A stretch of DNA of 64,000 nucleotides from a virus. The stretch covers positions 64,001 to 128,000 of the IMG/VR virus record IMGVR_UViG_3300045541_000131; one strand, 5' to 3'. Position numbers and translations under genes: made by a program. Under the pieces are notes generated by a model. That model saw only the letters and a list, made by a program, of their open reading frames with translations, had not been told where the DNA came from and made no database searches. This document shows, one piece after another, positions 1 to 64,000 of the stretch (within the stretch, counting starts at the first letter, position 1; the number at the start of each line of letters is the position of its first letter).

Positions 1-2
1 AA

Positions 3-197
3 ATTGAAATTCCGTCAGCTATGAACATGATTCAAAAGCTTCTTACTGACATCAGCGTTATTCAATCTGGAATCAAAACTTGCTATGACTTGGCCGAACA
101 AAATATGAATCACGGACTAAGTAATTTAATGGCCGAGCGTCAAGATGCATTTGCCAAACATGCATGGATGCTCAAAGCTACATTAAAGAATAGATGA
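3..197 (+). CDS. dps: Dps/ferritin-like DNA protection protein, C-terminal part (truncated by window edge)
   Basis: Frame 3 translates to ...GLSNLMAERQDAFAKHAWMLKATLKNR*; KHAWML is the typical Dps C-terminal helix; stop overlaps the next ATG (ATGA). Confidence 0.75.
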   Translation: MEIPSAMNMIQKLLTDISVIQSGIKTCYDLAEQNMNHGLSNLMAERQDAFAKHAWMLKATLKNR

Positions 198-451
198 CAC
201 CTGAACAAGCAATCAAAGAACTAGTTCGAGTTGAACTAAATGACAATCAAACTCACGCATTGATTTCTTTTATCAATGATCGCGGCGTTAGTGCTTTTAA
301 AAACTCTAACCTACTCAAAGTAATCAATCGCGGAGAGTTCGACCAAGTACCTAAAGAACTCAATCGTTGGGTTATCAATTCTGGTCAAAAATATCAAAAT
401 TTAGTTGAACTGCGCCAGCAAGAAGTTGAATTGTTTACCAAAACTCGTTGA
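194..451 (+). CDS. GH24 phage-lysozyme-like protein, C-terminal lobe only
   Basis: LNDNQTHALISF...SNLLKVINRG...ELNRWV...LVELRQQEVELF resembles the GH24 C-lobe; N-terminal catalytic E-x8-D-x5-T not present. Confidence 0.6.
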   Translation: MTPEQAIKELVRVELNDNQTHALISFINDRGVSAFKNSNLLKVINRGEFDQVPKELNRWVINSGQKYQNLVELRQQEVELFTKTR

Positions 452-475
452 CAAACCAAACTAGCATGTTATACT
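448..475 (+). promoter_or_regulatory. sigma70-type promoter
   Basis: TTGACA(448-453)-16 nt-TATACT(470-475) with TGn extension; SD AAGGAG before ATG 505. Confidence 0.7.
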
Positions 476-504
476 TGTGGTTCACTTAACTACAAGGAGT
501 TACT

Positions 505-762
505 ATGCCACAACGAATGTTTGGTCCCGACGAAAAAGCCAAGATTAAGAAACTGTTTGCCGAAGGCATGCAAGTCATGAGCGAAGTGGCTGCGCTCAAT
601 GAAGGTCTTAATGATACCATTAAAGGCTTGGCCGAAGAATTGGACATGAAGCCTGCTACACTCAAGAAAGCTATCAAGATTGCTTATAAGAATGAGTTTG
701 AAAAAGAACAAAACAGCTTTACCGAAGTTGAAGAAGTTCTTGAAATTGCAGGACACCGGTGA
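505..762 (+). CDS. T4 DsbA/GapR-like dsDNA-binding protein
   Basis: 85-aa helical protein with the pattern IKGLAEELDMKPATLKKAIKIAYK...FE; sits next to DNA polymerase. Confidence 0.55.
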   Translation: MPQRMFGPDEKAKIKKLFAEGMQVMSEVAALNEGLNDTIKGLAEELDMKPATLKKAIKIAYKNEFEKEQNSFTEVEEVLEIAGHR

Positions 763-998
763 TAGATTATCTACGCCAACAAACTTGGCAATTCTGGTTT
801 GAATGGGCCTGTACCTTTACACTAATCTTAGGTGTAGCTCTTACCAGTTATAACATTTACCCACTTAACCTTTGGATCAGCCTAGCCGGTAATTTCGGCT
901 GGCTGGCCATTGGCTATATTTGGCGCAAATGGAGCTTGTTTGTTGTTCAGATAATCATTACAATAATCTATATTGCCGGACTATATAATATTCTATGA
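759..998 (+). CDS. small membrane protein (about 3 TM)
   Basis: Hydrophobic segments; start and stop overlap neighbouring genes. Confidence 0.6.
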   Translation: MIDYLRQQTWQFWFEWACTFTLILGVALTSYNIYPLNLWISLAGNFGWLAIGYIWRKWSLFVVQIIITIIYIAGLYNIL

Positions 999-3640
999 GC
1001 TATGTTGACGCTATCTACTTAAAAGAAAAAGACTTAATCAAAGTTGTCGAGCGGGTTGACGGGCAGAGAAAAGAACGACAATATCCTGCCCATTATCTTT
1101 TTTACTATCCCGATCCAAAAGGTCAATACACTGGTATTGATGGTAAGAGACTGGCTAAAGTTGCCGTGGCCAGTCGCAAGGCCTTTGAAAAAGAAAAGAA
1201 AATCTACGGACACAAACAACTGTATGAAAGTGATATCAAGCCACTAAATCGTTGTTTAGAAGCCAATTATCTCAATGCCGAAGCGCCAGAGCTTAATAAA
1301 GCATTCTTTGATATTGAAGTTGCCTTTGACAAAGTAAAAGGCTTTGCGGATCCCAGTGATCCTTTCAATCCTGTCACGGCTGTCACAGTCTATTGCGGCT
1401 GGATGGACAAGTTAATTACCTTATGCATCAAACCCGACAGCATGGAACTGGATCAGGCCGAAGCCATTGTGGCCAGATTTGAAAATACTATTCTTTGCGA
1501 CAGCGAAGAAGACATGCTGGATTTATTCCTAAGCCTATTAGAAGATGCTGATACTATCAGCGGTTGGAACAGCGAAGGCTATGACGTTCCTTACATGGTC
1601 AATCGTATCAGCAGGCTACTAGGTGCAGATCACACTCGTAGATTCTGTTTGTGGGACATGAAGCCACAACGCAGAGAATTTGAAAAGTATGGCAAAATAG
1701 CCGAGACCTTTGACTTTGTTGGCCGTGTACACTTAGACTACTTAGAATTGTATCGCAAGTATACCTATCATGAAATGCACAGTTACAGACTGGATGCCAT
1801 TGGCGAATACGAGTTGGGGGAGACAAAGGTCCAATACGAAGGTACATTGGATCAATTGTATAACAATGACTTTGAAAAGTTCATTGAATACAACAGACAA
1901 GATACTGCGCTCTTAGTCAAGCTGGATAGAAAGCTACAGTATATCGATCTCGTTAACGTACTGGCACATGCCAATACTGTTACGCTACGCACTACAATGG
2001 GCGCGGTGGCTGTAACGGATCAGGCTATTATCAATGAAGCACACAGCCGTGGACTTATGGTTCCTGATCGTAAGCGCGGCGATGATGCTGAAACACAAGC
2101 AGCAGGTGCCTATGTTGCTTATCCCAAGAAAGGCATGCACGACTGGATTGGATCAATGGACTTGAACAGTCTGTATCCCTCGCTGATTCGTGCGCTAAAC
2201 ATGAGTCCTGAAACAATCATCGGTCAAGTGCGTCTTACACAAACCAAAGGCGAACTTAGACAATGGCTGGCAGAAGGTAAAGGCTTTGCTGACTTCTGGG
2301 ACGGCAAGTTCTGTGTCTACGAATATGATGAAATCATGAATCGTAATCGCGGCTATGACTTGGTCATCGAATGGGAGGATGGTCGTGCTACTGAAATGTC
2401 AGCAGCCGAAGCCTATGAGTTGATTTATCTCAGTGGCAATCCATGGATGCTTAGTGCTAACGGCACAATCTTTACTTACGAAAAGCAAGGTGTTATTCCA
2501 GGCCTGCTGGCTCGTTGGTATGCCGAACGTAAAGAGCTACAAAAGAAAGCCAAGACAGCAACTGATCCTAAAGAGTTTGAATTCTGGGACAAGCGACAGC
2601 TAGTTAAAAAGATTAACTTGAATAGTTTGTACGGCGCTTTGCTTAACGCAGGCAGTAGGTTCTTTGATCAACGCATGGGTCAAAGTACTACACTAACAGG
2701 ACGCTGTGTTGCTCGTCATATGGCCGGCAAGACCAATGAACTGTTTACTGGTGAATACAACCACGTAGGCAAAACTATTATCTACGGTGACACTGACAGT
2801 TGTTATTTCAGTGCTTATCCTGTTTATCAAGGACAGATTGAACGCAATGAAATCGAATGGAATCGCGACAAAGTGGTTGAGCTTTATGACGCAGTAGCAG
2901 AAGAAGTCAACGCTAGCTTTACACCATTCATGAATCAAGCATTTAATTGCCCCAGCACTTATGGTGAAGTTATTAAAGCTGGTCGTGAAGTTGTTGCCAG
3001 CAAAGGCCTGTTCATTACTAAGAAGCGGTATGCAGTTCTTATCTATGACAAGGAAGGCAAGCGTAAAGACGTTGACGGTTCTTTGGGTGAAATTAAGGCC
3101 ATGGGTCTAGACCTTAAGCGAGCAGACACTCCCGAGTTCATGCAAAAATTCCTGGAAGAAATTCTGCTTATGGTACTAAATGGCCAAGACAGACTGGACA
3201 TTGTTGACGCCATTAATACTTTTAGAACCGCCTTCAAGGAGCGTCCAGGTTGGGAGAAAGGCACACCTAAACGTGTTAATAACTTGACCAAGCATACAGA
3301 GGTCTTTGAAAAGACTGGCAAGTGCGGAGTTGGACATGCACTGGCAGCTATTAACTGGAATCGTTTTAAGCGAGCTTTTGGTGACCAGCGTAGCATGGAT
3401 ATTACCGACGGCATGAAGGTTATTGTTTGTAAACTCAAATCTAATCCAATGGGCATTACCAGTATTGCTTATCCCATTGACGAACTTAGACTGCCTGATT
3501 GGTTTAAGGAGCTGCCATTTGATCATGCGGCCATGGAAGAAACTATTATCGATAACAAAGTGGACAACCTTATTGGTGTTCTTGAGTGGGATATTAGTGC
3601 TAGTGATCAAAAGACAGCCTTTGATTTGTTGTTCAGCTAA
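995..3640 (+). CDS. Family B DNA polymerase (T4 gp43-like)
   Basis: Exo motifs FDIE, GWNSEGYD, YNRQD; polymerase motifs DLNSLYPS, KINLNSLYG, YGDTDS, KKRYA. Confidence 0.97.
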   Translation: MSYVDAIYLKEKDLIKVVERVDGQRKERQYPAHYLFYYPDPKGQYTGIDGKRLAKVAVASRKAFEKEKKIYGHKQLYESDIKPLNRCLEANYLNAEAPELNKAFFDIEVAFDKVKGFADPSDPFNPVTAVTVYCGWMDKLITLCIKPDSMELDQAEAIVARFENTILCDSEEDMLDLFLSLLEDADTISGWNSEGYDVPYMVNRISRLLGADHTRRFCLWDMKPQRREFEKYGKIAETFDFVGRVHLDYLELYRKYTYHEMHSYRLDAIGEYELGETKVQYEGTLDQLYNNDFEKFIEYNRQDTALLVKLDRKLQYIDLVNVLAHANTVTLRTTMGAVAVTDQAIINEAHSRGLMVPDRKRGDDAETQAAGAYVAYPKKGMHDWIGSMDLNSLYPSLIRALNMSPETIIGQVRLTQTKGELRQWLAEGKGFADFWDGKFCVYEYDEIMNRNRGYDLVIEWEDGRATEMSAAEAYELIYLSGNPWMLSANGTIFTYEKQGVIPGLLARWYAERKELQKKAKTATDPKEFEFWDKRQLVKKINLNSLYGALLNAGSRFFDQRMGQSTTLTGRCVARHMAGKTNELFTGEYNHVGKTIIYGDTDSCYFSAYPVYQGQIERNEIEWNRDKVVELYDAVAEEVNASFTPFMNQAFNCPSTYGEVIKAGREVVASKGLFITKKRYAVLIYDKEGKRKDVDGSLGEIKAMGLDLKRADTPEFMQKFLEEILLMVLNGQDRLDIVDAINTFRTAFKERPGWEKGTPKRVNNLTKHTEVFEKTGKCGVGHALAAINWNRFKRAFGDQRSMDITDGMKVIVCKLKSNPMGITSIAYPIDELRLPDWFKELPFDHAAMEETIIDNKVDNLIGVLEWDISASDQKTAFDLLFS

Positions 3641-3657
3641 CTAAATAAAAATCACAG

Positions 3658-3749
3658 GATATGTTTGGTACATATCTTTCCCCTAGCAAGCTATGTTTTG
3701 GCAACATAGATTTTGACTATCTAAACCTAAATACACTATACTAGTGTAT
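3658..3749 (+). promoter_or_regulatory. Intergenic element with three hairpins, a sigma70-like promoter and a TAAATA box
   Basis: GATATGT-TTGGT-ACATATC (3658-3676), CTATGTT-TTGGC-AACATAG (3691-3709), ATACACTA-TAC-TAGTGTAT (3731-3749); TTGACT 3713 / TATACT 3737. Confidence 0.55.
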
Positions 3750-3761
3750 AAGGAGAATATC

Positions 3762-4499
3762 TTGAAAGATTCTATTTTTGACATTGTCAGGCATACGGCA
3801 AGCCTTGGCTTCTTTGATTTAGCCAAAATTACCGGCACAGACCAAACTACTGAAATTTGGACCTGTGATGAAAAGAAAACTGTAGTGCTTGACGCTAGCC
3901 TTAACAATCCCGAGGCGGGACTTGTTGGCGAAGTTGGTCTTGGCAACTTGGGTTTCCTTAATGGTCTTAGCGGACTGTATAACAAGGATGGTGCTGAAGT
4001 TGAAGTGCTAACTGGCACTAAGAACGGCGTTGAAGTTCCAGACTATTTGCAGTTCACTGACAAGGACGGCAACAGCGACAAGTATCGTCTGATGAGCAAG
4101 GAAATTATCGACGAGCAACTACAGCAAAGTAAGTTCAAAGGCGTCAAGTGGGACGTTGAATTTGAGCCTACTAAGGCCAAGGTCAGCGAAATGTCTGCTA
4201 AGGCTGGCATCTACAGCAACATCGAACCTACATTTACTGTTAAGACTGAAAACGGCAACCTAGTATTTGTTTTCGGTAGCGACACAGGCGGCAGTCACTT
4301 TGGTAAGATGATCTTTGCAACTAATGTTGCTGGTTCAATCAAAGAAGGTTATGCTTGGCCTATTGACAAATTCCTTTCTATTGTTAAGTTAGGCATGGCC
4401 GGCGAGTGCCGTGTACACTTTAGCCAAGTGGCATGTATGATTACCATTAACAGTGGTATTGGCACATACAATTATATCCTTCCCGGACATACTCGTTAA
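3762..4499 (+). CDS. DNA polymerase sliding clamp (gp45-like)
   Basis: About 245 aa, beta-rich two-lobed pattern, directly downstream of PolB; TTG start after SD AAGGAG. Confidence 0.6.
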   Translation: MKDSIFDIVRHTASLGFFDLAKITGTDQTTEIWTCDEKKTVVLDASLNNPEAGLVGEVGLGNLGFLNGLSGLYNKDGAEVEVLTGTKNGVEVPDYLQFTDKDGNSDKYRLMSKEIIDEQLQQSKFKGVKWDVEFEPTKAKVSEMSAKAGIYSNIEPTFTVKTENGNLVFVFGSDTGGSHFGKMIFATNVAGSIKEGYAWPIDKFLSIVKLGMAGECRVHFSQVACMITINSGIGTYNYILPGHTR

Positions 4500-4500
4500 T

Positions 4501-4878
4501 ATGGCAAAGAAAATGATTTGGGTTACCTTTCGCAAGGAAGGTATTCACCGCTACCCTGATGCTAGCACTAATCCCAAGCTAGCATCAAGCGACGAATATG
4601 ATGTCAGCTTTTTAGGCTATCCTCACAGACACATATTCCATTTTAAAGTTGCTATTGAAGTTTTTCATGACGACCGCGACATTGAGTTTATTCAGTTCAA
4701 ACGCTGGTTAGAAAAACTCTATAGTGAAAAGACTTTAGAACTTGATTTTAAATCCTGCGAAATGATCGCAATGGATTTGTACAAGGCTATTAACGGCCGC
4801 TATCCCCAACGCGAAGTTTGGATTGATGTAAGTGAGGACGGTGAAAATGGATGCCACATTCAATTTGAAAAGAACTAA
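4501..4878 (+). CDS. queD: 6-carboxytetrahydropterin synthase (QueD-like, T-fold)
   Basis: H...HRH Zn ligands (GIHRYP, HRHIFH), SCEMIA, terminal VSEDGEN; lies among dpdA/folE/queE. Confidence 0.75.
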   Translation: MAKKMIWVTFRKEGIHRYPDASTNPKLASSDEYDVSFLGYPHRHIFHFKVAIEVFHDDRDIEFIQFKRWLEKLYSEKTLELDFKSCEMIAMDLYKAINGRYPQREVWIDVSEDGENGCHIQFEKN

Positions 4879-4888
4879 GGTAAAGCCT

Positions 4889-5245
4889 ATGAATAATTAT
4901 ACTAATCATGTAAGTCGTGCGATGATTAATATCAACGATATCAAATACGACTTACTAAAAATTTCTGAACTTTTTGACGGAGTTCTGCAAGAAGGTTTGG
5001 GTCATATGCCAGCAGATATGTATAACGCATATCTCAACGACCTTCGTGAATCTGACTGGATTCACGGATATGAAATTTCTGAAATTGTTCTTAAAGAACA
5101 AAGTTATACATATGATATAACTGTGCAGATCACTAATGATCGCACTCCTAAGAAACTAAAGATCCACGTTGGCCTTTACAAGAGTCCTTGGCCTGCTTTG
5201 GCACCAAGTATGCGATACACGGGTGCAGGTTATGTCGCTAAGTAA
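4889..5245 (+). CDS. hypothetical protein
   Basis: ORF within an operon, overlapping neighbours. Confidence 0.6.
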   Translation: MNNYTNHVSRAMININDIKYDLLKISELFDGVLQEGLGHMPADMYNAYLNDLRESDWIHGYEISEIVLKEQSYTYDITVQITNDRTPKKLKIHVGLYKSPWPALAPSMRYTGAGYVAK

Positions 5246-6776
5246 AAAAACAAGAATTGACATGCAAGCAAAGAATATGGATTATGCCATATTCTTACCT
5301 AGCATTAGCGGGTTTTACCAAGAGCAAGTCAGCAACCAACAGCAGGATCCAAACTGGATTCCTCGGAATCGTATTCCTGCAGAGTTCGAACTTGGGGTAG
5401 AAGGCCTTAACTTCCTTAACAAGGAACAAAGTTATTTCTACTATCCTGATGCATTGTATTCGGCAGGCCATGCACAGCTCAACACTCAAAAGAGCCTTAC
5501 CGAAGAAAGCATGATCCAACAACGAGATCGAAAGAATACTTTTATTCTTGGCGACTCAGGTGGATTCCAGATCGGTAAAGGTGTTATTAACTTTGACTGG
5601 CAGCACTTCTGGGAAAAGCAAGGCGATGCTGGCTATGTAGGCAAAGCAGATAAGACTCGTATGGCCATTCTTAACTGGCTAGAGTTTACTGCTGACTACA
5701 GCATGGTACTTGATATTCCTACTTGGGCGGCCGCTCCTATCAATCAGGAACGCACAGGCCTTAAGACATTCCAAGACTGTCTAAGTGGCACATTGTTTAA
5801 CAATGATTTCTTCCTGCGTAATCGTCAAGGCAAGACCAAGTTCCTGAACGTTCTACAAGGCGGTAACAATGTTGACGCCGAGATTTGGTACGAACAGGTC
5901 AAGCACTATCCCTTCGAAGGTTGGGCTATGGGCGGCAACAACATGAAGGACGTTGATCTCATGTTGCGTCGACTGATTAAACTGCGCGATGAAAAGTTGC
6001 TAGAGCCTGGTCGTGACGTTATTCACTTCCTGGGTACAAGTAAACTTGAACTGGCTTGTTTGCTAACTGCTATTCAACGTAATATTCGCAAGAGTATTAA
6101 TCCTGCTATGAAGGTAACATTTGACTGTGCTAGTCCGTTCTTAGCCACTGCTTATGGTCAGATTTATACTCAACACGTTCATCAGAATAAGCGATTTAGT
6201 TATATCATGGACAAGGCTATAGATGACAAGCGTCTATCAGGTAGCAAGTTGCCTTTCCCATGGGGCAGTCCAATCGGCGAGCGAGTCACTATGGGAGACT
6301 TGTGCTGGTACAAGCCCGGTGATGTTAACAAGTTCGGCAAAGAATGTAAGACATCATGGGACAGTTTCAGCTATGCCATCATGATGGCACATAATGTCTA
6401 TCAGCATATCGAAAGCGTTCAACGTGCCAATATGTTACTAGACTCTGCTTGTAGTTTATATCAACCCGATCCCGGCAAGTTTAGCAAAGCCAAAGGTGTT
6501 AGTGCTGAATTCAGCAATTGGGTACCACGTAGTGTTATCTATGGTGTTGAACTAATCAATCGTGTGTTTGCCAGCGAAACTCCTTACACTGAGCTAGATA
6601 ATGCACAGGCATTGTTAGCAGAACTCAACGGCAAGAAAACTCTTAAGAGCAGTGCCGAAGCATTTGGTGCCTTGTTTGCCAGTGATGACAAGGGCGACGA
6701 CAATGATGCTGAAGCTGCTGAAGCTTGGGACGAAGATCATGCCGAAGAACTGCTAGCGGAGGTTCGTAATGCCTAA
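5232..6776 (+). CDS. dpdA: TGT-fold 7-deazaguanine DNA transglycosylase (DpdA-like)
   Basis: DSGGFQ catalytic motif, MVLDIP, VLQG, GWAMGG, HFLG, TFDCAS; clustered with folE/queD/queE. Confidence 0.8.
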   Translation: MSLSKKTRIDMQAKNMDYAIFLPSISGFYQEQVSNQQQDPNWIPRNRIPAEFELGVEGLNFLNKEQSYFYYPDALYSAGHAQLNTQKSLTEESMIQQRDRKNTFILGDSGGFQIGKGVINFDWQHFWEKQGDAGYVGKADKTRMAILNWLEFTADYSMVLDIPTWAAAPINQERTGLKTFQDCLSGTLFNNDFFLRNRQGKTKFLNVLQGGNNVDAEIWYEQVKHYPFEGWAMGGNNMKDVDLMLRRLIKLRDEKLLEPGRDVIHFLGTSKLELACLLTAIQRNIRKSINPAMKVTFDCASPFLATAYGQIYTQHVHQNKRFSYIMDKAIDDKRLSGSKLPFPWGSPIGERVTMGDLCWYKPGDVNKFGKECKTSWDSFSYAIMMAHNVYQHIESVQRANMLLDSACSLYQPDPGKFSKAKGVSAEFSNWVPRSVIYGVELINRVFASETPYTELDNAQALLAELNGKKTLKSSAEAFGALFASDDKGDDNDAEAAEAWDEDHAEELLAEVRNA

Positions 6777-7653
6777 GGCCTTAGTTATTGGCCTAGGCAT
6801 GGGCCAACAGTATCGTGACTGGATGGCAGAGATGGGCTATGAAGTTTTTACCTGTGACATAGACGCAGGTAAAAGCCCCGACTACACCAATATGAATGAA
6901 GCTATATTAGAGCATAAAAACTTTGATATTGTTTATATTGGCACGCCAAACTTTACGCATGAGATATTGGCCTATAATGTAGTTAATAACTGTCGCTTAT
7001 TGCTGATTGAAAAACCCGGTGTCGTTGACAGCATGTCTTGGCGTAACTTGGTCAAGTCTAATCCTAGTACTAGGATTATGATGGTTAAGAACAATCAATA
7101 TCGTCCCGAGATTGCCGAATTTAAACGACTGGCCAGTATGAGCGAGCGTGTATATGTTCGTTGGAACAATCGCAATCGTATTCCTCATCCTGGCAGTTGG
7201 TTTACTACTCGTAGTAAGGCATTTGGCGGTGTCAGTAGGGACTTGATTCCTCACATGTTAAGTTACTACTGTGCGTTGACAAACTATAGCACTGGTGTTA
7301 GACTATTTGCTCAGGCACAACAGCGACATGAACTCAAGGATATTCAAGATACTGATTACGGCAGCGTTAATCATAGTGGTGTTTACGATGTCGACGACTT
7401 CTGTGAATTTGAATTTAAAAATGCCGACACTCGTTGGGTATTAACAGCTAATTGGAAAGATGATCGGGCCGATGACAGTAGCATTACATTTGATGTTTCC
7501 GATCAGATTACAAAGTTTGAATTAGGCCTTTGTCCTAAGGAAGCGTATCAGACTATGATAGAAACTGCTGTGGCAAACCTAAATAATAATATATTCTGGG
7601 AAGAACAATTAGCTCAGGATCTTTGGATACACAAACAAATCGAACATCTATGA
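6769..7653 (+). CDS. Gfo/Idh/MocA-family NAD(P) oxidoreductase
   Basis: VIGLGMG Rossmann motif, TPNFTH, IEKPG, GGVSRDLIPH. Confidence 0.85.
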   Translation: MPKALVIGLGMGQQYRDWMAEMGYEVFTCDIDAGKSPDYTNMNEAILEHKNFDIVYIGTPNFTHEILAYNVVNNCRLLLIEKPGVVDSMSWRNLVKSNPSTRIMMVKNNQYRPEIAEFKRLASMSERVYVRWNNRNRIPHPGSWFTTRSKAFGGVSRDLIPHMLSYYCALTNYSTGVRLFAQAQQRHELKDIQDTDYGSVNHSGVYDVDDFCEFEFKNADTRWVLTANWKDDRADDSSITFDVSDQITKFELGLCPKEAYQTMIETAVANLNNNIFWEEQLAQDLWIHKQIEHL

Positions 7654-8546
7654 ATAGAGTATTAGCAACTACAGGGCAAGGTCAGTTCGTTGAAACTGAA
7701 TATACCGGCAGCTTAGATATTGAACCTAATCAGATTCTTGTTGAATCTGTAATGACTGGCGTATGTCGCAGTGACATTGATATGATGCAGGGCAACTTTG
7801 GTCCGTTGCCTATTAATATGCAGGGACACGAAGGATTAGGTCGTGTCATCGAAATTGGAAAGGAAGTAAAAGATGTTATCGTTGGAGACTATGTTGCAAC
7901 CCGAGGCGAACCAGCCTATGCCGACAGATATGTTGTTCGTCATAGAGAATATGTTAGGGTTCCAGAGGCTCATCCTCGATTTATATTGGAACCAGTGGCT
8001 TGCGGCATCAACGTTATACATCAACCTATTCGAGAAATCGCTGAACGCAGTGGGCCAGGACGTAAACTCCTAATCCTTGGCAGTGGCTTTTTGGCTTGGG
8101 TGGCTTATAACACTATCATGCTCAATCACTTAGAATTCGATATTACTGTTATTGGCAACAGTAATAAAGAACTTTGGGGACAACAACTGGCTCTATACTA
8201 CGGCGGCAAGTTTGATGTTGTTATTGATTTAAGTAGTAGAGATGATGTGTTTACCAAAGACATCCTACGCAATGAAGCATTGGTAGTATTTGGTGTTGAG
8301 AAAAAGATAACCACATCATTTGCCAATTTACTTTGGAAAGCCTGTACTATAGTATTTCCCAGCCCCAGAACTGACAAGTTTTACCAATGTATGGCAGATG
8401 CGGCTCGTTGGATAGAGGATGGCGATATTGATGTTGACACCTTCTGGACCAAAGTCTATAATAGGGATACCGAATGGCAGCAGGCATTTACCGACGGAGT
8501 AAACCGCCCCGAAGGTTACAGCAGAGGATATATTAAATGGCTTTGA
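7650..8546 (+). CDS. Zn-dependent medium-chain (alcohol/sugar) dehydrogenase-like protein
   Basis: GVCRSD, GHEGLG, LEPVACG, ILGSG; lacks the 4-Cys structural Zn lobe. Confidence 0.8.
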   Translation: MNRVLATTGQGQFVETEYTGSLDIEPNQILVESVMTGVCRSDIDMMQGNFGPLPINMQGHEGLGRVIEIGKEVKDVIVGDYVATRGEPAYADRYVVRHREYVRVPEAHPRFILEPVACGINVIHQPIREIAERSGPGRKLLILGSGFLAWVAYNTIMLNHLEFDITVIGNSNKELWGQQLALYYGGKFDVVIDLSSRDDVFTKDILRNEALVVFGVEKKITTSFANLLWKACTIVFPSPRTDKFYQCMADAARWIEDGDIDVDTFWTKVYNRDTEWQQAFTDGVNRPEGYSRGYIKWL

Positions 8547-9055
8547 ATACCGCAGAACGAAAGAACATTGTTTACTTTACTGGATATGAGGTAGAGCATA
8601 CCGTTTGTTATGGTATGAAAACTTTGTTTGTTGTAGGCACACCGCCCTTGGCAGAAATTCTTGAACGAGCACGACAAGACCCTGAAATCAAGCAAATCTA
8701 TTTTGGCACCAGTCAAAGTTTTACACCTCGCGAAACTAGTGAGTGGAGGACCTGGGATGATCGTATTACAGGTTGTTTAAATGCAGATTATTGGGTTACA
8801 CTAGACTTTGATTCGTCGTATGCTCAAGAAATGCACGAAGAAGGTTGGTGTGAGCATGACAAATTCGTGCCTATGATCAGTGTTAAGCTGCCTTATATTA
8901 AACTCTATAACTATAATACAACACTTAAGATTGATGATAATACATGGGGTGCTACTAACCCTGGTGTATGGACACACCAACTGCATGATTTGATGAGTAA
9001 GGACAAATATACCTACTGGGATCAATACACACAGGATACACCAACTAATGAGTAA
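8537..9055 (+). CDS. hypothetical protein in the deazaguanine cluster
   Basis: Translationally coupled ORF; no motif recognised. Confidence 0.65.
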   Translation: MALNTAERKNIVYFTGYEVEHTVCYGMKTLFVVGTPPLAEILERARQDPEIKQIYFGTSQSFTPRETSEWRTWDDRITGCLNADYWVTLDFDSSYAQEMHEEGWCEHDKFVPMISVKLPYIKLYNYNTTLKIDDNTWGATNPGVWTHQLHDLMSKDKYTYWDQYTQDTPTNE

Positions 9056-10151
9056 TATATTTTTAGTTGACTTAGAAGCTGTCGAGACACGCTACACAGG
9101 ACAATGGAAGCATCATGTTCCCGAACTACTTAAAAAAGCAGGACATCAAGTTCAAGTTATCAGTGGCCCTGAAGACATTCCTAGTGCCACTACTCCTGGG
9201 GCCTTTCTTAATTTTGGCGGCACTAATATCTATAAGTCTCGACAAGTTGAGCAAATGGGTCGTTTATTTTGCTCCGGAGCAGTTAGGCCTGGTGATCATT
9301 TTCTTTTTACTGATGCTTGGCATCCTGGTATCATAAACTTAAAGTACATGAGTGAACTGTTGCAGATTCCTGTGACAATTCATGCATTATGGCATGCTGG
9401 CAGTTATGATCCGCATGACTTTCTAGGACGCCTTATCGGTGATGAGCCTTGGGTTCGTTATGCAGAAAAAAGTTTTTATCATGCCATTGACCATAACTAC
9501 TTTGCCACAGCCTTTCATATCGATATGTTTGTGCGTAATCTTCTTAATGACAATGGCTCTGCAGAAAATCCTTGGTTAGAAGATGACTTGGACATGATTA
9601 TGGCTAGCCAATCTGCCAAGTTTGTTCGCACAGGTTGGCCCATGGAATATATGGAAGCAACGCTAACTCCATACAAAAATATGACTAAGCGTGATCTTAT
9701 TTTATTTCCGCATCGTATCGCACCCGAGAAGCAAGTTGATATCTTTAGAGACTTAAAGCAACATTTGCCTCAGTATGAGTTTGTTGTTTGTCAAGATCAT
9801 CAGTTGACTAAGAATGAATATCATAACTTGCTAGGCCAAGCAAAACTAGTATTCAGTGCCAACTTACAAGAAACACTGGGTATCAGTTGTTATGAAGGTG
9901 CCATTGTTGATGCTATTCCAATGGTGCCTGATAGGCTAAGTTATCGAGAAATGTATTTCGAAAGTTTTAAGTATCCTAGTAAGTGGACAGAAAGTTTCGA
10001 TGCTTATTCTGTTTATCGACCGGATCTCTGCAGAAAGATCATGGAGCATATGGATCATTATGAAACTCGTTTGCCCATGCTTAAAAAGCAAACACAGTCG
10101 CTGACAGAACATTTTTTCAGCGCCAACAAGCTCTTGGAGAACATTAAGTGA
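9048..10151 (+). CDS. GT-B fold glycosyltransferase
   Basis: HAGSYD, FPHRIAPEKQ, and LQETLGISCYEG (E-x7-E signature of retaining GT-B enzymes). Confidence 0.8.
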   Translation: MSNIFLVDLEAVETRYTGQWKHHVPELLKKAGHQVQVISGPEDIPSATTPGAFLNFGGTNIYKSRQVEQMGRLFCSGAVRPGDHFLFTDAWHPGIINLKYMSELLQIPVTIHALWHAGSYDPHDFLGRLIGDEPWVRYAEKSFYHAIDHNYFATAFHIDMFVRNLLNDNGSAENPWLEDDLDMIMASQSAKFVRTGWPMEYMEATLTPYKNMTKRDLILFPHRIAPEKQVDIFRDLKQHLPQYEFVVCQDHQLTKNEYHNLLGQAKLVFSANLQETLGISCYEGAIVDAIPMVPDRLSYREMYFESFKYPSKWTESFDAYSVYRPDLCRKIMEHMDHYETRLPMLKKQTQSLTEHFFSANKLLENIK

Positions 10152-10528
10152 TTAAAGTAATTTTCACTGGCGGCCAGCCTAATATGTATCAGCTTGATCG
10201 CAGTTATAGTTTACCAAGTGTTACTGGCCAAGTTCGCTGGAACGGTTCTAGTAAATGTTTTGAAGTATGCGACAATAACAATGGCAATTATTCAGCCAGT
10301 GGTGGTTGGATGAAAATTGACAATACCATTGAAATGAATACTAACGGTCCTGACATTTGGGAAATGCATCGCTGGATCGAAGAAAAGAAACGAGAAGAGG
10401 CTGAACTCAAGGCACTACGCACTAAATACCCAGCACTAGACGAAGCTTACAATCACTACAATCTTATTAAGGAATTAGTTAAGGCTGGCCCTGAATACAG
10501 TAATGAAAAGGAACCCAATCGTCCATGA
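10148..10528 (+). CDS. hypothetical protein
   Basis: Coupled ORF. Confidence 0.6.
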   Translation: MIKVIFTGGQPNMYQLDRSYSLPSVTGQVRWNGSSKCFEVCDNNNGNYSASGGWMKIDNTIEMNTNGPDIWEMHRWIEEKKREEAELKALRTKYPALDEAYNHYNLIKELVKAGPEYSNEKEPNRP

Positions 10529-10998
10529 TTTTCAATAAAGTTCGTGAGCTTAAAGATAAAGGCCTAAAAATCGGCATAACTTTTAGCACATTTGATCTGC
10601 TGCATGCAGGACATATTGCTATGTTAGCGGAGGCAAAAAATCACTGCGATTACTTGATTGTCGGTCTACAAACTGATCCTACTATTGATCGTCCCGGCAC
10701 AAAGAACAAACCTGTTCAAAGTGTCGTTGAGCGACAAATACAACTAGCTGCTGTTCGGTATGTTGACGAAATAGTAGTTTATCAAACAGAACAAGATTTG
10801 CTAGACATTATTCTTACTCTGCCTATTGATGTAAGAATCTTGGGCGTCGAATATCGTGACAAAGACTTCACTGGTAGATCGCAAGGACTTACTAGAAATA
10901 TCGAACATATCTATAATCGCCGTGATCATAGTTTCAGTTCTAGTAATCTTCGCAAGCGTGTCGTCGAAGCAGAATTAATGAAAGAATTAAAACAATGA
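10525..10998 (+). CDS. Cytidylyltransferase (TagD/glycerol-3-phosphate CT-like)
   Basis: TFDLLHAGH (HxGH) and RDHSFSSS motifs. Confidence 0.9.
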   Translation: MIFNKVRELKDKGLKIGITFSTFDLLHAGHIAMLAEAKNHCDYLIVGLQTDPTIDRPGTKNKPVQSVVERQIQLAAVRYVDEIVVYQTEQDLLDIILTLPIDVRILGVEYRDKDFTGRSQGLTRNIEHIYNRRDHSFSSSNLRKRVVEAELMKELKQ

Positions 10999-11918
10999 GA
11001 ATTGGTGTTATTGGATATGGATACGTAGGTAAAGCAGTTGCGGCTGCACATGACAGAAACTTGATTATGGTCAATGACCCATATGCTTTAGAAGAATGGG
11101 AACAGTATACCATTGATCAAATTAAAGAACATACTGGCTGGGTGTATGTTTGTGTCCCGACCCCGATGGCAGAAGATGGTAGTTGCGACACTAGTATTCT
11201 GCAAGGAGTATTGGATAGTTTAGCGGATTACGAAGGTATTGTTATTAGCAAATGTACCGCACCACCAGAATTTTACATTAATATTTCCAAAGAGTGCGGA
11301 AAATATAAAAAGTATAAATTCCGTTTAATTCATATGCCCGAGTTCTTAACCGCGGCCAATGCTCTGCACGATTATATGCATCCTGAACTAATTGTCATTG
11401 GAGGTAATGCCCACGATACCAGTTATGTTTCTCAATTTGTTATCGCTACTGATATGACCTATAAAACCAAGGCTAAGGTTATTAGAACAGACATCGGTAG
11501 TGCGGCCGCTATGAAATATTATGCCAATAGTTGGTTAGCCACTAAGGTTGTGTTTAATAATCAATTTGCCAAATGGTGTGAAAGCCAAGGTGTAAATTGG
11601 AATGATATGGCCGAAGTTTGCAAAGAAGATCAGAGATTAGGTAAAAGTCATTATCGTGTTCCTGGCGAAAATGGTGATGTTGGCTATGGTGGCGCTTGTT
11701 TTCCTAAAGATGTTAGTGCTATTTTGACATCGGCTGGAAAAAAGAATGTTGATATGAGTCTATTACAAAAGCAAGTTGATATTAATAATCAAATGCGAGA
11801 GCAACAGAGATTAGAACGGGAAGAGGCCGAACGACTTAAGAGTTCAATTCCAACTCGCCGAAATCGAAACGAAATTCCTCGTGGGCCGATTGCTCGACAA
11901 CCTCGCCGAAATCGTTGA
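10995..11918 (+). CDS. ugd: UDP-glucose/GDP-mannose dehydrogenase family protein lacking the C-terminal domain
   Basis: GYGYVG, VCVPTP, PEFL, KYYANSWLA, GYGGACFPKD. Confidence 0.85.
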   Translation: MRIGVIGYGYVGKAVAAAHDRNLIMVNDPYALEEWEQYTIDQIKEHTGWVYVCVPTPMAEDGSCDTSILQGVLDSLADYEGIVISKCTAPPEFYINISKECGKYKKYKFRLIHMPEFLTAANALHDYMHPELIVIGGNAHDTSYVSQFVIATDMTYKTKAKVIRTDIGSAAAMKYYANSWLATKVVFNNQFAKWCESQGVNWNDMAEVCKEDQRLGKSHYRVPGENGDVGYGGACFPKDVSAILTSAGKKNVDMSLLQKQVDINNQMREQQRLEREEAERLKSSIPTRRNRNEIPRGPIARQPRRNR

Positions 11919-11943
11919 CTATGCCTAAATACTATTGTATAAT
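11915..11943 (+). promoter_or_regulatory. sigma70-type promoter with nested TAAATA
   Basis: TTGACT(11915)-17 nt-TATAAT(11938). Confidence 0.7.
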
Positions 11944-11985
11944 CTAAATATACGTGTGACCCACCACAATAACTCGGAGAATAAA

Positions 11986-12687
11986 TTGACAGATACAAGT
12001 AAAAACCTAAGCCAAATCCTTCGCGAACGAATGAAGGCCGACAACAAACGATTCTGGGCCGGAGACAACATTAGTGACTACATTGCGCCCAGTGACAAAG
12101 AACACTTAATCAACGAAGCTACTAAAGCCTTTGAACAAGTATTGGACACTCTGCTAATTGACAGGGAAACTGATCCAAATAGTAAAGGTACAGCGCGGCG
12201 TCTTGCCAAGATGTACTTTAATGAGATAATGAGTGGTCGATATGAACCAAGGCCGGATGCGACAAGTTTTCCCAACGATTCGGTGGATCGTTACGAAGGC
12301 ATGCTAGTTGTTCGTAGTGAACTTCGTAGTATGTGTAGCCATCATCACCAGCCGGTGTCGGGAGTTGCTTATATTGGTATCATTGCTGCCGAGAAGCTTA
12401 TTGGCCTTAGCAAGTATACTCGTATTGCTCAATGGTGTGCTCGTCGCGGTACACTACAAGAAGAATTGGCTAATGACATTGCCAGAGAAATTGAAAAAGC
12501 TACTGGTGCCAAGAACCTGGGTGTTTATATTCAAGCCACACACGGATGCTGTGAAAATCGTGGCATTATGGCACATAGTAGTCTAACACAAACTACAGTA
12601 CTGAAAGGTTCTTTTAAAGAAGATCCGGGTGCTAAAAAAGAATTCTTTGACAATATTAAACTTCAGCAAGAGTTTGCTCCGAGGTAA
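11986..12687 (+). CDS. folE: GTP cyclohydrolase I
   Basis: SMCSHHH, IGLSK, LQEEL, HGCCENRG; probable TTG start after SD GGAG. Confidence 0.95.
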   Translation: MTDTSKNLSQILRERMKADNKRFWAGDNISDYIAPSDKEHLINEATKAFEQVLDTLLIDRETDPNSKGTARRLAKMYFNEIMSGRYEPRPDATSFPNDSVDRYEGMLVVRSELRSMCSHHHQPVSGVAYIGIIAAEKLIGLSKYTRIAQWCARRGTLQEELANDIAREIEKATGAKNLGVYIQATHGCCENRGIMAHSSLTQTTVLKGSFKEDPGAKKEFFDNIKLQQEFAPR

Positions 12688-12689
12688 TT

Positions 12690-12875
12690 ATGAAAGATCC
12701 TATTGTGCAAGAATTGGTCGATGATCTTAAAAATTCTGTTGCTCGTGTCAATGCATTGATGGCAGAACTACAAAATCACAGCGTTGAAGTGCGTATAGAA
12801 TATAGAGACAGAAAAGGCGATGAACCACAGCGTATAAATTTGTGGCGTATTCAACAGCATAATGACTACCTCTAA
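12690..12875 (+). CDS. hypothetical protein
   Basis: SD GAGG; ORF within operon. Confidence 0.55.
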   Translation: MKDPIVQELVDDLKNSVARVNALMAELQNHSVEVRIEYRDRKGDEPQRINLWRIQQHNDYL

Positions 12876-13227
12876 CAATATCGGAATCTATCATGTCACC
12901 GGTGGCGGCACAGGGATTAATTATCCTAATTCTGCTATTGCCAATGGGCAATATACAATCTCTGCCAGCAATAACCTAGGAATAGGACAAACACAACAAA
13001 GTGGAATAACTATAATGGCACCTGACGGCGAAGCGATTATAACCTTTCATACAGATGGCAGGATAGAAACAAAAGGCGGTTCAATACAGGCTCGAGATCT
13101 AACCGCAGTAATTAAACTAATGAAGCGTATGATGACTGACATGGCCAATGATGAAGAACTCGCCAAGAAGTTTCCTTACATCAAGGATGCTGCTCACGAG
13201 TGGGTTATGGATGAACTAAGGAAGTAA
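12862..13227 (+). CDS. hypothetical protein
   Basis: Coupled ORF. Confidence 0.55.
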   Translation: MTTSNNIGIYHVTGGGTGINYPNSAIANGQYTISASNNLGIGQTQQSGITIMAPDGEAIITFHTDGRIETKGGSIQARDLTAVIKLMKRMMTDMANDEELAKKFPYIKDAAHEWVMDELRK

Positions 13228-13228
13228 G

Positions 13229-13597
13229 ATGAATATAGAAAAGTATTTTAGTTTTTACGGATCAGCAACACGGTCTGAATATTGGGGAGTGCAAATAATT
13301 TCTTATATTGTATTCTTTGTCTTTGCAATGATGGCTGCTTTAATCAGCACTGCATTGGGACCTTCCGGCGTTATTGCAGTAGGTGTTTTTATCTTTTTAT
13401 TGATTGTTCCACTAACTTGGATTGTAATGGCAACTACAGCAAGACGATGCAGGGACGCAGGCATTAATCCATGGTTTACTGCTGCAATTTTTATCCCGTA
13501 CCTGGCTATTATTCCGTGGATAGTTTTTGGATGTTTATCAACTGTAAAAGGAGAACAAAATGGTAACAAAGAAGAAAGCAACACCAGTGTCAACTGA
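13229..13597 (+). CDS. DUF805-like membrane protein
   Basis: FSFYGSATRSEYW ... TARRCRDAG pattern with TM helices. Confidence 0.8.
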   Translation: MNIEKYFSFYGSATRSEYWGVQIISYIVFFVFAMMAALISTALGPSGVIAVGVFIFLLIVPLTWIVMATTARRCRDAGINPWFTAAIFIPYLAIIPWIVFGCLSTVKGEQNGNKEESNTSVN

Positions 13598-13844
13598 CCC
13601 GGTGATTGTCAAAGGCAGTCATCTCACAGTGACAACGTGGGCCAATGGTCGCACCGAACTTAAATGGGACGACGAAGCATTGCTGAAAGATGTGCAAAAT
13701 GCTGTTCTAAAATACGAGTCAAATATTCCAGCAACTTCATCAAAGCCTGCTAAAAAGGTTGCGGCGAAGATGACTGTCGACAAAAAAGAACCAGCAAAGA
13801 AAACTGCTGCCAAAAAGACTACACCTAAGAAAACTAAAAAATGA
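13560..13844 (+). CDS. hypothetical protein with Lys/Ala-rich histone-like tail
   Basis: C-terminus KPAKKVAAK...AKKTAAKKTTPKKTKK. Confidence 0.6.
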   Translation: MVTKKKATPVSTDPVIVKGSHLTVTTWANGRTELKWDDEALLKDVQNAVLKYESNIPATSSKPAKKVAAKMTVDKKEPAKKTAAKKTTPKKTKK

Positions 13845-13984
13845 TCTTCTTAACTATTTTGATCTTTTTATTAGGATTTGCCTGCATGATTTTGGCTGCT
13901 GCCAAGGGTTGGATTAAACCTGGCTGTGCAGGCGACTGTTATCAGGGTCGCAGGGCTTGCAATTGTAGAGGACGCAATGACTAA
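13841..13984 (+). CDS. 47-aa membrane protein with Cys-rich tail (absent from ORF track)
   Basis: MIFLTILIFLLGFACMILAAAKGWIKPGCAGDCYQGRRACNCRGRND*; fills the gap exactly with overlaps on both sides. Confidence 0.65.
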   Translation: MIFLTILIFLLGFACMILAAAKGWIKPGCAGDCYQGRRACNCRGRND

Positions 13985-14567
13985 AGTTTATTATACTTGG
14001 CGACAGTTTGATCGTGATGTAGTCGAGCTAGCAAGACAAATTTGGGTCAGCGGCTGGCAACCAGACTATATTGTAGGTATTAGTCGAGGTGGATTGCCTT
14101 TGGCAGTGGCACTCAGCAACTATATGAACATTCCAATGAAACCCTTGCAGGTCAGCTTGCGAGATGGAGGCGAATGTGTCAGTGACTTAGGCATGGCCGA
14201 AGATGCTTATGGTTATCCGAAGCAAGAAGTCATTGTTAGTGATGAAACAGATTTTGGTGCTGTTCTAGACGCTGCTAATGATTTACTTGAGCAGGGCCCT
14301 AACTACAAAAACATTCTCATTGTAGATGACATCAACGATAGCGGTGCCACATTTAATTGGATTACAGAAGACTGGCCCTCAGGCTGTATGCCTAATGATC
14401 CGGATTGGGCAGATGTGTGGAACAACAATGTAAAGTTTGCTACACTATGGGACAATCCGGCTAGTAAATTTAAATATTCTGTGGATTATACTATTCACAT
14501 AAAAGATCCCGAACAAGATCCATGGATCGTATTCCCATGGGAACAACCATTTACAGGTGAAGCATGA
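13977..14567 (+). CDS. Type I (purine) phosphoribosyltransferase
   Basis: IVGISRGGL, LIVDDINDSGAT (PRPP-binding), WIVFPWE as in Gpt. Confidence 0.9.
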   Translation: MTKVYYTWRQFDRDVVELARQIWVSGWQPDYIVGISRGGLPLAVALSNYMNIPMKPLQVSLRDGGECVSDLGMAEDAYGYPKQEVIVSDETDFGAVLDAANDLLEQGPNYKNILIVDDINDSGATFNWITEDWPSGCMPNDPDWADVWNNNVKFATLWDNPASKFKYSVDYTIHIKDPEQDPWIVFPWEQPFTGEA

Positions 14568-14998
14568 AAAGAAAAGGCTCTAAGAAAAAATCCGAAATGA
14601 CTATCAAATTTGATGTCGAACAGTTTATCATGGAAGATCATCCATGGCGTGATCCCATTAAGGAAAATGATAACATGTTTGTTTTCCGCGACGGGTTTCC
14701 GGTAAGTGAAGTTGGTCACTTTTTATTTGTGCCAAAGACTAACGACATGGATGATATATCAGCTTGCCTGGATGCGGCTGTAAAACAAGGTGCTGTGTTT
14801 GTAGATCAAGAAATATGTGATGCATTTAATGTTGGCATGAACTACGGCGAAGCTGCCGGGCAAACTGTCATGTGGCCGCATATTCATTTAATTCTTAGAA
14901 AGACAGGCGACTGTGAAAATCCTCGTGGCGGAGTAAGACATGTTATTCCGGGCAAAGGAGACTACACAAAATATGTCACGGATGCTAATTCAGATTAA
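14564..14998 (+). CDS. HIT-family nucleotide hydrolase
   Basis: DGFPVSEVGHFLFVPK, NVGMNYGEAAGQTVMWPHIHLI (first His of the triad replaced by W). Confidence 0.85.
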   Translation: MKRKGSKKKSEMTIKFDVEQFIMEDHPWRDPIKENDNMFVFRDGFPVSEVGHFLFVPKTNDMDDISACLDAAVKQGAVFVDQEICDAFNVGMNYGEAAGQTVMWPHIHLILRKTGDCENPRGGVRHVIPGKGDYTKYVTDANSD

Positions 14999-15203
14999 TT
15001 TTTGGCAAGCCAAACAATTAGAATATTGGCTTAAGGACAACTATCCCGAATGTACCGTTTCGGCAATTGACTATGATCGTCACGTGCCTCCTGAAGAATT
15101 AGATTGGTATAGAGTAGATGGCCCAATTGATGTTGACTTATCCTGCATGATTCAGTTAAAATACGGAAAAGCAAAAGAAGAAACTACAAATGGAAAAATT
15201 TAA
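14973..15203 (+). CDS. hypothetical protein
   Basis: Coupled ORF; start uncertain. Confidence 0.5.
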   Translation: MSRMLIQINFWQAKQLEYWLKDNYPECTVSAIDYDRHVPPEELDWYRVDGPIDVDLSCMIQLKYGKAKEETTNGKI

Positions 15204-16050
15204 AGTCAGTGAAATATTTTATTCGGCACAAGGCGAAGGAAGATTCGTCGGTGTGCCCAGTATCTTTTTTAGAACTTTTGGTTGTAACTTTAAGTGTGCA
15301 GGATTTGGTTTACCCGCAGGTGAAAAAACCACAGAGCCAGACGAAATAGGTCGACAAGTTCATCTATATAAGTCTTTCATGGATTTGCCTTTGGCTAAAA
15401 CTGGTTGCGATAGTTATGCCAGCTGGCACCCTGCGTTTAAGCATTTAAGCCCTAACTACAGCGTTGATGAAGCCATTGATGCTATGCTGGCTTTGACGCC
15501 AAATCATCGTTGGGGACAAAGCAACGGCAATGATGTTCATTTGGTTATTACAGGCGGAGAGCCGTTACTTGGCTGGCAAATGCTGTATCCTGAACTGCTG
15601 GCTAATAAGCAAATGAAGGATCTTCGTAATCTAACTTTTGAAACTAACGGCACTCAACATCTGCACAAGGAATTTAAATACTTCTTGATGGATAACTTCC
15701 ATATTGCCAGAGAAGGTATTACCTTTAGCGTTAGCCCTAAACTTAGTGCCAGCGGCGAATCGTGGGAAGATGCAGTTAGACCTGAGGTTATTAAAGAGTA
15801 TCAACAGGTAGGCTTTACTTACTTGAAGTTTGTAATTGATAAACAAGAAGATTTCGACGAAGTTGATCGTGCTGTTCAAGAATACCGTCGAGTTGGCTTT
15901 ACTGGACCTGTCTATGTTATGCCCGTTGGCGGTACTGATGCTGCCTATTTTAGCAATACTAAACACATCGCCGACGAAGCATTGGCTCGCGGCTATCGTT
16001 ACAGTCCACGACTACATGTGGACATTTGGAGCAATGGTTGGGGAAAGTAA
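15190..16050 (+). CDS. queE: 7-carboxy-7-deazaguanine synthase (radical SAM)
   Basis: SEIFYSAQGEG, FRTFGCNFKC...GCDS, ITGGEP, ETNG, SVSPK, SPRLH. Confidence 0.92.
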   Translation: MEKFKVSEIFYSAQGEGRFVGVPSIFFRTFGCNFKCAGFGLPAGEKTTEPDEIGRQVHLYKSFMDLPLAKTGCDSYASWHPAFKHLSPNYSVDEAIDAMLALTPNHRWGQSNGNDVHLVITGGEPLLGWQMLYPELLANKQMKDLRNLTFETNGTQHLHKEFKYFLMDNFHIAREGITFSVSPKLSASGESWEDAVRPEVIKEYQQVGFTYLKFVIDKQEDFDEVDRAVQEYRRVGFTGPVYVMPVGGTDAAYFSNTKHIADEALARGYRYSPRLHVDIWSNGWGK

Positions 16051-16277
16051 CAGAAACGAGAACTAGAACATTAGTTAAGACTGTTATCTATAGAATATGG
16101 GTAATAGTATCAACTTATGTGATGTTATTGCTTACTGGTCAGAGCATGACACAGGCTCTGATTCCAACCATTATTATTAACTGTGTTTGGATGACGTCAT
16201 ATTATCTGTATGATCGACTATGGAGCCATATAGATTGGGGAAGAAATGAAAGCACAGACGCCAGCACAAGGAATTAG
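16026..16277 (+). CDS. DUF2061-like small membrane protein
   Basis: ETRTRTLVKTVIYRI...YYLYDRLWSHIDWG pattern. Confidence 0.7.
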   Translation: MEQWLGKVTETRTRTLVKTVIYRIWVIVSTYVMLLLTGQSMTQALIPTIIINCVWMTSYYLYDRLWSHIDWGRNESTDASTRN

Positions 16278-16599
16278 TCTTACCGGAGACTACGGCGGAG
16301 CTAAAAACTTTAAAGTAGAATGCGACTGCGGCAGCGATGATCATGCTGCTCATATGTGGATCGAGATACAACGTGATCAAGATGTCCCTGATGTAGAAGT
16401 TAGTTTTTATGTAACTACTTGGACTAAACAGTTCTGGGATGGATGGCCGGCTCGACTACGAGCCGTGTTTGATATCCTTGTTCAAGGTGTACACAAACAA
16501 GAACATCATATGTTGTTGAACAAGCAAAGTGCCGTAAACTTTGCTCATGCAATTTTAGATACTGTAAAAGAAATGGAAAAGAAAAATGGCAATGCCTGA
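16246..16599 (+). CDS. hypothetical protein
   Basis: CDCG...H putative Zn site; coupled ORF. Confidence 0.6.
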   Translation: MKAQTPAQGISLTGDYGGAKNFKVECDCGSDDHAAHMWIEIQRDQDVPDVEVSFYVTTWTKQFWDGWPARLRAVFDILVQGVHKQEHHMLLNKQSAVNFAHAILDTVKEMEKKNGNA

Positions 16600-16774
16600 A
16601 AAAGTTATTATCCCTGCCGCAAAAGATCCCGGACGCGGACATTTTTATGTTAGCCTTTTTAAAAGCGCCATACGCATTGGTGCAGGTCTATATTTGATCT
16701 ATGGCAATCTTTTTATGGCCGGTATTTTCCTTATTGCGGCCGAAGTCCTTGGCGTAGTTGAGGAATTGGTATGA
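16586..16774 (+). CDS. small membrane protein
   Basis: HFYVSLFKSAIRI...AEVLGVVEELV, two hydrophobic helices. Confidence 0.6.
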   Translation: MAMPEKVIIPAAKDPGRGHFYVSLFKSAIRIGAGLYLIYGNLFMAGIFLIAAEVLGVVEELV

Positions 16775-17103
16775 ACTTCTTTAAAAACCTTTTTGGTAAA
16801 AAAGAACAGCCAAGTAATCCAAAAGAAAGTAAAGAGCCGTGGGTTAACGTTGTTAACACTGACTTCGACGAAAGTAACCCTAGACAAGGTTTCATGGAGT
16901 TAGAGTGGAATGACGCTTTTATCCAATTCCTCAAAGAGCATGGTTACACGGGCAAAAACGACGAAGAAATAGTAGACAAGTGGTTTACTGAATTGTGCAA
17001 GAACATTGGTGCTCAATTGGACGAAGAATCCAAATTTGTAGCAGATGCAGATGTTTTACCAAAACGTCGAAAGAAAGTTGACAAGAAATCCAATGAAAAG
17101 TAA
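16771..17103 (+). CDS. hypothetical protein
   Basis: EPWV...ELEWNDAFI...GYTG...WF; coupled ORF. Confidence 0.65.
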   Translation: MNFFKNLFGKKEQPSNPKESKEPWVNVVNTDFDESNPRQGFMELEWNDAFIQFLKEHGYTGKNDEEIVDKWFTELCKNIGAQLDEESKFVADADVLPKRRKKVDKKSNEK

Positions 17104-17305
17104 ACTTAACTGGAACTTTCGCATAAATTGGGTAGGAAACGATCACATTCTAATTGCTTACAAAAAACAAGACAATGATGAATGGGACGAGTTTTTACTT
17201 ACTGTACGAGAATATACTGAATGGATGAGTTTATTGCAAGATTTTAATTCTGCATTTCACGATCGTATTGAACAACAACTTCTTAACTCTTATTTAAATG
17301 GCTAA
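17093..17305 (+). CDS. hypothetical protein
   Basis: Coupled ORF. Confidence 0.5.
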   Translation: MKSKLNWNFRINWVGNDHILIAYKKQDNDEWDEFLLTVREYTEWMSLLQDFNSAFHDRIEQQLLNSYLNG

Positions 17306-18284
17306 AATGTATCTTCTAGTAGACGCCGCTAACATGTTCTTTCGTGCCCGTCATGTGGTACGAGGAGAGGACGCTGAAACTAAAGTTGGTATGGCATACC
17401 ATATTATGTTCAACAGCATTAACAAAGTATGGCGTGATTTTAAAGGTAGTCACGTTGTGGTCTGTCTCGAAGGCCGCAGTTGGCGTAAGGATGTCTACGA
17501 AGGCTACAAGCGTAATCGAGCCGATGCTCGTGCTGCACTTAGTCCAAAGGAAGCAGAAGAAGATAAAATCTTCTGGCAAGCATTCGATGAACTCAAAGAA
17601 TATCTCACTGCTAAAACAAATTGCACGGTACTTCGGCATGACCGTTGCGAGGCTGATGATTTTATTGCTCGTTGGATTCATAATCATCCCGACGATAATC
17701 ATGTTATTGTAAGTAGCGACAGCGACTTTTATCAACTATTGGCTCCTAATGTCAGGCAATATAATGGCATTACTAAACAGCTAATCACTGTCGAAGGTGT
17801 CTTTGATGAAAAAGGCAAACGAGTCTTAGATAAGAAAACCAAGGAACCCTTGCCAGCACCTGATCCTCAGTGGCTGCTATTTGAAAAATGTATGCGCGGT
17901 GATACTACTGACAATATATTCAGTGCTTATCCCGGTGTGCGTGAAAAGGGCAGTAAGAACAAGGTTGGACTTCGCGAAGCATTTGCTGACAGGGATACCA
18001 AAGGATACAATTGGAACAACATGATGCTACAGCGTTGGGTTGACCACGAAGGTATTGAGCATCGTGTCAGAGACAAGTATCTGTTCAATAAACAATTAAT
18101 TGACTTGACTGAACAGCCCGAAGATATTAAACTAGCACTAGACGAAACTATTGCCACTGCAACTGGCAAGACCCGTGTAAGTCAAGTCGGCTTACATTTT
18201 GTAAAGTTTTGTTCCAAATGGAATCTTGTTAATGTGGCAGACAAGATGACAGAGCATGGAGATTATCTGGGAGCGGCATACTAA
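17298..18284 (+). CDS. rnh: T4 RNase H-like 5'-3' exonuclease (FEN family)
   Basis: LLVDAAN, YKRNR, EADD, SSDSDF, GDTTDNI. Confidence 0.92.
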   Translation: MAKMYLLVDAANMFFRARHVVRGEDAETKVGMAYHIMFNSINKVWRDFKGSHVVVCLEGRSWRKDVYEGYKRNRADARAALSPKEAEEDKIFWQAFDELKEYLTAKTNCTVLRHDRCEADDFIARWIHNHPDDNHVIVSSDSDFYQLLAPNVRQYNGITKQLITVEGVFDEKGKRVLDKKTKEPLPAPDPQWLLFEKCMRGDTTDNIFSAYPGVREKGSKNKVGLREAFADRDTKGYNWNNMMLQRWVDHEGIEHRVRDKYLFNKQLIDLTEQPEDIKLALDETIATATGKTRVSQVGLHFVKFCSKWNLVNVADKMTEHGDYLGAAY

Positions 18285-18751
18285 TGATTCTGGCAAAAAG
18301 CGTGATTAAAGACAAGTTTTGGATTCTTGAAGAAAATGCCAAGCGTGTTGGCATGATGAACTTCAAGGACAATAGTTATACTATTAATCTTAGGCGTAAA
18401 GATTTTACGGTAAAAGACACTACCGAACTTAAAAAGATGGGAATCGAGTTTGTAAATCGCGATCTCAAACACGGCGGCCACTTGGAAGTCATGGGTTATC
18501 CCACGGATCAAGAAGAAGTCTTTAATGTCAAGGAAATCGACGGTTATCCCACCTTTACCAAAAAAGCCGCTAGTAAAAGTACCCATGTGGCGGGATGGTA
18601 CGGACTAAAGTTTAAGAATGGATGGGTTTGTAGCCTATGCCCAAGACTAACTACAGTTAAAACCAACGTTCATGTTGGTCCATATAAAACTAAAATGGAA
18701 CTTAAAGTAGTACTAGGACAGCAAAAAACCGAAGATTTTGAAGATGATTAA
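18284..18751 (+). CDS. hypothetical protein
   Basis: TAATG-coupled ORF. Confidence 0.65.
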   Translation: MILAKSVIKDKFWILEENAKRVGMMNFKDNSYTINLRRKDFTVKDTTELKKMGIEFVNRDLKHGGHLEVMGYPTDQEEVFNVKEIDGYPTFTKKAASKSTHVAGWYGLKFKNGWVCSLCPRLTTVKTNVHVGPYKTKMELKVVLGQQKTEDFEDD

Positions 18752-18762
18752 ATAATGCTTTA

Positions 18763-18800
18763 ATGCGTTTCTCTGATAAATACAAATAGGAGAAACGCAT
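18763..18800 (+). promoter_or_regulatory. RBS-sequestering hairpin with TAAATA late-promoter-like box in the loop
   Basis: Perfect 11-bp inverted repeat ATGCGTTTCTC / GAGAAACGCAT covering part of the SD and the start of 18799; TAAATA at 18777-18782. Confidence 0.7.
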
Positions 18801-19116
18801 GGCAAGACCTAAGCCTACTATACTTTTAACTCATGTAGACCCTAGCACTTATAAAAGTGAAGAAATTCTAGAAGCTGAAGCCATCTATGCAGTTTTCTAT
18901 AAAGGACGACCATTTAATCTACGCAGTCATTTGAACAGTTTACAGGATTATCCTGGTCCTAAATATAAAAAGGTCAGTTTTAGTAATCCAGGTCATGCAT
19001 TCAATTTGATGGAAAAAATGAATAAACTATTCAAGTGTCAAGACTTTAGTGTTGTTGAGCTTACCGAAGGTGCTGTGGTTAATGAGTACGAGCTGGTCAA
19101 AAAATCAGAAAAGTAA
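18799..19116 (+). CDS. hypothetical protein
   Basis: Strong SD AGGAG; MARPKP...GPKYKKVSFSNPGHA. Confidence 0.7.
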   Translation: MARPKPTILLTHVDPSTYKSEEILEAEAIYAVFYKGRPFNLRSHLNSLQDYPGPKYKKVSFSNPGHAFNLMEKMNKLFKCQDFSVVELTEGAVVNEYELVKKSEK

Positions 19117-19423
19117 ACTGATCCTCCAAGAGATACAAAAGTCAGTGGATATTCCGCTGACTTTTTTTATGATTTTCAAGAACGAAAAAGGCACCAGATT
19201 TACTGGTACTGGCTTTGAACTAGCTAAATCTATTTGGAAAACTTATACAGTCAATCTGCCAGATAATTATCGCATACTAAATAGAACGCTGCTTATGCTG
19301 GACGATAGAATGGACTGGCCTTACTATCTCAGCAAGCGAAAACTAGTGCTATTCAGCGAGATAGATGCTTTCGAATTTACACTTTATCAAGGCGATATAA
19401 ATCAATGGGCCCGCAAGGATTAA
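19082..19423 (+). CDS. hypothetical protein
   Basis: Overlapping ORF in operon. Confidence 0.55.
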   Translation: MSTSWSKNQKSKLILQEIQKSVDIPLTFFMIFKNEKGTRFTGTGFELAKSIWKTYTVNLPDNYRILNRTLLMLDDRMDWPYYLSKRKLVLFSEIDAFEFTLYQGDINQWARKD

Positions 19424-20103
19424 AAGAACAACTGCTAGAACAAGGATTTGTTGTAGTAAAAAATACAATACCAAAGATCATCATTGATCATATTAACGAG
19501 CGTTGGTGGGAGCTAAGACCCGATCGTGGTCATGCTGTAGATAACAAATACTTTCCCAGAGGCAAAGTTCTTGAATGTCCGGAGTTTGCTTTGTGGTGGA
19601 GTCAACAGCTACACGATTGGATGGAAGTACAAGCAGTGGGAAGAATACTGCTAAATCATGTAGGACATTTATTTACAGATCCTGCGGTATATGTAGCAGA
19701 CATCATTACTAACACACCTAAAAACAAATACATCAAGCCCCACATCGACAGCCCGTATCGTTTTGATCGTTGGCACGAAAGGTTTGATCTGCTTGGTGTT
19801 CAATGTATTATTCCTCTTTGCGAGTTTACACAAGCCAACGGAGGAACAGGATTATTACCAGGTAGTCATAAAAAGAATTGGGTGGTACAAGATAGCTATC
19901 GCGGTGTTTATAATGAAGAATTTTTACAAGGTGTTGTGCAACCGCATATGATGCCAGGAGATGCATTAATTTATTTTCCCCGTGTTCTTCACAGTACCAT
20001 GCCCAATAATACTGAATACGATCGCAGGGCATTATTAGTACACATTACCAGCAAAGAAATGATTAACCAAATGAAATTGGTAGACAATATTTGGTTAGAA
20101 TAA
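19405..20103 (+). CDS. Phytanoyl-CoA dioxygenase-like 2OG-Fe(II) oxygenase
   Basis: PHID (HxD), NGGTGLLPGSH, PGD...LHS, RRALL. Confidence 0.85.
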   Translation: MGPQGLKEQLLEQGFVVVKNTIPKIIIDHINERWWELRPDRGHAVDNKYFPRGKVLECPEFALWWSQQLHDWMEVQAVGRILLNHVGHLFTDPAVYVADIITNTPKNKYIKPHIDSPYRFDRWHERFDLLGVQCIIPLCEFTQANGGTGLLPGSHKKNWVVQDSYRGVYNEEFLQGVVQPHMMPGDALIYFPRVLHSTMPNNTEYDRRALLVHITSKEMINQMKLVDNIWLE

Positions 20104-20193
20104 TCAAAAACCTGTCAACTGACTTGGTATCCTAGGCGTTAAATATATAAGCAAGTAAATTTACTTGCTGAGATTTCGTCAAAGGAGATAAAC

Positions 20194-20439
20194 ATGAAAT
20201 CACTTATCGCTATCGTTGCTGCTCTGGCCGTTGGTACTGCATTTGCTAATGCCCCTGCTAAAACTGAAGAAGTTAAGAAGCCTGCGGCTGCTACTACTCC
20301 AGCTCCTGCCACACCTAAGGAAATGCCTAAGGTAGAAAAGCCAAAGACCAAGGCTGAAAAGGAGGCTGAAAAGAAAGCTGCCACCAAAAGTGAGCCTGCT
20401 AAGGCAGAGCCCGCTAAAACCGAAGCTGCTAAGAAGTAA
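20194..20439 (+). CDS. secreted low-complexity Ala/Lys/Pro/Glu-rich protein
   Basis: Signal peptide MKSLIAIVAALAVGTAFA; repeated EPAK/AEK; SD AAGGAG. Confidence 0.75.
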   Translation: MKSLIAIVAALAVGTAFANAPAKTEEVKKPAAATTPAPATPKEMPKVEKPKTKAEKEAEKKAATKSEPAKAEPAKTEAAKK

Positions 20440-20662
20440 TCCGCATAGAGTTGCACTAGTTATCATTGATGGATTCGATCCATTAGAAATTGAAATAAAC
20501 GATGACTTTATCTATGTTGGATATACACGCCGGCCAGATGAGTTAGATTTTATTGCTGACAATGACGACGATGAACTCAGTGATTATGTAAAGCTAAGAC
20601 TTTTTCTCGCAAGAGAAATGGCACTTAGAGCATACAAAAGGAAACAAGAGGAAGCCGCTTAA
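20390..20662 (+). CDS. hypothetical acidic protein
   Basis: ORF ending at a terminator; start uncertain. Confidence 0.45.
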   Translation: MSLLRQSPLKPKLLRSNPHRVALVIIDGFDPLEIEINDDFIYVGYTRRPDELDFIADNDDDELSDYVKLRLFLAREMALRAYKRKQEEAA

Positions 20663-20676
20663 TGCGGCTTCTTTTT
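20651..20676 (+). terminator. Rho-independent terminator
   Basis: GAAGCCGC-TTAAT-GCGGCTTC followed by TTTTT. Confidence 0.8.
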
Positions 20677-20685
20677 GACAAAATT

Positions 20686-20862
20686 ATGATCCAGCATTAC
20701 ATCGTTCGCTATGATGATCACAAGGATCAATATTGCGTGTTAGAAGTTTTAGAGTGCGAATTAAAACTACATAGCATGTACAACACTCTTGCAGGAGCGA
20801 GATCCAATGCCGACAAACTCAATGAGCAATACCAAAAGTCTTTGGCAAGTCAACATCACTGA
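20686..20862 (+). CDS. hypothetical protein
   Basis: Short ORF downstream of the terminator. Confidence 0.45.
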   Translation: MIQHYIVRYDDHKDQYCVLEVLECELKLHSMYNTLAGARSNADKLNEQYQKSLASQHH

Positions 20863-20992
20863 TATTAACGGTCAAGTGGTTGAAGAAATAACTTTTGAAT
20901 TCCGTAAGGAAGCCGAGTTTTTTGCTCGACAATACAATCAGGATCCAGAACCAAACACCCAAGCTCAACTTCCTGTAGAAACCAAATATTGA
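20789..20992 (+). CDS. hypothetical protein
   Basis: Stop TGA lies inside the next -35 box; start uncertain. Confidence 0.5.
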   Translation: MQERDPMPTNSMSNTKSLWQVNITDINGQVVEEITFEFRKEAEFFARQYNQDPEPNTQAQLPVETKY

Positions 20993-21017
20993 CACAAATT
21001 GGTTTTGGTGCTACACT
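20989..21017 (+). promoter_or_regulatory. early sigma70-type promoter
   Basis: TTGACA-CAAATTGG...(17 nt)-TACACT. Confidence 0.75.
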
Positions 21018-21038
21018 AGCAAAATCGTAAACAAGGAG

Positions 21039-21248
21039 ATGGCTATGAGCCGTATGCGTGATTTGGTTATTGACATCCAAGATGCCATTGAGCAAGGCAG
21101 CGAATCCTTTGTGGAAATTGCCGAGCGTTTTAATGTGACATTCGCTGATGTCAAGGCCATTTCTGACGCCCTTGACGACTACTATGATATGCTGGCTCGT
21201 AGCCATACCGCAGTAGATGTGGGCTGTGAGTTTGATCCCAAATATTGA
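21039..21248 (+). CDS. hypothetical acidic early protein
   Basis: SD AAGGAG, has its own promoter. Confidence 0.65.
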   Translation: MAMSRMRDLVIDIQDAIEQGSESFVEIAERFNVTFADVKAISDALDDYYDMLARSHTAVDVGCEFDPKY

Positions 21249-21273
21249 CACTAAATTGGTTTGAGCTTACAAT
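21245..21273 (+). promoter_or_regulatory. early sigma70-type promoter
   Basis: TTGACA-CTAAATTGG...(17 nt)-TACAAT. Confidence 0.75.
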
Positions 21274-21303
21274 AGCATTATCGTGAACAAAACGGAGACC
21301 ACA

Positions 21304-21585
21304 ATGGCTACCGAAATCTATAATCAGTTGACCGAGCAGGAAAAGCGCGAAGTTCGCATGTATGGCTGTACCGTTGAGCAGATGCGTGAAGCGGTTGAAG
21401 ACAGCTTTACCTTTCGCTTCTCGGGTCCTGCTATGATGGCTGCTAGCCTTATGAGCGACTGCCAGGAGATGCTGGCACACGACAACGGTGGCACCTACGA
21501 CTTTATGGCAGTAGAAGATGTGCGTCAAACGCTGAATCGTGCTAAGTGGATTCTGTTCACTTATGTTATGGAAAAGCGAGCCTAA
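21304..21585 (+). CDS. hypothetical early protein
   Basis: SD GGAG before ATG 21304. Confidence 0.65.
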   Translation: MATEIYNQLTEQEKREVRMYGCTVEQMREAVEDSFTFRFSGPAMMAASLMSDCQEMLAHDNGGTYDFMAVEDVRQTLNRAKWILFTYVMEKRA

Positions 21586-21595
21586 AGAGACTGTT

Positions 21596-21844
21596 ATGCC
21601 CAGCATGAGTTATTGCCTCTGTGAGAATACCAGTGCCGACATGCAGGAAATTTTAAGCCGCATGTTTGACAATGGCGTCAAATATGTCAAGGGTATGAAT
21701 CGCTACGAGCGTGATGCCTACAACGAACTCTACGAGCAGTGCCGTGAGTTTATGGCTCAATACGAAGAAATTGAAGACAAGCAAATGGAGTCAAGAGATA
21801 CAGACTATCTGGATTCTGACACTCACTTAGAGCAAGTAGAATGA
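21596..21844 (+). CDS. hypothetical early protein
   Basis: MPSMSYCLCENT... acidic ORF. Confidence 0.6.
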   Translation: MPSMSYCLCENTSADMQEILSRMFDNGVKYVKGMNRYERDAYNELYEQCREFMAQYEEIEDKQMESRDTDYLDSDTHLEQVE

Positions 21845-22032
21845 ACGAACGAATTCTAGAACTTATCCGTGATGTAGGATTCACTAACAGTGATCTAGGT
21901 GATGGCAGAGATCAAATGTTGATTGAATTCGCCGAGTTGATTGTGCGAGAATGTGTAGGTATTGCTGATGAATACGATGGTGTTGGTTCTACTATTGTAA
22001 GCAGGATCAAACAACATTTCGGAGTTGAATGA
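21841..22032 (+). CDS. 'MNERI...FAELIVREC...HFGVE' family protein, copy 1
   Basis: Paralogous to the next two ORFs. Confidence 0.7.
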   Translation: MNERILELIRDVGFTNSDLGDGRDQMLIEFAELIVRECVGIADEYDGVGSTIVSRIKQHFGVE

Positions 22033-22367
22033 TGAACGAACGAATTAAAGAACTTGTTTTCCAGGCTGGATTCATTGGAGAAAGCATGAATCCTATTATT
22101 GGGACTAGTCAAGCAACGGCATTGGAAAATTTCGCCGAATTAATTATTAAAAAGTGCGTCACGATTGGCAACTATGCTTACGACGGCGGTGAATATCCTG
22201 GGACAATGATCAAAGAATATTTCGGAGTTGAAAAACTACCTGCTTGTAAACACGATTGGTATAGTGCCCGAAACCCAGTTATACAAAATGGCAGTATTTG
22301 CGTTATTTGTGGTGTTATCGATCCCAGAGAACCGGAGGAGTTAAATCGTGAACGAACGAATTCGTGA
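22029..22367 (+). CDS. 'MNERI' family protein, copy 2, with appended Cys/His Zn-ribbon-like tail
   Basis: MNERIKEL...FAELIIKKC...YFGVE followed by CKHDW...CVICG. Confidence 0.7.
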   Translation: MMNERIKELVFQAGFIGESMNPIIGTSQATALENFAELIIKKCVTIGNYAYDGGEYPGTMIKEYFGVEKLPACKHDWYSARNPVIQNGSICVICGVIDPREPEELNRERTNS

Positions 22368-22566
22368 ACTTGAGAAACAGGCGACGGAAACAGTGAAATG
22401 TGGTCTAAACGGTACTTCCACTACTGAAAGTTTTAATCGTAAAAAGTTTGCCGAGTTGATTGTCAGGGAATGTGCTAGTATTGATTTTAGACACAAAGTT
22501 GGATTGTCATCCGATGATGATTTTGAAATCAGTAAGGTTATTAAACAACATTTCGGAGTCAAATGA
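22348..22566 (+). CDS. 'MNERI' family protein, copy 3
   Basis: GTG start after SD GGAGG; FAELIVREC...IKQHFGVK. Confidence 0.7.
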   Translation: MNERIRELEKQATETVKCGLNGTSTTESFNRKKFAELIVRECASIDFRHKVGLSSDDDFEISKVIKQHFGVK

Positions 22567-22808
22567 TGATTAAGATTGACGGACTTACTCGCGAACAATG
22601 CGACATGTTGAACATTATTTGGGGTTTCAAGAGTCGGGAAGATTTTGAAGAATGGCAATTAGGCTTGCCCTTTGACCAACTGATGGTCAGTGCCGCACTG
22701 GTTGAATTGATTGCCCTTGCTATTTTGGAAGAAGACATGGGCGATAAATATCGAGCCGAAGCCCAAGCGGTTATCCAAAAGATTCAATCAAAATTTGACA
22801 CAAATTGA
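22563..22808 (+). CDS. hypothetical protein
   Basis: ATGA-coupled ORF. Confidence 0.6.
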   Translation: MMIKIDGLTREQCDMLNIIWGFKSREDFEEWQLGLPFDQLMVSAALVELIALAILEEDMGDKYRAEAQAVIQKIQSKFDTN

Positions 22809-22823
22809 ACAATCCACTATAAT
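22795..22823 (+). promoter_or_regulatory. early sigma70-type promoter
   Basis: TTGACA-CAAATTG...(17 nt)-TATAAT. Confidence 0.8.
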
Positions 22824-22832
22824 ACAAGAATT

Positions 22833-22988
22833 ATGAAACGAGAAGTTATCACTGTCCAAATCCCGCGCCAAAAGCGCCGTGCTGACTTCTTGTTCCATAA
22901 CGGTGCTTATCGCCCGCAGACTGTCAAAAGCCGGAAAGTCTACAACCGTAAACAAATGGCTAAACCGAATATTGACACAAATTGGTGA
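22833..22988 (+). CDS. 51-aa basic protein, possibly ArfA-like (absent from ORF track)
   Basis: MKREVITVQIPRQKRRADFLFHNGAYRPQTVKSRKVYNRKQMAKPNIDTNW*, directly after a perfect promoter. Confidence 0.55.
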   Translation: MKREVITVQIPRQKRRADFLFHNGAYRPQTVKSRKVYNRKQMAKPNIDTNW

Positions 22989-23001
22989 TAGGTACTATAA
23001 T
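22972..23001 (+). promoter_or_regulatory. early sigma70-type promoter
   Basis: TTGACA-CAAATTGG...(18 nt)-TATAAT. Confidence 0.75.
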
Positions 23002-23067
23002 AGAGGTATGATGAGCAATGGTGCTAATCATACATTTTTGACACACAGAGAGAAAGGTATTTTTATC

Positions 23068-23328
23068 ATGGCTACTTCTAAGACTTTTAAGGTTATCGGC
23101 ATTTCTACCCTCAAGGGTAAGACTAAGGTTCGTTATGCGAACGACTTGGCGACTCGTATCAAGAATCTGGTTAAGAACGGTCACACCGGTGTCGAGCTGT
23201 TCGAGCTGCCCGCTGCTATGACCAAGGAAGCAGGTCTCGCTTACGCTCGTGAGCAGAACCTGTTTGCTATCCCGGCAGACACTGATGTTTCTGCTGACGA
23301 AGTCGTTGCCGCCGCCCAAGGCGAGTAA
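23068..23328 (+). CDS. hypothetical early protein
   Basis: ATG 23068 after GAAAGG; followed by a GC-rich hairpin. Confidence 0.65.
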   Translation: MATSKTFKVIGISTLKGKTKVRYANDLATRIKNLVKNGHTGVELFELPAAMTKEAGLAYAREQNLFAIPADTDVSADEVVAAAQGE

Positions 23329-23339
23329 TCCTAACTAAG

Positions 23340-23368
23340 GCAGGGGCGCAATGCCCCTGCTGTTGTTT
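23340..23368 (+). terminator. probable terminator hairpin
   Basis: GCAGGGGC-GCAAT-GCCCCTGC then TGTTGTTT. Confidence 0.6.
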
Positions 23369-23373
23369 ATACT

Positions 23374-23514
23374 ATGGAAAACTTTCTTATCAGCGTTGAA
23401 CGCGAAGCCGATGGCTCTTATGTGGCTATCTTCTCCGATGGCCAAAGTGTGCCGCTCGATGCTCAAACTTATCACGATGCTGTTCTTGAAGCAGATCATC
23501 TCGAGGTTGCGTAA
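23374..23514 (+). CDS. 46-aa acidic hypothetical protein (absent from ORF track)
   Basis: MENFLISVEREADGSYVAIFSDGQSVPLDAQTYHDAVLEADHLEVA*, TAATG-coupled to 23514. Confidence 0.55.
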   Translation: MENFLISVEREADGSYVAIFSDGQSVPLDAQTYHDAVLEADHLEVA

Positions 23515-23813
23515 TGGGTAAAATCAATCAAGCCGGCAGGCACTACGAAGTTTTCGATCCCTTCAACAAGAAGCATCGACAAATCTTTCACGAAGCACTC
23601 AAGTACAAGACTTGGGGTCGCAGTCCTATTCGGTTCTGGTTGGACGAAACTACTGACAACCTCATGGACCAGTGTACCAAGAAGATTGCCAAATACTATC
23701 TTCTTAAAGAATTCGGTAAGTTGGAAAACGACGAACCTTTTGAAGGCGTTCGTATTCGCCCCAATCCCGATTCCGGCGCTGTGAAGCGCAGTCAATCTAT
23801 TGACAGTTTTTAA
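23514..23813 (+). CDS. hypothetical protein
   Basis: FDPFNKKHR...WGRSPIRF; coupled ORF. Confidence 0.6.
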   Translation: MGKINQAGRHYEVFDPFNKKHRQIFHEALKYKTWGRSPIRFWLDETTDNLMDQCTKKIAKYYLLKEFGKLENDEPFEGVRIRPNPDSGAVKRSQSIDSF

Positions 23814-23842
23814 TCGACACAAATTCCCGTTGGCACTATAAT
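23814..23842 (+). promoter_or_regulatory. early sigma70-type promoter
   Basis: TCGACA-CAAATT...(17 nt)-TATAAT; SD AAGGAG downstream. Confidence 0.7.
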
Positions 23843-23870
23843 ACGAGTATTGTTTAACAAGGAGCCCTAA

Positions 23871-24977
23871 ATGGCAAAGCAAGAGAAAATCGAAGGTCGC
23901 ACCGTTAAGATCAGCGAAGCGAAGCGTTATATCCGCAAGGCCTTTGCAGCCAAGCGTCCCGTGTTCCTGTGGGGAGCACCTGGCATCGGCAAGTCAGATA
24001 TTGCCGCTCAACTAGCAGAAGACATGGGCGGTGCCCTTGTTGATATTCGTCTTAACCTGTGGGAACCCACTGATATCAAGGGTATTCCGTTTTTTAACGC
24101 TAACTCCAGCAAGATGGAGTGGGCGCCACCCGCTGAACTGCCTACTGAAGAGTTTGCCAGTCAGTATCCTATCGTGGTTCTGTTCCTTGACGAACTGGCT
24201 AGTGCTCCGCCCGCTGTTCAAACTGCGGCTTATCAGCTGATTCTTAATCGCCGTGTTGGCACTTATAAGCTGCCTGACAATGTGGTTATGATGGCAGCAG
24301 GTAATCGAATGACCGACAAGGGTGTGACTTATCGCATGCCTACTCCGTTGGCTAATCGTTTCATGCACTTCGAACTTCGTGTGGACTTTGCTGACTGGAA
24401 CCTGTGGGCTCTGCAGAATCGTGTGCATCCCGATGTGGTTGGTTACTTGAACTGGGCTAAGAATGATCTCTACAATTTCGATCCTACTGTTCATGATCGT
24501 TCGTTCGCCACTCCGCGCTCGTGGAGTTTCGTGAGCGATGTTATTGACGACACTATGACCGAGAACGAGCAGACCGATATGGTTGCCTCCTGCATTGGCG
24601 AAGGTCTTGCTATCAAGTTTATGGCACATCGCAAGATTGCCGCCGACTTGCCTAACCCCAGCGATGTGCTAGCAGGTAAGGTCAAGGACCTTAAGGTCAA
24701 GGAAGTCAGTGCTATGTACTCGCTGACTACTAGTCTCTGCTACGAGCTCAAGGACGGCTACGAGAATGCCAAAAAGAGCGGCAAGTTGGATACATGGCAT
24801 AGCCAGTGCGAGAACTTTATCCAGTACATGATGGATAACTTCGAAGCCGAAATGGTTATCATGGGAGCTCATACTGCACTCAAGAACTACAACCTGCCGT
24901 TTGATCACAAGAAGCTCAAGAACTTCCCCGAGTTCTTCAAGCGGTACGCTCACTTGGTTGTTGATGTTAGTAACTAA
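23871..24977 (+). CDS. MoxR-like AAA+ ATPase
   Basis: Walker A GAPGIGKS, Walker B LFLDE, AAGN sensor, LANRF Arg finger, TPRSW. Confidence 0.92.
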   Translation: MAKQEKIEGRTVKISEAKRYIRKAFAAKRPVFLWGAPGIGKSDIAAQLAEDMGGALVDIRLNLWEPTDIKGIPFFNANSSKMEWAPPAELPTEEFASQYPIVVLFLDELASAPPAVQTAAYQLILNRRVGTYKLPDNVVMMAAGNRMTDKGVTYRMPTPLANRFMHFELRVDFADWNLWALQNRVHPDVVGYLNWAKNDLYNFDPTVHDRSFATPRSWSFVSDVIDDTMTENEQTDMVASCIGEGLAIKFMAHRKIAADLPNPSDVLAGKVKDLKVKEVSAMYSLTTSLCYELKDGYENAKKSGKLDTWHSQCENFIQYMMDNFEAEMVIMGAHTALKNYNLPFDHKKLKNFPEFFKRYAHLVVDVSN

Positions 24978-25299
24978 GACTGTACATGAAAAGGGATCTA
25001 AGATCCCTTTTTCTACGACTACACTTACCTTAGTCTACGGAGAAATTGAATATATCAGAAGTGTGTTCGGCACCGATGCTGTAACTAGATGGATGATTAT
25101 TGAATATTTCGAACAGGCTCGCGAAACATGGCATAAAGGTTCTTATGGCCGTGTCGCAAGTCTAGAAGACTTAAAAAAGTGGTGTCATACACAAGGCATA
25201 GGCAGACTACATTATTATGTACCGCCTGGTAGTCTGGATGTCTATTTCAAAGAAGGCCCGCATGTTTTCCTATTCAATTTGAAGTTTGGAATTAATTGA
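24901..25299 (+). CDS. hypothetical protein (true start probably downstream of 25012)
   Basis: Open frame ending in TGA inside the next -35 box. Confidence 0.4.
   Translation: MITRSSRTSPSSSSGTLTWLLMLVTKTVHEKGSKIPFSTTTLTLVYGEIEYIRSVFGTDAVTRWMIIEYFEQARETWHKGSYGRVASLEDLKKWCHTQGIGRLHYYVPPGSLDVYFKEGPHVFLFNLKFGIN
24989..25012 (+). terminator. terminator hairpin (possibly bidirectional)
   Basis: AAAAGGGATC-TAA-GATCCCTTTTT just after the ATPase stop. Confidence 0.7.
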
Positions 25300-25324
25300 C
25301 ACTTAATACCAAATGTCGTATAAT
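25296..25324 (+). promoter_or_regulatory. sigma70-type promoter
   Basis: TTGACA-17 nt-TATAAT; SD AAGGAG before 25351. Confidence 0.8.
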
Positions 25325-25350
25325 AAGTATATTACAAAGGAGTATTTGCA

Positions 25351-26547
25351 ATGAAACTAGATGTGCGTGATCGGCTTACTAAGGCCCGTGTTAAGATGCT
25401 ACTCAAGCATCCGTTCTGGGGTAACTTGGCTACCCGCTTGAAGTTGGTAGAAGCCAGCGACTGGTGCTCTACTGCCGCTACCGACGGTCGCCACTTTTAC
25501 TACTGCACTGATTTTATCAACAAGCTCGACGACGACGAGCTGGTGTTCTTGTTTGGTCACGAAGTAGGCCATTGCGTATTCAATCACATGACTCGTCGTG
25601 GCGAGCGTGATCCGCAAGTGTGGAACATGGCAGGTGACTATATTGTCAACGACATGCTACTGCAAAACAATGTAGGCAAGAGAATCACTACTGTTCCTAT
25701 TCTGCACGACATCAAGTACCGCGACATGGTCACCGAAGAAGTCTATGACGAGCTGATGAAGAACGCTGTCAAGATCCAAATGACCTTGGACATGCACATG
25801 GACGGCTCAGGCGAAGAAGGCGAAAAAAACGGCCTGGGCAGTGACGGCAAGTCTAAAAGCTCTAAGATCAAAATTGACGAAGAGACCGCTAAGAAGATTC
25901 GCGACGAACTCAAGGAGGCTGTACTGCAATCGGCACAGGCTGCTGGTGCTGGCAATACGCCCGCGGGCATCAAGCGACTGATCCAACAGTTTACCGCTCC
26001 CAAGATGCGTTGGCAAGACATCTTGCGTATTCAACTCGAGAGCAGTCTCAAGAATAACTATTCGTTCATGCGTCCCAGCCGCAAGGGTTGGCATACTGGT
26101 GCTGTTCTTCCTGGCATGTTGCCTGCTGAACACTTGGATGTTGCTATTGCGCTAGATGTGTCGGGCAGTATCAGCGAAGACATGATCCGCGACTTCCTCA
26201 GCGAAGTTAAGGGCATGATGGATATGTATACTACCTATGCCATTCATGTGTTCTGCTTTGATACTGCCGTTTACAATCCGGTTACCTTTACCGAAGACAG
26301 TGGCGATGACATTCACGACTACGAGCCCATGGGCGGCGGTGGCACTGACTTTGAGTGTGCCTTTAATTACATGAAGGAAGAAGGCATCGAGCCCAAGCAG
26401 TTCATCATGTTCACTGACGGCTACCCGTTCGGGTCATGGGGCGATGAAAAGTATTGTGACACCGTGTTTGTTATTCACGGCAATGACCAAATTGAAGCAC
26501 CGTTTGGCATCACTGCACACTACGAATACGAACCTAGTACAGTGTAA
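25351..26547 (+). CDS. Metallopeptidase-like plus VWA domain protein (DUF2201-type), partner of the AAA+ ATPase
   Basis: TAATDG, HEVGH (HExxH), MIDAS DVSGS, GGGTDF, FTDG. Confidence 0.88.
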   Translation: MKLDVRDRLTKARVKMLLKHPFWGNLATRLKLVEASDWCSTAATDGRHFYYCTDFINKLDDDELVFLFGHEVGHCVFNHMTRRGERDPQVWNMAGDYIVNDMLLQNNVGKRITTVPILHDIKYRDMVTEEVYDELMKNAVKIQMTLDMHMDGSGEEGEKNGLGSDGKSKSSKIKIDEETAKKIRDELKEAVLQSAQAAGAGNTPAGIKRLIQQFTAPKMRWQDILRIQLESSLKNNYSFMRPSRKGWHTGAVLPGMLPAEHLDVAIALDVSGSISEDMIRDFLSEVKGMMDMYTTYAIHVFCFDTAVYNPVTFTEDSGDDIHDYEPMGGGGTDFECAFNYMKEEGIEPKQFIMFTDGYPFGSWGDEKYCDTVFVIHGNDQIEAPFGITAHYEYEPSTV

Positions 26548-27610
26548 ACTGATCGCTGTTTATAATTTTTTGTAAAATGTCGGATTGTTGCAAAACATCC
26601 GACATTTTTTTTGTTGTAGTAGTGTGATCAATTCCGAAAACATTACAAATATATTTTATGTGGCTTTCAGCCTTATCTAACAAACTAATGATAGAAGAAT
26701 TATCAGCAGTAGCGAAATAAGGATCGACTTTTATTAATTGATCTAAATTTTTGTTGATAATAAGATCGTGCATGTCAACATCAATAACTGTTGCTAGTTT
26801 ATTTGCTATCAAAGGCTTAAAAATTCTTTGAGCTTTGTTATTAAATTCGAATTCGATTTCTTTTTCTGACCATTGGAAGCTATTTTTTAGACGGCGGATA
26901 GCGTCTTTCGTATTAAAAAAATCTAATTTATTAAATACTGGTAGGGTTGTATTTTTTATAGTATTTTGAAAATAACAATGCTTATAGAATACCAAAACTT
27001 CACCTAACCAAAATTTATCTACAGGGAAAAAACAATTAACTATTTTGCGATAGAAAAAAGGTTGAAAAAAAGTTCTTTCTGGAAATAAATTAGATATACT
27101 GCTGGGAGCAAATTCATGTAGTTCCGAGTCATGAAATTTAACGAACGGAAAGTCGCAGTCTTTAAAGGTGTTATTATTACGATGGTATAACTCCAATACC
27201 AATTCGTGTAATTTCGTATCATCCATTTCACCAAATATATTATCAGTTTTGCCATAAACCGAATTGGTTTTTTGAGATATAAATTTTGAATTCCATTTAT
27301 CAATTGCATATTGGAATGTCACGTGAGCAAAAGCAAGATCTATTTCGATCAGATCAGAATGATAATTGCTAAGGATTTGATATATCTTTTTATATTTTTC
27401 ACGGCGATATTTTCTGTTTTGGCCAAAGATATTTCCTATACGATCTTCTACCGACCACTCAAAAGTACCATCATGAGCAAAATTCCTGACGGCCATTTCA
27501 TTGTTGTAATCAAGATGCTTGTCTACCATTAGCCTTAAAAAGAAAGCACCCATATGGCCAGGAATCCAAGAAACAGGAACTAAGTCCTTGAGATAATCAA
27601 ATTTTTCCAT
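26534..27610 (-). CDS. hypothetical AT-rich protein
   Basis: 358-aa ORF opposite to its flanks; N-terminal WIPGHMGAF loop. Confidence 0.65.
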   Translation of the reverse strand: MEKFDYLKDLVPVSWIPGHMGAFFLRLMVDKHLDYNNEMAVRNFAHDGTFEWSVEDRIGNIFGQNRKYRREKYKKIYQILSNYHSDLIEIDLAFAHVTFQYAIDKWNSKFISQKTNSVYGKTDNIFGEMDDTKLHELVLELYHRNNNTFKDCDFPFVKFHDSELHEFAPSSISNLFPERTFFQPFFYRKIVNCFFPVDKFWLGEVLVFYKHCYFQNTIKNTTLPVFNKLDFFNTKDAIRRLKNSFQWSEKEIEFEFNNKAQRIFKPLIANKLATVIDVDMHDLIINKNLDQLIKVDPYFATADNSSIISLLDKAESHIKYICNVFGIDHTTTTKKMSDVLQQSDILQKIINSDQFTLY

Positions 27611-27626
27611 TATAGTTATTTATTCA

Positions 27627-27654
27627 TTGACTCTTGTAGCACTTCTGCTATAAT
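27627..27654 (+). promoter_or_regulatory. sigma70-type promoter
   Basis: TTGACT-16 nt-TATAAT with TGn extension. Confidence 0.65.
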
Positions 27655-27706
27655 AAGACTTCATACTATAAATAAACTTGGTATATAATTAAACAAAGGA
27701 GTTTAT

Positions 27707-27919
27707 ATGACCATTCAAGATCTAAGTGTACTATTAGCTGCTATTGATGTCGCTGTTAAGCGCGGCACGTTTAGCGTTTTGGAAGTCGGACAAGTTTCTG
27801 CTGTTGCTGAAAAGCTCAATAATTTCCTAATTGAAGCTAAGAATCAAGCCGAAGCTCAACAAGCCGAACAACAAACAGCTGAAGCTCAAGCTGCTGATTC
27901 TGAACAGGCTGCTGCTTAA
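27707..27919 (+). CDS. hypothetical protein
   Basis: SD AAGGAG; TIQDL...IDVAVKRGTF...; Gln/Ala-rich tail. Confidence 0.7.
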   Translation: MTIQDLSVLLAAIDVAVKRGTFSVLEVGQVSAVAEKLNNFLIEAKNQAEAQQAEQQTAEAQAADSEQAAA

Positions 27920-27931
27920 TCGGAGATTGCA

Positions 27932-28528
27932 ATGCCCCAATTTATTAAACATGTTGGGCAAGTCGACGCAACCGGCAGGAAGTGTGTTGTGGTATTCAGA
28001 GAGGTACCGGGCGATACATCTTCCTGCTTGATTGTCGAAACCGAAAGCTTGCCACAGCAATATCATGATGATCTAATGACGGCTGTCGAATCGGAAAGTG
28101 CCCAAAGCGATCTCGACTTTTACAAGTATGCTAGTCGTAGTTCATTCCATGATGGAAGAAATATGCTAGAAGCATTACATCTGAGTGGATGGCTTAAAAA
28201 GTCTAGTAGCGGTGACATTACCATGTTACCAACTCGTGATATTTCAATCAAACTAAACGAGCTCAATTCTCAAATTAGTGACCTGGATAATACCGGAAGA
28301 ACGACTAGCGGCGACATCAGTGGCCAAGCAGAAGTTGCTGAAACTAAAAGCCCAGGTGTATTAGATGATTCGCAACTTGCTAATCAAATGCGTAGTCAGG
28401 CAGCGTATTTTCAAAAAGAAGCTCAGCGTTTGCTAGCAGAAGCCGAAGCTCTTGATCCTGCTAAGGCAGTGACAGCAGTTAGCTCGCCCGATGTTAAGCC
28501 AAAAAGAAAATACACTAAAAAAAAGTAA
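27932..28528 (+). CDS. hypothetical protein
   Basis: SD GGAG; basic tail KPKRKYTKKK. Confidence 0.7.
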   Translation: MPQFIKHVGQVDATGRKCVVVFREVPGDTSSCLIVETESLPQQYHDDLMTAVESESAQSDLDFYKYASRSSFHDGRNMLEALHLSGWLKKSSSGDITMLPTRDISIKLNELNSQISDLDNTGRTTSGDISGQAEVAETKSPGVLDDSQLANQMRSQAAYFQKEAQRLLAEAEALDPAKAVTAVSSPDVKPKRKYTKKK

Positions 28529-28544
28529 TTAAGGAATCTGACAC

Positions 28545-28850
28545 ATGGCAATTAGGAGAAAGGATCGAAGTTTTGAAGAGATCCTTAAAGATGTGGTCAT
28601 GGAAGAAGTTCCTATAGAATACATTACCCACATTCAACTCAAACTGAATAATGGCGAGATATTAGAATTTACTCAAGAAGACCTAGTCGGCATGAAAGAC
28701 GCCAGCGAAGTCCTGCGTGCTCGAGGTTTAGAGCACTTAAGAGAAAATATTTTAGACATCGAAGTTTTTATCGACAGTGCTAAAATTAAGAACAAAGTTG
28801 TTCATTACGTTAAACATTTATTGCAAAGCCAATTCGGCGAGGGAAAATGA
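28545..28850 (+). CDS. hypothetical protein
   Basis: SD AAGGA; coupled to thyX. Confidence 0.65.
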   Translation: MAIRRKDRSFEEILKDVVMEEVPIEYITHIQLKLNNGEILEFTQEDLVGMKDASEVLRARGLEHLRENILDIEVFIDSAKIKNKVVHYVKHLLQSQFGEGK

Positions 28851-29695
28851 CACAGAGATCAGAAATTAATTTTGACGAAGATAAGAACTATGTTCCTGTA
28901 TTGGATCATGGTTTCGTCGGTCTAGTTGACCATATGGGCAGTGATAGTGCTATTGTGCAGGCTGCTCGTGTCAGTTATGGTGCTGGCACTAAACAAGTTC
29001 AAGACGATCGTAACCTTATTCGTTATTTGATGCGTCACGAACATACTACTCCCTTTGAAATGTGCGAAGTCAAATTCCACATCAAGCTGCCTATCTTTGT
29101 CATGCGTCAGCTAGTGCGCCATCGCACTGCCAGTATGAACGAATATAGTGCTCGTTATAGTGTTATGACTGACGAGTTTTATATTCCCGAGCTAGAACAG
29201 ATTCAGCGTCAAAGTTCTACTAACAAACAAGGTCGCGAAGAAAGCGAATGGGGTTTTGAAGAACGACGCAATGTTCAGCATGCCTTTCAGCGTAGCTTCT
29301 TTAATGCTTATAAAGAGTACGCTAGTCTATTAGGCAAAGACAACGACGGGCTTACACGCGAGTTAGCCAGAAGTGTGCTGCCAGTGGGTGGTTATACTGA
29401 ATTGTATTGGAAAGCCAACTTGAAGAATTTCTTACACATGGCTCGCTTGCGTATGGATCCTCATGCCCAATGGGAGATTCAGGAATACGCTCGTGCCATG
29501 TACGACCTAGCCAAGCCTTTGTTTCCCGAAGCATGTCAGGCCTTTGAGGACTATGCCGTTAACACAGCTAAGTTTAGTTCGGCTGAATTTGAACTACTGA
29601 AGACGCTAATTGATCCTACGAAATGGGACGAATCTAAGGTCTCTGGACTTAGCAAACGAGAGCTTACTGAATTTAAAGCAAAGTTAGGTCTGTAA
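28847..29695 (+). CDS. thyX: Flavin-dependent thymidylate synthase
   Basis: AARVSY, HTTPFE, RHRTASMNEYSARY, HAQWEI. Confidence 0.96.
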   Translation: MTQRSEINFDEDKNYVPVLDHGFVGLVDHMGSDSAIVQAARVSYGAGTKQVQDDRNLIRYLMRHEHTTPFEMCEVKFHIKLPIFVMRQLVRHRTASMNEYSARYSVMTDEFYIPELEQIQRQSSTNKQGREESEWGFEERRNVQHAFQRSFFNAYKEYASLLGKDNDGLTRELARSVLPVGGYTELYWKANLKNFLHMARLRMDPHAQWEIQEYARAMYDLAKPLFPEACQAFEDYAVNTAKFSSAEFELLKTLIDPTKWDESKVSGLSKRELTEFKAKLGL

Positions 29696-30238
29696 AGGAT
29701 CTACACTTATTTCGTTGATGTGAACATCACCGGGCTGCTCAAGTATCCAACGGATATATTCAGCAGCCTTTCTTATTGGCATTGTTTTTCTATCTGGATG
29801 TTTGTGCTGAACATTGCTAAGTGAACCAAAGCTGATTAGCGTAACTCGAGGATTGTTGGCCCACACGCCTGTCATGCCTAAACTGTTGGCATAATCTCTC
29901 AGAGCTTTCTTTTCTGCGTTGTATAACCAATCAGTGGCTTTGTTTACCCTATCTGTAGTGCTGCCAATACAAATGATTAATGTACGCTTGTTTTCTGCTT
30001 TAAGTTTTTTATAAACTGCTTCAAGCAATAGCGTTTGATTAAATTTCCATAATGCGCTACAAAGAATGACTATATCATAGTCTACTGTCATGGCGGCGAA
30101 TTCTTGCTGTTTGTCACCTTTAGTTAGATCCATACCCATAGTCGATCTACTTACAAAGGTTAGTTCGTAGTCAGCTAATTCTTGTTTTATTTCATGAGCT
30201 AACCCATATTCAGGATTGCCTGCTACAAGTATTTTCAT
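29684..30238 (-). CDS. short-chain dehydrogenase/reductase-like protein
   Basis: ILVAG...YGLA, IGS, YNAEK (YxxxK). Confidence 0.75.
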   Translation of the reverse strand: MKILVAGNPEYGLAHEIKQELADYELTFVSRSTMGMDLTKGDKQQEFAAMTVDYDIVILCSALWKFNQTLLLEAVYKKLKAENKRTLIICIGSTTDRVNKATDWLYNAEKKALRDYANSLGMTGVWANNPRVTLISFGSLSNVQHKHPDRKTMPIRKAAEYIRWILEQPGDVHINEISVDPLQT

Positions 30239-31563
30239 TTGAACAGTTCCTCGTATTCATGGGCAATATCTAATATACTGTGGCCGCGAGCTTGATCTAG
30301 GTATTTGGTAAACTTAACGAACTCAGGGAGTTTGTCGCTGTAGTCTGCTCCTAGTGCGTACTTGGTTATGCTGTTTAAAATACTGGCAGCATTTTTAGCT
30401 ATATCATCCTCGAAGTTATCTGCAAAGTAAGCTATTTCTCTAGCGTAGTATTCAACTAGTTGCTGTTTAAGCTCCGGGGTCAATATTCTAATGTTTACTC
30501 TCTTAGGGCCATGTGCTACGTGATGAGTTATGATAGGACGCTTCTTAGTTGAGTTAATCTTTTTAAATCCGCTTTCCAGTAGCTTCCAACGCATAAATGT
30601 AGGTATGTGCCAAACATTATATGCTGTTACTGTACAGGCCATCCATGGCAGTATGTTGCTATTCTTTTGTGCGTACTCATCTAGTTTTTGTAGATTTTTA
30701 TATGCTTGTGTCCACTTTAAAGGCCAACGTTGATATTCTACTACCGCACCCATACCGTCCATGCTGGCACCAACTCTTACCTGCTTGAACTTTGTCCACA
30801 TGTCTAGTACACGATTAGGCAAGTTACTCATGTTAGTATTGTATTCTAGAATCATTTTGCCAGCTTGTCCCATGTCAATACATTTTTGCAAGAACTCATA
30901 ATGACGTTCAATCATCATAGGTTCACCGCCGGCCATATAAACATGCTTTAGGTTAGGAATGTTAGCTTCAATCTGCTGCCAAAATGTTTCGCTACTGTGC
31001 CAGTCATAGTCTCGAGTAGTTAATCTTCCGTTTTCATTGCGTGTTAGTTTAACTGTGCCATGTGTGTCTTTGTACTCGTTGCTGCCGTGATATTCAGTCC
31101 ATTGTTCATACCAAGTGTGACTATCTGTTGGGCCGCACATACGGCAAGCAAGATTACATAAGTTACCAAAACGTAGATCATAATATTCTAAGTTTGGCTC
31201 TTTAATTGTGCCATCTTCAGCAGTAACATATCTAGCATCGTCAATGCTGAACTTCCAGTTATCTAGTTCATATTGCCTGCGACTGTTAAGGCCGGCAGCT
31301 TCTTCTTGCTGACAGCGACCACATTCCTGGCTCCATTCACCAACTAGCATATTCTTACGAACTTCACGCATAAGCTCAGCATTTCGAGCTTCAGTCATGT
31401 TGTCCATGGCAGCATTGTATGGTGTGCCGTCTGGTTTGCGAACAACGCCTTGATTTTCAGTTACATTAGCTTGACAGCATATACGGATATCGCCGTTGTT
31501 GCGTACTGCTTGAAATATCCATGGTATAGGACAAAAAGTAGTTGTCATTAGAATTTCATCCAA
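30235..31563 (-). CDS. radical SAM protein, type A (N-terminal Cys-rich SPASM/twitch-like region)
   Basis: FCPIPW..CC..CGRC; CNLACRMC; AGGEP; YNTN. Confidence 0.9.
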   Translation of the reverse strand: MDEILMTTTFCPIPWIFQAVRNNGDIRICCQANVTENQGVVRKPDGTPYNAAMDNMTEARNAELMREVRKNMLVGEWSQECGRCQQEEAAGLNSRRQYELDNWKFSIDDARYVTAEDGTIKEPNLEYYDLRFGNLCNLACRMCGPTDSHTWYEQWTEYHGSNEYKDTHGTVKLTRNENGRLTTRDYDWHSSETFWQQIEANIPNLKHVYMAGGEPMMIERHYEFLQKCIDMGQAGKMILEYNTNMSNLPNRVLDMWTKFKQVRVGASMDGMGAVVEYQRWPLKWTQAYKNLQKLDEYAQKNSNILPWMACTVTAYNVWHIPTFMRWKLLESGFKKINSTKKRPIITHHVAHGPKRVNIRILTPELKQQLVEYYAREIAYFADNFEDDIAKNAASILNSITKYALGADYSDKLPEFVKFTKYLDQARGHSILDIAHEYEELFK

Positions 31564-32348
31564 TTTATATATTTTTCTATCGGGCCGGCTGGCACCACAA
31601 AATCATCATGATTAATAACCAGTTCTTCGTATTTTTTATTTTCGATTAGATTAGATATTTTTTCAAATAATATCAAGTTATTCTCGTCGGACAAGTGATT
31701 TTTTCGTTGATCTCTTAATACTCGGTGCTGTTGTACGTCAGCATATCCAAGATGAAGTCCGTTGTCTGAATATTTACTTTTATAATCTAATTGTTCTAAT
31801 TCCCAAAAACACAATTTAAGTAAACTATTGTTGTCCATCGACGATGCGTCAATGAATATCAGATTTTTTTCTTTTTTAATTTTTTCAGCAAGAATTTTAT
31901 TTGTATCTTCGATGTAATCAAAGTCTATCCAATTCTCATAACTAAATTTGACATTCTCGACGATTTGTAATTTTTTTAATAATTTAGAGTCATTGGGTTT
32001 GTTTTTTATCACCGCTTTTAATCGATTTTCTAATATTTCTATAGACGAGTGTCCAATGTACCACGAATGGTTAATGTTTCTTAATTCGTCGACATCCTTC
32101 AATAGTAAACTTAGTTTATCAGAATGAAATCTATTTGTAGATGGGCAGACAAAAATATTAACATCGTGGCTATGTTTATTGCGAAGGTAATCAATATAAC
32201 ACTTGTATGGCGATTTGCCTGGATTTGCGTAATTAATTACTTGGTATTTTGTTTTTAATAATTCTACCCAGCTAGGACCTAAATCAAGACTATCATGATT
32301 GACTTCAGCAAAACTATCCCCGTATATACCTACAGAGATATTACTCAT
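31548..32348 (-). CDS. SGNH/GDSL-like hydrolase or acyltransferase
   Basis: IYGDSF, NYANPGKS, terminal RKNHL. Confidence 0.65.
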   Translation of the reverse strand: MSNISVGIYGDSFAEVNHDSLDLGPSWVELLKTKYQVINYANPGKSPYKCYIDYLRNKHSHDVNIFVCPSTNRFHSDKLSLLLKDVDELRNINHSWYIGHSSIEILENRLKAVIKNKPNDSKLLKKLQIVENVKFSYENWIDFDYIEDTNKILAEKIKKEKNLIFIDASSMDNNSLLKLCFWELEQLDYKSKYSDNGLHLGYADVQQHRVLRDQRKNHLSDENNLILFEKISNLIENKKYEELVINHDDFVVPAGPIEKYINWMKF

Positions 32349-33507
32349 AAGTTTTATCTCCGGGGAATAACGGTAACTTTGTGCCTGGGGCACGTTTTGG
32401 TATCTTGCTATCAGCACTACTTACACAGCTCTTACCCCCGCAAGGCATTGGCTTGTCATAGAGCTTAAAACCTGTTTCAATGTGACCCAAAGGAACTTCG
32501 ACGCAACTATAACTACGCTTTACTGTTCCATCCGGTTCGCGAATAATAATACTGCGATAACCACTGCTACACTCCCAACCCTGAAAGTTATTAAAGTTAA
32601 AAGCATTAAAACGTTCAGCTTGATCCATGAACCATGGCTTGCCGTCCTTGTCGATGAATTCAACTTGATAATGTGCCGGCACATCAACTTGCTGTTTACG
32701 TTGTGGGTCAGCTCGGTCAATCATGTAAGTTGGCTTAGGTCTCTCTATTAGGCCAGCCGCTCGAGCCTTTTGCTCAGTATAAGCTCTCTGTGGCATGCCG
32801 TTGTGTAGCTTGGCTAGCATGTCTTCAGTATAGCCTTCTACCACACGACTGGCAGTAGGATCGCTTTGTGGCTTTAGTGTAACATTAATACCACGCTCAT
32901 GGAAGTAAAGTGCTAGGTCATAAATCTCATAGAATTGCTCAGGAACCATAACCATGTTAATGGTTATTTGTGTGTCATACTCCTGGCACAATACTAGCTT
33001 GTCAGCAAATTCGGCAACCTTCTCCTGTGTGTTAACATGCTCTCTGTGGCAGCTGGCCGTAATACTAGCACGATGGAAATGACGAACTGCCGGCACATAC
33101 TTTTGTTCAAACCACTTTAAAGGTCTGCTCATATTGCTGGTCATATGAACGCTGGTATAGTTTGTATTGGCTACATCTGCGTTTAGATGTTCTAGTATGT
33201 CAATATAAGCAGGATGAAATGTAGGTTCGCCTCCACTTAGACTAAAGTGGAAACTGTTAAAGCCGCGCTCGCGGGCCTGTCGTTTTATCTCGTCTACAGT
33301 TTTAAGCATCAACGGTGTAGGACGATGATCTTTCGTATCGCTACGAGCATATGGCCAACAATAGCTACAACGATAATTACAGTAGCGACCTAGTAGCCAA
33401 CTAACTGTAAACATATCACGATATAACATTGTGCGTTGTCCTACGCGAACAAGATCCTTGTAGGGTATTTTGGTAAAATCGTAATCGCTGGTTTTTAAAT
33501 CACTCAT
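32341..33507 (-). CDS. radical SAM protein, type C
   Basis: CNYRCSYC, SGGEP, C-terminal GWEC...SC...C...CVSSAD. Confidence 0.9.
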   Translation of the reverse strand: MSDLKTSDYDFTKIPYKDLVRVGQRTMLYRDMFTVSWLLGRYCNYRCSYCWPYARSDTKDHRPTPLMLKTVDEIKRQARERGFNSFHFSLSGGEPTFHPAYIDILEHLNADVANTNYTSVHMTSNMSRPLKWFEQKYVPAVRHFHRASITASCHREHVNTQEKVAEFADKLVLCQEYDTQITINMVMVPEQFYEIYDLALYFHERGINVTLKPQSDPTASRVVEGYTEDMLAKLHNGMPQRAYTEQKARAAGLIERPKPTYMIDRADPQRKQQVDVPAHYQVEFIDKDGKPWFMDQAERFNAFNFNNFQGWECSSGYRSIIIREPDGTVKRSYSCVEVPLGHIETGFKLYDKPMPCGGKSCVSSADSKIPKRAPGTKLPLFPGDKTYE

Positions 33508-33524
33508 TTTATTAATAAAATTCT

Positions 33525-34232
33525 TTATAAATTTGTTATATAAAAAGTCTGAAATGGAGGCTGTACATATTCGTCTATGTCAATATTTACTTCTTCGCCA
33601 GACAACCATTTTAAAACATTTCTAAAGAAAATTGCATTGTTTTCAGCTGACATGTGTGCATGTCTATAATCTGCCGTCTGGGCCCAATTTATGTCTAAGC
33701 TCCAGCCGTCTAACTCTTTGAAAGAAATATCCTTCATATATGATTTTCCTTTATAAAAATTAGATGTCGCTGAGCAAGCAGGAATTAATACTGCGTCGGG
33801 TCTTTTATCTAAAATATCTTTAATCATAAGGTTATACACATATGAATCATAATCATCATTTTGTATATATTGAAAATAATCCTTTACCGCAGTTAAAATT
33901 TTTAACTTTTGTAAATCGTTATCATTATACTTTTTAAGTTGACTCAGTTGGAACAATTGTCTTTCAACTGACGGCAGGCCCGCTTGATGTCGTCTGAGAT
34001 CTTTGATGTGGTGATCGGGCAAATATATTCTATTAACATCAGTGACTACAAAAATAATTTTATCAAAATCATGATGATTTTTTAAAAACTGATCCACTGA
34101 ATAAAACAGACTAGATCCTTGCTCGGCAAAATTTTTGACATCATGTATCTCAGACAGCAAATCCATCCAACTTGCTGTGGGGTTCCTAGGATTATTTGCA
34201 GCAAAGCTATCGCCAAATATAGCTATTTTCAT
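33525..34232 (-). CDS. SGNH/GDSL-like protein
   Basis: IFGDSF, NFAEQGSS, RHAHM. Confidence 0.65.
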   Translation of the reverse strand: MKIAIFGDSFAANNPRNPTASWMDLLSEIHDVKNFAEQGSSLFYSVDQFLKNHHDFDKIIFVVTDVNRIYLPDHHIKDLRRHQAGLPSVERQLFQLSQLKKYNDNDLQKLKILTAVKDYFQYIQNDDYDSYVYNLMIKDILDKRPDAVLIPACSATSNFYKGKSYMKDISFKELDGWSLDINWAQTADYRHAHMSAENNAIFFRNVLKWLSGEEVNIDIDEYVQPPFQTFYITNL

Positions 34233-34462
34233 TCTTCGCTTTCATAAACGAACTTAATGTCCCGGCCCGGGCCAACTTCACTGGGCATGCCGCCGTATTC
34301 TTTTATATACCATTCTATGGCGGCTACATACCAACCTTGACTATTATGTCTACTGGCAATATTAAACTTGTAAATATTATCATTGGTGGCAGGCATGGTG
34401 CTGATAACTCGAGCGGCCTCTAACTGTAGTCGACGTAAAGGTAAATCTTTTATATCAGTCAT
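34229..34462 (-). CDS. hypothetical 77-aa protein
   Basis: ATGA-coupled on both sides within the radical SAM operon. Confidence 0.65.
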   Translation of the reverse strand: MTDIKDLPLRRLQLEAARVISTMPATNDNIYKFNIASRHNSQGWYVAAIEWYIKEYGGMPSEVGPGRDIKFVYESEE

Positions 34463-35658
34463 AGGTCTAAGTTGTCCAATAGTTTAACTAATTGATCTGT
34501 CTTTTTGTAAGACTGTTTCTTTAAAAGAAATTCTTCGGCTATTTGTTTGTAATTGGGTTTGTACGAACTGCCAATCCTGCGGCGCATTTGCTGTAGGTAA
34601 TCTTGAAAATTTTCTTTGTATACATAATTTATATCTGTTGCCCGCGCTATAGCCGCTTCAGCTAGGTCAATGTATTTGACATAAGATTCTGGCAAATATG
34701 CTATGTCCATTTCATCTGGCCAGCTGGTAAAATTGCCGTACCATGTAAATTCTTTTGTCGGTGCGTGTTGTCTAAACTGTTCATGTACCCAATCAATATA
34801 TTGATGAAATGTTTTGAGACTAAACACGTTGGCTGTGGGACTCATTACTATAAGTTCTGTGTTGGCATGGCTAATATACTTGACAAAGTTTTCGCCGAAC
34901 CGCTGCCAATTTAACCCGTGTCGAATAAGCTCTGCTGTTTCACCGTAACTTTCATTGCTGATTCCTATACCCCAAACTAGCTTGCTGGTATCTAACTTAG
35001 CGATAATTTTATCCATTAGAAATCGCTTGCTGTTGGCATTGGTGCAGATTTCCAAACGAATCTTCTTTGTTGTATTAGCAGCACAAGATTCAATGAAATC
35101 AACTAGTTCATAAAAACGTTCGCTGGCTGTAGGTTCACCGCCTAAGAAAATAAACACCAATTGTTCAGCAGTCAGGTCAGTTCTGCTGATATAGTTTTGA
35201 ATCCAGGACTTAAACACTTCATAATCATTTTCTTTGGTTAAGTCTTGATAGGGTTCGTTTTGTTCCTGCGCTACTTTACTGCTGCTCCATGCACTACAGT
35301 AGATACAGCTCATGTCACAGGTTCTATCTGTTTTTATTTCAATGTAATTAATGTGCCTATCGTCATTGAGAATTTCTCGATGATTTTCAATGTAAGAATC
35401 CTGCCAACGATTGGCCCAATCCCTATAGGCACTTTGACCTTTACTGTAGTCGTTCCAACAGCTAACACAGTCAGAATGTGCGATATTGGACAGACTTTGA
35501 AGCCTGCGACTTTGTATTTTATCGCTGTTGCTGATAAATTGTTCGGTTAATGTTTCCGGAAACGAATAGGTTTTAGCCTTACAGCAGTGCTTTAATGTTC
35601 TGGTTTCAAAGTCAATGTTAATATCTGTCCAGGATTTGGAGCAGTAAGTTTTTGTCAT
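34459..35658 (-). CDS. radical SAM protein, type A
   Basis: YCSKSW..HCC..CVSCW; CDMSCIYC; LGGEP. Confidence 0.88.
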   Translation of the reverse strand: MTKTYCSKSWTDINIDFETRTLKHCCKAKTYSFPETLTEQFISNSDKIQSRRLQSLSNIAHSDCVSCWNDYSKGQSAYRDWANRWQDSYIENHREILNDDRHINYIEIKTDRTCDMSCIYCSAWSSSKVAQEQNEPYQDLTKENDYEVFKSWIQNYISRTDLTAEQLVFIFLGGEPTASERFYELVDFIESCAANTTKKIRLEICTNANSKRFLMDKIIAKLDTSKLVWGIGISNESYGETAELIRHGLNWQRFGENFVKYISHANTELIVMSPTANVFSLKTFHQYIDWVHEQFRQHAPTKEFTWYGNFTSWPDEMDIAYLPESYVKYIDLAEAAIARATDINYVYKENFQDYLQQMRRRIGSSYKPNYKQIAEEFLLKKQSYKKTDQLVKLLDNLDL

Positions 35659-35708
35659 GATAAATTTATTTTGACAAGAAAATGTCAATGCAGTTCATAA
35701 ATATTTAT

Positions 35709-36443
35709 ATGAGCGATATACTAAACGAATATGGTATCAGCAAAGAACCAATCGAATCCTTTGCTAAAAGAAATGACTTCGCTGCCAACAAGCCTTACCC
35801 ACAAAATTTAACTTCTGGCCAGGAAGTTAACAAAAGCCCGGACATTGCCTTCCTACCAATCGACTGGGAAACTGAACAAGATTGGCAGGGTATGCACGAA
35901 GAAGCTAAAAGGTTAAGCAAGCACTTTGTTCCCCATAGACATCATGAAAGTCATCGTGGATGGAGCAGTTTGTGTATTCACGGCCTAAGCAGCATTCATA
36001 CTGAAAGCAGTCATACTTATGGATTCACTGATGATACTGCGCCATGGCGTTGGACTGATGTAGCAGATTGGTGTCCGAAAATTACTGACTTCTTTAAGAA
36101 TCAATTTGATTATAAGAAGTATTTTAGAATTAGAATAATGAAGTTAGCTCCGGGCGGTTATGTAATACCACACAAAGACAGTTTGAAACAGGAAGAAAAT
36201 CATATAGGCCCTATTAATTTTGCACTGAACAATCCCGAAGGCTGTAAATTTTACATGGACAACGTGGGATACTTACCATGGCAACAAGGTCGTGCAATTA
36301 AGTTAAATTTATACAACGTTCATGCGGTTTACAATGACAGCAACGAAGATAGATATCATGTAATCATTCATGGTCATATGGGTCCAAGTTGGATGGATAG
36401 AATTTACAATAACTACAATACATGGAAAAAGGTTTATGCTTAA
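35709..36443 (+). CDS. Asp/Asn beta-hydroxylase-like 2OG-Fe(II) oxygenase
   Basis: RIMKLAPGGYVIPHKD, HAVYN, RYHVIIH. Confidence 0.8.
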   Translation: MSDILNEYGISKEPIESFAKRNDFAANKPYPQNLTSGQEVNKSPDIAFLPIDWETEQDWQGMHEEAKRLSKHFVPHRHHESHRGWSSLCIHGLSSIHTESSHTYGFTDDTAPWRWTDVADWCPKITDFFKNQFDYKKYFRIRIMKLAPGGYVIPHKDSLKQEENHIGPINFALNNPEGCKFYMDNVGYLPWQQGRAIKLNLYNVHAVYNDSNEDRYHVIIHGHMGPSWMDRIYNNYNTWKKVYA

Positions 36444-37923
36444 AACATTTGCAAATGCCCTAGTAAAAGACAAATCAAATATTGGAATAGATCCCATAGT
36501 AAGACAAAGTTTAATGACATTCTATCAACGTAACATGTACATTGATAGGATAAAGAACAATCCAGTTAGATCAATTGTTGAAAGTACAGAAGATGCTTGC
36601 ATTCAATCGGCTGAACAGGAAAACTTTGACTATGTTATTTTAACCTGGGAAGGTAACATTTTTGATATTCACAACTATCACGAAAAATGTATCGATGCTG
36701 TCAATGACTTAGACGCAAAAACTAACGGCAACTGGTTAGTCTGCGGCCAGATCATTGACCAATACGAGAATAGAGTCTTGTATAATGATACTAACAAGGA
36801 TCAGTGGCGTAATAGCTTTTGGTTATTTCCTATTACTGCTATTGTGAACATTAAAAAATGGCGCGAGCTAGGTAAGCCTGCTTGGGGTAACGAAGGCGAG
36901 TTTAACGAACTGGTCAATGTCGTTGCTAGCGAAGAATGTATTCACGACAACTACACTCCATTAGAAATTCGTGCAGGCGCAGGCACCAGCATGACCAAGA
37001 CAAAAAAGTCTTGGAATATTGTTAATACATCTTTGCTCAATGGGTTGACCGTTTATAACTTGCCTGTCGAAGTTCGCAGTGTACAAAACTATCTTTATCC
37101 TGAAGTTAACGTTGATAGATATAATCAATTTTGGTTAAGTTTATATAACATGCCAAAACTAACAGACCAGTACAAGCGAGTTTTAAACTCTATTATTACC
37201 AGTAAATATCCCAAACGAATCAATGACAGCACTTGGCAGTTTTTTATTAGAAATACCGAAGACTATGAACCAAGATATCCCGAGTTGGGCACAGTTGACT
37301 GGTCAACTGTTCAAACACTAATGATGCCTAGCAGCGGCTTTAAAGACTTTATTGTCAGCATGGGCAAAAACGGGCCAAGAAAAACTTTTGAATACATACA
37401 CTTTGATATTATTCCTCAATGTGTTGAAATCAAGCGGCAGATCATTGAACTATGGGATGGCAAAAGAACGTCGTTTGAATCCGTAATGTCCACAATTGGT
37501 AAAAAGTATAGATCGAATCCACATGATGCTTTTCATATGCATTCCATGAAAACATTCGAAGAAGCTTACAATCATATACTGCCATTTTTTAACAGTGAAC
37601 AAGACCTGGAAGAACAGTGGCTAAAGTTTAAGGCCTGCACTCACAAATACATCGAAGCAGACATGCTAACTGATCCCTATGATGCAATCAAACTAATCCA
37701 GCACAAAACCATTTATCTATGTCTCAGTGACATAGCCGGTTGGCGCAATAATATCATGAGCTATGGATATAAAAATCTACGCAACGATATCATCAATTGC
37801 GTGCAAAGCATCAGAAATAAAGGCATTGACGGATTTGTAGACTATAAAGACCCCGGTACTGACTTGCAAATGTGGCAAAGTTTTGATCGTGCCATTGAAC
37901 ATCTTGGAATAGATATCGTATGA
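36436..37923 (+). CDS. hypothetical protein (possible GT-like N-terminus and Rossmann/MTase-like C-terminus)
   Basis: Long coupled ORF; C-terminal half resembles the N-terminus of 37920. Confidence 0.6.
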   Translation: MLKTFANALVKDKSNIGIDPIVRQSLMTFYQRNMYIDRIKNNPVRSIVESTEDACIQSAEQENFDYVILTWEGNIFDIHNYHEKCIDAVNDLDAKTNGNWLVCGQIIDQYENRVLYNDTNKDQWRNSFWLFPITAIVNIKKWRELGKPAWGNEGEFNELVNVVASEECIHDNYTPLEIRAGAGTSMTKTKKSWNIVNTSLLNGLTVYNLPVEVRSVQNYLYPEVNVDRYNQFWLSLYNMPKLTDQYKRVLNSIITSKYPKRINDSTWQFFIRNTEDYEPRYPELGTVDWSTVQTLMMPSSGFKDFIVSMGKNGPRKTFEYIHFDIIPQCVEIKRQIIELWDGKRTSFESVMSTIGKKYRSNPHDAFHMHSMKTFEEAYNHILPFFNSEQDLEEQWLKFKACTHKYIEADMLTDPYDAIKLIQHKTIYLCLSDIAGWRNNIMSYGYKNLRNDIINCVQSIRNKGIDGFVDYKDPGTDLQMWQSFDRAIEHLGIDIV

Positions 37924-40004
37924 AAACCTACAAATTAATAACAGATGAAATTGTTAATCATGAAAAAGGTATGATTAACAGCATATTCACTAGATTTATA
38001 GGTACTGCTGATAGCTTGTTTCCCTTGTTTATGAGAAGCTGTGGTTATCGAGCAGACATTCCTGACGCGGATTACGAGTTCGTTATATTTGATAAAAATC
38101 CCAAACACTTAAAAATGTTCCAAGAAATGCTAAAGTGGGACGGCGTATTCGATCCGTCTGTTTTTGCATTTAAGTCTGGTCCTGAGCCCAACTTTGCCAG
38201 CTTCTTCGATCATGTTAATCAGTCAGCAGCTATAGCTGATGTCACTGTAGAGAAATTTTTCTACATTAAAAATAGAACCATTGGCAAGATAGCGCGACAC
38301 GGGTTTGTTGACTTTAAAAAATGTTGGGATAAATTTAGGCAGTCAAAATTTACTTTTATACACATTGATGTAATCAAAGAAAATCAAGAATTTCTTGAAA
38401 TACTTTACAAGTTATCGCTTGACATCAAAGGTCAATTTGTTAGGCTAAATTTCAACCCAGAAAATTCTGCAGATTACTCGGAATCAATTGACAATATTTT
38501 ACATTCTCTTTGGCTAAGATCTTTTAAGTCTTATTCTAGCATTGTTGAAATAGCCGACAGCAACAACAAAATACACGAAGATTATGCCGGTAAGATATAT
38601 GCAAAACGTCATTCTAAATTTTGCATACTTCCTTGGATGCATGTACAGTACAAGCCCAGCGGTCAAGCAAAGCTTTGCTGTCGATATGATACCGTTAAAG
38701 AAAGCAACGACTGGCAAGAAGCATTTGATAAAAATCAAGAATCGGAATTAAATAACTTGTCTGAATTGTATCAAGAACGATCTAAACTGCATTTGATTCA
38801 AAACAACACCATCGAAGATAGTTTTTACAGTAACTATTGGAACAAAGCCAGATCATTGACATTAGAAAACAAACCTATATCCGGTTGTCACAAATGCTAC
38901 TTGGAAGAAGATCACAATGCCGACGAAGTTGCTATATCTATGCGATTGGGATCTAGTATACTTTATAACGATGGTTATCTGCATAAACGACCGGGCTACG
39001 AAAAACCTAAAATAGAATTTTTAGAAGTTGGATTTGGAAACTATTGTAACTTGGCTTGTTTAACATGTAACAGCACCTTGAGTACAACATGGCACGACGA
39101 CGAAGTAAAGTTAAATGCTATTGCAGATAAACCTTTACAACGACTGATATTTCCTAAACTAGATAATCTTAAATTTGAGCCCAATGCAGAAACACTAAAA
39201 ACATTAAGGCTAATTAAATTTACCGGCGGTGAGCCGATGATCAATCCCGAGTTTATAAAGTTCATTGACTTGATCTGTGAGCAGGGCACTCCTGAAAATA
39301 TCAGTTTAGAAATATACACAAACTGTAGTTACATACCCAGTCAAAAGCTTTTGACCAACTTGACCAGATTTAAAGATGTACAATTAAATCTCAGCATTGA
39401 TGCTTATGGCATCAGCAACGATTATATTAGATATGGTAGTTCTTGGGAATCCAATAATAAACAAACCGTTGTTAACTCAATGAACTATTGGCTAGAGCAT
39501 GGAAAGAATAACAGCAACTTTCACATTATAATGTCAACTACACTGAGCTTGCTTAATGTATTTCAAATACCTAAGCTAATGACTTGGTGGTTTGACACTT
39601 ATAGAGATTCAGGTAATAAGGTTGTTATTCGCTTAGGGCCCAAGCCACGCGGAGAATACGACGGCTTCTTTAAACTACAAATGGCATTTGATCCCAATTA
39701 CATCAGTGTAGATTGTTTGCCAGCCAGCTACTATAAAGAACTAATAGAATGGTGCGATAACTACGAAAAAGAATTCATGAGCCAGTACACTGAATACGAA
39801 GCATTACCAGAATGTTTGCGTGCCAGTGTTGTCAAACTAAAGAAAACTTTAAGTAGATGCCGTGGCAATGTTAAAAATTCGCAGTTGTTCCTAGACTATC
39901 TCAGCAAAATGGATAGTATTAGAGGTAATAGTGCAGAAGCAACTATTCCCGAACCATTAAATAAAGTTAAACAATACTTGCAAGCTCAGGATAAACAGAC
40001 TTAA
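37920..40004 (+). CDS. radical SAM protein, type A, fused to an N-terminal domain of about 230 aa
   Basis: FCILPW..CC..CHKC; CNLACLTC; TGGEP. Confidence 0.88.
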   Translation: MKTYKLITDEIVNHEKGMINSIFTRFIGTADSLFPLFMRSCGYRADIPDADYEFVIFDKNPKHLKMFQEMLKWDGVFDPSVFAFKSGPEPNFASFFDHVNQSAAIADVTVEKFFYIKNRTIGKIARHGFVDFKKCWDKFRQSKFTFIHIDVIKENQEFLEILYKLSLDIKGQFVRLNFNPENSADYSESIDNILHSLWLRSFKSYSSIVEIADSNNKIHEDYAGKIYAKRHSKFCILPWMHVQYKPSGQAKLCCRYDTVKESNDWQEAFDKNQESELNNLSELYQERSKLHLIQNNTIEDSFYSNYWNKARSLTLENKPISGCHKCYLEEDHNADEVAISMRLGSSILYNDGYLHKRPGYEKPKIEFLEVGFGNYCNLACLTCNSTLSTTWHDDEVKLNAIADKPLQRLIFPKLDNLKFEPNAETLKTLRLIKFTGGEPMINPEFIKFIDLICEQGTPENISLEIYTNCSYIPSQKLLTNLTRFKDVQLNLSIDAYGISNDYIRYGSSWESNNKQTVVNSMNYWLEHGKNNSNFHIIMSTTLSLLNVFQIPKLMTWWFDTYRDSGNKVVIRLGPKPRGEYDGFFKLQMAFDPNYISVDCLPASYYKELIEWCDNYEKEFMSQYTEYEALPECLRASVVKLKKTLSRCRGNVKNSQLFLDYLSKMDSIRGNSAEATIPEPLNKVKQYLQAQDKQT

Positions 40005-41229
40005 AATCTGTGTTGTTATGCTGATCCATAAAACGAATGTACTCGGCGGTTTCTGTTAATTCGTTGCTGTAGTCTTCGGCATTCATATAGTTAACAGCAT
40101 AATCGCCGTAACGAATAATACGGCGTTTTTGTTGTTCGACTAACTTAGCAGTTTTCCACTTTTCATGCGTCCACAGTTCTGCATCTGTGTCCAGCGTAGC
40201 TTTGAAGGCTGTCCACTCGTCGGTGATTTTTTGTTTGATGGCCAGGGGCAATACTTTAGGATTAATAGCCCGGGGATACTGTACAATACTCGTGTGAAAC
40301 AATCCGCCAGCAGCATTAACAAACTTAACAATGTCTACAAGTCTGCTGATATTGTAAATGCTAACCGTAGTTGTTAGGCTCATTTCAATATTAGTCAAAG
40401 CATGTAACTTTTGAACATTGGCGATGATCTTATTGATGTCGCCGTTGGTTCTAAAATAACCAAATGTTTTATCATCGCCGTCGATGCTGACACGCAAAAT
40501 AATCTTCTTAAACTTAGGCCAATGGTCCAAAACATTATAAAAGCCAATACCCAGCGCCACAAGATTACTGTTATAACTTAGTGTAATATTATGAGCATAA
40601 TCTTGCATGGCGTCAATCATTTCCCAGTGGCGTTTTTGTTGCAAAGGTTCTCCCCCAGCTATTAATACTTCACGCAAATAAGGAATGGCAGATTTAAATT
40701 CTTCAAAGCTGCGCTCAGGCAAACTGATATGTTTCTTTTCTAGTCTACCCGCTCCCCATTTAGTAAAGAACGCTTTTACTTCGGCGTCCTTAAATGCCAA
40801 ATTCTCCCATTGACTGCTGTAAGTAGGACTGCAATGTCTACATCGTAAGTTACAAGTATTATCAAATCTAATTTCAATGCTGCGTGGGCGATAAGGCATC
40901 GAATAGTCATGAGCAACATCGGCTAATATTTCATCAAAGTTCATTTGATACTGGTTGCCGCCGTAAGTTTCGTTACAAGTTTGTCTTGTACTAGCAACTC
41001 CACTGTCTTCAAAGTCCCAGCAACTGCGACAACCCTGCGGCCGTTCACCATTTAATAATGCACGGCGCAGTTCACGAGTTTGTTCACTGTTCCAAATTTC
41101 ACCGAGACTTTGACTGCGATAGTCGCCGATACGATCAGGATAACGCCAGCATGCACCTACTTTACCTTCATGCTTGATGTTTTGATGTATAAATGGCATT
41201 ATACAAAATGTTTTGCTGTTATTTTGCAT
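39967..41229 (-). CDS. radical SAM protein, type A
   Basis: FCIMPF..CW..CRSCW; CNLRCRHC; AGGEP. Confidence 0.9.
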   Translation of the reverse strand: MQNNSKTFCIMPFIHQNIKHEGKVGACWRYPDRIGDYRSQSLGEIWNSEQTRELRRALLNGERPQGCRSCWDFEDSGVASTRQTCNETYGGNQYQMNFDEILADVAHDYSMPYRPRSIEIRFDNTCNLRCRHCSPTYSSQWENLAFKDAEVKAFFTKWGAGRLEKKHISLPERSFEEFKSAIPYLREVLIAGGEPLQQKRHWEMIDAMQDYAHNITLSYNSNLVALGIGFYNVLDHWPKFKKIILRVSIDGDDKTFGYFRTNGDINKIIANVQKLHALTNIEMSLTTTVSIYNISRLVDIVKFVNAAGGLFHTSIVQYPRAINPKVLPLAIKQKITDEWTAFKATLDTDAELWTHEKWKTAKLVEQQKRRIIRYGDYAVNYMNAEDYSNELTETAEYIRFMDQHNNTDFKSVYPELASIV

Positions 41230-42292
41230 ATTTTAAAACATTGTCTTTGACTAGATCTCTATGATAATATAATGTAGTGTTTTCTACATTGCCGCAAGTC
41301 TGTAAACAAGTTATTAAATTTCCTTGTTCAACTGTCTTGCTCCACTGATTGCTTATTTTATTAAATTTATCAAGTATGTCCATGATATCGTGCTGCGCTA
41401 GATCAAATTCTTGTTTATTATAAAGAGTATTAAATTGATAACTACCCGGGCTATCATGCGTATATGTGCCAAGGTAGCAGCAGGGAAATACTGATCCGTC
41501 TGCTGACAAAAATATTTCTCTTCTCTGTAAACTTTTACAATTAACTTGATTATTGTTTAATGAAGAGAATCTATTTAGATCAAATTTAAAAAACGACACA
41601 GGAACATGTTCTTCTTTACCAATATTGGAATGTCTATAAATGTGGTTGTCAGGCGGTTCTAAAATATCTATTTGTTCCCCATCCTTCATTATTTTCCAAT
41701 CTTTTTTAGACTTAAATTTTTGAGTAACTTTAACTCTAAACTCTACTCCCATGTCATGAGCTATTCGACTGGCCAGATCAATTTCATGTTCATTGTGTTT
41801 GAATACAATAAAGTTCCATGTAGCTTTGCCGCCAGCTTTGACATAAGCTTCTAAATTAGCTAAGACTTTGTTGTAATTTACTCCAATGCGATATCTTCCT
41901 AGTGTTTCTTGGCTGGCACCATCTAATGAAAAGTTAATCAATACTTTGGGATGTGCCAATTTAGCCCACCAGTCTGGATCTCTATAGCCGCCATTAGTAT
42001 CAATGCCTATGCCGGAATACATATGACAATGTTGTGCCAGATGCTGAATAAATTCAGGTAAATTCTTGTTCAAGCAAGGATCGCCATAAACACCGCTAAA
42101 GTAAATGTAGTTAAGCTTTTTAGTTAGCTCTTTGGTGAATAGTTTATAAAAAATTTCGGGCTTGAGATCTTGTTCTATTAGACCCGGTTGAACAAAGCCA
42201 TCACTGGTATATCTGCTGCACATTGGACAGCGACTATTACATCTGCTGCTGGCCTCAACATGAACAATTCGAATATCGTCTAGGTTTATCAT
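41219..42292 (-). CDS. radical SAM protein, type B (C-terminal twitch/SPASM-like)
   Basis: CNSRCPMC, GDP, TNGG, FPCC, CLQTCG. Confidence 0.9.
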   Translation of the reverse strand: MINLDDIRIVHVEASSRCNSRCPMCSRYTSDGFVQPGLIEQDLKPEIFYKLFTKELTKKLNYIYFSGVYGDPCLNKNLPEFIQHLAQHCHMYSGIGIDTNGGYRDPDWWAKLAHPKVLINFSLDGASQETLGRYRIGVNYNKVLANLEAYVKAGGKATWNFIVFKHNEHEIDLASRIAHDMGVEFRVKVTQKFKSKKDWKIMKDGEQIDILEPPDNHIYRHSNIGKEEHVPVSFFKFDLNRFSSLNNNQVNCKSLQRREIFLSADGSVFPCCYLGTYTHDSPGSYQFNTLYNKQEFDLAQHDIMDILDKFNKISNQWSKTVEQGNLITCLQTCGNVENTTLYYHRDLVKDNVLKYAK

Positions 42293-43119
42293 TTTTTAAC
42301 TGTAGTCATCATTGACAACCCACATTTTAGTGTAACATTATTTTTCTTAAAGTTAATGCCACTGTGTGCTTGACAACGGTCAAATACGATCAGGCCGCCA
42401 CGTTTCCAGTTATGTACTGCTTCTAGTTCAAAGCCTTCTAGCCATTTTTTCGGAAAATGTCCAAAGTATTTGTTATAGTCATCATCGCTAACTGTTTGCT
42501 TGTTCCAGTCTATATCAGTGCGAACATTGCCTTGTCGATCATAGCATTCTAGCTTTTCGTAGTCGCGTACTGTATAGAACACATTAGTGTCATACTTTGG
42601 GTCACCTTTGGCAAAGTTAGTGCCATACATAATAAAACGATTTTTAAATATAGCTGTACCGCAATCAGGCTCTTCGGTGTCTTTGTTAGTATGACAGACC
42701 CATAGTGGTATTAGAAATTGTTTTCCTGGCACATGATTAGTTGTAGTCAATGAATGTGGATTTCCAGTGTCAATGTGAAGATTGTAAGGAGTACTAGTTA
42801 TTAAAAAGTTACCGGCCCATAGTTCATCATTTTCTAACTCGGGAATTACAGTTTTAAGCTTGTCAAAGAACTTATCTTGTATTAGTCTGTTATCAACATT
42901 AAAATGCAGCGTTCCATTCTTTTTAACTCGTCTGGTATAGTGTTGTCTATACATTAAATCTTCTAGCCAAGTTAATTCTTCGTCACTAAAAAAGTTGTCA
43001 ACTGAATAGCTGCTGTCGCTCCAGGTCTTTTTCCAGCTATCATGTTCGCTGGGATCAACAAGAATATTTTCTTTAACTTCGGGATCTCCCAATACACGCT
43101 CTAAATTTCTATACTCCAT
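42289..43119 (-). CDS. 2OG-Fe(II) oxygenase-like protein
   Basis: LHIDT (HxD), WKRGGLIVFDRCQAHS, terminal basic residue. Confidence 0.6.
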   Translation of the reverse strand: MEYRNLERVLGDPEVKENILVDPSEHDSWKKTWSDSSYSVDNFFSDEELTWLEDLMYRQHYTRRVKKNGTLHFNVDNRLIQDKFFDKLKTVIPELENDELWAGNFLITSTPYNLHIDTGNPHSLTTTNHVPGKQFLIPLWVCHTNKDTEEPDCGTAIFKNRFIMYGTNFAKGDPKYDTNVFYTVRDYEKLECYDRQGNVRTDIDWNKQTVSDDDYNKYFGHFPKKWLEGFELEAVHNWKRGGLIVFDRCQAHSGINFKKNNVTLKCGLSMMTTVKK

Positions 43120-43855
43120 TGCAGTATCCTTTCATATGTTTATATATGCCTTCTGCAATATATTGATTGCCATCATGATCAAAATGATTGCAATCTATTA
43201 TTAAATTTACATCTTTGCCAACTTTATATCCTTGTTGTTTCGTATGTCCAACTATTGCTCTGTCATTGAAAGTTATATAAGGTATTGATTCGTTGGCAAT
43301 TTGTTTTTTGTAATGGTTTACGGGACCCAACATGATTGGAAAATAATGCTCAACATTATAACTCGTTAACAACCTATGTAAACAAAATATATCGCGATTT
43401 ATTTCAGCTGCATCATATTGATCAACCGAAAAAATTCCATAATAAGTTCTTAGGAAATCATCTAATACTGGATCGGTCGTTTTGTCAACTAAAAAACTTC
43501 CTAACATATTAATATGATATCCATTTCTTTCTTTGTCAAAGAATATATCCTGCGGAATAAATGTTTTTTTAGCTGAAGGAAATTCAGTTCTGGACGTTTC
43601 TGTTAGCGCAACTATTACTAGATAGTTGTCTATATTATCGGCGTTATCAATTAAAAAATCAGTGATAACTCTTAATGATCTTTTATTGGATGCTCCGCCA
43701 ATGGCTAAATTAATTGACTTTTTAAAGCCAACTGTTTTTTCGAGTTTTTTAACCCAACTTCTTTCATGGCATGTTTCTCGAGCGTTGTCGTTTAAAAATG
43801 TACCGTAGGTATGACTACAGCCCACAGCAACTAAAATTTTATCACTGTATGCCAT
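43109..43855 (-). CDS. SGNH-like protein
   Basis: GCSHTYG, NLAIGGASN, DCNHF. Confidence 0.7.
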   Translation of the reverse strand: MAYSDKILVAVGCSHTYGTFLNDNARETCHERSWVKKLEKTVGFKKSINLAIGGASNKRSLRVITDFLIDNADNIDNYLVIVALTETSRTEFPSAKKTFIPQDIFFDKERNGYHINMLGSFLVDKTTDPVLDDFLRTYYGIFSVDQYDAAEINRDIFCLHRLLTSYNVEHYFPIMLGPVNHYKKQIANESIPYITFNDRAIVGHTKQQGYKVGKDVNLIIDCNHFDHDGNQYIAEGIYKHMKGYCNGV

Positions 43856-45029
43856 TGAATATATCCTTGAACTCAGGGAATACAGAATAAATGTCGCAAT
43901 TTTGTTTTTTTCCTAACTCCTCGACATATTTTTTAGTTTCGGGCAATAGATGACTATCGTCATCGTCCAAATACTTGAGCAATACTTTTACTTCAGGATA
44001 TTCTTTATACTCAGTCTCGTAAAGTTCTCTTATATAATTTTTATATGTTAAAGGCAGCACTGACGGCTTTAACAAATTATGTCGCAATATTTCGCCGCCA
44101 AAGTTATGAGTCTGACGTCCTAATAAATTATTTTCGCGAAGATACTTATAGACTTTTGGAATATGTATCATGTTCCAAAATGCCACCGTTGGAGTAATAG
44201 TCACATGCACATTTGGCAACTGTCTAACTTTTTTTAAGTTTTCAACTACTTTTGCCCAGTCGCTGCCGGATCTAATAAATTCAAATTGTTCCCATCCAGC
44301 ATCAATACTGGCATTTAATCCAACCTTCTTAAAATTTTTCCAATAGTCAAATATATTGTACTTTTTCGTTTCTAATATTGTTAAGTTACTGTTATAGGCT
44401 AATCTAATATCAAATTTTCGATGCTTAATGCAAATATCTAATATATCATAGTGTTCTTTCATTATCAAAGGCTCGCCGCCGGCAAAATAAAATTCCACTA
44501 CATCGTTAATGCTGGCTTCAAACCTAGCTAAAATTTGACTTATGTTTTCGTCCCCCAGAGTTAACAGAATACGATCCAAACGGCCCGAATCATATAACTT
44601 TGCTGCTATTCGACTGCTAGCGTCTGGGCTGCAATATTGACATTTAAGATTACATAAATTAGAAAATCTTATGTCATAAGTATAAATTTTTTCGTTGTTT
44701 ATTAAATCTTCAGGTGTGTCAAATTGTTTAAGTATATGTCTAATTAGATCAATATGCTGCTGACGATAGTGATTGTTCACAGGATCTTCGCATGACCGGC
44801 ATGAATGGGGCAATTTATCAGAGTCAATAAATTGTCGCCTAAAGTCTGTTAGTTTATCATTCTTTTTGCTTATAAGATCATCAAACGACTGAGAAGATAT
44901 ATCGCCATAGGAATATTCCATATTATTACAGCAGACTTTGGTAGATCCGGCTTGACCTAAATAAGTATGAAAAAAAGGTCTGGTACAAAAACCTGGCGAC
45001 TTTATTAACTTGTCTGACCAATGTGTCAT
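43842..45029 (-). CDS. radical SAM protein, type A
   Basis: FCTRPF..CC..CRSC; CNLKCQYC; AGGEP. Confidence 0.9.
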   Translation of the reverse strand: MTHWSDKLIKSPGFCTRPFFHTYLGQAGSTKVCCNNMEYSYGDISSQSFDDLISKKNDKLTDFRRQFIDSDKLPHSCRSCEDPVNNHYRQQHIDLIRHILKQFDTPEDLINNEKIYTYDIRFSNLCNLKCQYCSPDASSRIAAKLYDSGRLDRILLTLGDENISQILARFEASINDVVEFYFAGGEPLIMKEHYDILDICIKHRKFDIRLAYNSNLTILETKKYNIFDYWKNFKKVGLNASIDAGWEQFEFIRSGSDWAKVVENLKKVRQLPNVHVTITPTVAFWNMIHIPKVYKYLRENNLLGRQTHNFGGEILRHNLLKPSVLPLTYKNYIRELYETEYKEYPEVKVLLKYLDDDDSHLLPETKKYVEELGKKQNCDIYSVFPEFKDIFNGIQ

Positions 45030-46423
45030 TTAAAAATGTCTTTCATTTCAGGAAATGTCTCATAGAAGTTGGTGCCGCGTTGAGCGTCTAACAATTCTAA
45101 GTATTCTTTCATTTCAGGCAGTCTACGGCTCCAGTCTTCGCTTTTAGCAAAACGTACCATGCCGCGAAGTCTGCTGATACCATAGTCAGCATTTAGCCAC
45201 TGCTCTTCGGTGACCTTGCCCGCATGCCATGTAGGCACACCTTTTTGCCAATTCTGTTTCCACCATGGGATAAACTCTTCGTACTTGGCTTCGATTTCAT
45301 CTTTAAACCAAGAAGGAAGAATCTTAACATTTAGGTGCGGTGGATGATAAACAAAATGATAGTTAACGCCGCCTGCACCAAAAGGCCACATGTTAATTTT
45401 CTTAAATCCAAACTCTAGTTTCCAGCGCAGGAATTCAGGTATATAATAAATGTTTAAAGCTTGCACAGCACAGGCAATGGTGATTTCAACATTATCTGTG
45501 GTTTCGTTATCTAGCTGATGGAAAGCTTCAACAGTTCTTGCCCACTTGCTGGGATAACGAATATATTCATTACGCTCGCCCACTGCATCTACACTATAAT
45601 GAAAACGCACTAGTTTAAAATGGCTCCATAATTCAAACAAATCTTCTCGCCACTCTACGCCATTACTGTTATAACGTATTTCCATGTCTTTGGCATAGCC
45701 CTGACGAATACATTCTTCCAATATATCATAGTGTTCTTCAATAATTAAAGGTTCTCCGCCAGCAAAGTAAAGTTGCTTCATGTGTGGCACTTGTTCCCAA
45801 AGTTGTTCCCAGAATTTAGGATTGTTCTTATGCCAATTATAGCTAGCGCCGTTTTCTTGTCCTTTATTTCCCCACTGCATTGTATCTTTAAGCGTTTCGT
45901 TTTGAACCTTAGGATACATTTTTTGCCACTCGGGAATCCACAAGCTGCTATCATGCGGACTGCACATTACACAAGCTAGATTACATTTAGTGCCAAAACG
46001 CATGTCAATGTAGCTGATTTTAGGAGGTATGCTGCCATCTTCTGCTGTGTCGCGCACTAACTGATCAACATCAACTCGTTTACTCCAGTATTCAGTTTCC
46101 CATTGACGCTTGCTACGATGTCCTTCGCGTTCTTCCTTATAGCATTTAATACAGCTAGGAGGCTCCTGTCCTGCTAACATCTGCAAGCGGTTATTTTTCA
46201 TGTAGTCATTATTCCAGCTACTTAAAAAATCTGTGTGGTTTAGATTAGCAGGTTTACCGTCGGCATTCTTAAGAACACCTACTTCTCCGCCGTAAACTTT
46301 ATCGTTAGTTGGTCCAACACTGCTGGCGTTAGCAGTACAGCATACACGCATATGGCCATTGGGTCTAGTGCTTAAATGTATCCATGGCAAGATACAAAAA
46401 GTTTTGCTGGGTAAATTTGACAT
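45026..46423 (-). CDS. radical SAM protein, type A
   Basis: FCILPW..CC..CIKC; CNLACVMC; AGGEP. Confidence 0.9.
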   Translation of the reverse strand: MSNLPSKTFCILPWIHLSTRPNGHMRVCCTANASSVGPTNDKVYGGEVGVLKNADGKPANLNHTDFLSSWNNDYMKNNRLQMLAGQEPPSCIKCYKEEREGHRSKRQWETEYWSKRVDVDQLVRDTAEDGSIPPKISYIDMRFGTKCNLACVMCSPHDSSLWIPEWQKMYPKVQNETLKDTMQWGNKGQENGASYNWHKNNPKFWEQLWEQVPHMKQLYFAGGEPLIIEEHYDILEECIRQGYAKDMEIRYNSNGVEWREDLFELWSHFKLVRFHYSVDAVGERNEYIRYPSKWARTVEAFHQLDNETTDNVEITIACAVQALNIYYIPEFLRWKLEFGFKKINMWPFGAGGVNYHFVYHPPHLNVKILPSWFKDEIEAKYEEFIPWWKQNWQKGVPTWHAGKVTEEQWLNADYGISRLRGMVRFAKSEDWSRRLPEMKEYLELLDAQRGTNFYETFPEMKDIFK

Positions 46424-46440
46424 ATTAGTATTTACTAAAA

Positions 46441-47175
46441 CTAATCTGCTGTTTGAATTAGCGGAAGTAAACGTTCTTTTATTTTATGATGGGCACTTTG
46501 GTTATAATGACCGCCTATTGATCTATCATTATTCAATGATAGATCCCGTAAACAAATAATCGAGTCGGAGGAATTGATATTGTCCTTTAAAAATTTAACA
46601 TGTTTGGGGATCGAATCTTTTCGAAAATTCAACTCCTGGTATAATTCAATTACATAAAACAGTATTTTTTTAGATTTTACATATTCAATCAACATCAAAA
46701 TATCCATCAGATCTTCAACAGCCCATTGATACGGTTTAAAGGCCATTATTTTACTTCGTACATATTGGGTATATTGAAAATTATCAGCATTAATATTAGC
46801 TAATTGAATACTTCCCGCGGTGTTGTCATTAATTATTAATTCTCTCATGGAAGGGGGAATTTGAAAAAATATTTGATCAACGTGTGTTCCAGAATTTATC
46901 ATTTGCATGGTTAAAAAAACACATTCTCTCAAACTAGCACCGAGTTTGCCGTGATTATAAGTTTTTATACTGTCGCTGCTTAATAATGCTGGATATGACA
47001 ATGCCTTACAAGCGTCGGTATACTTTTCCCTTAAAGAAGAATCAGACATATATGGCTTGCGTCTTTTGTAATAATCCATGAAATCTAAACAATTTGATAT
47101 CCAGGGAAAAAACTCATCATCAGCTAGTTCGTCACCAGCAGTTAAACTACAACCAAAAAAATGTACATGCTTCAT
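46441..47175 (-). CDS. SGNH-like protein
   Basis: FGCSLTAG, NHGKLGAS, GGHY. Confidence 0.65.
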   Translation of the reverse strand: MKHVHFFGCSLTAGDELADDEFFPWISNCLDFMDYYKRRKPYMSDSSLREKYTDACKALSYPALLSSDSIKTYNHGKLGASLRECVFLTMQMINSGTHVDQIFFQIPPSMRELIINDNTAGSIQLANINADNFQYTQYVRSKIMAFKPYQWAVEDLMDILMLIEYVKSKKILFYVIELYQELNFRKDSIPKHVKFLKDNINSSDSIICLRDLSLNNDRSIGGHYNQSAHHKIKERLLPLIQTAD

Positions 47176-48236
47176 AATGTTTTAAAATTTCCGATTGGCG
47201 TCTTTTGTAATTTTTTGACACTACATACTTCAGTGCAGCGAAATATTCTGCTGGATTTTTCAACAGAATGGGTGTCACTTTTCCAGCTGGCGGTCAAATC
47301 ATTGCCATAAAATTCATGCGATAGCACTTGTTCTACAGAATGTAAGTTCAAATCATTCCAATCACTGCTAGCATACGCATCAAATAATCGCTGTTTCATC
47401 AAATCATATTTACCTTGGTCTGCTGTAATAAAACCATTGTGCAAGAAACAGCAGGGCCACAATCTAGCATCATAACCGATAAAAAACATTTTTCTTGTTT
47501 GTGTGTCACAAGAAATACCATCATTGACATAAGTGCTCAATGACTGATTTAATTCTTCAATTGATGTTTTTTTCTTATAAGGCTCAGGTGCATCAACGCT
47601 TTTTTTCTTTTTTATCATATCGATACCAATGGCGCTGACATGACTACGATCATGACGACTCATGAATTCAGCGAAGCCCATTTGTCGACTTAATTCTTTT
47701 GCTTGCTCAACCTGATGGCTGTTCCAGGGAAAAGTTAAAAACTGCCAGCTGGCATAACCTCCTGCTTGAATAAAGGCCTGGGCATTAGACATTATTTTAG
47801 ACCATGTTGTATTTTGTCTATATATGTGATTAGTATCTTCTAGTCCATCGATGCTGAATCTTACTACATGTTTATGAAACTTTTTAAGAATATTAGCCAT
47901 TCGAGTCCAATATTCTTTGTTTCTTAAACTGGCATTAGTATGAATTAATATGCGATAATCTTTTACAGTAGCAGCATAATCTAGGAATTCTAAGAATTCT
48001 GGATGCATTAATGGATCGTCTATAGTGCCACAAAATTCTAATTCTGTTGCCGAAGCAAAACTCGGCGCAGTAAGAATTTTTTTGAATACATCAAAACTTA
48101 TGTATTGTTTGCTGGGAATAATATCTTTGGCATTAGAAAAAGTCACAGTGTCTGTGCGAACACAGCCCAAACACAATGCATTGCACATTGAGCTGAGTTC
48201 AAATTGCAATCTAATGGGATCATTTAGATAATTCAT
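47172..48236 (-). CDS. radical SAM protein, type B
   Basis: CNALCLGC, DDP, SIDGLEDTNHIYR, WPCC, CTEVC. Confidence 0.88.
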   Translation of the reverse strand: MNYLNDPIRLQFELSSMCNALCLGCVRTDTVTFSNAKDIIPSKQYISFDVFKKILTAPSFASATELEFCGTIDDPLMHPEFLEFLDYAATVKDYRILIHTNASLRNKEYWTRMANILKKFHKHVVRFSIDGLEDTNHIYRQNTTWSKIMSNAQAFIQAGGYASWQFLTFPWNSHQVEQAKELSRQMGFAEFMSRHDRSHVSAIGIDMIKKKKSVDAPEPYKKKTSIEELNQSLSTYVNDGISCDTQTRKMFFIGYDARLWPCCFLHNGFITADQGKYDLMKQRLFDAYASSDWNDLNLHSVEQVLSHEFYGNDLTASWKSDTHSVEKSSRIFRCTEVCSVKKLQKTPIGNFKTL

Positions 48237-49170
48237 TATGTTTAGGTATCAGCACATCAGCAGTACACATGCACCATTCTGTGTGACAAATTGAGGGCTC
48301 GGTGGACAATGTTTCAAAATTTGATATGTCTGCAATTTTTTTAGCTTGTCTGCAAGTAGATTGCAGTATTTGTCCATAGCTGGTAATGGAAATATGATCA
48401 ATGCCCATATTACAATTCCATCCAACAAAACTATTTTGTCTATTGTTTACACATTCCACTTCATCAAACACACGAGTATTTTCGTTGTCGCGAATTAAAT
48501 TCTGACCATAGCGATTATGCTGCTTGGGGATAAAGATATTATCTTTGTAAATTGTATTGCTGTTTTCTGCCAACCATTTTAATTGTTCTTCTGTATATTC
48601 GTAGCTAACATCAAATTTATCTACGTGGTCTCGTTTGAAAACTCTGCTAGGTGCAATGGTCACACGCGGCATGTTTTTAAATTTGTAATAAGCATTCAAA
48701 GCTTTGTCCCACAACGGTGGATACATTAATGTAAACACGCCAACATTTGTTTGTGTGCCAATATATTCTACTTTTTCAAATATTTCTTCATCTACAACTG
48801 TTTCGGGATGATAGCTTATGGTTACTTTATATGCTTTCTTTGCGTACTCTTGCCACCAATCTAAACTGCGAGTTCCATTGGTATTAACATAAGCACACCA
48901 ATCATGGGCGTGGCAAAAGTCTAGTATGGGTTCCAGACTGGGACTAATTGTAGGTTCGCCGCCGTTGATAAAAATATGCACACTGCGGCCTTTTACTTGT
49001 TGATAAAGCTTATGTAAGAAATTGTCAATTATTTTTTGATCATCTTCCCTACTGTAAATAAAATTTTGGCCGCGATGAAACATTGGCGGACAATAGCTGC
49101 AATGATAAGTGCATAAGCTGTTTAGTGTCCAGTCAACGACAAATCTATTTGTATCATTGAATATTTTCAT
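48220..49170 (-). CDS. radical SAM protein, type C
   Basis: CTYHCSYC, NGGEP, GWNC...C...C...CMCTAD. Confidence 0.88.
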   Translation of the reverse strand: MKIFNDTNRFVVDWTLNSLCTYHCSYCPPMFHRGQNFIYSREDDQKIIDNFLHKLYQQVKGRSVHIFINGGEPTISPSLEPILDFCHAHDWCAYVNTNGTRSLDWWQEYAKKAYKVTISYHPETVVDEEIFEKVEYIGTQTNVGVFTLMYPPLWDKALNAYYKFKNMPRVTIAPSRVFKRDHVDKFDVSYEYTEEQLKWLAENSNTIYKDNIFIPKQHNRYGQNLIRDNENTRVFDEVECVNNRQNSFVGWNCNMGIDHISITSYGQILQSTCRQAKKIADISNFETLSTEPSICHTEWCMCTADVLIPKHNELSK

Positions 49171-50408
49171 TTTATATCAACTAACCAAGGGAAAGTTTGC
49201 TTCCAGTCAGTTCCGCGACGGCTGTCCATTGTAGTTAAAAACTTTTTCAAATATAATATGTTGTTGTATGGCTGACTACGACTATTTTCAATTTCACTGA
49301 AAATTCCTTTAGTGTATTCTTGAGCTACAGGATCATATTTGTACATAATTTTATTAAGCTCAATCAACTCGTCAAAATATTTTGTATACGTTCCGCTTGG
49401 CATAATATGTGGATCTAAATATTTTGGATCAATACATTTGTTATAATTAACTGAAATTAAACGCTGTTTTTGCCAATGGATAACTTTTCTAACAAGATCA
49501 GCAATATAAGGAATACTCAATGCACTAACTGTCCAGTTCATGCCAGGATGCACTTCGGGGCATTCGTAAACAAGGTAGTTCATGTTTTCTTCAAACGTTG
49601 CCAAGTCTAGACCGTATCTTACATATTCGCTGGCAGGCCCCCAACAATCAATACTGGCTATAATTTGTACACGCTCTACTGTGCCGGCTAATTTACGAAT
49701 CTTTTCCATGTTGCGTCTAAACAACTCAGGCTTAATTTGCATATTGCTGTATATTTCAACGTCAACATTGGGATTGGGATGAGCAATCATCCAATCAATA
49801 CAATCAAAGCATTCTGTTTGAATGAATGGTTCGCCGCCTAATATATCAAAGGCCTTTAAACTACTGTAGTTTTCTTCCATCCACTTGTAGAATTTTTCTA
49901 ACCTTTGCTTGTAAGTGGCGTCTAATTCCCAGGGATCAAAGTCATAGGTCTTGCCCTGGCTGTATTTCCATTCTTCTTTGACCCAGGCGCTGCTGAGATT
50001 GGGGCCGCAGTACAAACATTTTAAGTTACATTTGTTATTAAAGTGTACACTAAGCTGAGTAGGTTTTACTCTGGTCAAGGAAGGATTTTGATACAGTTCA
50101 ACGGGCACATATTTTTTATTATCAGGTCGGCTTAGAAAGTTAACTCTGTCGCTCATGCCACCAGCTAGTTCTTGGTCCCTGCAATGTTCACAGCCGCGGC
50201 CGTCACTGGGCCATTCGCCGCGCAGCATTTTTTCTCTGTGCAAAACTACAGGTGCAGTATTGTGAAAATCATAGTCATCGGGGATATCAGCATTTTGATT
50301 TCTATGACAACTGCTGCTTTTATTTTCCCAAAGATATAAGCTGACTTGACTCCATTTTTGGAGACAAACTGTTTTGCCCTGAGGCGGGAACCATTTTCCA
50401 ATTTCCAT
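49167..50408 (-). CDS. radical SAM protein, type A
   Basis: CLQKW..SCH..CEHC; CNLKCLYC; LGGEP. Confidence 0.88.
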   Translation of the reverse strand: MEIGKWFPPQGKTVCLQKWSQVSLYLWENKSSSCHRNQNADIPDDYDFHNTAPVVLHREKMLRGEWPSDGRGCEHCRDQELAGGMSDRVNFLSRPDNKKYVPVELYQNPSLTRVKPTQLSVHFNNKCNLKCLYCGPNLSSAWVKEEWKYSQGKTYDFDPWELDATYKQRLEKFYKWMEENYSSLKAFDILGGEPFIQTECFDCIDWMIAHPNPNVDVEIYSNMQIKPELFRRNMEKIRKLAGTVERVQIIASIDCWGPASEYVRYGLDLATFEENMNYLVYECPEVHPGMNWTVSALSIPYIADLVRKVIHWQKQRLISVNYNKCIDPKYLDPHIMPSGTYTKYFDELIELNKIMYKYDPVAQEYTKGIFSEIENSRSQPYNNILYLKKFLTTMDSRRGTDWKQTFPWLVDIK

Positions 50409-50437
50409 AGTATGTTTTATAGTGTCGAATATTTATT

Positions 50438-51610
50438 CTAACATTTGTCAAACCAATTAATGTATTCTGGAAATACAGTTCTCCAATTTCTTTTTTTAAT
50501 TAGATCCAGCTGTGTAATGGCGTGTCGGAACTTTTCGGCATTGTTAACATCATTGAGTAAAATGCCCTGTAGATTTTTATGAAAATTTCCTTCAAACTTG
50601 TGATCTATGTTGGCTTGGCGAATATAGTTGTCCAGAGAAATTAATTCTGAATTAAATCTCTGATCTAATATCTCGGGTCTGAAAAATTGTTGATGAGTGT
50701 AATTGTATAAAAAATTTACATTGTAATTACCAAAGTATTTGATAAAATCCACAATCTTTACGATTGTAAACGCATTAAATGTCATCCTGATATTAGTTTT
50801 ATCAGCCATGCTGTGATGTATTTTAAAGTTTTCAACAAATGTTATCCAGTTTAATCCATCACGAACATATTCGGCACGCTCTTCTAAATTTTCTATACTA
50901 AGGATAACAGTGATTTTTATTCTATCCTTAAGGCCAGACTCTTTTATGTTGTTGTAGAACTTTAGGATATTGGAACTTTTTGTGTTACCGTTTGTAGATA
51001 TTCCAATGCTAATTGTATTTTCTACGTTCTTGTCCAAGAAGGCTCGGGCAAGTGTTATTACATCATCTTCAAAATTTTCAACTATAAACGGCTCGCCACC
51101 TGTAATACCAAAATCAATTGCTCTAATATTTTCAGGCAGGTCTTTAATAAAGTCTGCTATATGTTGAATAGTAATTGACGAATAGTTTTTTCTGGGTATA
51201 ATACTGTAAACAGCAACCGAATCACTGTGCAGCCACTGACCTAAACTAACAATACTTGTGCTATAGTCAGGGCTACAGTAAAAGCAGGTTTGATTACAAA
51301 GGTTGGATAATTGTAAATTTATAGTAACTAAATTTTCGTTAGCACCTAAGTTTTTATGCTGACGCCAGCTGACTGAATTTTTATTTTCTTGTCGCCAACA
51401 ATCGTTGCATCTACTAGTTTGCACCCCACTAGCAAGATCCTGGCGGGCTTTAACAGTTTCCCTGTTATTATCAAAGTATTTGTGCTGTAATCGTTGAACT
51501 TCTGATTCTTCAACTATTATCGGAATGAACTTACAGCAATGACTAAATTTGTTTTGATTAAAATTAATGTCGTATGAATTGTTTAATTCCGAGCAATATA
51601 TCGAAGTCAT
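50438..51610 (-). CDS. radical SAM protein, type A
   Basis: HCC..CNDCW; CNQTCFYC; TGGEP. Confidence 0.88.
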   Translation of the reverse strand: MTSIYCSELNNSYDINFNQNKFSHCCKFIPIIVEESEVQRLQHKYFDNNRETVKARQDLASGVQTSRCNDCWRQENKNSVSWRQHKNLGANENLVTINLQLSNLCNQTCFYCSPDYSTSIVSLGQWLHSDSVAVYSIIPRKNYSSITIQHIADFIKDLPENIRAIDFGITGGEPFIVENFEDDVITLARAFLDKNVENTISIGISTNGNTKSSNILKFYNNIKESGLKDRIKITVILSIENLEERAEYVRDGLNWITFVENFKIHHSMADKTNIRMTFNAFTIVKIVDFIKYFGNYNVNFLYNYTHQQFFRPEILDQRFNSELISLDNYIRQANIDHKFEGNFHKNLQGILLNDVNNAEKFRHAITQLDLIKKRNWRTVFPEYINWFDKC

Positions 51611-51613
51611 GAT

Positions 51614-52795
51614 TTATTCAATGGCATCAAACCATTCTATGTATTCAGGAAATACTGTTCGCCAGTTTTTATTTTTAATTGTATCAATATTAGTTATCGC
51701 TCGTTTAAACAACCTTGCATTATCTTTGTCGTCTTTAATCATGTCAGGTAAGAATTTGTAAAATTGTTTTTCAAATCTATGGCCAACATCTTCTGCTGTA
51801 ATATATTGATTTAACCTTTCTAATTCATAATTAAATCTTTTGTCTAATACTTCCATTCTGAGAAAATTCTGAAACGGGTAATTGTAATTAAACTTAACAT
51901 TACTATAGCCCATGAAATATTTAAAAAATTCAGTAATTTTTACTACCGAAAAGGGATTCATAGTTAGTCGTATACTCGATGCATCAGCCATACTGTGATG
52001 AATTTTAAAGTTTTCTTCGAAATTGGACCAAATCAATCCATCCCTTACATATTCTGCTCGCTCTTCAATATTTTCTAGACTAGAAACAATACCAAATGTA
52101 ATTCTATGTTTTAAATTTAATTGATTAAATTTATCGTAAAAATCCATAACCTTTCCGGGTTTTGTATTAGTATTAGTTGATATTACTATGGATACTTGTC
52201 TGGCATCATTGGTAAACAAGAAGACTTTGGCCAACTCGACCATATTATCTTCAAAATCTTCTAATAGAAAAGGCTCTCCACCGGAGATGCTGAGATTTAA
52301 TTGTTCGACTGATTGATCTAAATTTTTTACAAAGTCAATAACAGTTTGAAAACTTATCGATGCTGGAGTATAATTACTTTTAGTAGTGTTTCGAACTTCT
52401 GCGGTGCTAGTATGTATCCATGATCCGTATTTGGCTATTGTGCTACTAGACTCGGGTAAACAATAAAAACAAGATTGATTACACAATGAACTTAATTGAA
52501 TATTGAGATAAAGTTCATTATCTTTAATTCTGTTACTTTTAATCAAGCGCCAACTTGGAAGATTTTTCCCTTCGTTATCCCAACAATCCTGACATCTAGG
52601 CGTTTGTATTCCATTAGCTAAGTCACTGCGGGCCCGTAAAGTTTCAGAATTTTCGTTGAAATAGCGATATCCTAAATTATTTAATTCTGAAGGACTTACT
52701 GATATTCCCTTAAATCTACAGCAATGACTAAATTGTCCGTTATGTAAACTAATATCATAATTTCTATACAATAAATCACAACTAATAGAATCCAT
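51614..52795 (-). CDS. radical SAM protein, type A (close paralog of 50438)
   Basis: HCC..CQDCW; CNQSCFYC; SGGEP. Confidence 0.88.
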   Translation of the reverse strand: MDSISCDLLYRNYDISLHNGQFSHCCRFKGISVSPSELNNLGYRYFNENSETLRARSDLANGIQTPRCQDCWDNEGKNLPSWRLIKSNRIKDNELYLNIQLSSLCNQSCFYCLPESSSTIAKYGSWIHTSTAEVRNTTKSNYTPASISFQTVIDFVKNLDQSVEQLNLSISGGEPFLLEDFEDNMVELAKVFLFTNDARQVSIVISTNTNTKPGKVMDFYDKFNQLNLKHRITFGIVSSLENIEERAEYVRDGLIWSNFEENFKIHHSMADASSIRLTMNPFSVVKITEFFKYFMGYSNVKFNYNYPFQNFLRMEVLDKRFNYELERLNQYITAEDVGHRFEKQFYKFLPDMIKDDKDNARLFKRAITNIDTIKNKNWRTVFPEYIEWFDAIE

Positions 52796-53970
52796 TATGA
52801 AAATTGCTCCTTGAAGGCATCGTATTTAGTTCCGCAAATTTTGGCACACATTGCGGCTTTGCCTTCGGCACAACTAGACTTGTTCCAACTGTCGGGAATT
52901 ACACGCTGAAAGTAGTCGCCGTTGATAATTTGTTCAAGGCTATGATTTTTAGCATTTAAATTATCTAAACCAACTTCGTCGATAAACTTCCAAACCTGAG
53001 CACTTTTTTCTTTATAATACCAAACATACATTTGACCTGCTAGCCAACAACAAGGTTGCACTACGCCCTCGGCAGTAATGTACAAGTTCTTTTCTTTGGC
53101 CACTTTACAGTCAATTACTGCCTCGTCCCAAATGTGTTCTACTGGTTTCTTCTTAGCGGGATCAATGCTAAAGCTTTGCAGACCCTGTAAGTCAACTAGT
53201 TTGTCTACTGTAACTACGTTGTCTACTGTAATAGCCTGTGCGTTGGCAGGATTAGCAGCAGCCTTAAGTTGATCTAGTACAGCATTACGATACTTGGGAT
53301 TCGTCGGTGCTTGCAGTAAGGTAGTTAGGCCTTTGCGATTTTGTGCTTGATGCACGTCTTTCGTTTGAGCTTTTGTATTGCTGAAAAATCTTGCGGACTT
53401 TTTAAACTGAAACTTTTCAAAGCCCATATCTTTACTTAACTGTTCGGCAGCTTCAACTTGATGTTCATTATGAGCAAATACAATAAAGTCCCACCGAGCT
53501 CTGCCTCCTGCTGCAATAAAGGCTCGAACATTGTCCATGATCTTAGACCATACAGTGCCCTGACGATACAAGTGATTAGTATCTTCTAGGCCATCTAAGC
53601 CAAACACTACATAACCCTTACGCCCAATTACTTGTGCTAGTTCTGTCCACCATTCGGGCTTCTTCATTGAACCATTGGTATGCATACTTAAGAACAAGTC
53701 TGGATTTTGTTGCCTAAAGTAAGCAAATGCTTCTAGTGTATCTTTTGCTACAGCAGGATCGCCGTAGTTGCCACACATGTAAATGCGTTTTAGCTGCTTG
53801 ACGAAATCTACTGGAAATATACGTTCAACATCGCTGATACTAAGTTCACGATTATTAAGATGAGGATTAATGTCTCCACCATTTAAGTTCCTTGCACACA
53901 TAGGACAAGAAGCATTACATGCTTCTGTCATTTCTAAATGAACGACTTCGATGTCGTTGTAATTATACAC
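52795..53970 (-). CDS. radical SAM protein, type B
   Basis: CNASCPMC, GDP, TNGS, QPCC, CAKICG. Confidence 0.9.
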   Translation of the reverse strand: MYNYNDIEVVHLEMTEACNASCPMCARNLNGGDINPHLNNRELSISDVERIFPVDFVKQLKRIYMCGNYGDPAVAKDTLEAFAYFRQQNPDLFLSMHTNGSMKKPEWWTELAQVIGRKGYVVFGLDGLEDTNHLYRQGTVWSKIMDNVRAFIAAGGRARWDFIVFAHNEHQVEAAEQLSKDMGFEKFQFKKSARFFSNTKAQTKDVHQAQNRKGLTTLLQAPTNPKYRNAVLDQLKAAANPANAQAITVDNVVTVDKLVDLQGLQSFSIDPAKKKPVEHIWDEAVIDCKVAKEKNLYITAEGVVQPCCWLAGQMYVWYYKEKSAQVWKFIDEVGLDNLNAKNHSLEQIINGDYFQRVIPDSWNKSSCAEGKAAMCAKICGTKYDAFKEQFS

Positions 53971-54640
53971 CTAACCACTCCATAAATTTAGTTTCTAACC
54001 ATTTAAAGTCGTTAACTAAGTTAATATTATTGCCTGGTTGAGCAGCATATAATTCGCCGGCCCTTGCGCCGTGAATAGAAAAATATCCGTGTTTAGATTC
54101 TAGGCCAGCATTGAGCCACATATTAAGTCTATCTAAACTTTCTTGATCGTTATTGTTTTTGTTAATGCCGGCACTGAGTTTAACTGCTTCTCTAAATGCT
54201 GTGCGCCATGTTGCATAAGGATTATAATTAAATCTATGCTCGCTGGCTAGAACATTTACTTTAATATAACTATCTGCTAATGTAGTAGTCATGTCTGGCC
54301 GATCTAATCGTTCAGCACTAAAACAATCTTTACTAAACAATTTGATGCCGCCATGGCCATATACTAGACCATTCACAGGATTCTTAGCGCGAAATACTGC
54401 TACACTCTTGGGCTTTAGGTCAATGATTTTGTCAAAGTTAAAGCTATCCACTATCCAGGAGTCGCCATCTACCACATAGAAACGATCTACTGGGCAATTT
54501 TCGGCTAGATATTTGTGACTTTCAAAAATGTTACCGGGTGCAGACACAGGCATAGCATGCGGTACTTTGGACTTTAATTGTTCAAAATTTTGATATTTGT
54601 CAGTTTCGTCGGTGTATAAAAAGTAAACAGGTATTGTCAT
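53963..54640 (-). CDS. GT-A-like glycosyltransferase, paralog 3
   Basis: VVDGD (DxD), NGLVYGHGGIKL, WRTAFRE. Confidence 0.6.
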   Translation of the reverse strand: MTIPVYFLYTDETDKYQNFEQLKSKVPHAMPVSAPGNIFESHKYLAENCPVDRFYVVDGDSWIVDSFNFDKIIDLKPKSVAVFRAKNPVNGLVYGHGGIKLFSKDCFSAERLDRPDMTTTLADSYIKVNVLASEHRFNYNPYATWRTAFREAVKLSAGINKNNNDQESLDRLNMWLNAGLESKHGYFSIHGARAGELYAAQPGNNINLVNDFKWLETKFMEWLGV

Positions 54641-54641
54641 A

Positions 54642-55649
54642 TTAATATCTAGGTAGTGTAAATCCAAATAAAGGCAATGCACTATGATTTAGCATTGCAG
54701 GCCAACCAAAGTTTTTAGGAGGATTAATGTTAACATGTTTGAACCAACGACTTTGATCAGCATCTAGTTCAACTAAAGGTAAGTTGAGTTCTTTAACTAA
54801 TGCTTCCATAACTCTGTGACTGTCTTCATCGGGATCTGTAGTTAGCTCTTCGATGTCAGCCCAATAGTTCTTAAACCAGTCATAGTCGCTGATTAGACTG
54901 TGATCAAAGTTTTCAATGTATAAGTTATAGGCACCCAGTCTTGCACCGTAAATCGCCCAAGCACCATTTTCAACATCGCGACCTACTGTCATCCAGATGA
55001 GCCAACGAGCAAAGTTACCAGGATACATCTTGTGATTAAAGTCTTCTACTTTAACTTTATGTCCTTGATCTAGACCCATCTTAACACCTTCGCGGAATCC
55101 TGCTCTAAATGCTTGGAATGCACTGGCATTGTTCATGACAGTGCCGTAGGTGTTGTTCATTTGCTTGTAATTGTCAAAGTCCCAGCAGAAGTCTACATTG
55201 TTGTCGTTGTCGTCTTTGGTGGCTGCTTCGTGTGTACGCATACTCATGACATAAGGAGCATACCAAAGCTTAACTCCGCCGTTGCCATAGACTAGGCCGT
55301 TGACAATATTACGACTGCTCCAGCTGAATGTTGACTTACTTTCACTTTCAGGCACTTCGATAGTCTGACGCCATATGCTAGGATCAACAAAGCAGTCGCC
55401 ATCCACTGTAAAAAATCTATTGTTTTCTGCAAAACGAGCACAGGCTTTGTGAGCGGCATCTAATCCTTTGACCCCATGAACTCTGTGTACTAAGTTTTTA
55501 TTAGGATGAGTGGCTTGCAGTCTTTCAAAATTAGCGTCAGCATTAGGTTCGTCGTAACTTAAGAATACTACAGGTATATCCCTAAGACGAAGATTAGTGT
55601 TAGTTAAATTATTAATATTACTGGTGTTTATAGAATTCATTAAACTCAT
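54642..55649 (-). CDS. GT-A-like glycosyltransferase, paralog 2
   Basis: FLSYDEPNA, AAHKA, TVDGD, NGLVYGNGGVKL, FRAGFRE. Confidence 0.6.
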   Translation of the reverse strand: MSLMNSINTSNINNLTNTNLRLRDIPVVFLSYDEPNADANFERLQATHPNKNLVHRVHGVKGLDAAHKACARFAENNRFFTVDGDCFVDPSIWRQTIEVPESESKSTFSWSSRNIVNGLVYGNGGVKLWYAPYVMSMRTHEAATKDDNDNNVDFCWDFDNYKQMNNTYGTVMNNASAFQAFRAGFREGVKMGLDQGHKVKVEDFNHKMYPGNFARWLIWMTVGRDVENGAWAIYGARLGAYNLYIENFDHSLISDYDWFKNYWADIEELTTDPDEDSHRVMEALVKELNLPLVELDADQSRWFKHVNINPPKNFGWPAMLNHSALPLFGFTLPRY

Positions 55650-57630
55650 GTGACATCCAATCGTAGTCGTTGATTAATTTTAATTTGTCTAGATCGTCAA
55701 AATACTTTTCGCCGTAATTGCGACCAGCAACTGCACCGCCTAATGCATAGCTACCGTATGGGCGATCTGCACCTACTGTGGTCCATATTTCTAGTCTATT
55801 TTCAGCATCTTCTTGTTCCTTAGCGTTAGTGATGCCTTGTTTTACTTTGGCACTTAACTTGGCACATTCTCTGAATGCACTGCGCCAAGTGCTAAACGGA
55901 CCAGTGTTAAATGTATTGACATTACTAACTTTGTTCATATAAATCAGTTTGCCTAGTCCGGTAGTTAAGTCAACTTTCCATGTAGTAGCTTCTAATAACA
56001 ACTTACGAGGGAATAGTTTAACGCCACCCCATCCGTACTCTAAGTCATTGATAGGGTTGATGCTGGTCCACAAATGCACACAGTCCATATTGAACACATT
56101 GGGACGATAGTCAAACTTCCAATTATCAATAAGCTCTGCATCGCCGTCGACTACATAGAACATGTCTGTAGTAGCCAACTCGGCAGCGGCCTTGTGCGCT
56201 TCAAAAATGCCTTTGACATTTTTAACTCGTTTAGCACTGGGACAAACTTCAAGCACACGCTGCCAATTGGCTTCGGCATTAGGCTCATTGTAGCTGATAA
56301 ACACCACATCATGATTATCTAGAGCAACACCAATATAGCCCATGGTTTTAACACCGGCGGGCTGTTTTCTTGGTGTTATCTTAGCAGCCCAAATCTTTTC
56401 CACATCTGTGTGCAGCTCGTCTGGCAGCATCCAAACATGCTCGTAGTTCAAATCATAGTAAGGTATTTCGTCTGTGATATAGTAGTTAAGCTTCGGAATA
56501 TCTTTGTTATAGATAATCTTAGGCGACACATAGCCCATATCCTTGACACCCTGACTGTTGTTAGGCTTTAAGCGCATAGCCCAAACATGATCTAGGCCAG
56601 CACTAAACTTGGGATTGAGATACCATACCATTTCATAGTTGTAGTCAAAATCGTAGTAAGGTAAGTCAAAGTCAAAGTCAAATTCTATTTCTGGTACATC
56701 AGGATTATATTCAATCATGGGTCTTACAAAGCCCATGTCTTTGGTGCCAATGGGATTGTAAGGGGATAATCTTGCTACCCATACCTTATCGTTAGTAGGA
56801 TTAAATTTATGGTCCAAATACCATACATGCTCGTAGACAAAATCCTGATAGGGCAATGACAAGTTAATGTTAAAGCCGACATGAGGAACTTCGTGATTAA
56901 ATTCAATTACAGGGCCTGCTGTGCCCATTTCCTTGTAACCTGTAGCAGTGTCAGGAATAAATTTTGCTAGCCAAATTTTATTTTCTTCGTAGTCGTATTG
57001 TGAACTTGAATCATGATTGTATCGCTCGTCTAGATTCCATACTAGTTCATAATTAAAGTCATGATGATAGTAAGGAATGTCGAACTTAAAATCATAATCA
57101 ATCTTAGGTAAATCAGGATTGTAAACTAACGCAGGCTTAATATCGCCCATGTCAATAAATTCTGTTACATCAACATCAGCTGCTCGAACTCGGGCTAGCC
57201 AAATCTTGTCCGCAGTATCAACAAACTTTGGATCTACATACCAAACATGTTCGCTGTGCAAATCTTCAATCTTAATTTTATAATTGTTTATTTTTTCTCT
57301 TAGAGCTTGATTCAGGAATTTGACATCTTCGTTAAATTCAACTGTCTTTTCTATATCTAATTCACAATGAACTAACTGCCAGCCGTGTGATTCTTTCCAT
57401 GAGCTCTTAAATTTTTTCACCAGCCATAAGTTATCAATAGCCCAAACTACACATCCGTCGCTGTCAATTTCTGTTGGGTCAATATAGTTTAAAATCCATG
57501 GATCATACTTAGGATTAACAACGACAAACTCGTCATTACCTGACCCGAGTGCGTGAAGTCTTCGGTCAAAGTTATCGGGATCCTGTTCCCAAGTTATATT
57601 TTCTACTATGCTTTTATCTATCTTAATCAT
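55618..57630 (-). CDS. protein with about 5 tandem 65-aa repeats and a C-terminal GT-A-like domain (paralog 1)
   Basis: Repeats YNxDxP..PYYD..YEHVW.L..KIW...GxKxMG; C-terminal FISYNEPNA, VVDGD, YGWGGVKL. Confidence 0.65.
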   Translation of the reverse strand: MIKIDKSIVENITWEQDPDNFDRRLHALGSGNDEFVVVNPKYDPWILNYIDPTEIDSDGCVVWAIDNLWLVKKFKSSWKESHGWQLVHCELDIEKTVEFNEDVKFLNQALREKINNYKIKIEDLHSEHVWYVDPKFVDTADKIWLARVRAADVDVTEFIDMGDIKPALVYNPDLPKIDYDFKFDIPYYHHDFNYELVWNLDERYNHDSSSQYDYEENKIWLAKFIPDTATGYKEMGTAGPVIEFNHEVPHVGFNINLSLPYQDFVYEHVWYLDHKFNPTNDKVWVARLSPYNPIGTKDMGFVRPMIEYNPDVPEIEFDFDFDLPYYDFDYNYEMVWYLNPKFSAGLDHVWAMRLKPNNSQGVKDMGYVSPKIIYNKDIPKLNYYITDEIPYYDLNYEHVWMLPDELHTDVEKIWAAKITPRKQPAGVKTMGYIGVALDNHDVVFISYNEPNAEANWQRVLEVCPSAKRVKNVKGIFEAHKAAAELATTDMFYVVDGDAELIDNWKFDYRPNVFNMDCVHLWTSINPINDLEYGWGGVKLFPRKLLLEATTWKVDLTTGLGKLIYMNKVSNVNTFNTGPFSTWRSAFRECAKLSAKVKQGITNAKEQEDAENRLEIWTTVGADRPYGSYALGGAVAGRNYGEKYFDDLDKLKLINDYDWMSHEFNEFYKHQ

Positions 57631-59099
57631 GTTAATACTTGAACATTATATTTGGTGTAAAAATCCCGAGCATCGTTAAGATTATTAACCATTGGCATGC
57701 CTTTAATGTTAAGACTTGTATTCAGTAGCATAGGGCATCCAGTTAAACTATACCAATCTTCTAGTAATTTTCTGAAACCCGGACTATCATTTTTGCCGAC
57801 AGTTTGAACTCGACTAGTGCCGTCAGCATGTATTATAGCAGGAAACAGTTTGGGCTGTCTACATTTTGCCACAAACTGCATATAAGGGCTGGCATTAATA
57901 TTTTTGGGCATATCAAAATATTCATGTACATGCTCTTCCAGTATAGCAGGCGCAAATGGTCTAAACTTTTGTCTGCGCTTAATGGCGTTGACAGTATCTT
58001 TAATCTCGGGGCCGCGTGGATCTGCCAATAGACTACGATGCCCTAATGCTCTTGGTCCAAACTCTGCTCGACCAGACGCTATGCCAACAATTTTTTCTTT
58101 TTGCAAAACTTCAATGGTTCTGTCAACAGGATAATTGCTGCCTAAATCGTAACCTAAATATGGGCCAGGCCAAGCAACATGTTCGCCAAAGTAAGCACAG
58201 ACAGCACCGATGCTACTGCCAGCATCACCGGGATTAGGCATGATCCAAACATTATCCCAGTCTCCAGTTATTTCACTGTTGGCTACACAGTTAAGAGCAC
58301 AGCCTCCCATGACGATTAAATTCTTGCTGGACAATCTTGCTTGGACCCATGTGCTAATACCTTGTAGCAGTTCTGTGTATATTTGCTGTGTGGCTGCGGC
58401 AATGTCGTAGATATCTTGCTGCCGCAGCAAATCTAAGCGCCAGTCTGGGCAACCTTTGTGTAAATTGCGTTTGAATTTAATATTAGGACCAGCTATCTTC
58501 TTAAAGAAGTCTTCATATATTGCTGCCTTAAGTCTATTAGGATCACCGTAAGCGGCCATGCCCATTAGAATATATTCTTCTTCGTTGGGCTTTAGGCCAC
58601 AGCGTTGTGTCATAGCACTAAACCAAAGTCCTACGCTGTGGGGATAACTTTGACTGTAATACTTTGTTAAGTTATTGCCTCGGCCTTGCCAAACTGTTAG
58701 CGTTTCAAATTCACCAATACTGTCGATACAAACTACCGTAGCATCTGAAAATCCACTAGTGTAATAGCCGGCAGCAGCGTGGCTTTCGTGATGTCGTTGT
58801 ATTTTTAGCGGAGCATATAAACTGTATTGATGTAAATATGACTTAATGTCGTTTTCTTTTTTCAGCCAACCTTGGCCAGCAGTAAATTGCCGTAGAGTTT
58901 TAAGAAATGGACTTTCATACCAAACGATCAAATCCGGGCGACCGAATTGTTCGGCGTCCCTTATAAGGCCTTGGCACAAATGGCCGTCATTCTTGATGCC
59001 GCTGTAACGTTCGCTATGTGCTGCAAATTTTAATTCTTTATCATGCCAAACGCTAACGGCAGCATCATGACTGTTGGCACTTATTCCCCAAATGTTCAT
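57627..59099 (-). CDS. Carbamoyltransferase (NodU/CmcH/TobZ family)
   Basis: HDAA, SERYSGIKND, HHESHAA, DSIGE, GGCALN, GDAG, EFGPRALGHRS, FRPFAP, LNTSLN. Confidence 0.95.
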   Translation of the reverse strand: MNIWGISANSHDAAVSVWHDKELKFAAHSERYSGIKNDGHLCQGLIRDAEQFGRPDLIVWYESPFLKTLRQFTAGQGWLKKENDIKSYLHQYSLYAPLKIQRHHESHAAAGYYTSGFSDATVVCIDSIGEFETLTVWQGRGNNLTKYYSQSYPHSVGLWFSAMTQRCGLKPNEEEYILMGMAAYGDPNRLKAAIYEDFFKKIAGPNIKFKRNLHKGCPDWRLDLLRQQDIYDIAAATQQIYTELLQGISTWVQARLSSKNLIVMGGCALNCVANSEITGDWDNVWIMPNPGDAGSSIGAVCAYFGEHVAWPGPYLGYDLGSNYPVDRTIEVLQKEKIVGIASGRAEFGPRALGHRSLLADPRGPEIKDTVNAIKRRQKFRPFAPAILEEHVHEYFDMPKNINASPYMQFVAKCRQPKLFPAIIHADGTSRVQTVGKNDSPGFRKLLEDWYSLTGCPMLLNTSLNIKGMPMVNNLNDARDFYTKYNVQVLT

Positions 59100-60187
59100 C
59101 TGTAAATAAAAGGATCCCGTTTTCTTAATTCAGCTAGTCGTTCTTGCAGTCTGCGTTGAAAGTCGGCTTCTTCTTCATCAAACTCACTGTCAAAGTTTCT
59201 ATATAACTTCAGAATGTTGTTGATGCGAGATTTTAATTCTGAGTTGAATTGTGTTGCATCAATGGCGGCAATAATATCTATGTATTCTTTGCTGGCAAAG
59301 CAATAATGGCCGCTGACACTAACTGCAACATCGCGATCAGTAACACCATCTTCAACCCAGCGATACCAGTATCCTTGGGAATAGACTAAATCGGCAAACT
59401 TTTCCCAAAGGTCTTTTGGAGCAAATTCCTTCAATAAATCTGTTTGAATTTTTCCCAGCTGCGGAGCAATATTCAAACTGTCAATGCCTGCTTGTACTCT
59501 TAAATTGATATCGTTTTCAGTAAAGTAATCAGCGTTGTGTTCTTTAAATAAAAATCCAGCGTTATTGATCTGTAACTTTGCTTGACGATTATGTCCAATG
59601 TCAAATACTCCGCGTTGATGTGACTTGGTTAAGCTGCCGGTTTGTGTTACAAAAAATTTAACATTTTTACTGTATTTGGCCAAAAATTCCAGCTGACTGT
59701 CAATTCTGCCCAAGCTGCTGTTTAAATCAATACCTGTGTTATCTTCACTGCCAAACTCAAGCATGATGTCAGGATTAAGGCCCAGTGTAAAATCAATAAG
59801 GTCAGTGGCCACAGCCAAAGGATCATCTTTTACTCTACTAACATCGATATGAATTAAGTCAAAGCCGTTTTCAATGTCTTCTTGAATTGTTTTTTTACAA
59901 CGAACAACTGCTTCGTTTAAAGTTAAGTTTCTGTCAGCATCACTAAAATATGGACCACAATGATCGCGACACAACAATAAATTATCACCGCGATATGATC
60001 GCAACTGTTCAGCTAGTTCTTTAGTCGTGCATACATAACCAGAATCAAAATCTACTTGATTTCTGCTGGCAATAATCATTAGTGGATAATATTTTTCTTT
60101 AGTGTAATCGGCTAGGATTGTAATAATCTCGCGACTCATTGGACCAAAGCCCAATTTAAATTTTTTAATATTGTCTGTGGAACTCAT
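59096..60187 (-). CDS. KbaZ/GatZ-like (tagatose epimerase/aldolase-related) TIM-barrel protein
   Basis: IASRNQVD...GY, CRDHCGP, IHID, EFGSE, KEHNADY, NIAPQLG. Confidence 0.75.
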   Translation of the reverse strand: MSSTDNIKKFKLGFGPMSREIITILADYTKEKYYPLMIIASRNQVDFDSGYVCTTKELAEQLRSYRGDNLLLCRDHCGPYFSDADRNLTLNEAVVRCKKTIQEDIENGFDLIHIDVSRVKDDPLAVATDLIDFTLGLNPDIMLEFGSEDNTGIDLNSSLGRIDSQLEFLAKYSKNVKFFVTQTGSLTKSHQRGVFDIGHNRQAKLQINNAGFLFKEHNADYFTENDINLRVQAGIDSLNIAPQLGKIQTDLLKEFAPKDLWEKFADLVYSQGYWYRWVEDGVTDRDVAVSVSGHYCFASKEYIDIIAAIDATQFNSELKSRINNILKLYRNFDSEFDEEEADFQRRLQERLAELRKRDPFIYR

Positions 60188-60887
60188 CGAATAATTCTCC
60201 TGGTGCCGTAATGCCAGTATAAATCTTAAACTGTGACAAAAATTGTTGCTTGTAAAATTCTATTCCAGACAAGTATTTAATGCCCGCTGTCTTACATTGT
60301 TCGGCTAAAGTATTATCTTTAATGGCCAAATCAATGACCAATTTTACACCTTGGGGCAAAAGTTCGTAAGGACTGTCAGTGCTGGCTGTTCCAAGTGCAG
60401 TAGCATTGATAATAACGTCCGTTGGCAAATCTTTATTTGCCCAGGTTCCTAATTTTCTAGCTGCGATGTTAATTTTGCCATAATTTTCTTCTTCTAGAAA
60501 TTTTATAAACATACTGGCCATTGCACCCGAACCTAATATAGTAATACGGTCAACATCATGAATTTGTTTGCAGGCCCATTCAACACCAGCTAAATCAGCA
60601 TTATGGCCTATTAGTTTTTTATCGTCGACAACGACAGTGTTACAACTTTGATATATGTCGACATATCCTGTTCTGTTATCTAACATGCCAAGTATTTCTT
60701 TTTTATAAGGCATACTGATACTAATGCCCGAAACACCTTCCTCAAGGGCATAAACAATACTTTGTCCTAAATTCTCAGTGCCGCGAGATTCATATACTGC
60801 ATCAATGTTGTAGTGTTCAAAAAATTTATTGTAAAAATACTGACCGGTTTTACCGGGATACTGACTTAGACTTATAAATTTTTTCAT
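60165..60887 (-). CDS. shikimate-dehydrogenase-like oxidoreductase
   Basis: SISMPYK, CNT, GHNAD, LGSGAMA, INATALG. Confidence 0.8.
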   Translation of the reverse strand: MKKFISLSQYPGKTGQYFYNKFFEHYNIDAVYESRGTENLGQSIVYALEEGVSGISISMPYKKEILGMLDNRTGYVDIYQSCNTVVVDDKKLIGHNADLAGVEWACKQIHDVDRITILGSGAMASMFIKFLEEENYGKINIAARKLGTWANKDLPTDVIINATALGTASTDSPYELLPQGVKLVIDLAIKDNTLAEQCKTAGIKYLSGIEFYKQQFLSQFKIYTGITAPGELFDEFHRQY

Positions 60888-61216
60888 TGCTTATATGCTT
60901 CTATTTTAACAATCTTACCTTCACTATTAAAGGTAACAATATCTACTACCTTCAATGCGTTACCGTCAACTTCAACAAGAATTTTTGACATAGATGTTGT
61001 GCCATAAACTGCGATTAGACTGGGAGTTACTTGTATATTTCCTACAGAGTCAAATAGTTTTTGATTAAATTCTAAAACTAAGCTGCGACCAGTATAATTT
61101 ACATCCCAGTCAATAAGTTGGATATTTTCGTCGAACATTCTTTTTAGTTCGGCAGAATCTTTGTTGCTAAACGCACGAAAATAATCCCTGGTTAAGTTTT
61201 CAACTATAGTTTGCAT
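60884..61216 (-). CDS. SnoaL/NTF2-like protein
   Basis: YFRAFSNKD...VVDIVTFNSEGKIVKIEAY. Confidence 0.8.
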   Translation of the reverse strand: MQTIVENLTRDYFRAFSNKDSAELKRMFDENIQLIDWDVNYTGRSLVLEFNQKLFDSVGNIQVTPSLIAVYGTTSMSKILVEVDGNALKVVDIVTFNSEGKIVKIEAYKQ

Positions 61217-62741
61217 TTTCTAATTCCTGAAAAAGTTTAATACCTAAATACCATAAAAACAAATCAAAAGGTGCTGTATGTAACGGGCTCATGTTCCAAA
61301 ATATAATTGGAACTAATGTTTGCACTTTTTTATAGTCTAATCCTTGTTCAGTGACAAACTCTTTTAATTGTTTTTGATAAACATCCGAATGATTGATACT
61401 AGGCACACCGATAGTTACAGAATCACCGTTAATCTCAAAAGTAAAATTGTGTTTTTTAATATCAGAATAATTAATTATAAATCCGCCTAGAATTTTACCA
61501 AGATCATAGTAAATGTCTCCGTATTCAACTACCCTGGCAAACTCATGTCTCCAATCAATGGCTTTGAATGATAGGTTGTCGTCAATGATAACATTGTCAA
61601 ATTGCAAGTCACCGTGTATAAATCCAGCAGCATAACTTGTTGATAACCAGTCCCAGTCAATTTTATCTAAATAATATTTGTAGTCATTGACTTTTAATCC
61701 ATTAACATATTCAACGGTTGAAAGTCCAGGATATTTTTCCAAGAATTTATTAATTCGATTTAAAGTTTTTGTCTTGTAAAAATCATTGCAAGCCTCTTGC
61801 AAATCCATATCAACGGGTTGCCAGAGATTTGTTTTTAACCAATCAAGAAATTTTGGAAATATAGAAGGATCGTCAAAATTATATAAAGTCTGTCCTGGAT
61901 GGAAATCATAGGCCATATAATTGCCCACATACTGGCAATTTGCAGGAAAAACATCAAGGTTGGCTTGAAATTTTTCATATTTCTTTTTAGATGTCGAAGC
62001 ATCTAGCCACCACTTAACTACACGATTATTGCAAATATAAGTTACTTCGTCCGTTTTACTAAAATCAAACTTTTGACTTTTACTCAATGCTGTGGTATAT
62101 TGATCCGCACTGCCAAAGTCGAGCCACGTATCTAATGTAGCAATGTCGCTACCTCGACGAATGATTGGTATAAACTCTGTGCCGTTATGTGCAGTCAAAT
62201 CATCAAAAAATCGTTGCCAATTATGAATATACATGAGGCCAGTCCATGCAGCCCAATTACTAGATTGACGTTGTTTAAAAGTAATATCCTCTATTGTATT
62301 GTCCTCGGCGATTTTAAACATTGTATAAAGAGCAGATATATCTTCGGGAACATGCTTTACAAAATAACAGTCGCGATCCTGCACTTTATCTAAAACAGCT
62401 TGATCAAAATATGTATCACAAGTCACATACCAAAATGGTTTATTAACGGCAGATTTACACTGTAATACACTATAACCAGTGCCGGATTTAGGACTTGTCC
62501 AATCATCAATCTCAATAAATTCTATATGTCTATCACTATAGGCGATTTGACAAAAGTCTTTAACTTGTTGCGCTAGATATCCTACTGGTATAATGAAATG
62601 AGTATCTTTGGGAAACTGCTCGATTATATGACTCAGCACCGGTTTATTAAGATAAGGCAACAAAGCCTTATTAAGGTTTTTAGTATAGTTTCCCATTCTA
62701 CTGCCTAAACCAGCAGTAGGGATAATTACAGTATTATTCAT
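61200..62741 (-). CDS. Bifunctional NTP transferase plus aminoglycoside/choline-kinase-like phosphotransferase
   Basis: IPTAGLGSRM..NKALL, WLDFG; C-terminal IHGDLQFDNV, IDWR, GDIYYDLGK. Confidence 0.85.
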   Translation of the reverse strand: MNNTVIIPTAGLGSRMGNYTKNLNKALLPYLNKPVLSHIIEQFPKDTHFIIPVGYLAQQVKDFCQIAYSDRHIEFIEIDDWTSPKSGTGYSVLQCKSAVNKPFWYVTCDTYFDQAVLDKVQDRDCYFVKHVPEDISALYTMFKIAEDNTIEDITFKQRQSSNWAAWTGLMYIHNWQRFFDDLTAHNGTEFIPIIRRGSDIATLDTWLDFGSADQYTTALSKSQKFDFSKTDEVTYICNNRVVKWWLDASTSKKKYEKFQANLDVFPANCQYVGNYMAYDFHPGQTLYNFDDPSIFPKFLDWLKTNLWQPVDMDLQEACNDFYKTKTLNRINKFLEKYPGLSTVEYVNGLKVNDYKYYLDKIDWDWLSTSYAAGFIHGDLQFDNVIIDDNLSFKAIDWRHEFARVVEYGDIYYDLGKILGGFIINYSDIKKHNFTFEINGDSVTIGVPSINHSDVYQKQLKEFVTEQGLDYKKVQTLVPIIFWNMSPLHTAPFDLFLWYLGIKLFQELENANYS

Positions 62742-63174
62742 GCTCATGCGCGATTTTGCCATGCTTACGACCCTTGTCGTCTTGTAATCTAATAACATCG
62801 TCTAGTTCAATAGTGCTGGCTTCGATAAAAGTCAAGTCCGTAGTAGCTACTACACGATGCACGTATCCAGGTTTAACGTCAAAAGCTACACCTTCAAACA
62901 AATCAATAACATCAAATGTGTGTTCATATTTTAGAACTTCTTCATCGGTCATGCCTTTTTCAAGAAATCCATCAATATCAATGATTTCTTTACTGCGATA
63001 AAGCTTGCCTGTGCCACTTAATACATACGTGGTTTCCATTTTTTCTCTATGCACTTGCAAACTAGTTCTGTTGCCGGCTTTAAATAAAATCTTCTTAAGA
63101 GCATAAGGGGTTCTAACTCCGTCGGCAATCCAAAGCTCGTGCCCCCAATGTTTATTAACAAGTTTTAAATCCAT
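62734..63174 (-). CDS. cupin (mannose-6-phosphate isomerase-like)
   Basis: KHWGHE, TSLQVHREKMET, PGYVHR, DDVIRLQD. Confidence 0.85.
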   Translation of the reverse strand: MDLKLVNKHWGHELWIADGVRTPYALKKILFKAGNRTSLQVHREKMETTYVLSGTGKLYRSKEIIDIDGFLEKGMTDEEVLKYEHTFDVIDLFEGVAFDVKPGYVHRVVATTDLTFIEASTIELDDVIRLQDDKGRKHGKIAHEHE

Positions 63175-63980
63175 TTATTTTCCTTGAGTTTATCTAATAC
63201 TATCTCAAACGCCTTTACATGTCCCAAATGACTGGTATGCCAGCTGGGCAAATCATCGGGGTAATCTAAGCTTAGTTGACCCCAATCAACATTAGCTAAG
63301 TTTTCCTCATTGATAAATTTTTTGTAATATGCGGGCTCATGAGTTAATATTAGATGCTTAACGTTCGCTCTTTTTAATAACTCATGTGCTAGTGTTAACA
63401 CTCCAATACTATATATCCTATTAATTCGTGGTTCATGCACTATAGTGGCAAAGTCATATAATGCCTTTATCTTTTTTTTGGGTTCCGTGTCAAATCGCTT
63501 ATAATATGCAGACTCTACGCCAGTTGACCCAAATTTTTCCCAATAGTCAATGACCCCTACATAATTTTCAGTATACATGGCGCCAGTATAGTCGGGATCA
63601 TTGGCCATTGGATTATTTAATACTATCGGAGTTCCATTAACAATATATCCGTTATCAAAGTAAGGAGGATATTGATGATAATTTACATCAGTGTTTTCTA
63701 GTTCCCCGTGAGGAAAATCATAATCTAAAGGAAACCACTCAACTCTATCATAGCTAGTATTAGATACAATGACTAGATCGTTGGTATTTGCTAATCTTTC
63801 AGCAGCATATTTTGCCTGCAGATATATGCTAAAATTTGTGCTAGAACCTTTAGCTAAATTGATTAAATCACAACCAAGATGATTTCGTAATAGACTTCCA
63901 TACGGCTCCGTTTCTAAGTTATGGCAACCGATGCCAATGCTAAAGCTGTCGCCGCAAACTATTACTCTTTTAAATTCCAT
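63165..63980 (-). CDS. SGNH-like protein
   Basis: CGDSFSIG, NLAKGSSTN, SWHT. Confidence 0.7.
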   Translation of the reverse strand: MEFKRVIVCGDSFSIGIGCHNLETEPYGSLLRNHLGCDLINLAKGSSTNFSIYLQAKYAAERLANTNDLVIVSNTSYDRVEWFPLDYDFPHGELENTDVNYHQYPPYFDNGYIVNGTPIVLNNPMANDPDYTGAMYTENYVGVIDYWEKFGSTGVESAYYKRFDTEPKKKIKALYDFATIVHEPRINRIYSIGVLTLAHELLKRANVKHLILTHEPAYYKKFINEENLANVDWGQLSLDYPDDLPSWHTSHLGHVKAFEIVLDKLKENKWI

Positions 63981-64000
63981 TTTTTAATCCACCATTCATG

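Follow-up and report, generated by a model that had tools for sequence, protein, structure and literature searches.

Phages encoding DpdL represent the closest described systems to the locus reported here. According to Cui, Hutinet et al. (NAR 2023, PMC10516641), these phages hold DpdA, FolE, QueD, and QueE without QueC, and the DNA of one of them, Cellulophaga phage phiST, carries 2'-deoxy-7-deazaguanosine (dDG). The paper also lists Pseudomonas phage PA5oct with DpdA3, DpdL, FolE, QueD, and QueE, and no QueC. The role of DpdL as a decarboxylase is a proposal of these authors, whose reconstitution of dDG failed: dpdL and dpdA from Acidovorax phage ACP17 alone gave no dDG, and missing enzymes were proposed.

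The window analysed here is a stretch of 64,000 nucleotides (positions 64,001 to 128,000) of the IMG/VR record IMGVR_UViG_3300045541_000131, which comes from an uncultured giant (jumbo) phage related to PA5oct. The whole record comprises 138,652 bases and 176 ORFs, with a CheckV completeness of only ~33%. Conservation counts out of 22 refer to those related metagenomic loci whose flanks extend over 10 kb or more; the related loci number 41 in all. The initial annotation described a cluster of deazaguanine genes, and these do lie where it placed them, all on the plus strand and with stops and starts that mostly overlap; from the DpdA3 gene to the sugar dehydrogenase gene, each pair of neighbouring genes shares 4 to 31 bases. 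The names given to them also hold, except for "queD", which is a DpdL gene. Like phiST, the locus encodes FolE, QueE, DpdL with the LxxxHRHxF motif, and a DpdA3-type enzyme, without QueC; the module adjoins a DNA polymerase gene in both, and a phosphoribosyltransferase homologue is also present in the phiST genome. However, neither the GT-B glycosyltransferase nor the 172-residue protein has a homologue in phiST at E <= 1e-3, and the cluster of that phage contains no sugar-nucleotide genes. Its DpdA3 has 259 residues, compared to 514 in the window, and hhalign joins only 82 columns of the two (E 3.3e-5).

The gene at 4501..4878 (+), previously named queD, shows no match to the PTPS Pfam family (PF01242). 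Its LGYPHRHIF stretch fits LxxxHRHxF, the signature of DpdL (PMC10516641), which replaces the CxxxHGH of QueD. In tblastn searches the product is 55% identical to the DpdL of ACP17 (E 5e-35) and 32% to that of phiST (CGPG_00067, E 1e-8). Its hhalign alignment with E. coli QueD covers the full length (E 0.007); the Zn histidines line up in it, and Leu stands in place of Cys27. Judged by its sequence, this gene is DpdL, a T-fold QueD paralogue and the proposed 7-carboxy-7-deazaguanine (CDG) decarboxylase. A 118-residue protein with no family found (4889..5245, +) is encoded between DpdL and DpdA3, and is present in 17 of the 41 related loci.

Two further enzymes of the pathway were correctly recognised from the start. 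GTP cyclohydrolase I (FolE; 11935..12687, +) matches PF01227 above cut-off (E 2.6e-38) and NF006824 (E 4.3e-39), and is found in 21 of the 22 loci. The QueE-like radical SAM enzyme, the presumptive CDG synthase (15190..16050, +), matches phrog_2076 (E 3.7e-54), with NCBIfam QueE models reaching E 1.6e-12, below their cut-offs. It contains only three cysteines (residues 32, 36, and 73), and is 31% identical to PA5oct gp162, listed as QueE by Cui et al. (PMC10516641). The reported lack of QueC, QueF, and ArcS in the window extends to the whole 138,652-base record, where none of these families was detected among the 176 ORFs; nor did the QueC HMM match the DNA in any of the six frames. QueC was likewise not found in the complete PA5oct genome (286,783 bases), and canonical QueD was found neither in the window nor in the record, itself ~33% complete. 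The missing QueC is explained by the published DpdL/DpdA3 route to dDG, so that the QueC-independent core is already known and does not constitute a new pathway. Since QueC-free DpdL phages and the dDG of phiST are already in print, the insertion of CDG into DNA, put forward in the initial annotation, is not the leading reading.

The 514-residue product of 5232..6776 (+) is a transglycosylase with a predicted TGT fold, as first proposed. Its AF2 model has a pLDDT of 91.4, the best 50 Foldseek matches are all TGT, and a VIA comparison with the TGT 2ash_B gives a Z of 19.8, with 306 residues aligned at 4.5 A. The sequence carries DSGGFQ, HFLG, and FDC motifs, and D94, S95, G97, G216, H251, and D284 are invariant in a 57-sequence alignment of the family. 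The profile of this alignment returns TGT in 39 of 41 PDB matches with DSGGFQ in register, at an E of only about 0.5. Assignment to the DpdA3 type is supported by PA5oct gp168, which is 38% identical over 87% of the length and is classed as DpdA3 by Cui et al. (PMC10516641).

The glycosyltransferase encoded at 9048..10151 (+; 367 residues) is GT4-like, of the retaining type, and its fold bears out the GT-B assignment. Its AF2 model (pLDDT 76) matches 3l01 in Foldseek (E 3.9e-8), and VIA gives Z values of 23.0 to 6kih_A, 22.5 to BshA, and 21.6 to MshA; an EX7E motif lies at residue 275. It is 43% identical to PA5oct gp167 and 34% to ACP17 gp124 (E 1e-59). The T4 DNA glucosyltransferases are absent from the best 50 structural matches (Foldseek, VIA), and the structural neighbours act on small molecules, so that a DNA acceptor is not favoured. 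The GT is part of the module core, being present in 21 of the 22 loci (20 by tblastn, plus a divergent GT in L022). Among 22 cultured-phage records with a GT homologue, 17 hold it less than 3 kb from DpdL, in DpdA2 as well as DpdA3 contexts, and this proximity is seen in six cultured lineages (PA5oct, ACP17, Phosso, X1, BUDD, and BCSR5). No homologue was detected in 11 of 28 DpdL-carrying cultured records, nor in the 12 kb around DpdL of RHph_I1_18. The GT is accompanied by the conserved 172-residue protein (8537..9055, +), also present in 21 of the 22 loci, for which there is no match in Pfam, PHROG, NCBIfam, PDB profiles, or Atlas, and whose 13 cultured-phage matches are all PA5oct-like phages or ACP17 gp122.

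The sugar and redox enzymes around this pair are likewise recognisable. A Gfo/Idh/MocA-type oxidoreductase (6769..7653, +) is supported weakly by PF01408 (E 1.7e-5), along with PF22725 (E 2.7e-4) and a top PDB sequence match to 3e82 (E 1.4e-4). The Zn-type medium-chain dehydrogenase (7623..8546, +) holds an ADH N-domain (E 2.2e-11) and has 133 PDB matches to alcohol/threonine dehydrogenases at E <= 0.01. Both genes are present in 10 of the 22 loci, as is that of a 126-residue, subclade-specific protein with no family found (10148..10528, +). The small cytidylyl/adenylyltransferase of the HxGH class (10525..10998, +) shows a HAGH motif and matches PF01467 (E 1.5e-12), RfaE domain II (E 1e-21) and TagD (E 6.6e-18), the last two below cut-offs, and in the PDB ethanolamine-phosphate cytidylyltransferase (E 1.3e-16) and TagD (E 8.9e-14). 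The 307-residue NDP-sugar 6-dehydrogenase homologue (10995..11918, +) matches PF00984 (E 1.1e-20), PF03721 (E 1.3e-18), and TIGR03026 (E 2.1e-47, over positions 75-300 of the 413 in the profile); it has the catalytic-Cys motif GGACFPKD, and no C-terminal UDP-binding domain was found in it. The Gfo-type, Zn-type, cytidylyltransferase, and sugar dehydrogenase genes are confined to the nearest subclade (6 to 10 of the 22 loci) and could serve a different pathway. The sugar-nucleotide enzymes beside the GT vary by subclade, with an epimerase/dehydratase in L012, L022, and PA5oct (gp164).

Two genes between folE and queE had been missed. The first encodes a purine-type phosphoribosyltransferase (13926..14567, likely start 13977, +; PF00156 E 7.4e-14) close to xanthine PRT (NF006613, E 8.3e-11, below cut-off); it is found in 12 of the 22 loci, its six tblastn matches in cultured phages are all in DpdL phages, and Pfam also identifies PA5oct gp163 as a PRTase. 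The second, a HIT-family nucleotide hydrolase/transferase (14564..14998, +; PF01230 E 1.1e-6), is present in 14 of the 22 loci, and its PH(V/I)HLI motif is kept in all nine aligned homologues.

Tentatively, we propose a QueC-independent, DpdL-type 7-deazaguanine DNA module extended by a glycosyl-transfer branch, a reading that has a good chance of being correct without being firmly expected. From literature chemistry, FolE would open the GTP ring, a QueD not encoded in the 138-kb record would form CPH4, and QueE would yield CDG; DpdL is then proposed to decarboxylate CDG to 7-deazaguanine, which the DpdA3-type enzyme would exchange for guanine in DNA. The GT-B enzyme, together with the 172-residue protein, may attach a sugar to the deazaguanine as free base, nucleotide, or base in DNA, possibly at the electron-rich C7 or, following the huimycin example, at the exocyclic N2. 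In the nearest subclade, four enzymes might make or tailor the sugar donor: the cytidylyltransferase, the short dehydrogenase for NDP-sugars, and the two dehydrogenases of the Gfo and Zn types. The simplest role for the phosphoribosyltransferase would be to return released guanine through GMP to GTP for FolE. A glycosylated deazaguanine in DNA, as originally suggested, is a plausible prediction from the genes as far as the GT is concerned, which stays linked to the deazaguanine genes; the linkage does not extend to the other sugar and redox genes.

7-Deazaguanine has no hydroxyl for glycosylation, and this lack of an obvious acceptor group speaks against a glycosylated product. The module may instead yield dDG alone, as in phiST, with the GT-B enzyme, the 172-residue protein, and the sugar and redox genes acting on another substrate, such as a small metabolite or a glycan of the host or virion, which we consider possible but somewhat doubtful. 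The dDG content of phiST reaches 302,000 per million nucleotides, and this phage encodes FolE, QueD, QueE, DpdL, and DpdA3 but no GT. The record encodes further glycosyltransferases, a GT4 (L044 3574-4569) and a GlcNAc-transferase (L046 598-1569), and the phage therefore has glycan work not tied to DNA; the restricted distribution of the tailoring genes points the same way. However, the position of the GT beside DpdL, kept across six cultured lineages with DpdA2 or DpdA3 and 21 of the 22 loci, is hard to explain by an unrelated function, and the gene overlaps and the missing enzymes proposed for ACP17 also argue against this reading.

An unlikely alternative is a nucleotide-level route, in which the phosphoribosyltransferase would form a ribonucleotide from CDG or 7-deazaguanine, like TubE in tubercidin synthesis, with decarboxylation and any glycosylation on the nucleotide, entry into DNA through the polymerase, and a minor role for DpdA3. 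The tubercidin pathway, as described, uses CDG, a phosphoribosyltransferase, and a decarboxylase without QueC; moreover, an OMP-decarboxylase-family gene adjoins the GT in L015 and L020, a MazG-like pyrophosphatase adjoins DpdL in phiST, and the phosphoribosyltransferase is kept in the module in 12 of the 22 loci and in PA5oct, with its cultured-phage matches only in DpdL phages. However, this enzyme is nearest to xanthine/guanine salvage enzymes, a family search of the module revealed no dedicated kinase or reductase, and, according to Cui et al., every known phage with deazaguanine DNA has DpdA and post-replicative insertion is favoured. It is very improbable that the TGT-like enzyme acts on tRNA: although its fold is that of tRNA-guanine transglycosylases, no tRNA gene was found in the 138-kb record, the enzyme is homologous to the DpdA3 subfamily, whose members go with complete replacement of G in the DNA of phiST, and PA5oct DNA resists restriction at G-containing sites.

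Within the literature searched, the module beyond its core (GT, 172-residue protein, phosphoribosyltransferase, and sugar and redox genes) has no published description, and the identification of the modified base of PA5oct was not found. The region gp168 to gp162 of this phage (a Wroclawvirus) is syntenic with the window, in the order PolB, gp170, DpdA3, GT-B, DpdL, ..., PRTase, QueE, and 5'-3' exonuclease. However, it lacks the Gfo, Zn-ADH, cytidylyltransferase, and sugar-dehydrogenase block, holding only the short epimerase-like gp164, and its 172-residue homologue lies 28 kb from the module. The T4-like phage ACP17 (156 kb) encodes FolE, the 172-residue homologue gp122, DpdA, the GT-B gp124, DpdL, and QueE in one row (gp121 to gp126), but its DpdA is classed as DpdA2, with no significant BLASTP match to the window enzyme (E 1.8). 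The GT gene keeps its place among the deazaguanine genes in this phage as in its cultured relatives, a hint of DNA in which a purine carries a sugar. The alpha- and beta-glucosyltransferases of T4 are phage enzymes of GT-B fold that decorate a modified DNA base, 5-hydroxymethylcytosine, after replication; the group that they glycosylate is the hydroxymethyl of a pyrimidine. By class, the phage GT is likened to the GT4-family HuiG, which (PMC7439116; bioRxiv 10.64898/2026.04.15.718813) belongs to a QueC-dependent actinomycete secondary metabolism with a preQ0 core, no DpdA, and a free metabolite as product, but is likewise encoded with FolE, QueD, and QueE genes and puts GlcNAc on the N2 of a 7-deazapurine base.

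The putative DNA-modification module forms a single row of genes on the + strand, between a family-B DNA polymerase (995–3640) and a 5'–3' exonuclease (17298–18284), in which neighbouring genes overlap by 4 to 31 bases all the way from the TGT-like gene through the sugar dehydrogenase. Simple scans found no excess of promoter-like sites (38 versus 33.2 in shuffles) or of terminator-like sites (5 versus 9.4), and megablast of the 11.5 kb region against phages gave no match. The initial annotation of this row was largely right, with one gene misnamed. Profile and PDB sequence matches uphold FolE (11935–12687; PF01227, 131.7 bits with the cut-off at 27), the QueE-like radical SAM enzyme (15190–16050; phrog_2076 'QueE-like', E 3.7e-54), a Gfo/Idh/MocA oxidoreductase (6769–7653; a weak match), a Zn-type dehydrogenase (7623–8546), a small cytidylyltransferase (10525–10998), whose closest relatives are ethanolamine-phosphate and glycerol-3-phosphate cytidylyltransferases and the RfaE adenylyltransferase domain, and a short NDP-sugar dehydrogenase (10995–11918) without the C-terminal UDP-binding domain, whose chain finishes in a highly charged tail rich in Arg and Glu. 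The QueE homologue is matched by five QueE NCBIfam models (E 1.6e-12 to 2.7e-8), each below its own cut-off, and holds just three Cys, at residues 32, 36, and 73. The canonical QueE cysteine spacing is CX3CX2C, compared to which this CX3CX36C arrangement is unusual and contains an insertion. At 3.3 kb downstream of QueE, the window also encodes a PhyH-family 2OG-Fe(II) dioxygenase (19405–20103; PF05721, E 1e-13); no homologue of it turned up in the related loci, the majority of which stop short of this position.

The misnamed gene is located at 4501–4878 and had been called queD. PF01242, the QueD/PTPS family, has no match at E ≤ 10 across the whole record and none at E ≤ 0.01 for this protein, which was also without a match in the sequence libraries searched. 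An hhalign alignment to E. coli QueD covers the full length (E 0.007, probability only 5.5%); all three zinc histidines are kept, and the catalytic Cys of CxxxHGH is replaced by Leu. The absence of PF01242 and the Leu at the catalytic position lead to the rejection of a QueD identity. PTPS is the nearest named cluster in the Atlas, which is a lead only. The stretch LGYPHRHIF, at residue 38, fits the signature LxxxHRHxF described for DpdL, the proposed decarboxylase of 7-carboxy-7-deazaguanine (CDG), in the available text of Cui et al. (NAR 2023, PMC10516641), and 13 homologues all share L39, H43, H45, and F47. The protein is 55% identical to DpdL from Acidovorax phage ACP17 (YP_009609725) and 32% identical to CGPG_00067 from Cellulophaga phage phiST. 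Its neighborhood contains DpdA, FolE, and QueE and no QueC; DpdL phages are described in the same text as having DpdA, FolE, QueD, and QueE and no QueC. On these sequence features, the product of 4501–4878 is assigned as DpdL, the proposed CDG to 7-deazaguanine decarboxylase.

The TGT-like gene (5232–6776) codes for a member of a very large protein family (~500 residues, without a Pfam domain). Of 8,000 candidates scored (90% clustering), at least 7,920 reach E ≤ 0.001, and at 50% clustering there are 897 representatives. Its product has no match in Pfam, PHROGs, NCBIfam, or PDB phmmer, and it could be resolved only through profiles and folds. An AlphaFold (AF2) model built from 57 diverse members (pLDDT 91.4) has the (beta/alpha)8-barrel of tRNA-guanine transglycosylases (TGT): the best 50 Foldseek matches are all TGTs (best E 3.6e-7), and VIA aligns it to TGT with Z 19.8 over 306 residues (rmsd 4.5 Å). 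Of the PDB sequence matches of the family profile, 39 out of 41 are TGTs with DSGGFQ in register, each at only E ~0.5. The DSGGFQ of the protein itself is in register with the DSGG(F/Y)Q of TGT, which contains Asp102, D94 and D284 are invariant in the 57 sequences, and an FDC motif is present, which would correspond to that of the TGT nucleophile Asp280. The closest cultured relative is gp168 from the Pseudomonas jumbo phage PA5oct, which is 38.2% identical across 87% of the length (E 4e-95). This protein is presumably the PA5oct DpdA3 entry QCG76197, two accessions away from DpdL QCG76199, which matches the gp168–gp166 spacing. Alignment to the DpdA3 of phiST by hhalign (E 3.3e-5, probability 72%) covers 82 columns only. 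The fold, the catalytic motifs, and the homology to curated DpdA3 thus bear out the dpdA-like gene previously recognised from its TGT fold, and point to a DpdA of the DpdA3 subfamily, with a predicted function in DNA guanine exchange, for which the restriction resistance of PA5oct DNA is indirect evidence.

The lack of QueC had been read as a sign that the phage inserts CDG or a derivative into its DNA. A search of the rest of the record extends the absence: QueC, QueF, ArcS, and glutamine-amidotransferase families are missing from the 176 ORFs of the whole 138,652-base record (~33% complete by CheckV), in which the window occupies bases 64001–128000, and the QueC HMM has no match in this record or in the complete PA5oct genome. 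Among the relatives, QueC-like signals are sub-threshold only, with 12.6 bits in one related contig (G001) and 17.7 bits in another (G002), where the PP-loop signal falls in a 326-residue open frame that lies within the 306-aa ORF following the GT gene in locus L024; Pfam gives nothing for that ORF. Canonical QueD and tRNA genes are likewise absent from the partial record, and QueD is encoded elsewhere in the genomes of relatives (two in PA5oct, one each in contigs G001 and G004). In the spreadsheet of Cui et al. (PMC10516641), PA5oct is listed with DpdA3, FolE, QueD, QueE, and DpdL and without QueC, and phiST, with the same enzyme set, is given 302,000 2'-deoxy-7-deazaguanosine (dDG) per million nucleotides. 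Because of this listing and of the dDG made by the same enzymes in phiST, the missing QueC is a hallmark of the known pathway and not a sign of CDG insertion; the published DpdL/DpdA3 pathway already explains the absence. At the level of gene assignment, which is the level tested here, the FolE, QueE, DpdL, and DpdA3 of the window make up a phiST-type module. As for PA5oct itself, the available part of a preprint reports that its DNA is resistant to five restriction enzymes whose sites contain G and is targeted by nucleases sensing modified G, with mass spectrometry on other phages only.

Beyond this module, the window encodes a 367-residue protein (9048–10151) that was proposed as a GT-B glycosyltransferase. 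It has no match in Pfam, PHROGs, NCBIfam, or PDB phmmer, and it was resolved only by profiles and folds. Its model (pLDDT 76) shows the two Rossmann domains of the GT-B fold, with 215 Foldseek matches at E ≤ 0.001, topped by glycogen synthase, BshA, and PglA, and a VIA alignment to sucrose-phosphate synthase 6kih_A with Z 23.0 over 313 residues (rmsd 3.3 Å). In structure it is nearest to the retaining GT-B enzymes sucrose-phosphate synthase, BshA, MshA, PglA, and PimA. The EX7E motif, which marks the GT4-like retaining GT-B class, is found in the C-terminal domain (ETLGISCYE at residue 275), with E283 invariant in 12 sequences. Glycos_transf_1 matches 4 of the 12 family members, the protein of the window not being among them. 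The assignment as a GT-B enzyme, which both the model and the motif favor, is therefore retained, probably in the GT4-like retaining class. QTMAN_N (PF12038), from the queuosine mannosyltransferase QTMAN/GTDC1, was found neither in the record (E ≤ 10), nor in PA5oct, ACP17, Phosso, and two related contigs (E ≤ 1), nor in the 12 family members (E ≤ 5).

Directly upstream, a 172-residue protein (8537–9055) has no match in Pfam, PHROGs, NCBIfam, or PDB phmmer and no usable match in the ESM Atlas; its profile retrieves only a chance dynein match from the PDB (E 0.64), and a Pfam scan of 14 members of its family gives nothing below E 0.03. Among cultured phages, its homologues occur only in PA5oct-like phages and in ACP17, where gp122 is located directly upstream of DpdA.

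Conservation separates these two genes from the rest of the extension. A total of 28 window proteins were scored in 41 related viral loci, and the following counts use the 22 of them in which 10 kb or more of sequence follows the DpdA3 gene. DpdL, FolE, and the 172-aa protein are each present in 21 of the 22 loci, the GT-B enzyme in 20, and QueE in 19, followed by a HIT protein (14564–14998) in 14 and a phosphoribosyltransferase (starting at 13926 or 13977 and ending at 14567) in 12. Gfo, Zn-ADH, and a 126-aa protein (10148–10528) are each found in 10, the sugar dehydrogenase in 9, and the cytidylyltransferase in 6. A GT match is missing from two loci: L022, where a divergent Glycos_transf_1 protein takes the corresponding place, and L042, a distant locus (26% identity) where nothing else of the module is present. 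Compared to the redox and activation genes (6–10 of 22 loci), the presence of GT-B in 20 and of the 172-aa protein in 21 argues for these two proteins being core. Thus, of the dpdA–oxidoreductase–ADH–GT block, whose conservation in other phages had been put forward as a check, the GT is kept in relatives, but Gfo, Zn-ADH, the cytidylyltransferase, and the sugar dehydrogenase are restricted to the nearest subclade (DpdA3 identity ≥74%), where the redox and nucleotide-activation genes are an addition.

The same link is found in cultured phages. Among the 22 cultured-phage records with a GT homologue, 17 carry it within 3 kb of DpdL, namely Phosso (18 bases apart), eleven PA5oct-like phages, ACP17 (two records), X1, BUDD, and BCSR5. 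These lineages cover both DpdA2 (ACP17, BUDD, and BCSR5) and DpdA3 (PA5oct) contexts, and therefore the GT follows DpdL and not a DpdA subtype. No GT homologue was found in 11 of the 28 cultured records carrying DpdL, the phiST group and RHph_I1_18 among them. In Cui et al. (PMC10516641), neither 'glycosyl' nor 'phosphoribosyl' occurs in the main text and 'glycosyltransferase' does not occur in the spreadsheet, and literature searches found no paper on a glycosylated deazaguanine or purine in DNA, or identifying the base of PA5oct.

Other genes in the module vary among subclades. NAD-dependent epimerase/dehydratases lie beside the GT in loci L012 and L022, and a short one is present in PA5oct (gp164). 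In two related subclades (L020, 14063–16329; L015, 15358–16017), the module includes an OMP-decarboxylase-family gene beside the GT, joined in L020 by a 2OG-Fe(II) oxygenase and by a 523-residue protein of the flavin-dependent tryptophan-halogenase family (PF04820, E 1.5e-83); this may hint at other derivatisations of the deazaguanine ring. Small HhH-GPD proteins, from the base-excision glycosylase superfamily, are encoded between FolE and HIT in a marine-type subclade with 47% DpdA3 identity (L028, 15227–15661; L037, 10965–11369). A gene annotated as 'glycosylase' adjoins DpdL in Phosso. Close relatives of the window hold a sulfate-permease-family gene between Gfo and Zn-ADH, as well as one or two small fatty-acid-hydroxylase-family genes and a protein of ~300 residues after the GT (L011, 12378–13553; L024, 9338–10528 and 13001–13447; L005, 14878–15858).

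With chemistry taken from the literature, the FolE, QueE, DpdL, and DpdA3 module would produce 7-deazaguanine and exchange it into DNA. The GT-B enzyme, probably together with the 172-aa protein, would glycosylate the deazaguanine or a precursor. In the subclade of the window, the cytidylyltransferase, the truncated sugar dehydrogenase, and the two dehydrogenases would supply or tailor the donor, which, given the closest relatives of the cytidylyltransferase, may be a CDP- or ADP-activated alcohol phosphate or heptose and not a UDP-hexose. The weak point is the acceptor: 7-deazaguanine has no hydroxyl, and consequently N2- or C7-glycosylation, or action before decarboxylation, must be assumed. 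HuiG, a GT4-class enzyme, is described in the available text of its reports as transferring GlcNAc onto the 2-amino group of a 7-deazapurine base (PMC7439116; bioRxiv 10.64898/2026.04.15.718813). The phosphoribosyltransferase, to which PA5oct gp163 corresponds as a PRTase by Pfam, would have its simplest role in the salvage of guanine freed by base exchange. Participation in a nucleotide-level route is the rival reading, and the QueC-less tubercidin pathway is reported to combine CDG with a phosphoribosyltransferase and a decarboxylase. All six matches of this protein in cultured phages are in DpdL phages (phiST group and BUCT-ZZ01). The five cultured-phage matches of HIT are not in DpdL phages, so its tie to the pathway is through synteny in the metagenomic clade only.

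The idea of glycosylation, which has its support in the conserved synteny, leads to a proposal made here tentatively, as a possibility that falls somewhat short of being probable: PA5oct-like jumbo phages, ACP17-like phages, and a large metagenomic clade would carry a glycosylated 7-deazaguanine in their DNA, made by a dedicated retaining GT-B and its 172-aa partner. The sugar would vary by subclade with the tailoring genes (here the cytidylyltransferase, the truncated sugar 6-dehydrogenase, and the two dehydrogenases), and some relatives would derivatise this electron-rich base otherwise, for example through the flavin-dependent halogenase of L020.

The record also holds other unusual gene sets. 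A row of ORFs extends over 30235–57630 of the window (- strand) and the stretch L048 (127001–138652 of the whole record), 16 of them with Radical_SAM-domain matches and two of these also with SPASM, which makes for a very large radical-SAM cluster. Behind this row come a carbamoyltransferase (57627–59099), GatZ-like, shikimate-DH-N, SnoaL, and NTP_transf_3 proteins, and two DUF6071 proteins. A SUF iron-sulfur operon (14369–19573 of the stretch L044, and the same in the whole record), comprising a SufB/D core, an ABC ATPase, a second SufBD piece, a SufS-like aminotransferase, SufE, and FeS_assembly_P, may be of use to QueE and to the numerous radical SAM enzymes. Auxiliary genes in the stretches L044 (1451–12060), L046 (598–7009), and L045 (6191–6415) encode the curli proteins CsgG and CsgF, a curlin-repeat protein, a CHASE2-guanylate cyclase, a fatty-acid desaturase, an alternative oxidase, a TctA transporter, a GlcNAc-transferase, and the translation factor IF-1, a set that is unusual for a phage.

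To our knowledge, all sugar-decorated DNA bases in phages are pyrimidines. If the conserved GT-B enzyme acts on deazaguanine, this would represent a new chemical class of DNA hypermodification, and the modified G of PA5oct, a therapeutic candidate phage, which is sensed by defence nucleases, would be identified. Given the very large size of the DpdA3 family, with 7,920 or more proteins at 90% clustering, the modification would be widespread in nature. The same activity could explain why dDG was not reconstituted from dpdL and dpdA alone, as stated in the available text of Cui et al. (PMC10516641). Compared to the systems already described, the DpdL/DpdA3 pathway, including its lack of QueC, is known, and what is undescribed is the conserved extension carried by the window.

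What the first reader, a model, noticed from the sequence alone, without database searches (positions are those of the whole stretch)
29684..53970. Phage-borne array of 14 radical SAM enzymes in 24 kb: candidate undescribed hypermodification system
Seen: 14 separate ORFs with a CxxxCxxC motif and GGEP/GDP-type motifs (lower coordinates 30235, 32341, 34459, 37920, 39967, 41219, 43842, 45026, 47172, 48220, 49167, 50438, 51614, 52795). They are interleaved with SGNH-like proteins, 2OG-Fe(II) oxygenases and an SDR, mostly translationally coupled, and lie downstream of glycosyltransferases and a carbamoyltransferase. Established: SPASM/twitch radical SAM enzymes modify peptides, proteins and sugars (e.g. 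BtrN is a twitch-domain sugar dehydrogenase), and phages normally carry only a few radical SAM genes. Inference: this is a diversifying enzymatic toolkit that decorates a glycan or macromolecule (virion proteins, phage DNA or the host surface) in a combinatorial way.
Basis: partly seen in the sequence, partly recalled or inferred. Interest (0 to 1): 0.92.

Follow-up and report, generated by a model that had tools for sequence, protein, structure and literature searches.

The report
Phage radical-SAM sugar-tailoring gene island
An uncultured giant lake phage carries, beside its tail-fibre genes, a tightly packed island with 15 intact iron-sulfur "radical SAM" enzymes mixed with sugar-handling genes; it most likely edits a sugar coat by radical chemistry that nobody has yet tested.

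Summary
All 14 ORFs carry CxxxCxxC and match Radical_SAM. A 15th lies beyond the window edge, in one gap-free island of about 45 kb that ends at tail-fibre-like genes.

- **Enzyme types:** nine of the 14 are NCBIfam NF033640 (N-terminal twitch, never assayed), three have a C-terminal SPASM-like module, and two are short.
- **Not housekeeping:** none reaches a MoaA, NrdG, PqqE or QueE cut-off.
- **Selection:** orthologues show saturated dS with low dN.
- **Assembly:** contigs from another freshwater study tile the same 20 kb.
- **Layout:** three radical SAM genes recur in fixed order in related viral contigs, with variable radical SAM/SGNH/oxygenase cassettes between them. This window is at the top of that range.
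- **Cellular relatives:** the same three genes, with glycosyltransferases, occur in a Bacteriovoracaceae MAG and a Parcubacteria MAG.
- **Missed gene:** a conserved 77-aa protein usually precedes the SPASM-type gene in relatives and is fused to radical SAM enzymes elsewhere.

Sugar tailoring is inferred; the substrate and target are unknown.

This scan has reported the same kind of array on other phage DNA at least six times. Two papers mention such gene counts and cassettes without assigning a function. This is a large member of a recurring, uncharacterised kind.

The parts
29684..30238 (-). 184-aa Rossmann/SDR-like protein at the last position of the island
   Evidence: Only adh_short at E 0.11. 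Orthologues at 49-72% in 11 loci. The assignment is weak.
30235..31563 (-). N-terminal-twitch radical SAM (semi-conserved)
   Evidence: NF033640 at 371.9 bits, cut-off 170. CX3CX2C at residue 136. Orthologues at 46-83% in 28 loci. 38-42% to genes in the cellular loci.
31548..32417 (-). SGNH/GDSL-like protein
   Evidence: Joined to the 43109 family by iterated profile search from 3 of the 4 seeds that linked the family. No Pfam hit.
32341..33507 (-). Short radical SAM, conserved anchor 3
   Evidence: PF04055 at 51.7 bits. Orthologues at 66-91% in 34 of 80 loci. 57% to genes in L083 and L085. dN 0.07-0.09 with dS saturated.
33525..34232 (-). SGNH/GDSL-like protein, paralogue of 31548
   Evidence: 29% identical to 31548. 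Iterated profile.
34229..34462 (-).
   Evidence: Fills the 226-nt 'gap'. Homologues at 39-92% in 45 loci, and in 31 of those it sits directly upstream of the 52795-type gene. 3334 database proteins, none of the 120 listed with a Pfam domain. Fused to radical SAM enzymes in 15 of 17 longer proteins.
34459..35688 (-). N-terminal-twitch radical SAM
   Evidence: NF033640 at 169.6 bits, full length, just under the cut-off. PF04055 at 30.7 bits.
35682..36443 (+). Asp/Asn-beta-hydroxylase-type Fe/2OG oxygenase, first gene of an inverted 3-gene cassette
   Evidence: PF05118 at 41.8 bits. The cassette 35682-36370-37920 recurs inverted in relatives.
36370..37923 (+). 517-aa protein of a virus-only unknown family
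   Evidence: No Pfam, NCBIfam or PHROG hit. Nearest Atlas clusters are 94-100% viral. A 688-aa cluster with Asp_Arg_Hydrox scores 0.84, which is a lead only.
37920..40004 (+). 694-aa N-terminal-twitch radical SAM with a 230-aa extra N-terminal region
   Evidence: NF033640 at 243.5 bits over residues 232-678.
39967..41229 (-). N-terminal-twitch radical SAM
   Evidence: NF033640 at 323.4 bits. Pfam SPASM at residues 9-71, ahead of Radical_SAM at 124-303.
41219..42292 (-). Radical SAM with a C-terminal SPASM-like Cys module
   Evidence: PF04055 at 54.4 bits. SPASM at 17.6 bits, below the cut-off. 28% identical to 52795.
42289..43119 (-). Possible Fe/2OG-type oxygenase (unverified)
   Evidence: Invariant H115, D117 and H252 in 10 homologues. 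No Pfam or PDB sequence match. Always next to the 41219-type gene in relatives.
43109..43855 (-). GDSL/SGNH hydrolase-like protein
   Evidence: PF00657 at 28.3 bits. Centre of an 8-member island family.
43842..45029 (-). N-terminal-twitch radical SAM
   Evidence: NF033640 at 280.9 bits. SPASM at residues 15-81. No orthologue above 39% in the 80 loci.
45026..46423 (-). N-terminal-twitch radical SAM, conserved anchor 2
   Evidence: NF033640 at 435 bits. 203 viral stretches, the best 80 at 69-96%. 4622 database proteins at E <= 1e-10. omega 0.013 against L002. Model pLDDT 87.7.
46441..47175 (-). SGNH/GDSL-like protein
   Evidence: Iterated profile. No Pfam hit.
47172..48236 (-). Radical SAM with a C-terminal SPASM-like module
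   Evidence: PF04055 at 28.0 bits, E 2.8e-6. 39% identical to 52795 over 193 residues.
48220..49170 (-). Short radical SAM, paralogue of 32341
   Evidence: PF04055 at 29.5 bits. Best NCBIfam hit is STM4011 family at 48.2 bits, below the cut-off of 200.
49167..50408 (-). N-terminal-twitch radical SAM
   Evidence: NF033640 at 243.6 bits. PF04055 at only 18.5 bits.
50438..51610 (-). N-terminal-twitch radical SAM, one of the only young pair
   Evidence: NF033640 at 139.8 bits, full length, below the cut-off. 49% identical to 51614.
51614..52795 (-). N-terminal-twitch radical SAM
   Evidence: NF033640 at 149.1 bits, below the cut-off.
52795..53970 (-). Radical SAM with C-terminal SPASM, conserved anchor 1
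   Evidence: PF04055 at 42.7 and SPASM at 22.5 bits. Orthologues in 72 of 80 loci. 47-48% to genes in L083 and L085.
53963..54682 (-). GT-A-fold glycosyltransferase-like protein
   Evidence: Model pLDDT 85.2. Foldseek hits to GT-A enzymes at prob 1.0 but TM only 0.30-0.44. Invariant D72 and D74. No Pfam or PHROG hit.
54642..55649 (-). GT-A-fold glycosyltransferase-like paralogue
   Evidence: 28% identical to 53963. 37% to a gene in the Bacteriovoracaceae locus.
55618..57630 (-). 670-aa protein: about five N-terminal repeats plus the same GT-A-like domain
   Evidence: The C-terminal 225 residues are 33% identical to 53963. The repeats were seen by eye in the translation.
57627..59099 (-). Carbamoyltransferase (NodU/CmcH type)
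   Evidence: PF16861 at 184 bits and PF02543 at 136 bits.
59096..60187 (-). GatZ/KbaZ-like sugar-phosphate enzyme homologue
   Evidence: PF08013 at 32.5 bits, partial match.
60165..60887 (-). Shikimate-dehydrogenase-like NAD(P) oxidoreductase
   Evidence: PF08501 at 34 bits. TIGR00507 at 92.9 bits, below the cut-off of 200.
60884..61216 (-). 110-aa ORF filling the 312-nt 'gap'
   Evidence: Homologues at 38-41% in 3 loci. It looks NTF2-like by eye only.
61200..62798 (-). Sugar-1-phosphate nucleotidyltransferase fused to a kinase-like domain
   Evidence: NTP_transf_3 at 26.3 bits and APH at 19.5 bits, both just under their cut-offs. TIGR03992 at E 4e-15, partial.
62734..63174 (-). Small cupin-like protein
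   Evidence: phrog_7851 ('cysteine dioxygenase') at E 1.8e-13.
63165..63980 (-). SGNH/GDSL-like protein
   Evidence: Iterated profile hits at E 1e-15 to 5e-33 from four seeds. No Pfam hit.

Best explanation
This is a cassette-variable, entirely soluble sugar-tailoring island in the tail-fibre (host-recognition) region of an uncultured giant freshwater phage.

Shown:
- About 45 co-packed genes include 15 intact radical SAM enzymes: 10 N-terminal-twitch, 3 with a C-terminal SPASM-like module, and 2 short.
- They also include 8 SGNH-like proteins, 3 GT-A-fold proteins, a carbamoyltransferase, a nucleotidyltransferase-kinase fusion, and sugar-phosphate and dehydrogenase homologues.
- Three radical SAM genes (52795-, 45026- and 32341-type) keep the same order in related phages. 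In two cellular genomes they keep that order next to glycosyltransferases.
- Other radical SAM, SGNH and oxygenase genes come and go between them.

Inferred mechanism:
- The kinase-nucleotidyltransferase and its neighbours supply an activated sugar.
- The GT-A proteins attach it to an acceptor made in the cytoplasm, most likely a virion surface or fibre protein.
- Each radical SAM enzyme uses the 5'-deoxyadenosyl radical, with its auxiliary cluster as electron relay, to abstract a hydrogen at one defined sugar C-H. The outcome would be oxidation, epimerisation, deoxygenation or C-C coupling.
- SGNH proteins, oxygenases and the carbamoyltransferase add or remove ester, hydroxyl and carbamoyl groups.
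- Swapping cassettes changes the final decoration.

The conserved 77-aa protein is probably an accessory or substrate-presenting partner of the SPASM-type enzyme. The phage's own SufB/SufD would help load the roughly 30 Fe-S clusters.
For: Radical SAM identity and intactness:
- All 14 ORFs have the motif and an HMM match.
- Four N-terminal Cys, the CX3CX2C motif and GGE are invariant across all 10 N-twitch paralogues. Nearly the same set holds across 49 diverse homologues, where C28 is 90% or more conserved rather than invariant.

Selection: dN is 0.03-0.35 with dS at 1.3 or more, or saturated, for the 11 radical SAM genes that have orthologues at 54% or more. omega is 0.013-0.13 where it can be computed.

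Sugar context in the phage:
- Carbamoyltransferase, nucleotidyltransferase, GatZ-like and AroE-like genes.
- GT-A fold with an invariant DxD.
- Eight SGNH-like paralogues.

Sugar context in cells:
- The same three genes lie contiguous in a Bacteriovoracaceae MAG with a 54642-like gene and two GT2 genes.
- In a 1.27-Mb Parcubacteria contig they lie with GT4, aminotransferase, AsnB-like and YrdC-like genes.

Anchor-and-slot layout: 0-7 ORFs lie between anchors 1 and 2, and 2-9 between anchors 2 and 3, in relatives. This window has 6 and 10. 288 N-twitch ORFs in 80 loci fall into 96 clusters at 55% identity.

Cytoplasmic chemistry: none of the 43 island proteins listed has a hydrophobic 19-residue window at KD >= 1.6.

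Tail-fibre adjacency:
- 73102 matches a tail-fibre PHROG, and more weakly a C-terminal chaperone-type domain.
- It is joined to the island with gaps of 37 nt or less.
- 73102- and 71694-like genes precede the array in many relatives.

Fe-S supply: SufB/SufD lie on the same contig.

The 77-aa protein: adjacency and fusions.
Against: - No substrate, product or target has been observed.
- No member of NF033640 has been assayed, as far as my searches show.
- Structure comparison cannot separate sugar- or nucleotide-acting from peptide-acting radical SAM enzymes. anSME, BlsE, CteB, viperin, SuiB and DesII all tie at Z about 12.
- SPASM/twitch enzymes and an Asp/Asn-hydroxylase-type oxygenase are also typical of peptide modification. 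A small conserved gene directly upstream of a SPASM enzyme is the classic RiPP arrangement.
- GT-A similarity is weak (TM 0.30-0.44, no Pfam hit).
- The virion as target rests only on gene position and on the absence of membrane proteins. The PT-rich linkers of the adjacent fibre-like protein are not found in the 10 homologues examined (0 of 10).
- Expression timing is unknown. The T4 late motif TATAAATA is depleted on the contig: 5 copies against 17.9 +/- 3.7 in shuffles.
- SGNH and 2OG assignments for most accessory genes rest on in-session profiles or motifs only.
Confidence: 0.45

Rival explanations
1. The chemistry is the same, but the target is the host. The island rewrites nucleotide-sugar pools or host envelope glycans (LPS, capsule) during infection, to block superinfection or adsorption of progeny to infected cells. 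This was proposed for glycosyltransferases in the pelagimyophage host-recognition cluster.
For: PMC7029224 (passages read) places glycosyltransferases and radical SAM cassettes in that cluster and argues for host O-chain modification. In the Bacteriovoracaceae locus the core genes lie near multi-pass membrane proteins with 9 and 6 predicted segments, as expected for a surface-polysaccharide locus.
Against: None of the 43 island proteins listed has a predicted membrane segment, so the phage encodes no flippase, polymerase, ligase or lipid-carrier transferase. Those two membrane proteins in L083 have no Pfam assignment. Host identity and infection length are unknown.
Confidence: 0.2
2. This is protein or peptide hypermodification (RiPP-like). 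The SPASM/twitch enzymes, the hydroxylase and the GT-A proteins modify the conserved 77-aa protein, or the tail-fibre proteins themselves. Possible changes are cross-links, epimerisation, hydroxylation and glycosylation.
For: - The 77-aa gene sits immediately upstream of the SPASM-type gene, usually overlapping it, in 31 of 45 loci.
- It is fused to radical SAM enzymes in 15 of 17 longer proteins.
- The best Foldseek hits of the GT-A model include the peptide S-glycosyltransferases SunS and ThuS.
- An Asp/Asn-hydroxylase family member is present.
- Peptide maturases are among the tied structural neighbours.
Against: - The 77-aa protein is conserved along its folded core, while its C-terminus varies.
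- It has no Cys.
- It was not found in the two cellular genomes that keep the three core genes.
- In one large relative it lies about 140 kb from the array, with no radical SAM neighbour.
- No PqqD/RRE domain appears among the Pfam hits of any of the 14 enzymes.
- The cellular contexts are rich in glycosyltransferases and show no recognisable precursor gene.
Confidence: 0.15
3. The island is a secondary-metabolite pathway. It makes a diffusible aminoglycoside-, cyclitol- or nucleoside-like small molecule during infection.
For: The TobZ/NodU-type carbamoyltransferase, shikimate-dehydrogenase-like, GatZ-like and kinase-nucleotidyltransferase genes recall such pathways, and so does BtrN-style twitch chemistry (that link is recalled, not from a call). 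A cultured cyanophage paper speculates about 'antibiotic synthesis genes', including a radical SAM gene (PMC12801897, passages read).
Against: There is no exporter or resistance gene, and no membrane protein at all. There are no aminotransferases in the phage island. Three GT-A paralogues and the position next to fibre genes fit a macromolecular acceptor better. The extreme cassette turnover resembles surface-antigen loci.
Confidence: 0.08
4. The island hypermodifies phage DNA. The radical SAM enzymes and transferases decorate bases or base-linked sugars.
For: ThyX directly flanks the island.
Against: That DNA-modification locus is separate, on the other strand and 14 kb away. The island itself contains no DNA-binding, TGT/DpdA-like or nucleotide-kinase family hit. 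It is contiguous with fibre genes. Its cellular counterparts sit among glycosyltransferases.
Confidence: 0.04

Closest known systems
NCBIfam NF033640, N_Twi_rSAM (twitch domain-containing radical SAM protein)
   Same: Nine of the 14 genes give full-length matches, six above the 170-bit cut-off and three at 140-170 bits. They share the defining layout: a 4-Cys module before the CX3CX2C core.
   Different: The family carries no assigned reaction, so membership names the fold but not the function. Five of the 14 genes belong to two other radical SAM types.
Host-recognition cluster of pelagimyophages/cyanomyophages (Zaragoza-Solas et al. 2020, PMC7029224), and the T4-like viral genome with 12 radical SAM genes (Nishimura et al. 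2017, PMC5332604)
   Same: [quoted passage not shown] The Fe-S assembly genes on the same genomes are also noted (passages read).
   Different: Those papers report presence and counts only. This phage is much larger: CheckV rates the 139-kb contig 33% complete. Its polymerase is closest to Sinorhizobium/Agrobacterium jumbo phages at 46-49%. That paper states that its freshwater pelagimyophage group lacks radical SAM genes. The VrlC/gp14 borders could not be checked because the contig ends.
Single radical SAM sugar or nucleoside tailoring enzymes with auxiliary clusters (BtrN, DesII, BlsE, viperin)
   Same: They share the radical SAM core plus, in most, an auxiliary-cluster domain. BlsE, DesII and viperins are among the tied top structural and sequence neighbours. 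This is the proposed type of chemistry.
   Different: In those enzymes the auxiliary domain is C-terminal or absent, and they act singly in a pathway. Here it is N-terminal in 10 enzymes and 15 enzymes act in one island. Similarity is limited to the common core (13-17% identity). BtrN itself did not appear in my lists, and its properties are recalled, not tested.
Radical SAM/SPASM RiPP maturase systems (PqqE/PqqD/PqqA, MftC/MftB/MftA, sactipeptide and cyclophane synthases)
   Same: A SPASM-type enzyme is preceded by a small conserved gene that elsewhere is fused to the enzyme's N-terminus, which is the position of an RRE. anSME, CteB, SuiB and SkfB are tied structural neighbours.
   Different: No PqqD/RRE Pfam hit was seen. 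The small protein is conserved in its core rather than showing a leader/core pattern. It was not found in the cellular genomes with the same three core genes. Scores to every named maturase model are far below cut-off.
Virus-encoded cytoplasmic glycosylation of virion proteins (chlorovirus PBCV-1 A64R; mycobacteriophage capsid glycosylation)
   Same: These are soluble virus-encoded GT-A enzymes with no membrane machinery. PBCV-1 A64R is among the Foldseek hits of the 53963 model.
   Different: No radical SAM tailoring is known in those systems (recalled). Glycosylation of this phage's virion is not shown.

Membership tests
Radical SAM superfamily (PF04055) | CX3CX2C cluster motif | tested here: met
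   14 of 14, one motif each. The 15th gene beyond the window has it too.
Radical SAM superfamily (PF04055) | Profile match at the curated cut-off (29.5 bits) | tested here: met
   9 of 14 are at or above the cut-off. The other 5 score 18.5-28.0 bits (E 2.6e-5 to 2.4e-3). Four of those 5 have full-length NF033640 matches, three over its cut-off and 51614 at 149.1 bits. 47172 is 39% identical to 52795.
Radical SAM superfamily (PF04055) | Partial TIM-barrel core fold | tested here: met
   Tested for 45026 only. Model pLDDT 87.7. VIA Z 11-12, rmsd 3.7-4.2 over 190-228 residues to many radical SAM structures.
Radical SAM superfamily (PF04055) | Reductive SAM cleavage activity | not testable with these tools
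   Needs anaerobic enzymology.
NF033640 N_Twi_rSAM | Full-length match at or above 170 bits | tested here: met
   Six genes pass: 30235 (371.9), 37920 (243.5), 39967 (323.4), 43842 (280.9), 45026 (435) and 49167 (243.6). Three fall below with full-length alignments: 34459 (169.6), 51614 (149.1) and 50438 (139.8).
NF033640 N_Twi_rSAM | Auxiliary-cluster Cys module N-terminal to the core | tested here: met
   C10, C28, C91 and C94 (45026 numbering) are invariant in 10 of 10 paralogues. Pfam SPASM lies at residues 9-71 and 15-81, ahead of the core, in 39967 and 43842.
Housekeeping radical SAM families (MoaA, NrdG, PqqE, QueE) | Score at the equivalog cut-off | tested here: not met
   The best scores are MoaA 44.5 against 284, NrdG2 21.4 against 131, PqqE 17.8 against 381 and QueE 33.2 against 206. 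The separate QueE-like gene at 15190 is outside the island.
RiPP radical SAM/SPASM maturase system | Precursor peptide gene next to the maturase | tested here: inconclusive
   A conserved 77-aa gene precedes the SPASM-type gene in 31 of 45 loci. However, it is conserved in its core, has no Cys, and in this window lies 18 kb from 52795.
RiPP radical SAM/SPASM maturase system | RRE/PqqD-like recognition domain | tested here: inconclusive
   No such Pfam hit in the 14 enzymes. None of the 120 listed homologues of the 77-aa protein has a precomputed Pfam domain.
GT-A glycosyltransferases | GT-A fold with a DxD motif | tested here: inconclusive
   Foldseek prob 1.0 but TM 0.30-0.44 to SunS, A64R, WrtF and B4GALNT1. 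D72 and D74 are invariant in 22 sequences. No Pfam or PHROG hit.
SGNH/GDSL hydrolase superfamily | Profile match and an N-terminal GDS(L)-type block | tested here: inconclusive
   Pfam supports only 43109 (28.3 bits) and two DUF6071 proteins beyond the window. The other five join through an iterated in-session profile and a GDS/GCS block seen by eye.
Pelagimyophage-type host-recognition cluster | Hypervariable island with tail fibres, glycosyltransferases and radical SAM cassettes | tested here: met
Pelagimyophage-type host-recognition cluster | Location between VrlC and neck gene gp14 | not tested
   The contig ends 600 nt past the fibre-like genes. The other border is ThyX and nucleotide-metabolism genes.

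The most novel reading that the evidence does not exclude
Giant aquatic phages and predatory bacteria (Bdellovibrionota) share an ancient three-enzyme radical SAM core. It builds a so-far-unknown radical-modified sugar on their prey-binding fibres or surface. Phages have expanded it into a combinatorial 'glycan code': dozens of interchangeable N-twitch radical SAM cassettes, at least 96 types in 80 loci, each catalysing a distinct C-H functionalisation. Part of the chemistry runs on, or is presented by, a dedicated 77-aa partner protein. If so, NF033640 would be a large reservoir of new carbohydrate radical chemistry, and phage surface glycans would be a hypervariable trait under host-range selection.
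Probability: 0.2. Interest if true: 0.9.

Novelty: new variant of a known kind. Interest (0 to 1): 0.64.

Why it matters
Radical SAM enzymes that act on sugars are known almost only as single tailoring steps. Here 15 sit in one phage island, and the dominant family (NF033640) has no characterised member.

The family is abundant. One orthologue alone has 4622 database relatives. Related 211-246-kb viral contigs carry 5-13 copies above the family cut-off.

Working out one reaction would annotate thousands of viral and bacterial genes. It could also reveal new carbohydrate chemistry.

If the product decorates virions or fibres, it would be a new layer of host-range and immune-evasion variation in abundant aquatic phages.

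Three results make the question experimentally approachable without culturing the phage:
- a conserved three-gene core;
- cellular counterparts in Bdellovibrionota, some of which are culturable;
- a small partner protein.

Tried and rejected
- **Housekeeping reading:** rejected. NCBIfam scores for MoaA, NrdG, PqqE and QueE are far below cut-off.
- **Chimeric or cellular contig:** rejected. The window holds PolB, FEN, ThyX and fibre genes. 80 syntenic viral loci were retrieved. Contigs of run X3, from a different study than the possible source runs, tile 34001-53916 with 0.5-2.3% differences.
- **Cassette deletions:** not counted. The eight 'joints' have sides of 21-45 letters, seven of them under 30, and several connect paralogous radical SAM genes.
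- **Recent tandem duplication:** rejected. Paralogues are 18-35% identical, apart from 50438/51614 at 49%. Orthologues are 46-96% identical.
- **Cultured relatives:** only 4 of 50,697 phage records match 45026, at 22-25% identity.
- **Structure-based substrate call:** failed. Foldseek and VIA ties do not separate sugar-, nucleotide- and peptide-acting enzymes. PDB sequence searches gave only core matches: TigE (8VPO), viperins and BlsE with the N-twitch profile, NifB for 52795, and nothing for 45026 alone or for 32341.
- **PT-rich linkers as O-glycosylation acceptor:** found in 71694 here but in 0 of 10 homologues. Dropped.
- **Promoters:** sigma-70-like sites are not enriched, at 76 against 68.6 +/- 8.8. 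TATAAATA is depleted. No timing inference was made.
- **phrog_13607-like paralogues (beyond the window):** no relation to the GT-A profile (hhalign prob 0.1) and no PDB match.
- **42289 profile against PDB:** nothing.
- **Complex prediction of 52795 with the 77-aa protein:** no verdict, score 0.00 against a mark of 0.32.
- **Expression:** no RNA holder is listed among the sequencing runs.
- **77-aa profile against PDB:** only short spurious matches to designed repeat proteins and antibody light chains.
- **Literature:** searches for a function of N-twitch arrays found none within the held library. PMC10878394 and PMC12710340 were seen as search listings only. Supplementary tables, such as Table S1E of PMC5332604 listing the 12 genes, could not be opened.
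- **Recalled, not from a call:** the BtrN, LpxO, TobZ, PqqD/MftB, AmgK/MurU and SunS background, and the phylum names for the two MAGs.

Full report
**1. What is in the sequence**

The window is bases 64001-128000 of a single 138,652-bp viral contig. CheckV rates the contig 33% complete, so the genome may be around 400 kb; that size is my inference.

The left half of the window carries replication and nucleotide genes on the + strand:
- a family-B DNA polymerase whose best matches are Sinorhizobium phage Phosso (49%) and Agrobacterium phage Atu_ph07 (46%);
- a 5'-3' exonuclease;
- a MoxR/VWA pair;
- PhyH;
- ThyX.

From 29684 onwards almost everything is on the - strand.
- All 14 match Pfam Radical_SAM. 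Nine are at or above the gathering score and five are below it, at E 2.6e-5 to 2.4e-3.
- Four of those five weak ones have full-length NF033640 matches, three over its cut-off and 51614 at 149.1 bits. The fifth, 47172, is 39% identical to 52795.
- GGEP is present in 11 of 14. The three remaining genes have the GDP-type block.

A 15th radical SAM gene lies beyond the window at window-equivalent 69679-71088. A QueE-like gene at 15190 belongs to a different locus.

**2. Three enzyme architectures**

- **N-terminal twitch.** Nine of the 14 give full-length matches to NCBIfam NF033640, 'twitch domain-containing radical SAM protein'.
  - Six are above the 170-bit cut-off and three score 140-170 bits.
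  - In an alignment of the ten N-twitch paralogues, four N-terminal Cys, the CX3CX2C, GGEP, and two Arg, one Asn and two Ser are invariant.
  - Nearly the same set holds across 49 diverse homologues.
  - In two of them Pfam places a SPASM domain in front of the radical SAM domain.
- **C-terminal SPASM-like.** Three genes (41219, 47172, 52795) start with the radical SAM motif and carry a C-terminal SPASM-like Cys module.
- **Short.** Two genes (32341, 48220) are short enzymes whose best named hits are the STM4011 family, viperin-like or QueE models, all far below cut-off.

No gene reaches the cut-off of MoaA, NrdG, PqqE or QueE.

**3. The rest of the island**

- an Asp/Asn-hydroxylase-type oxygenase (35682);
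- a GDSL protein (43109);
- a carbamoyltransferase (57627);
- a GatZ/KbaZ-like protein;
- a shikimate-dehydrogenase-like protein;
- a nucleotidyltransferase fused to a kinase-like domain;
- a cupin.

Three paralogues (53963, 54642 and the C-terminus of 55618) have no family hit. A pLDDT-85 model is GT-A-like, with an invariant D-x-D. Foldseek hits are SunS/ThuS, PBCV-1 A64R, WrtF and B4GALNT1, at prob about 1 but TM only 0.30-0.44.

An iterated profile search on the session's own sequences links eight island proteins to the GDSL protein and to two DUF6071 proteins. Only three of the eight have direct Pfam support.

42289 has an invariant H-x-D...H pattern but no profile support. The 'SDR' at 29684 is not statistically supported.

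Beyond the window lie three phrog_13607 paralogues, further SGNH-like genes, a nucleotidyltransferase-like protein (by eye), a 468-aa fibre-like protein and a 301-aa protein. The 301-aa protein matches tail-fibre PHROGs, and weakly a Peptidase_G2-type C-terminal domain.

None of the 43 island proteins listed has a hydrophobic window typical of a membrane helix.

30 of 40 same-strand junctions overlap. The only two apparent gaps are filled by small ORFs. The fibre-like genes and the enzymes therefore form one uninterrupted block, apart from one inverted three-gene cassette (35682-40004).

**4.

- **Housekeeping:** not met (section 2).
- **Selection.**
  - For the 11 radical SAM genes with orthologues at 54% or more, dN is 0.03-0.35 while dS is 1.3 or more, or saturated. 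omega is 0.013-0.13 where it can be computed.
  - For 43842, 50438 and 51614 no close orthologue was in the 80 loci. Their only support is that every catalytic residue is intact.
- **Chimera or cellular origin:** not met.
  - 203 viral stretches encode a 45026 orthologue. The best 80 are 69-96% identical, and their neighbourhoods are syntenic with this window.
  - Contigs of an independent freshwater run tile 34001-53916 with 0.5-2.3% differences.

**5. Comparative anatomy: anchors and slots**

In the 80 loci (21.4 kb or less each) there are 2-12 radical SAM ORFs.

Three types recur in fixed order:
- the 52795-type, in 72 of 80 loci;
- the 45026-type, in 80 of 80 by construction;
- the 32341-type, in 34 of 80, many loci ending before it.

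Between anchors 1 and 2 lie 0-7 ORFs, and between anchors 2 and 3 lie 2-9. This window has 6 and 10, the top of the range.

The fillers are other radical SAM genes with SGNH-like, oxygenase-like or unknown partners. Some recur as modules, such as 42289+41219+39967 and the inverted 35682+36370+37920.

The 288 N-twitch ORFs in these loci fall into 96 clusters at 55% identity.

Five related viral records of 211-246 kb hold 8-19 matches to NF033640, of which 5-13 genes are over the cut-off. None of the 14 control cell genomes has one over the cut-off.

A GT-A-type gene precedes anchor 1 in most loci, and fibre-like genes precede that in many.

**6. The same core in cells**

A genome scan with 45026 found four MAG loci.
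- **Bacteriovoracaceae MAG (160-kb contig).**
  - The three anchors are contiguous and overlapping, at 47, 62 and 57% identity.
  - They are flanked by a 54642-like gene (37%), two GT2 genes, three more N-twitch genes and two multi-pass membrane proteins without Pfam hits.
- **Parcubacteria MAG (1.27-Mb contig).** The anchors lie in the same order among seven N-twitch genes, a GT4, an aminotransferase, an AsnB-like and a YrdC-like gene.
- **Phylum samples.** In the Bacteriovoracaceae MAG's phylum, 19 of 101 sampled genomes have the family, with up to 11 copies. In the Parcubacteria MAG's phylum, 1 of 101 does, and that one is the MAG itself.

The array type is therefore not phage-specific. Its cellular context is again glycosyltransferase-rich.

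**7.

The 226-nt 'gap' at 34232-34459 encodes a 77-aa protein.
- Homologues at 39-92% occur in 45 of the loci held.
- In 31 of those 45 the gene lies directly upstream of the 52795-type gene, usually overlapping it.
- In at least 13 of the 45 it lies downstream of a GT-A-type gene.
- Its core is strongly conserved while its C-terminus varies.
- The big protein database holds 3334 relatives of about 74 aa. None of the 120 listed has a Pfam domain.

Of 17 longer proteins containing the domain:
- nine have it at the N-terminus of a 52795-type enzyme;
- five have it at the C-terminus of a 48220/32341-type enzyme;
- one has it at the C-terminus of an N-twitch enzyme;
- one has it after UDP-glucose-dehydrogenase-type domains;
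- one is a 173-aa protein with no other hit.

Some of these fusions could be gene-calling read-through of overlapping genes. I could not check that.

The gene is single-copy in this contig and in 4 of 5 large relatives. It was not found in the two cellular genomes, and in one relative it lies far from the array.

It is a candidate partner, substrate-presenting domain or substrate of the SPASM-type enzyme.

**8. Interpretation**

The best-supported reading is sugar tailoring. The enzymes that can be named handle activated sugars and sugar esters, and the cellular counterparts sit among glycosyltransferases. The anchor-plus-cassette turnover resembles surface-antigen loci.

The absence of any membrane protein and the physical continuity with fibre genes favour a cytoplasmic acceptor such as a virion protein. 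This is inference, and host-glycan remodelling remains a serious rival.

The peptide/protein rival gains from the 77-aa gene and the SPASM context. It loses from the lack of that gene in cells with the same core.

Structure and sequence comparison could not discriminate substrate class.

SufB/SufD on the same contig fit the Fe-S demand. Nishimura et al. noted the same for marine viral genomes.

**9. Novelty**

The gene family is catalogued. Arrays have been mentioned in two papers without a function. My literature searches found no assay or mechanism within the held library.

This scan has already produced at least six follow-up reports on equivalent arrays in other phage DNA, and one on a CPR genome. 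They reached the same 'sugar tailoring, untested' reading. That agreement is not independent evidence.

What this window adds:
- one of the largest arrays, with 15 enzymes;
- the explicit three-anchor layout;
- the shared core in Bdellovibrionota and a Parcubacteria genome;
- the eight-member SGNH expansion;
- the 77-aa partner with its fusions.

Noticed in passing
window 55618-57630 (-), residues about 85-430: The 670-aa GT-A-like protein begins with about five repeats of roughly 58 residues, each sharing a W-x-x-D-P-K-F ... W-x-A-K pattern. They have no family hit. Relatives have 224-1035-aa versions, so the repeat number seems to vary.
   Followed up: partly
whole contig G000 (window -64000 to 74652): The T4 late-promoter word TATAAATA occurs 5 times, against 17.9 +/- 3.7 in mononucleotide shuffles. 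This phage probably does not use the classic T4 late motif.
   Followed up: partly
L001:8694-10100 (-), window-equivalent 71694-73100: The fibre-like 468-aa protein has two Pro/Thr-rich linkers and a Gly run at its C-terminus. None of its 10 homologues in related loci has such linkers.
   Followed up: yes
window 15190-16050 (+): The QueE-like protein matches QueE models in two pieces (residues 3-37 and 118-248). This suggests an insertion of about 80 residues in the enzyme. It belongs to a separate deazaguanine-type locus noted by another reader.
   Followed up: no
window 23871-26547 (+): A MoxR-type AAA ATPase is followed by a DUF2201 metallopeptidase/VWA protein. This is a conserved pair of unknown role in a phage.
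   Followed up: no
protein P0257 (metagenomic, 323 aa): The 77-aa domain is fused behind UDP-glucose/GDP-mannose-dehydrogenase-type domains (PF03721, PF00984). This is a second, sugar-nucleotide-linked fusion partner. It is 33% identical to the window's copy.
   Followed up: partly
G005:C1:196986-199625 (related viral record): Two full-length NF033640 matches share one 889-aa open frame. This suggests a natural tandem fusion of two N-twitch radical SAM enzymes.
   Followed up: no
G000:C1:14972-17634 (49 kb before the window): SufB (265 bits) and a short SufD-like gene lie on the same phage contig.
   Followed up: partly
window 36370-37923 (+): An Atlas cluster of 688-aa viral proteins with Asp_Arg_Hydrox (score 0.84, a lead only) resembles this unknown protein. 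This hints that in other phages it is fused to the neighbouring hydroxylase.
   Followed up: no
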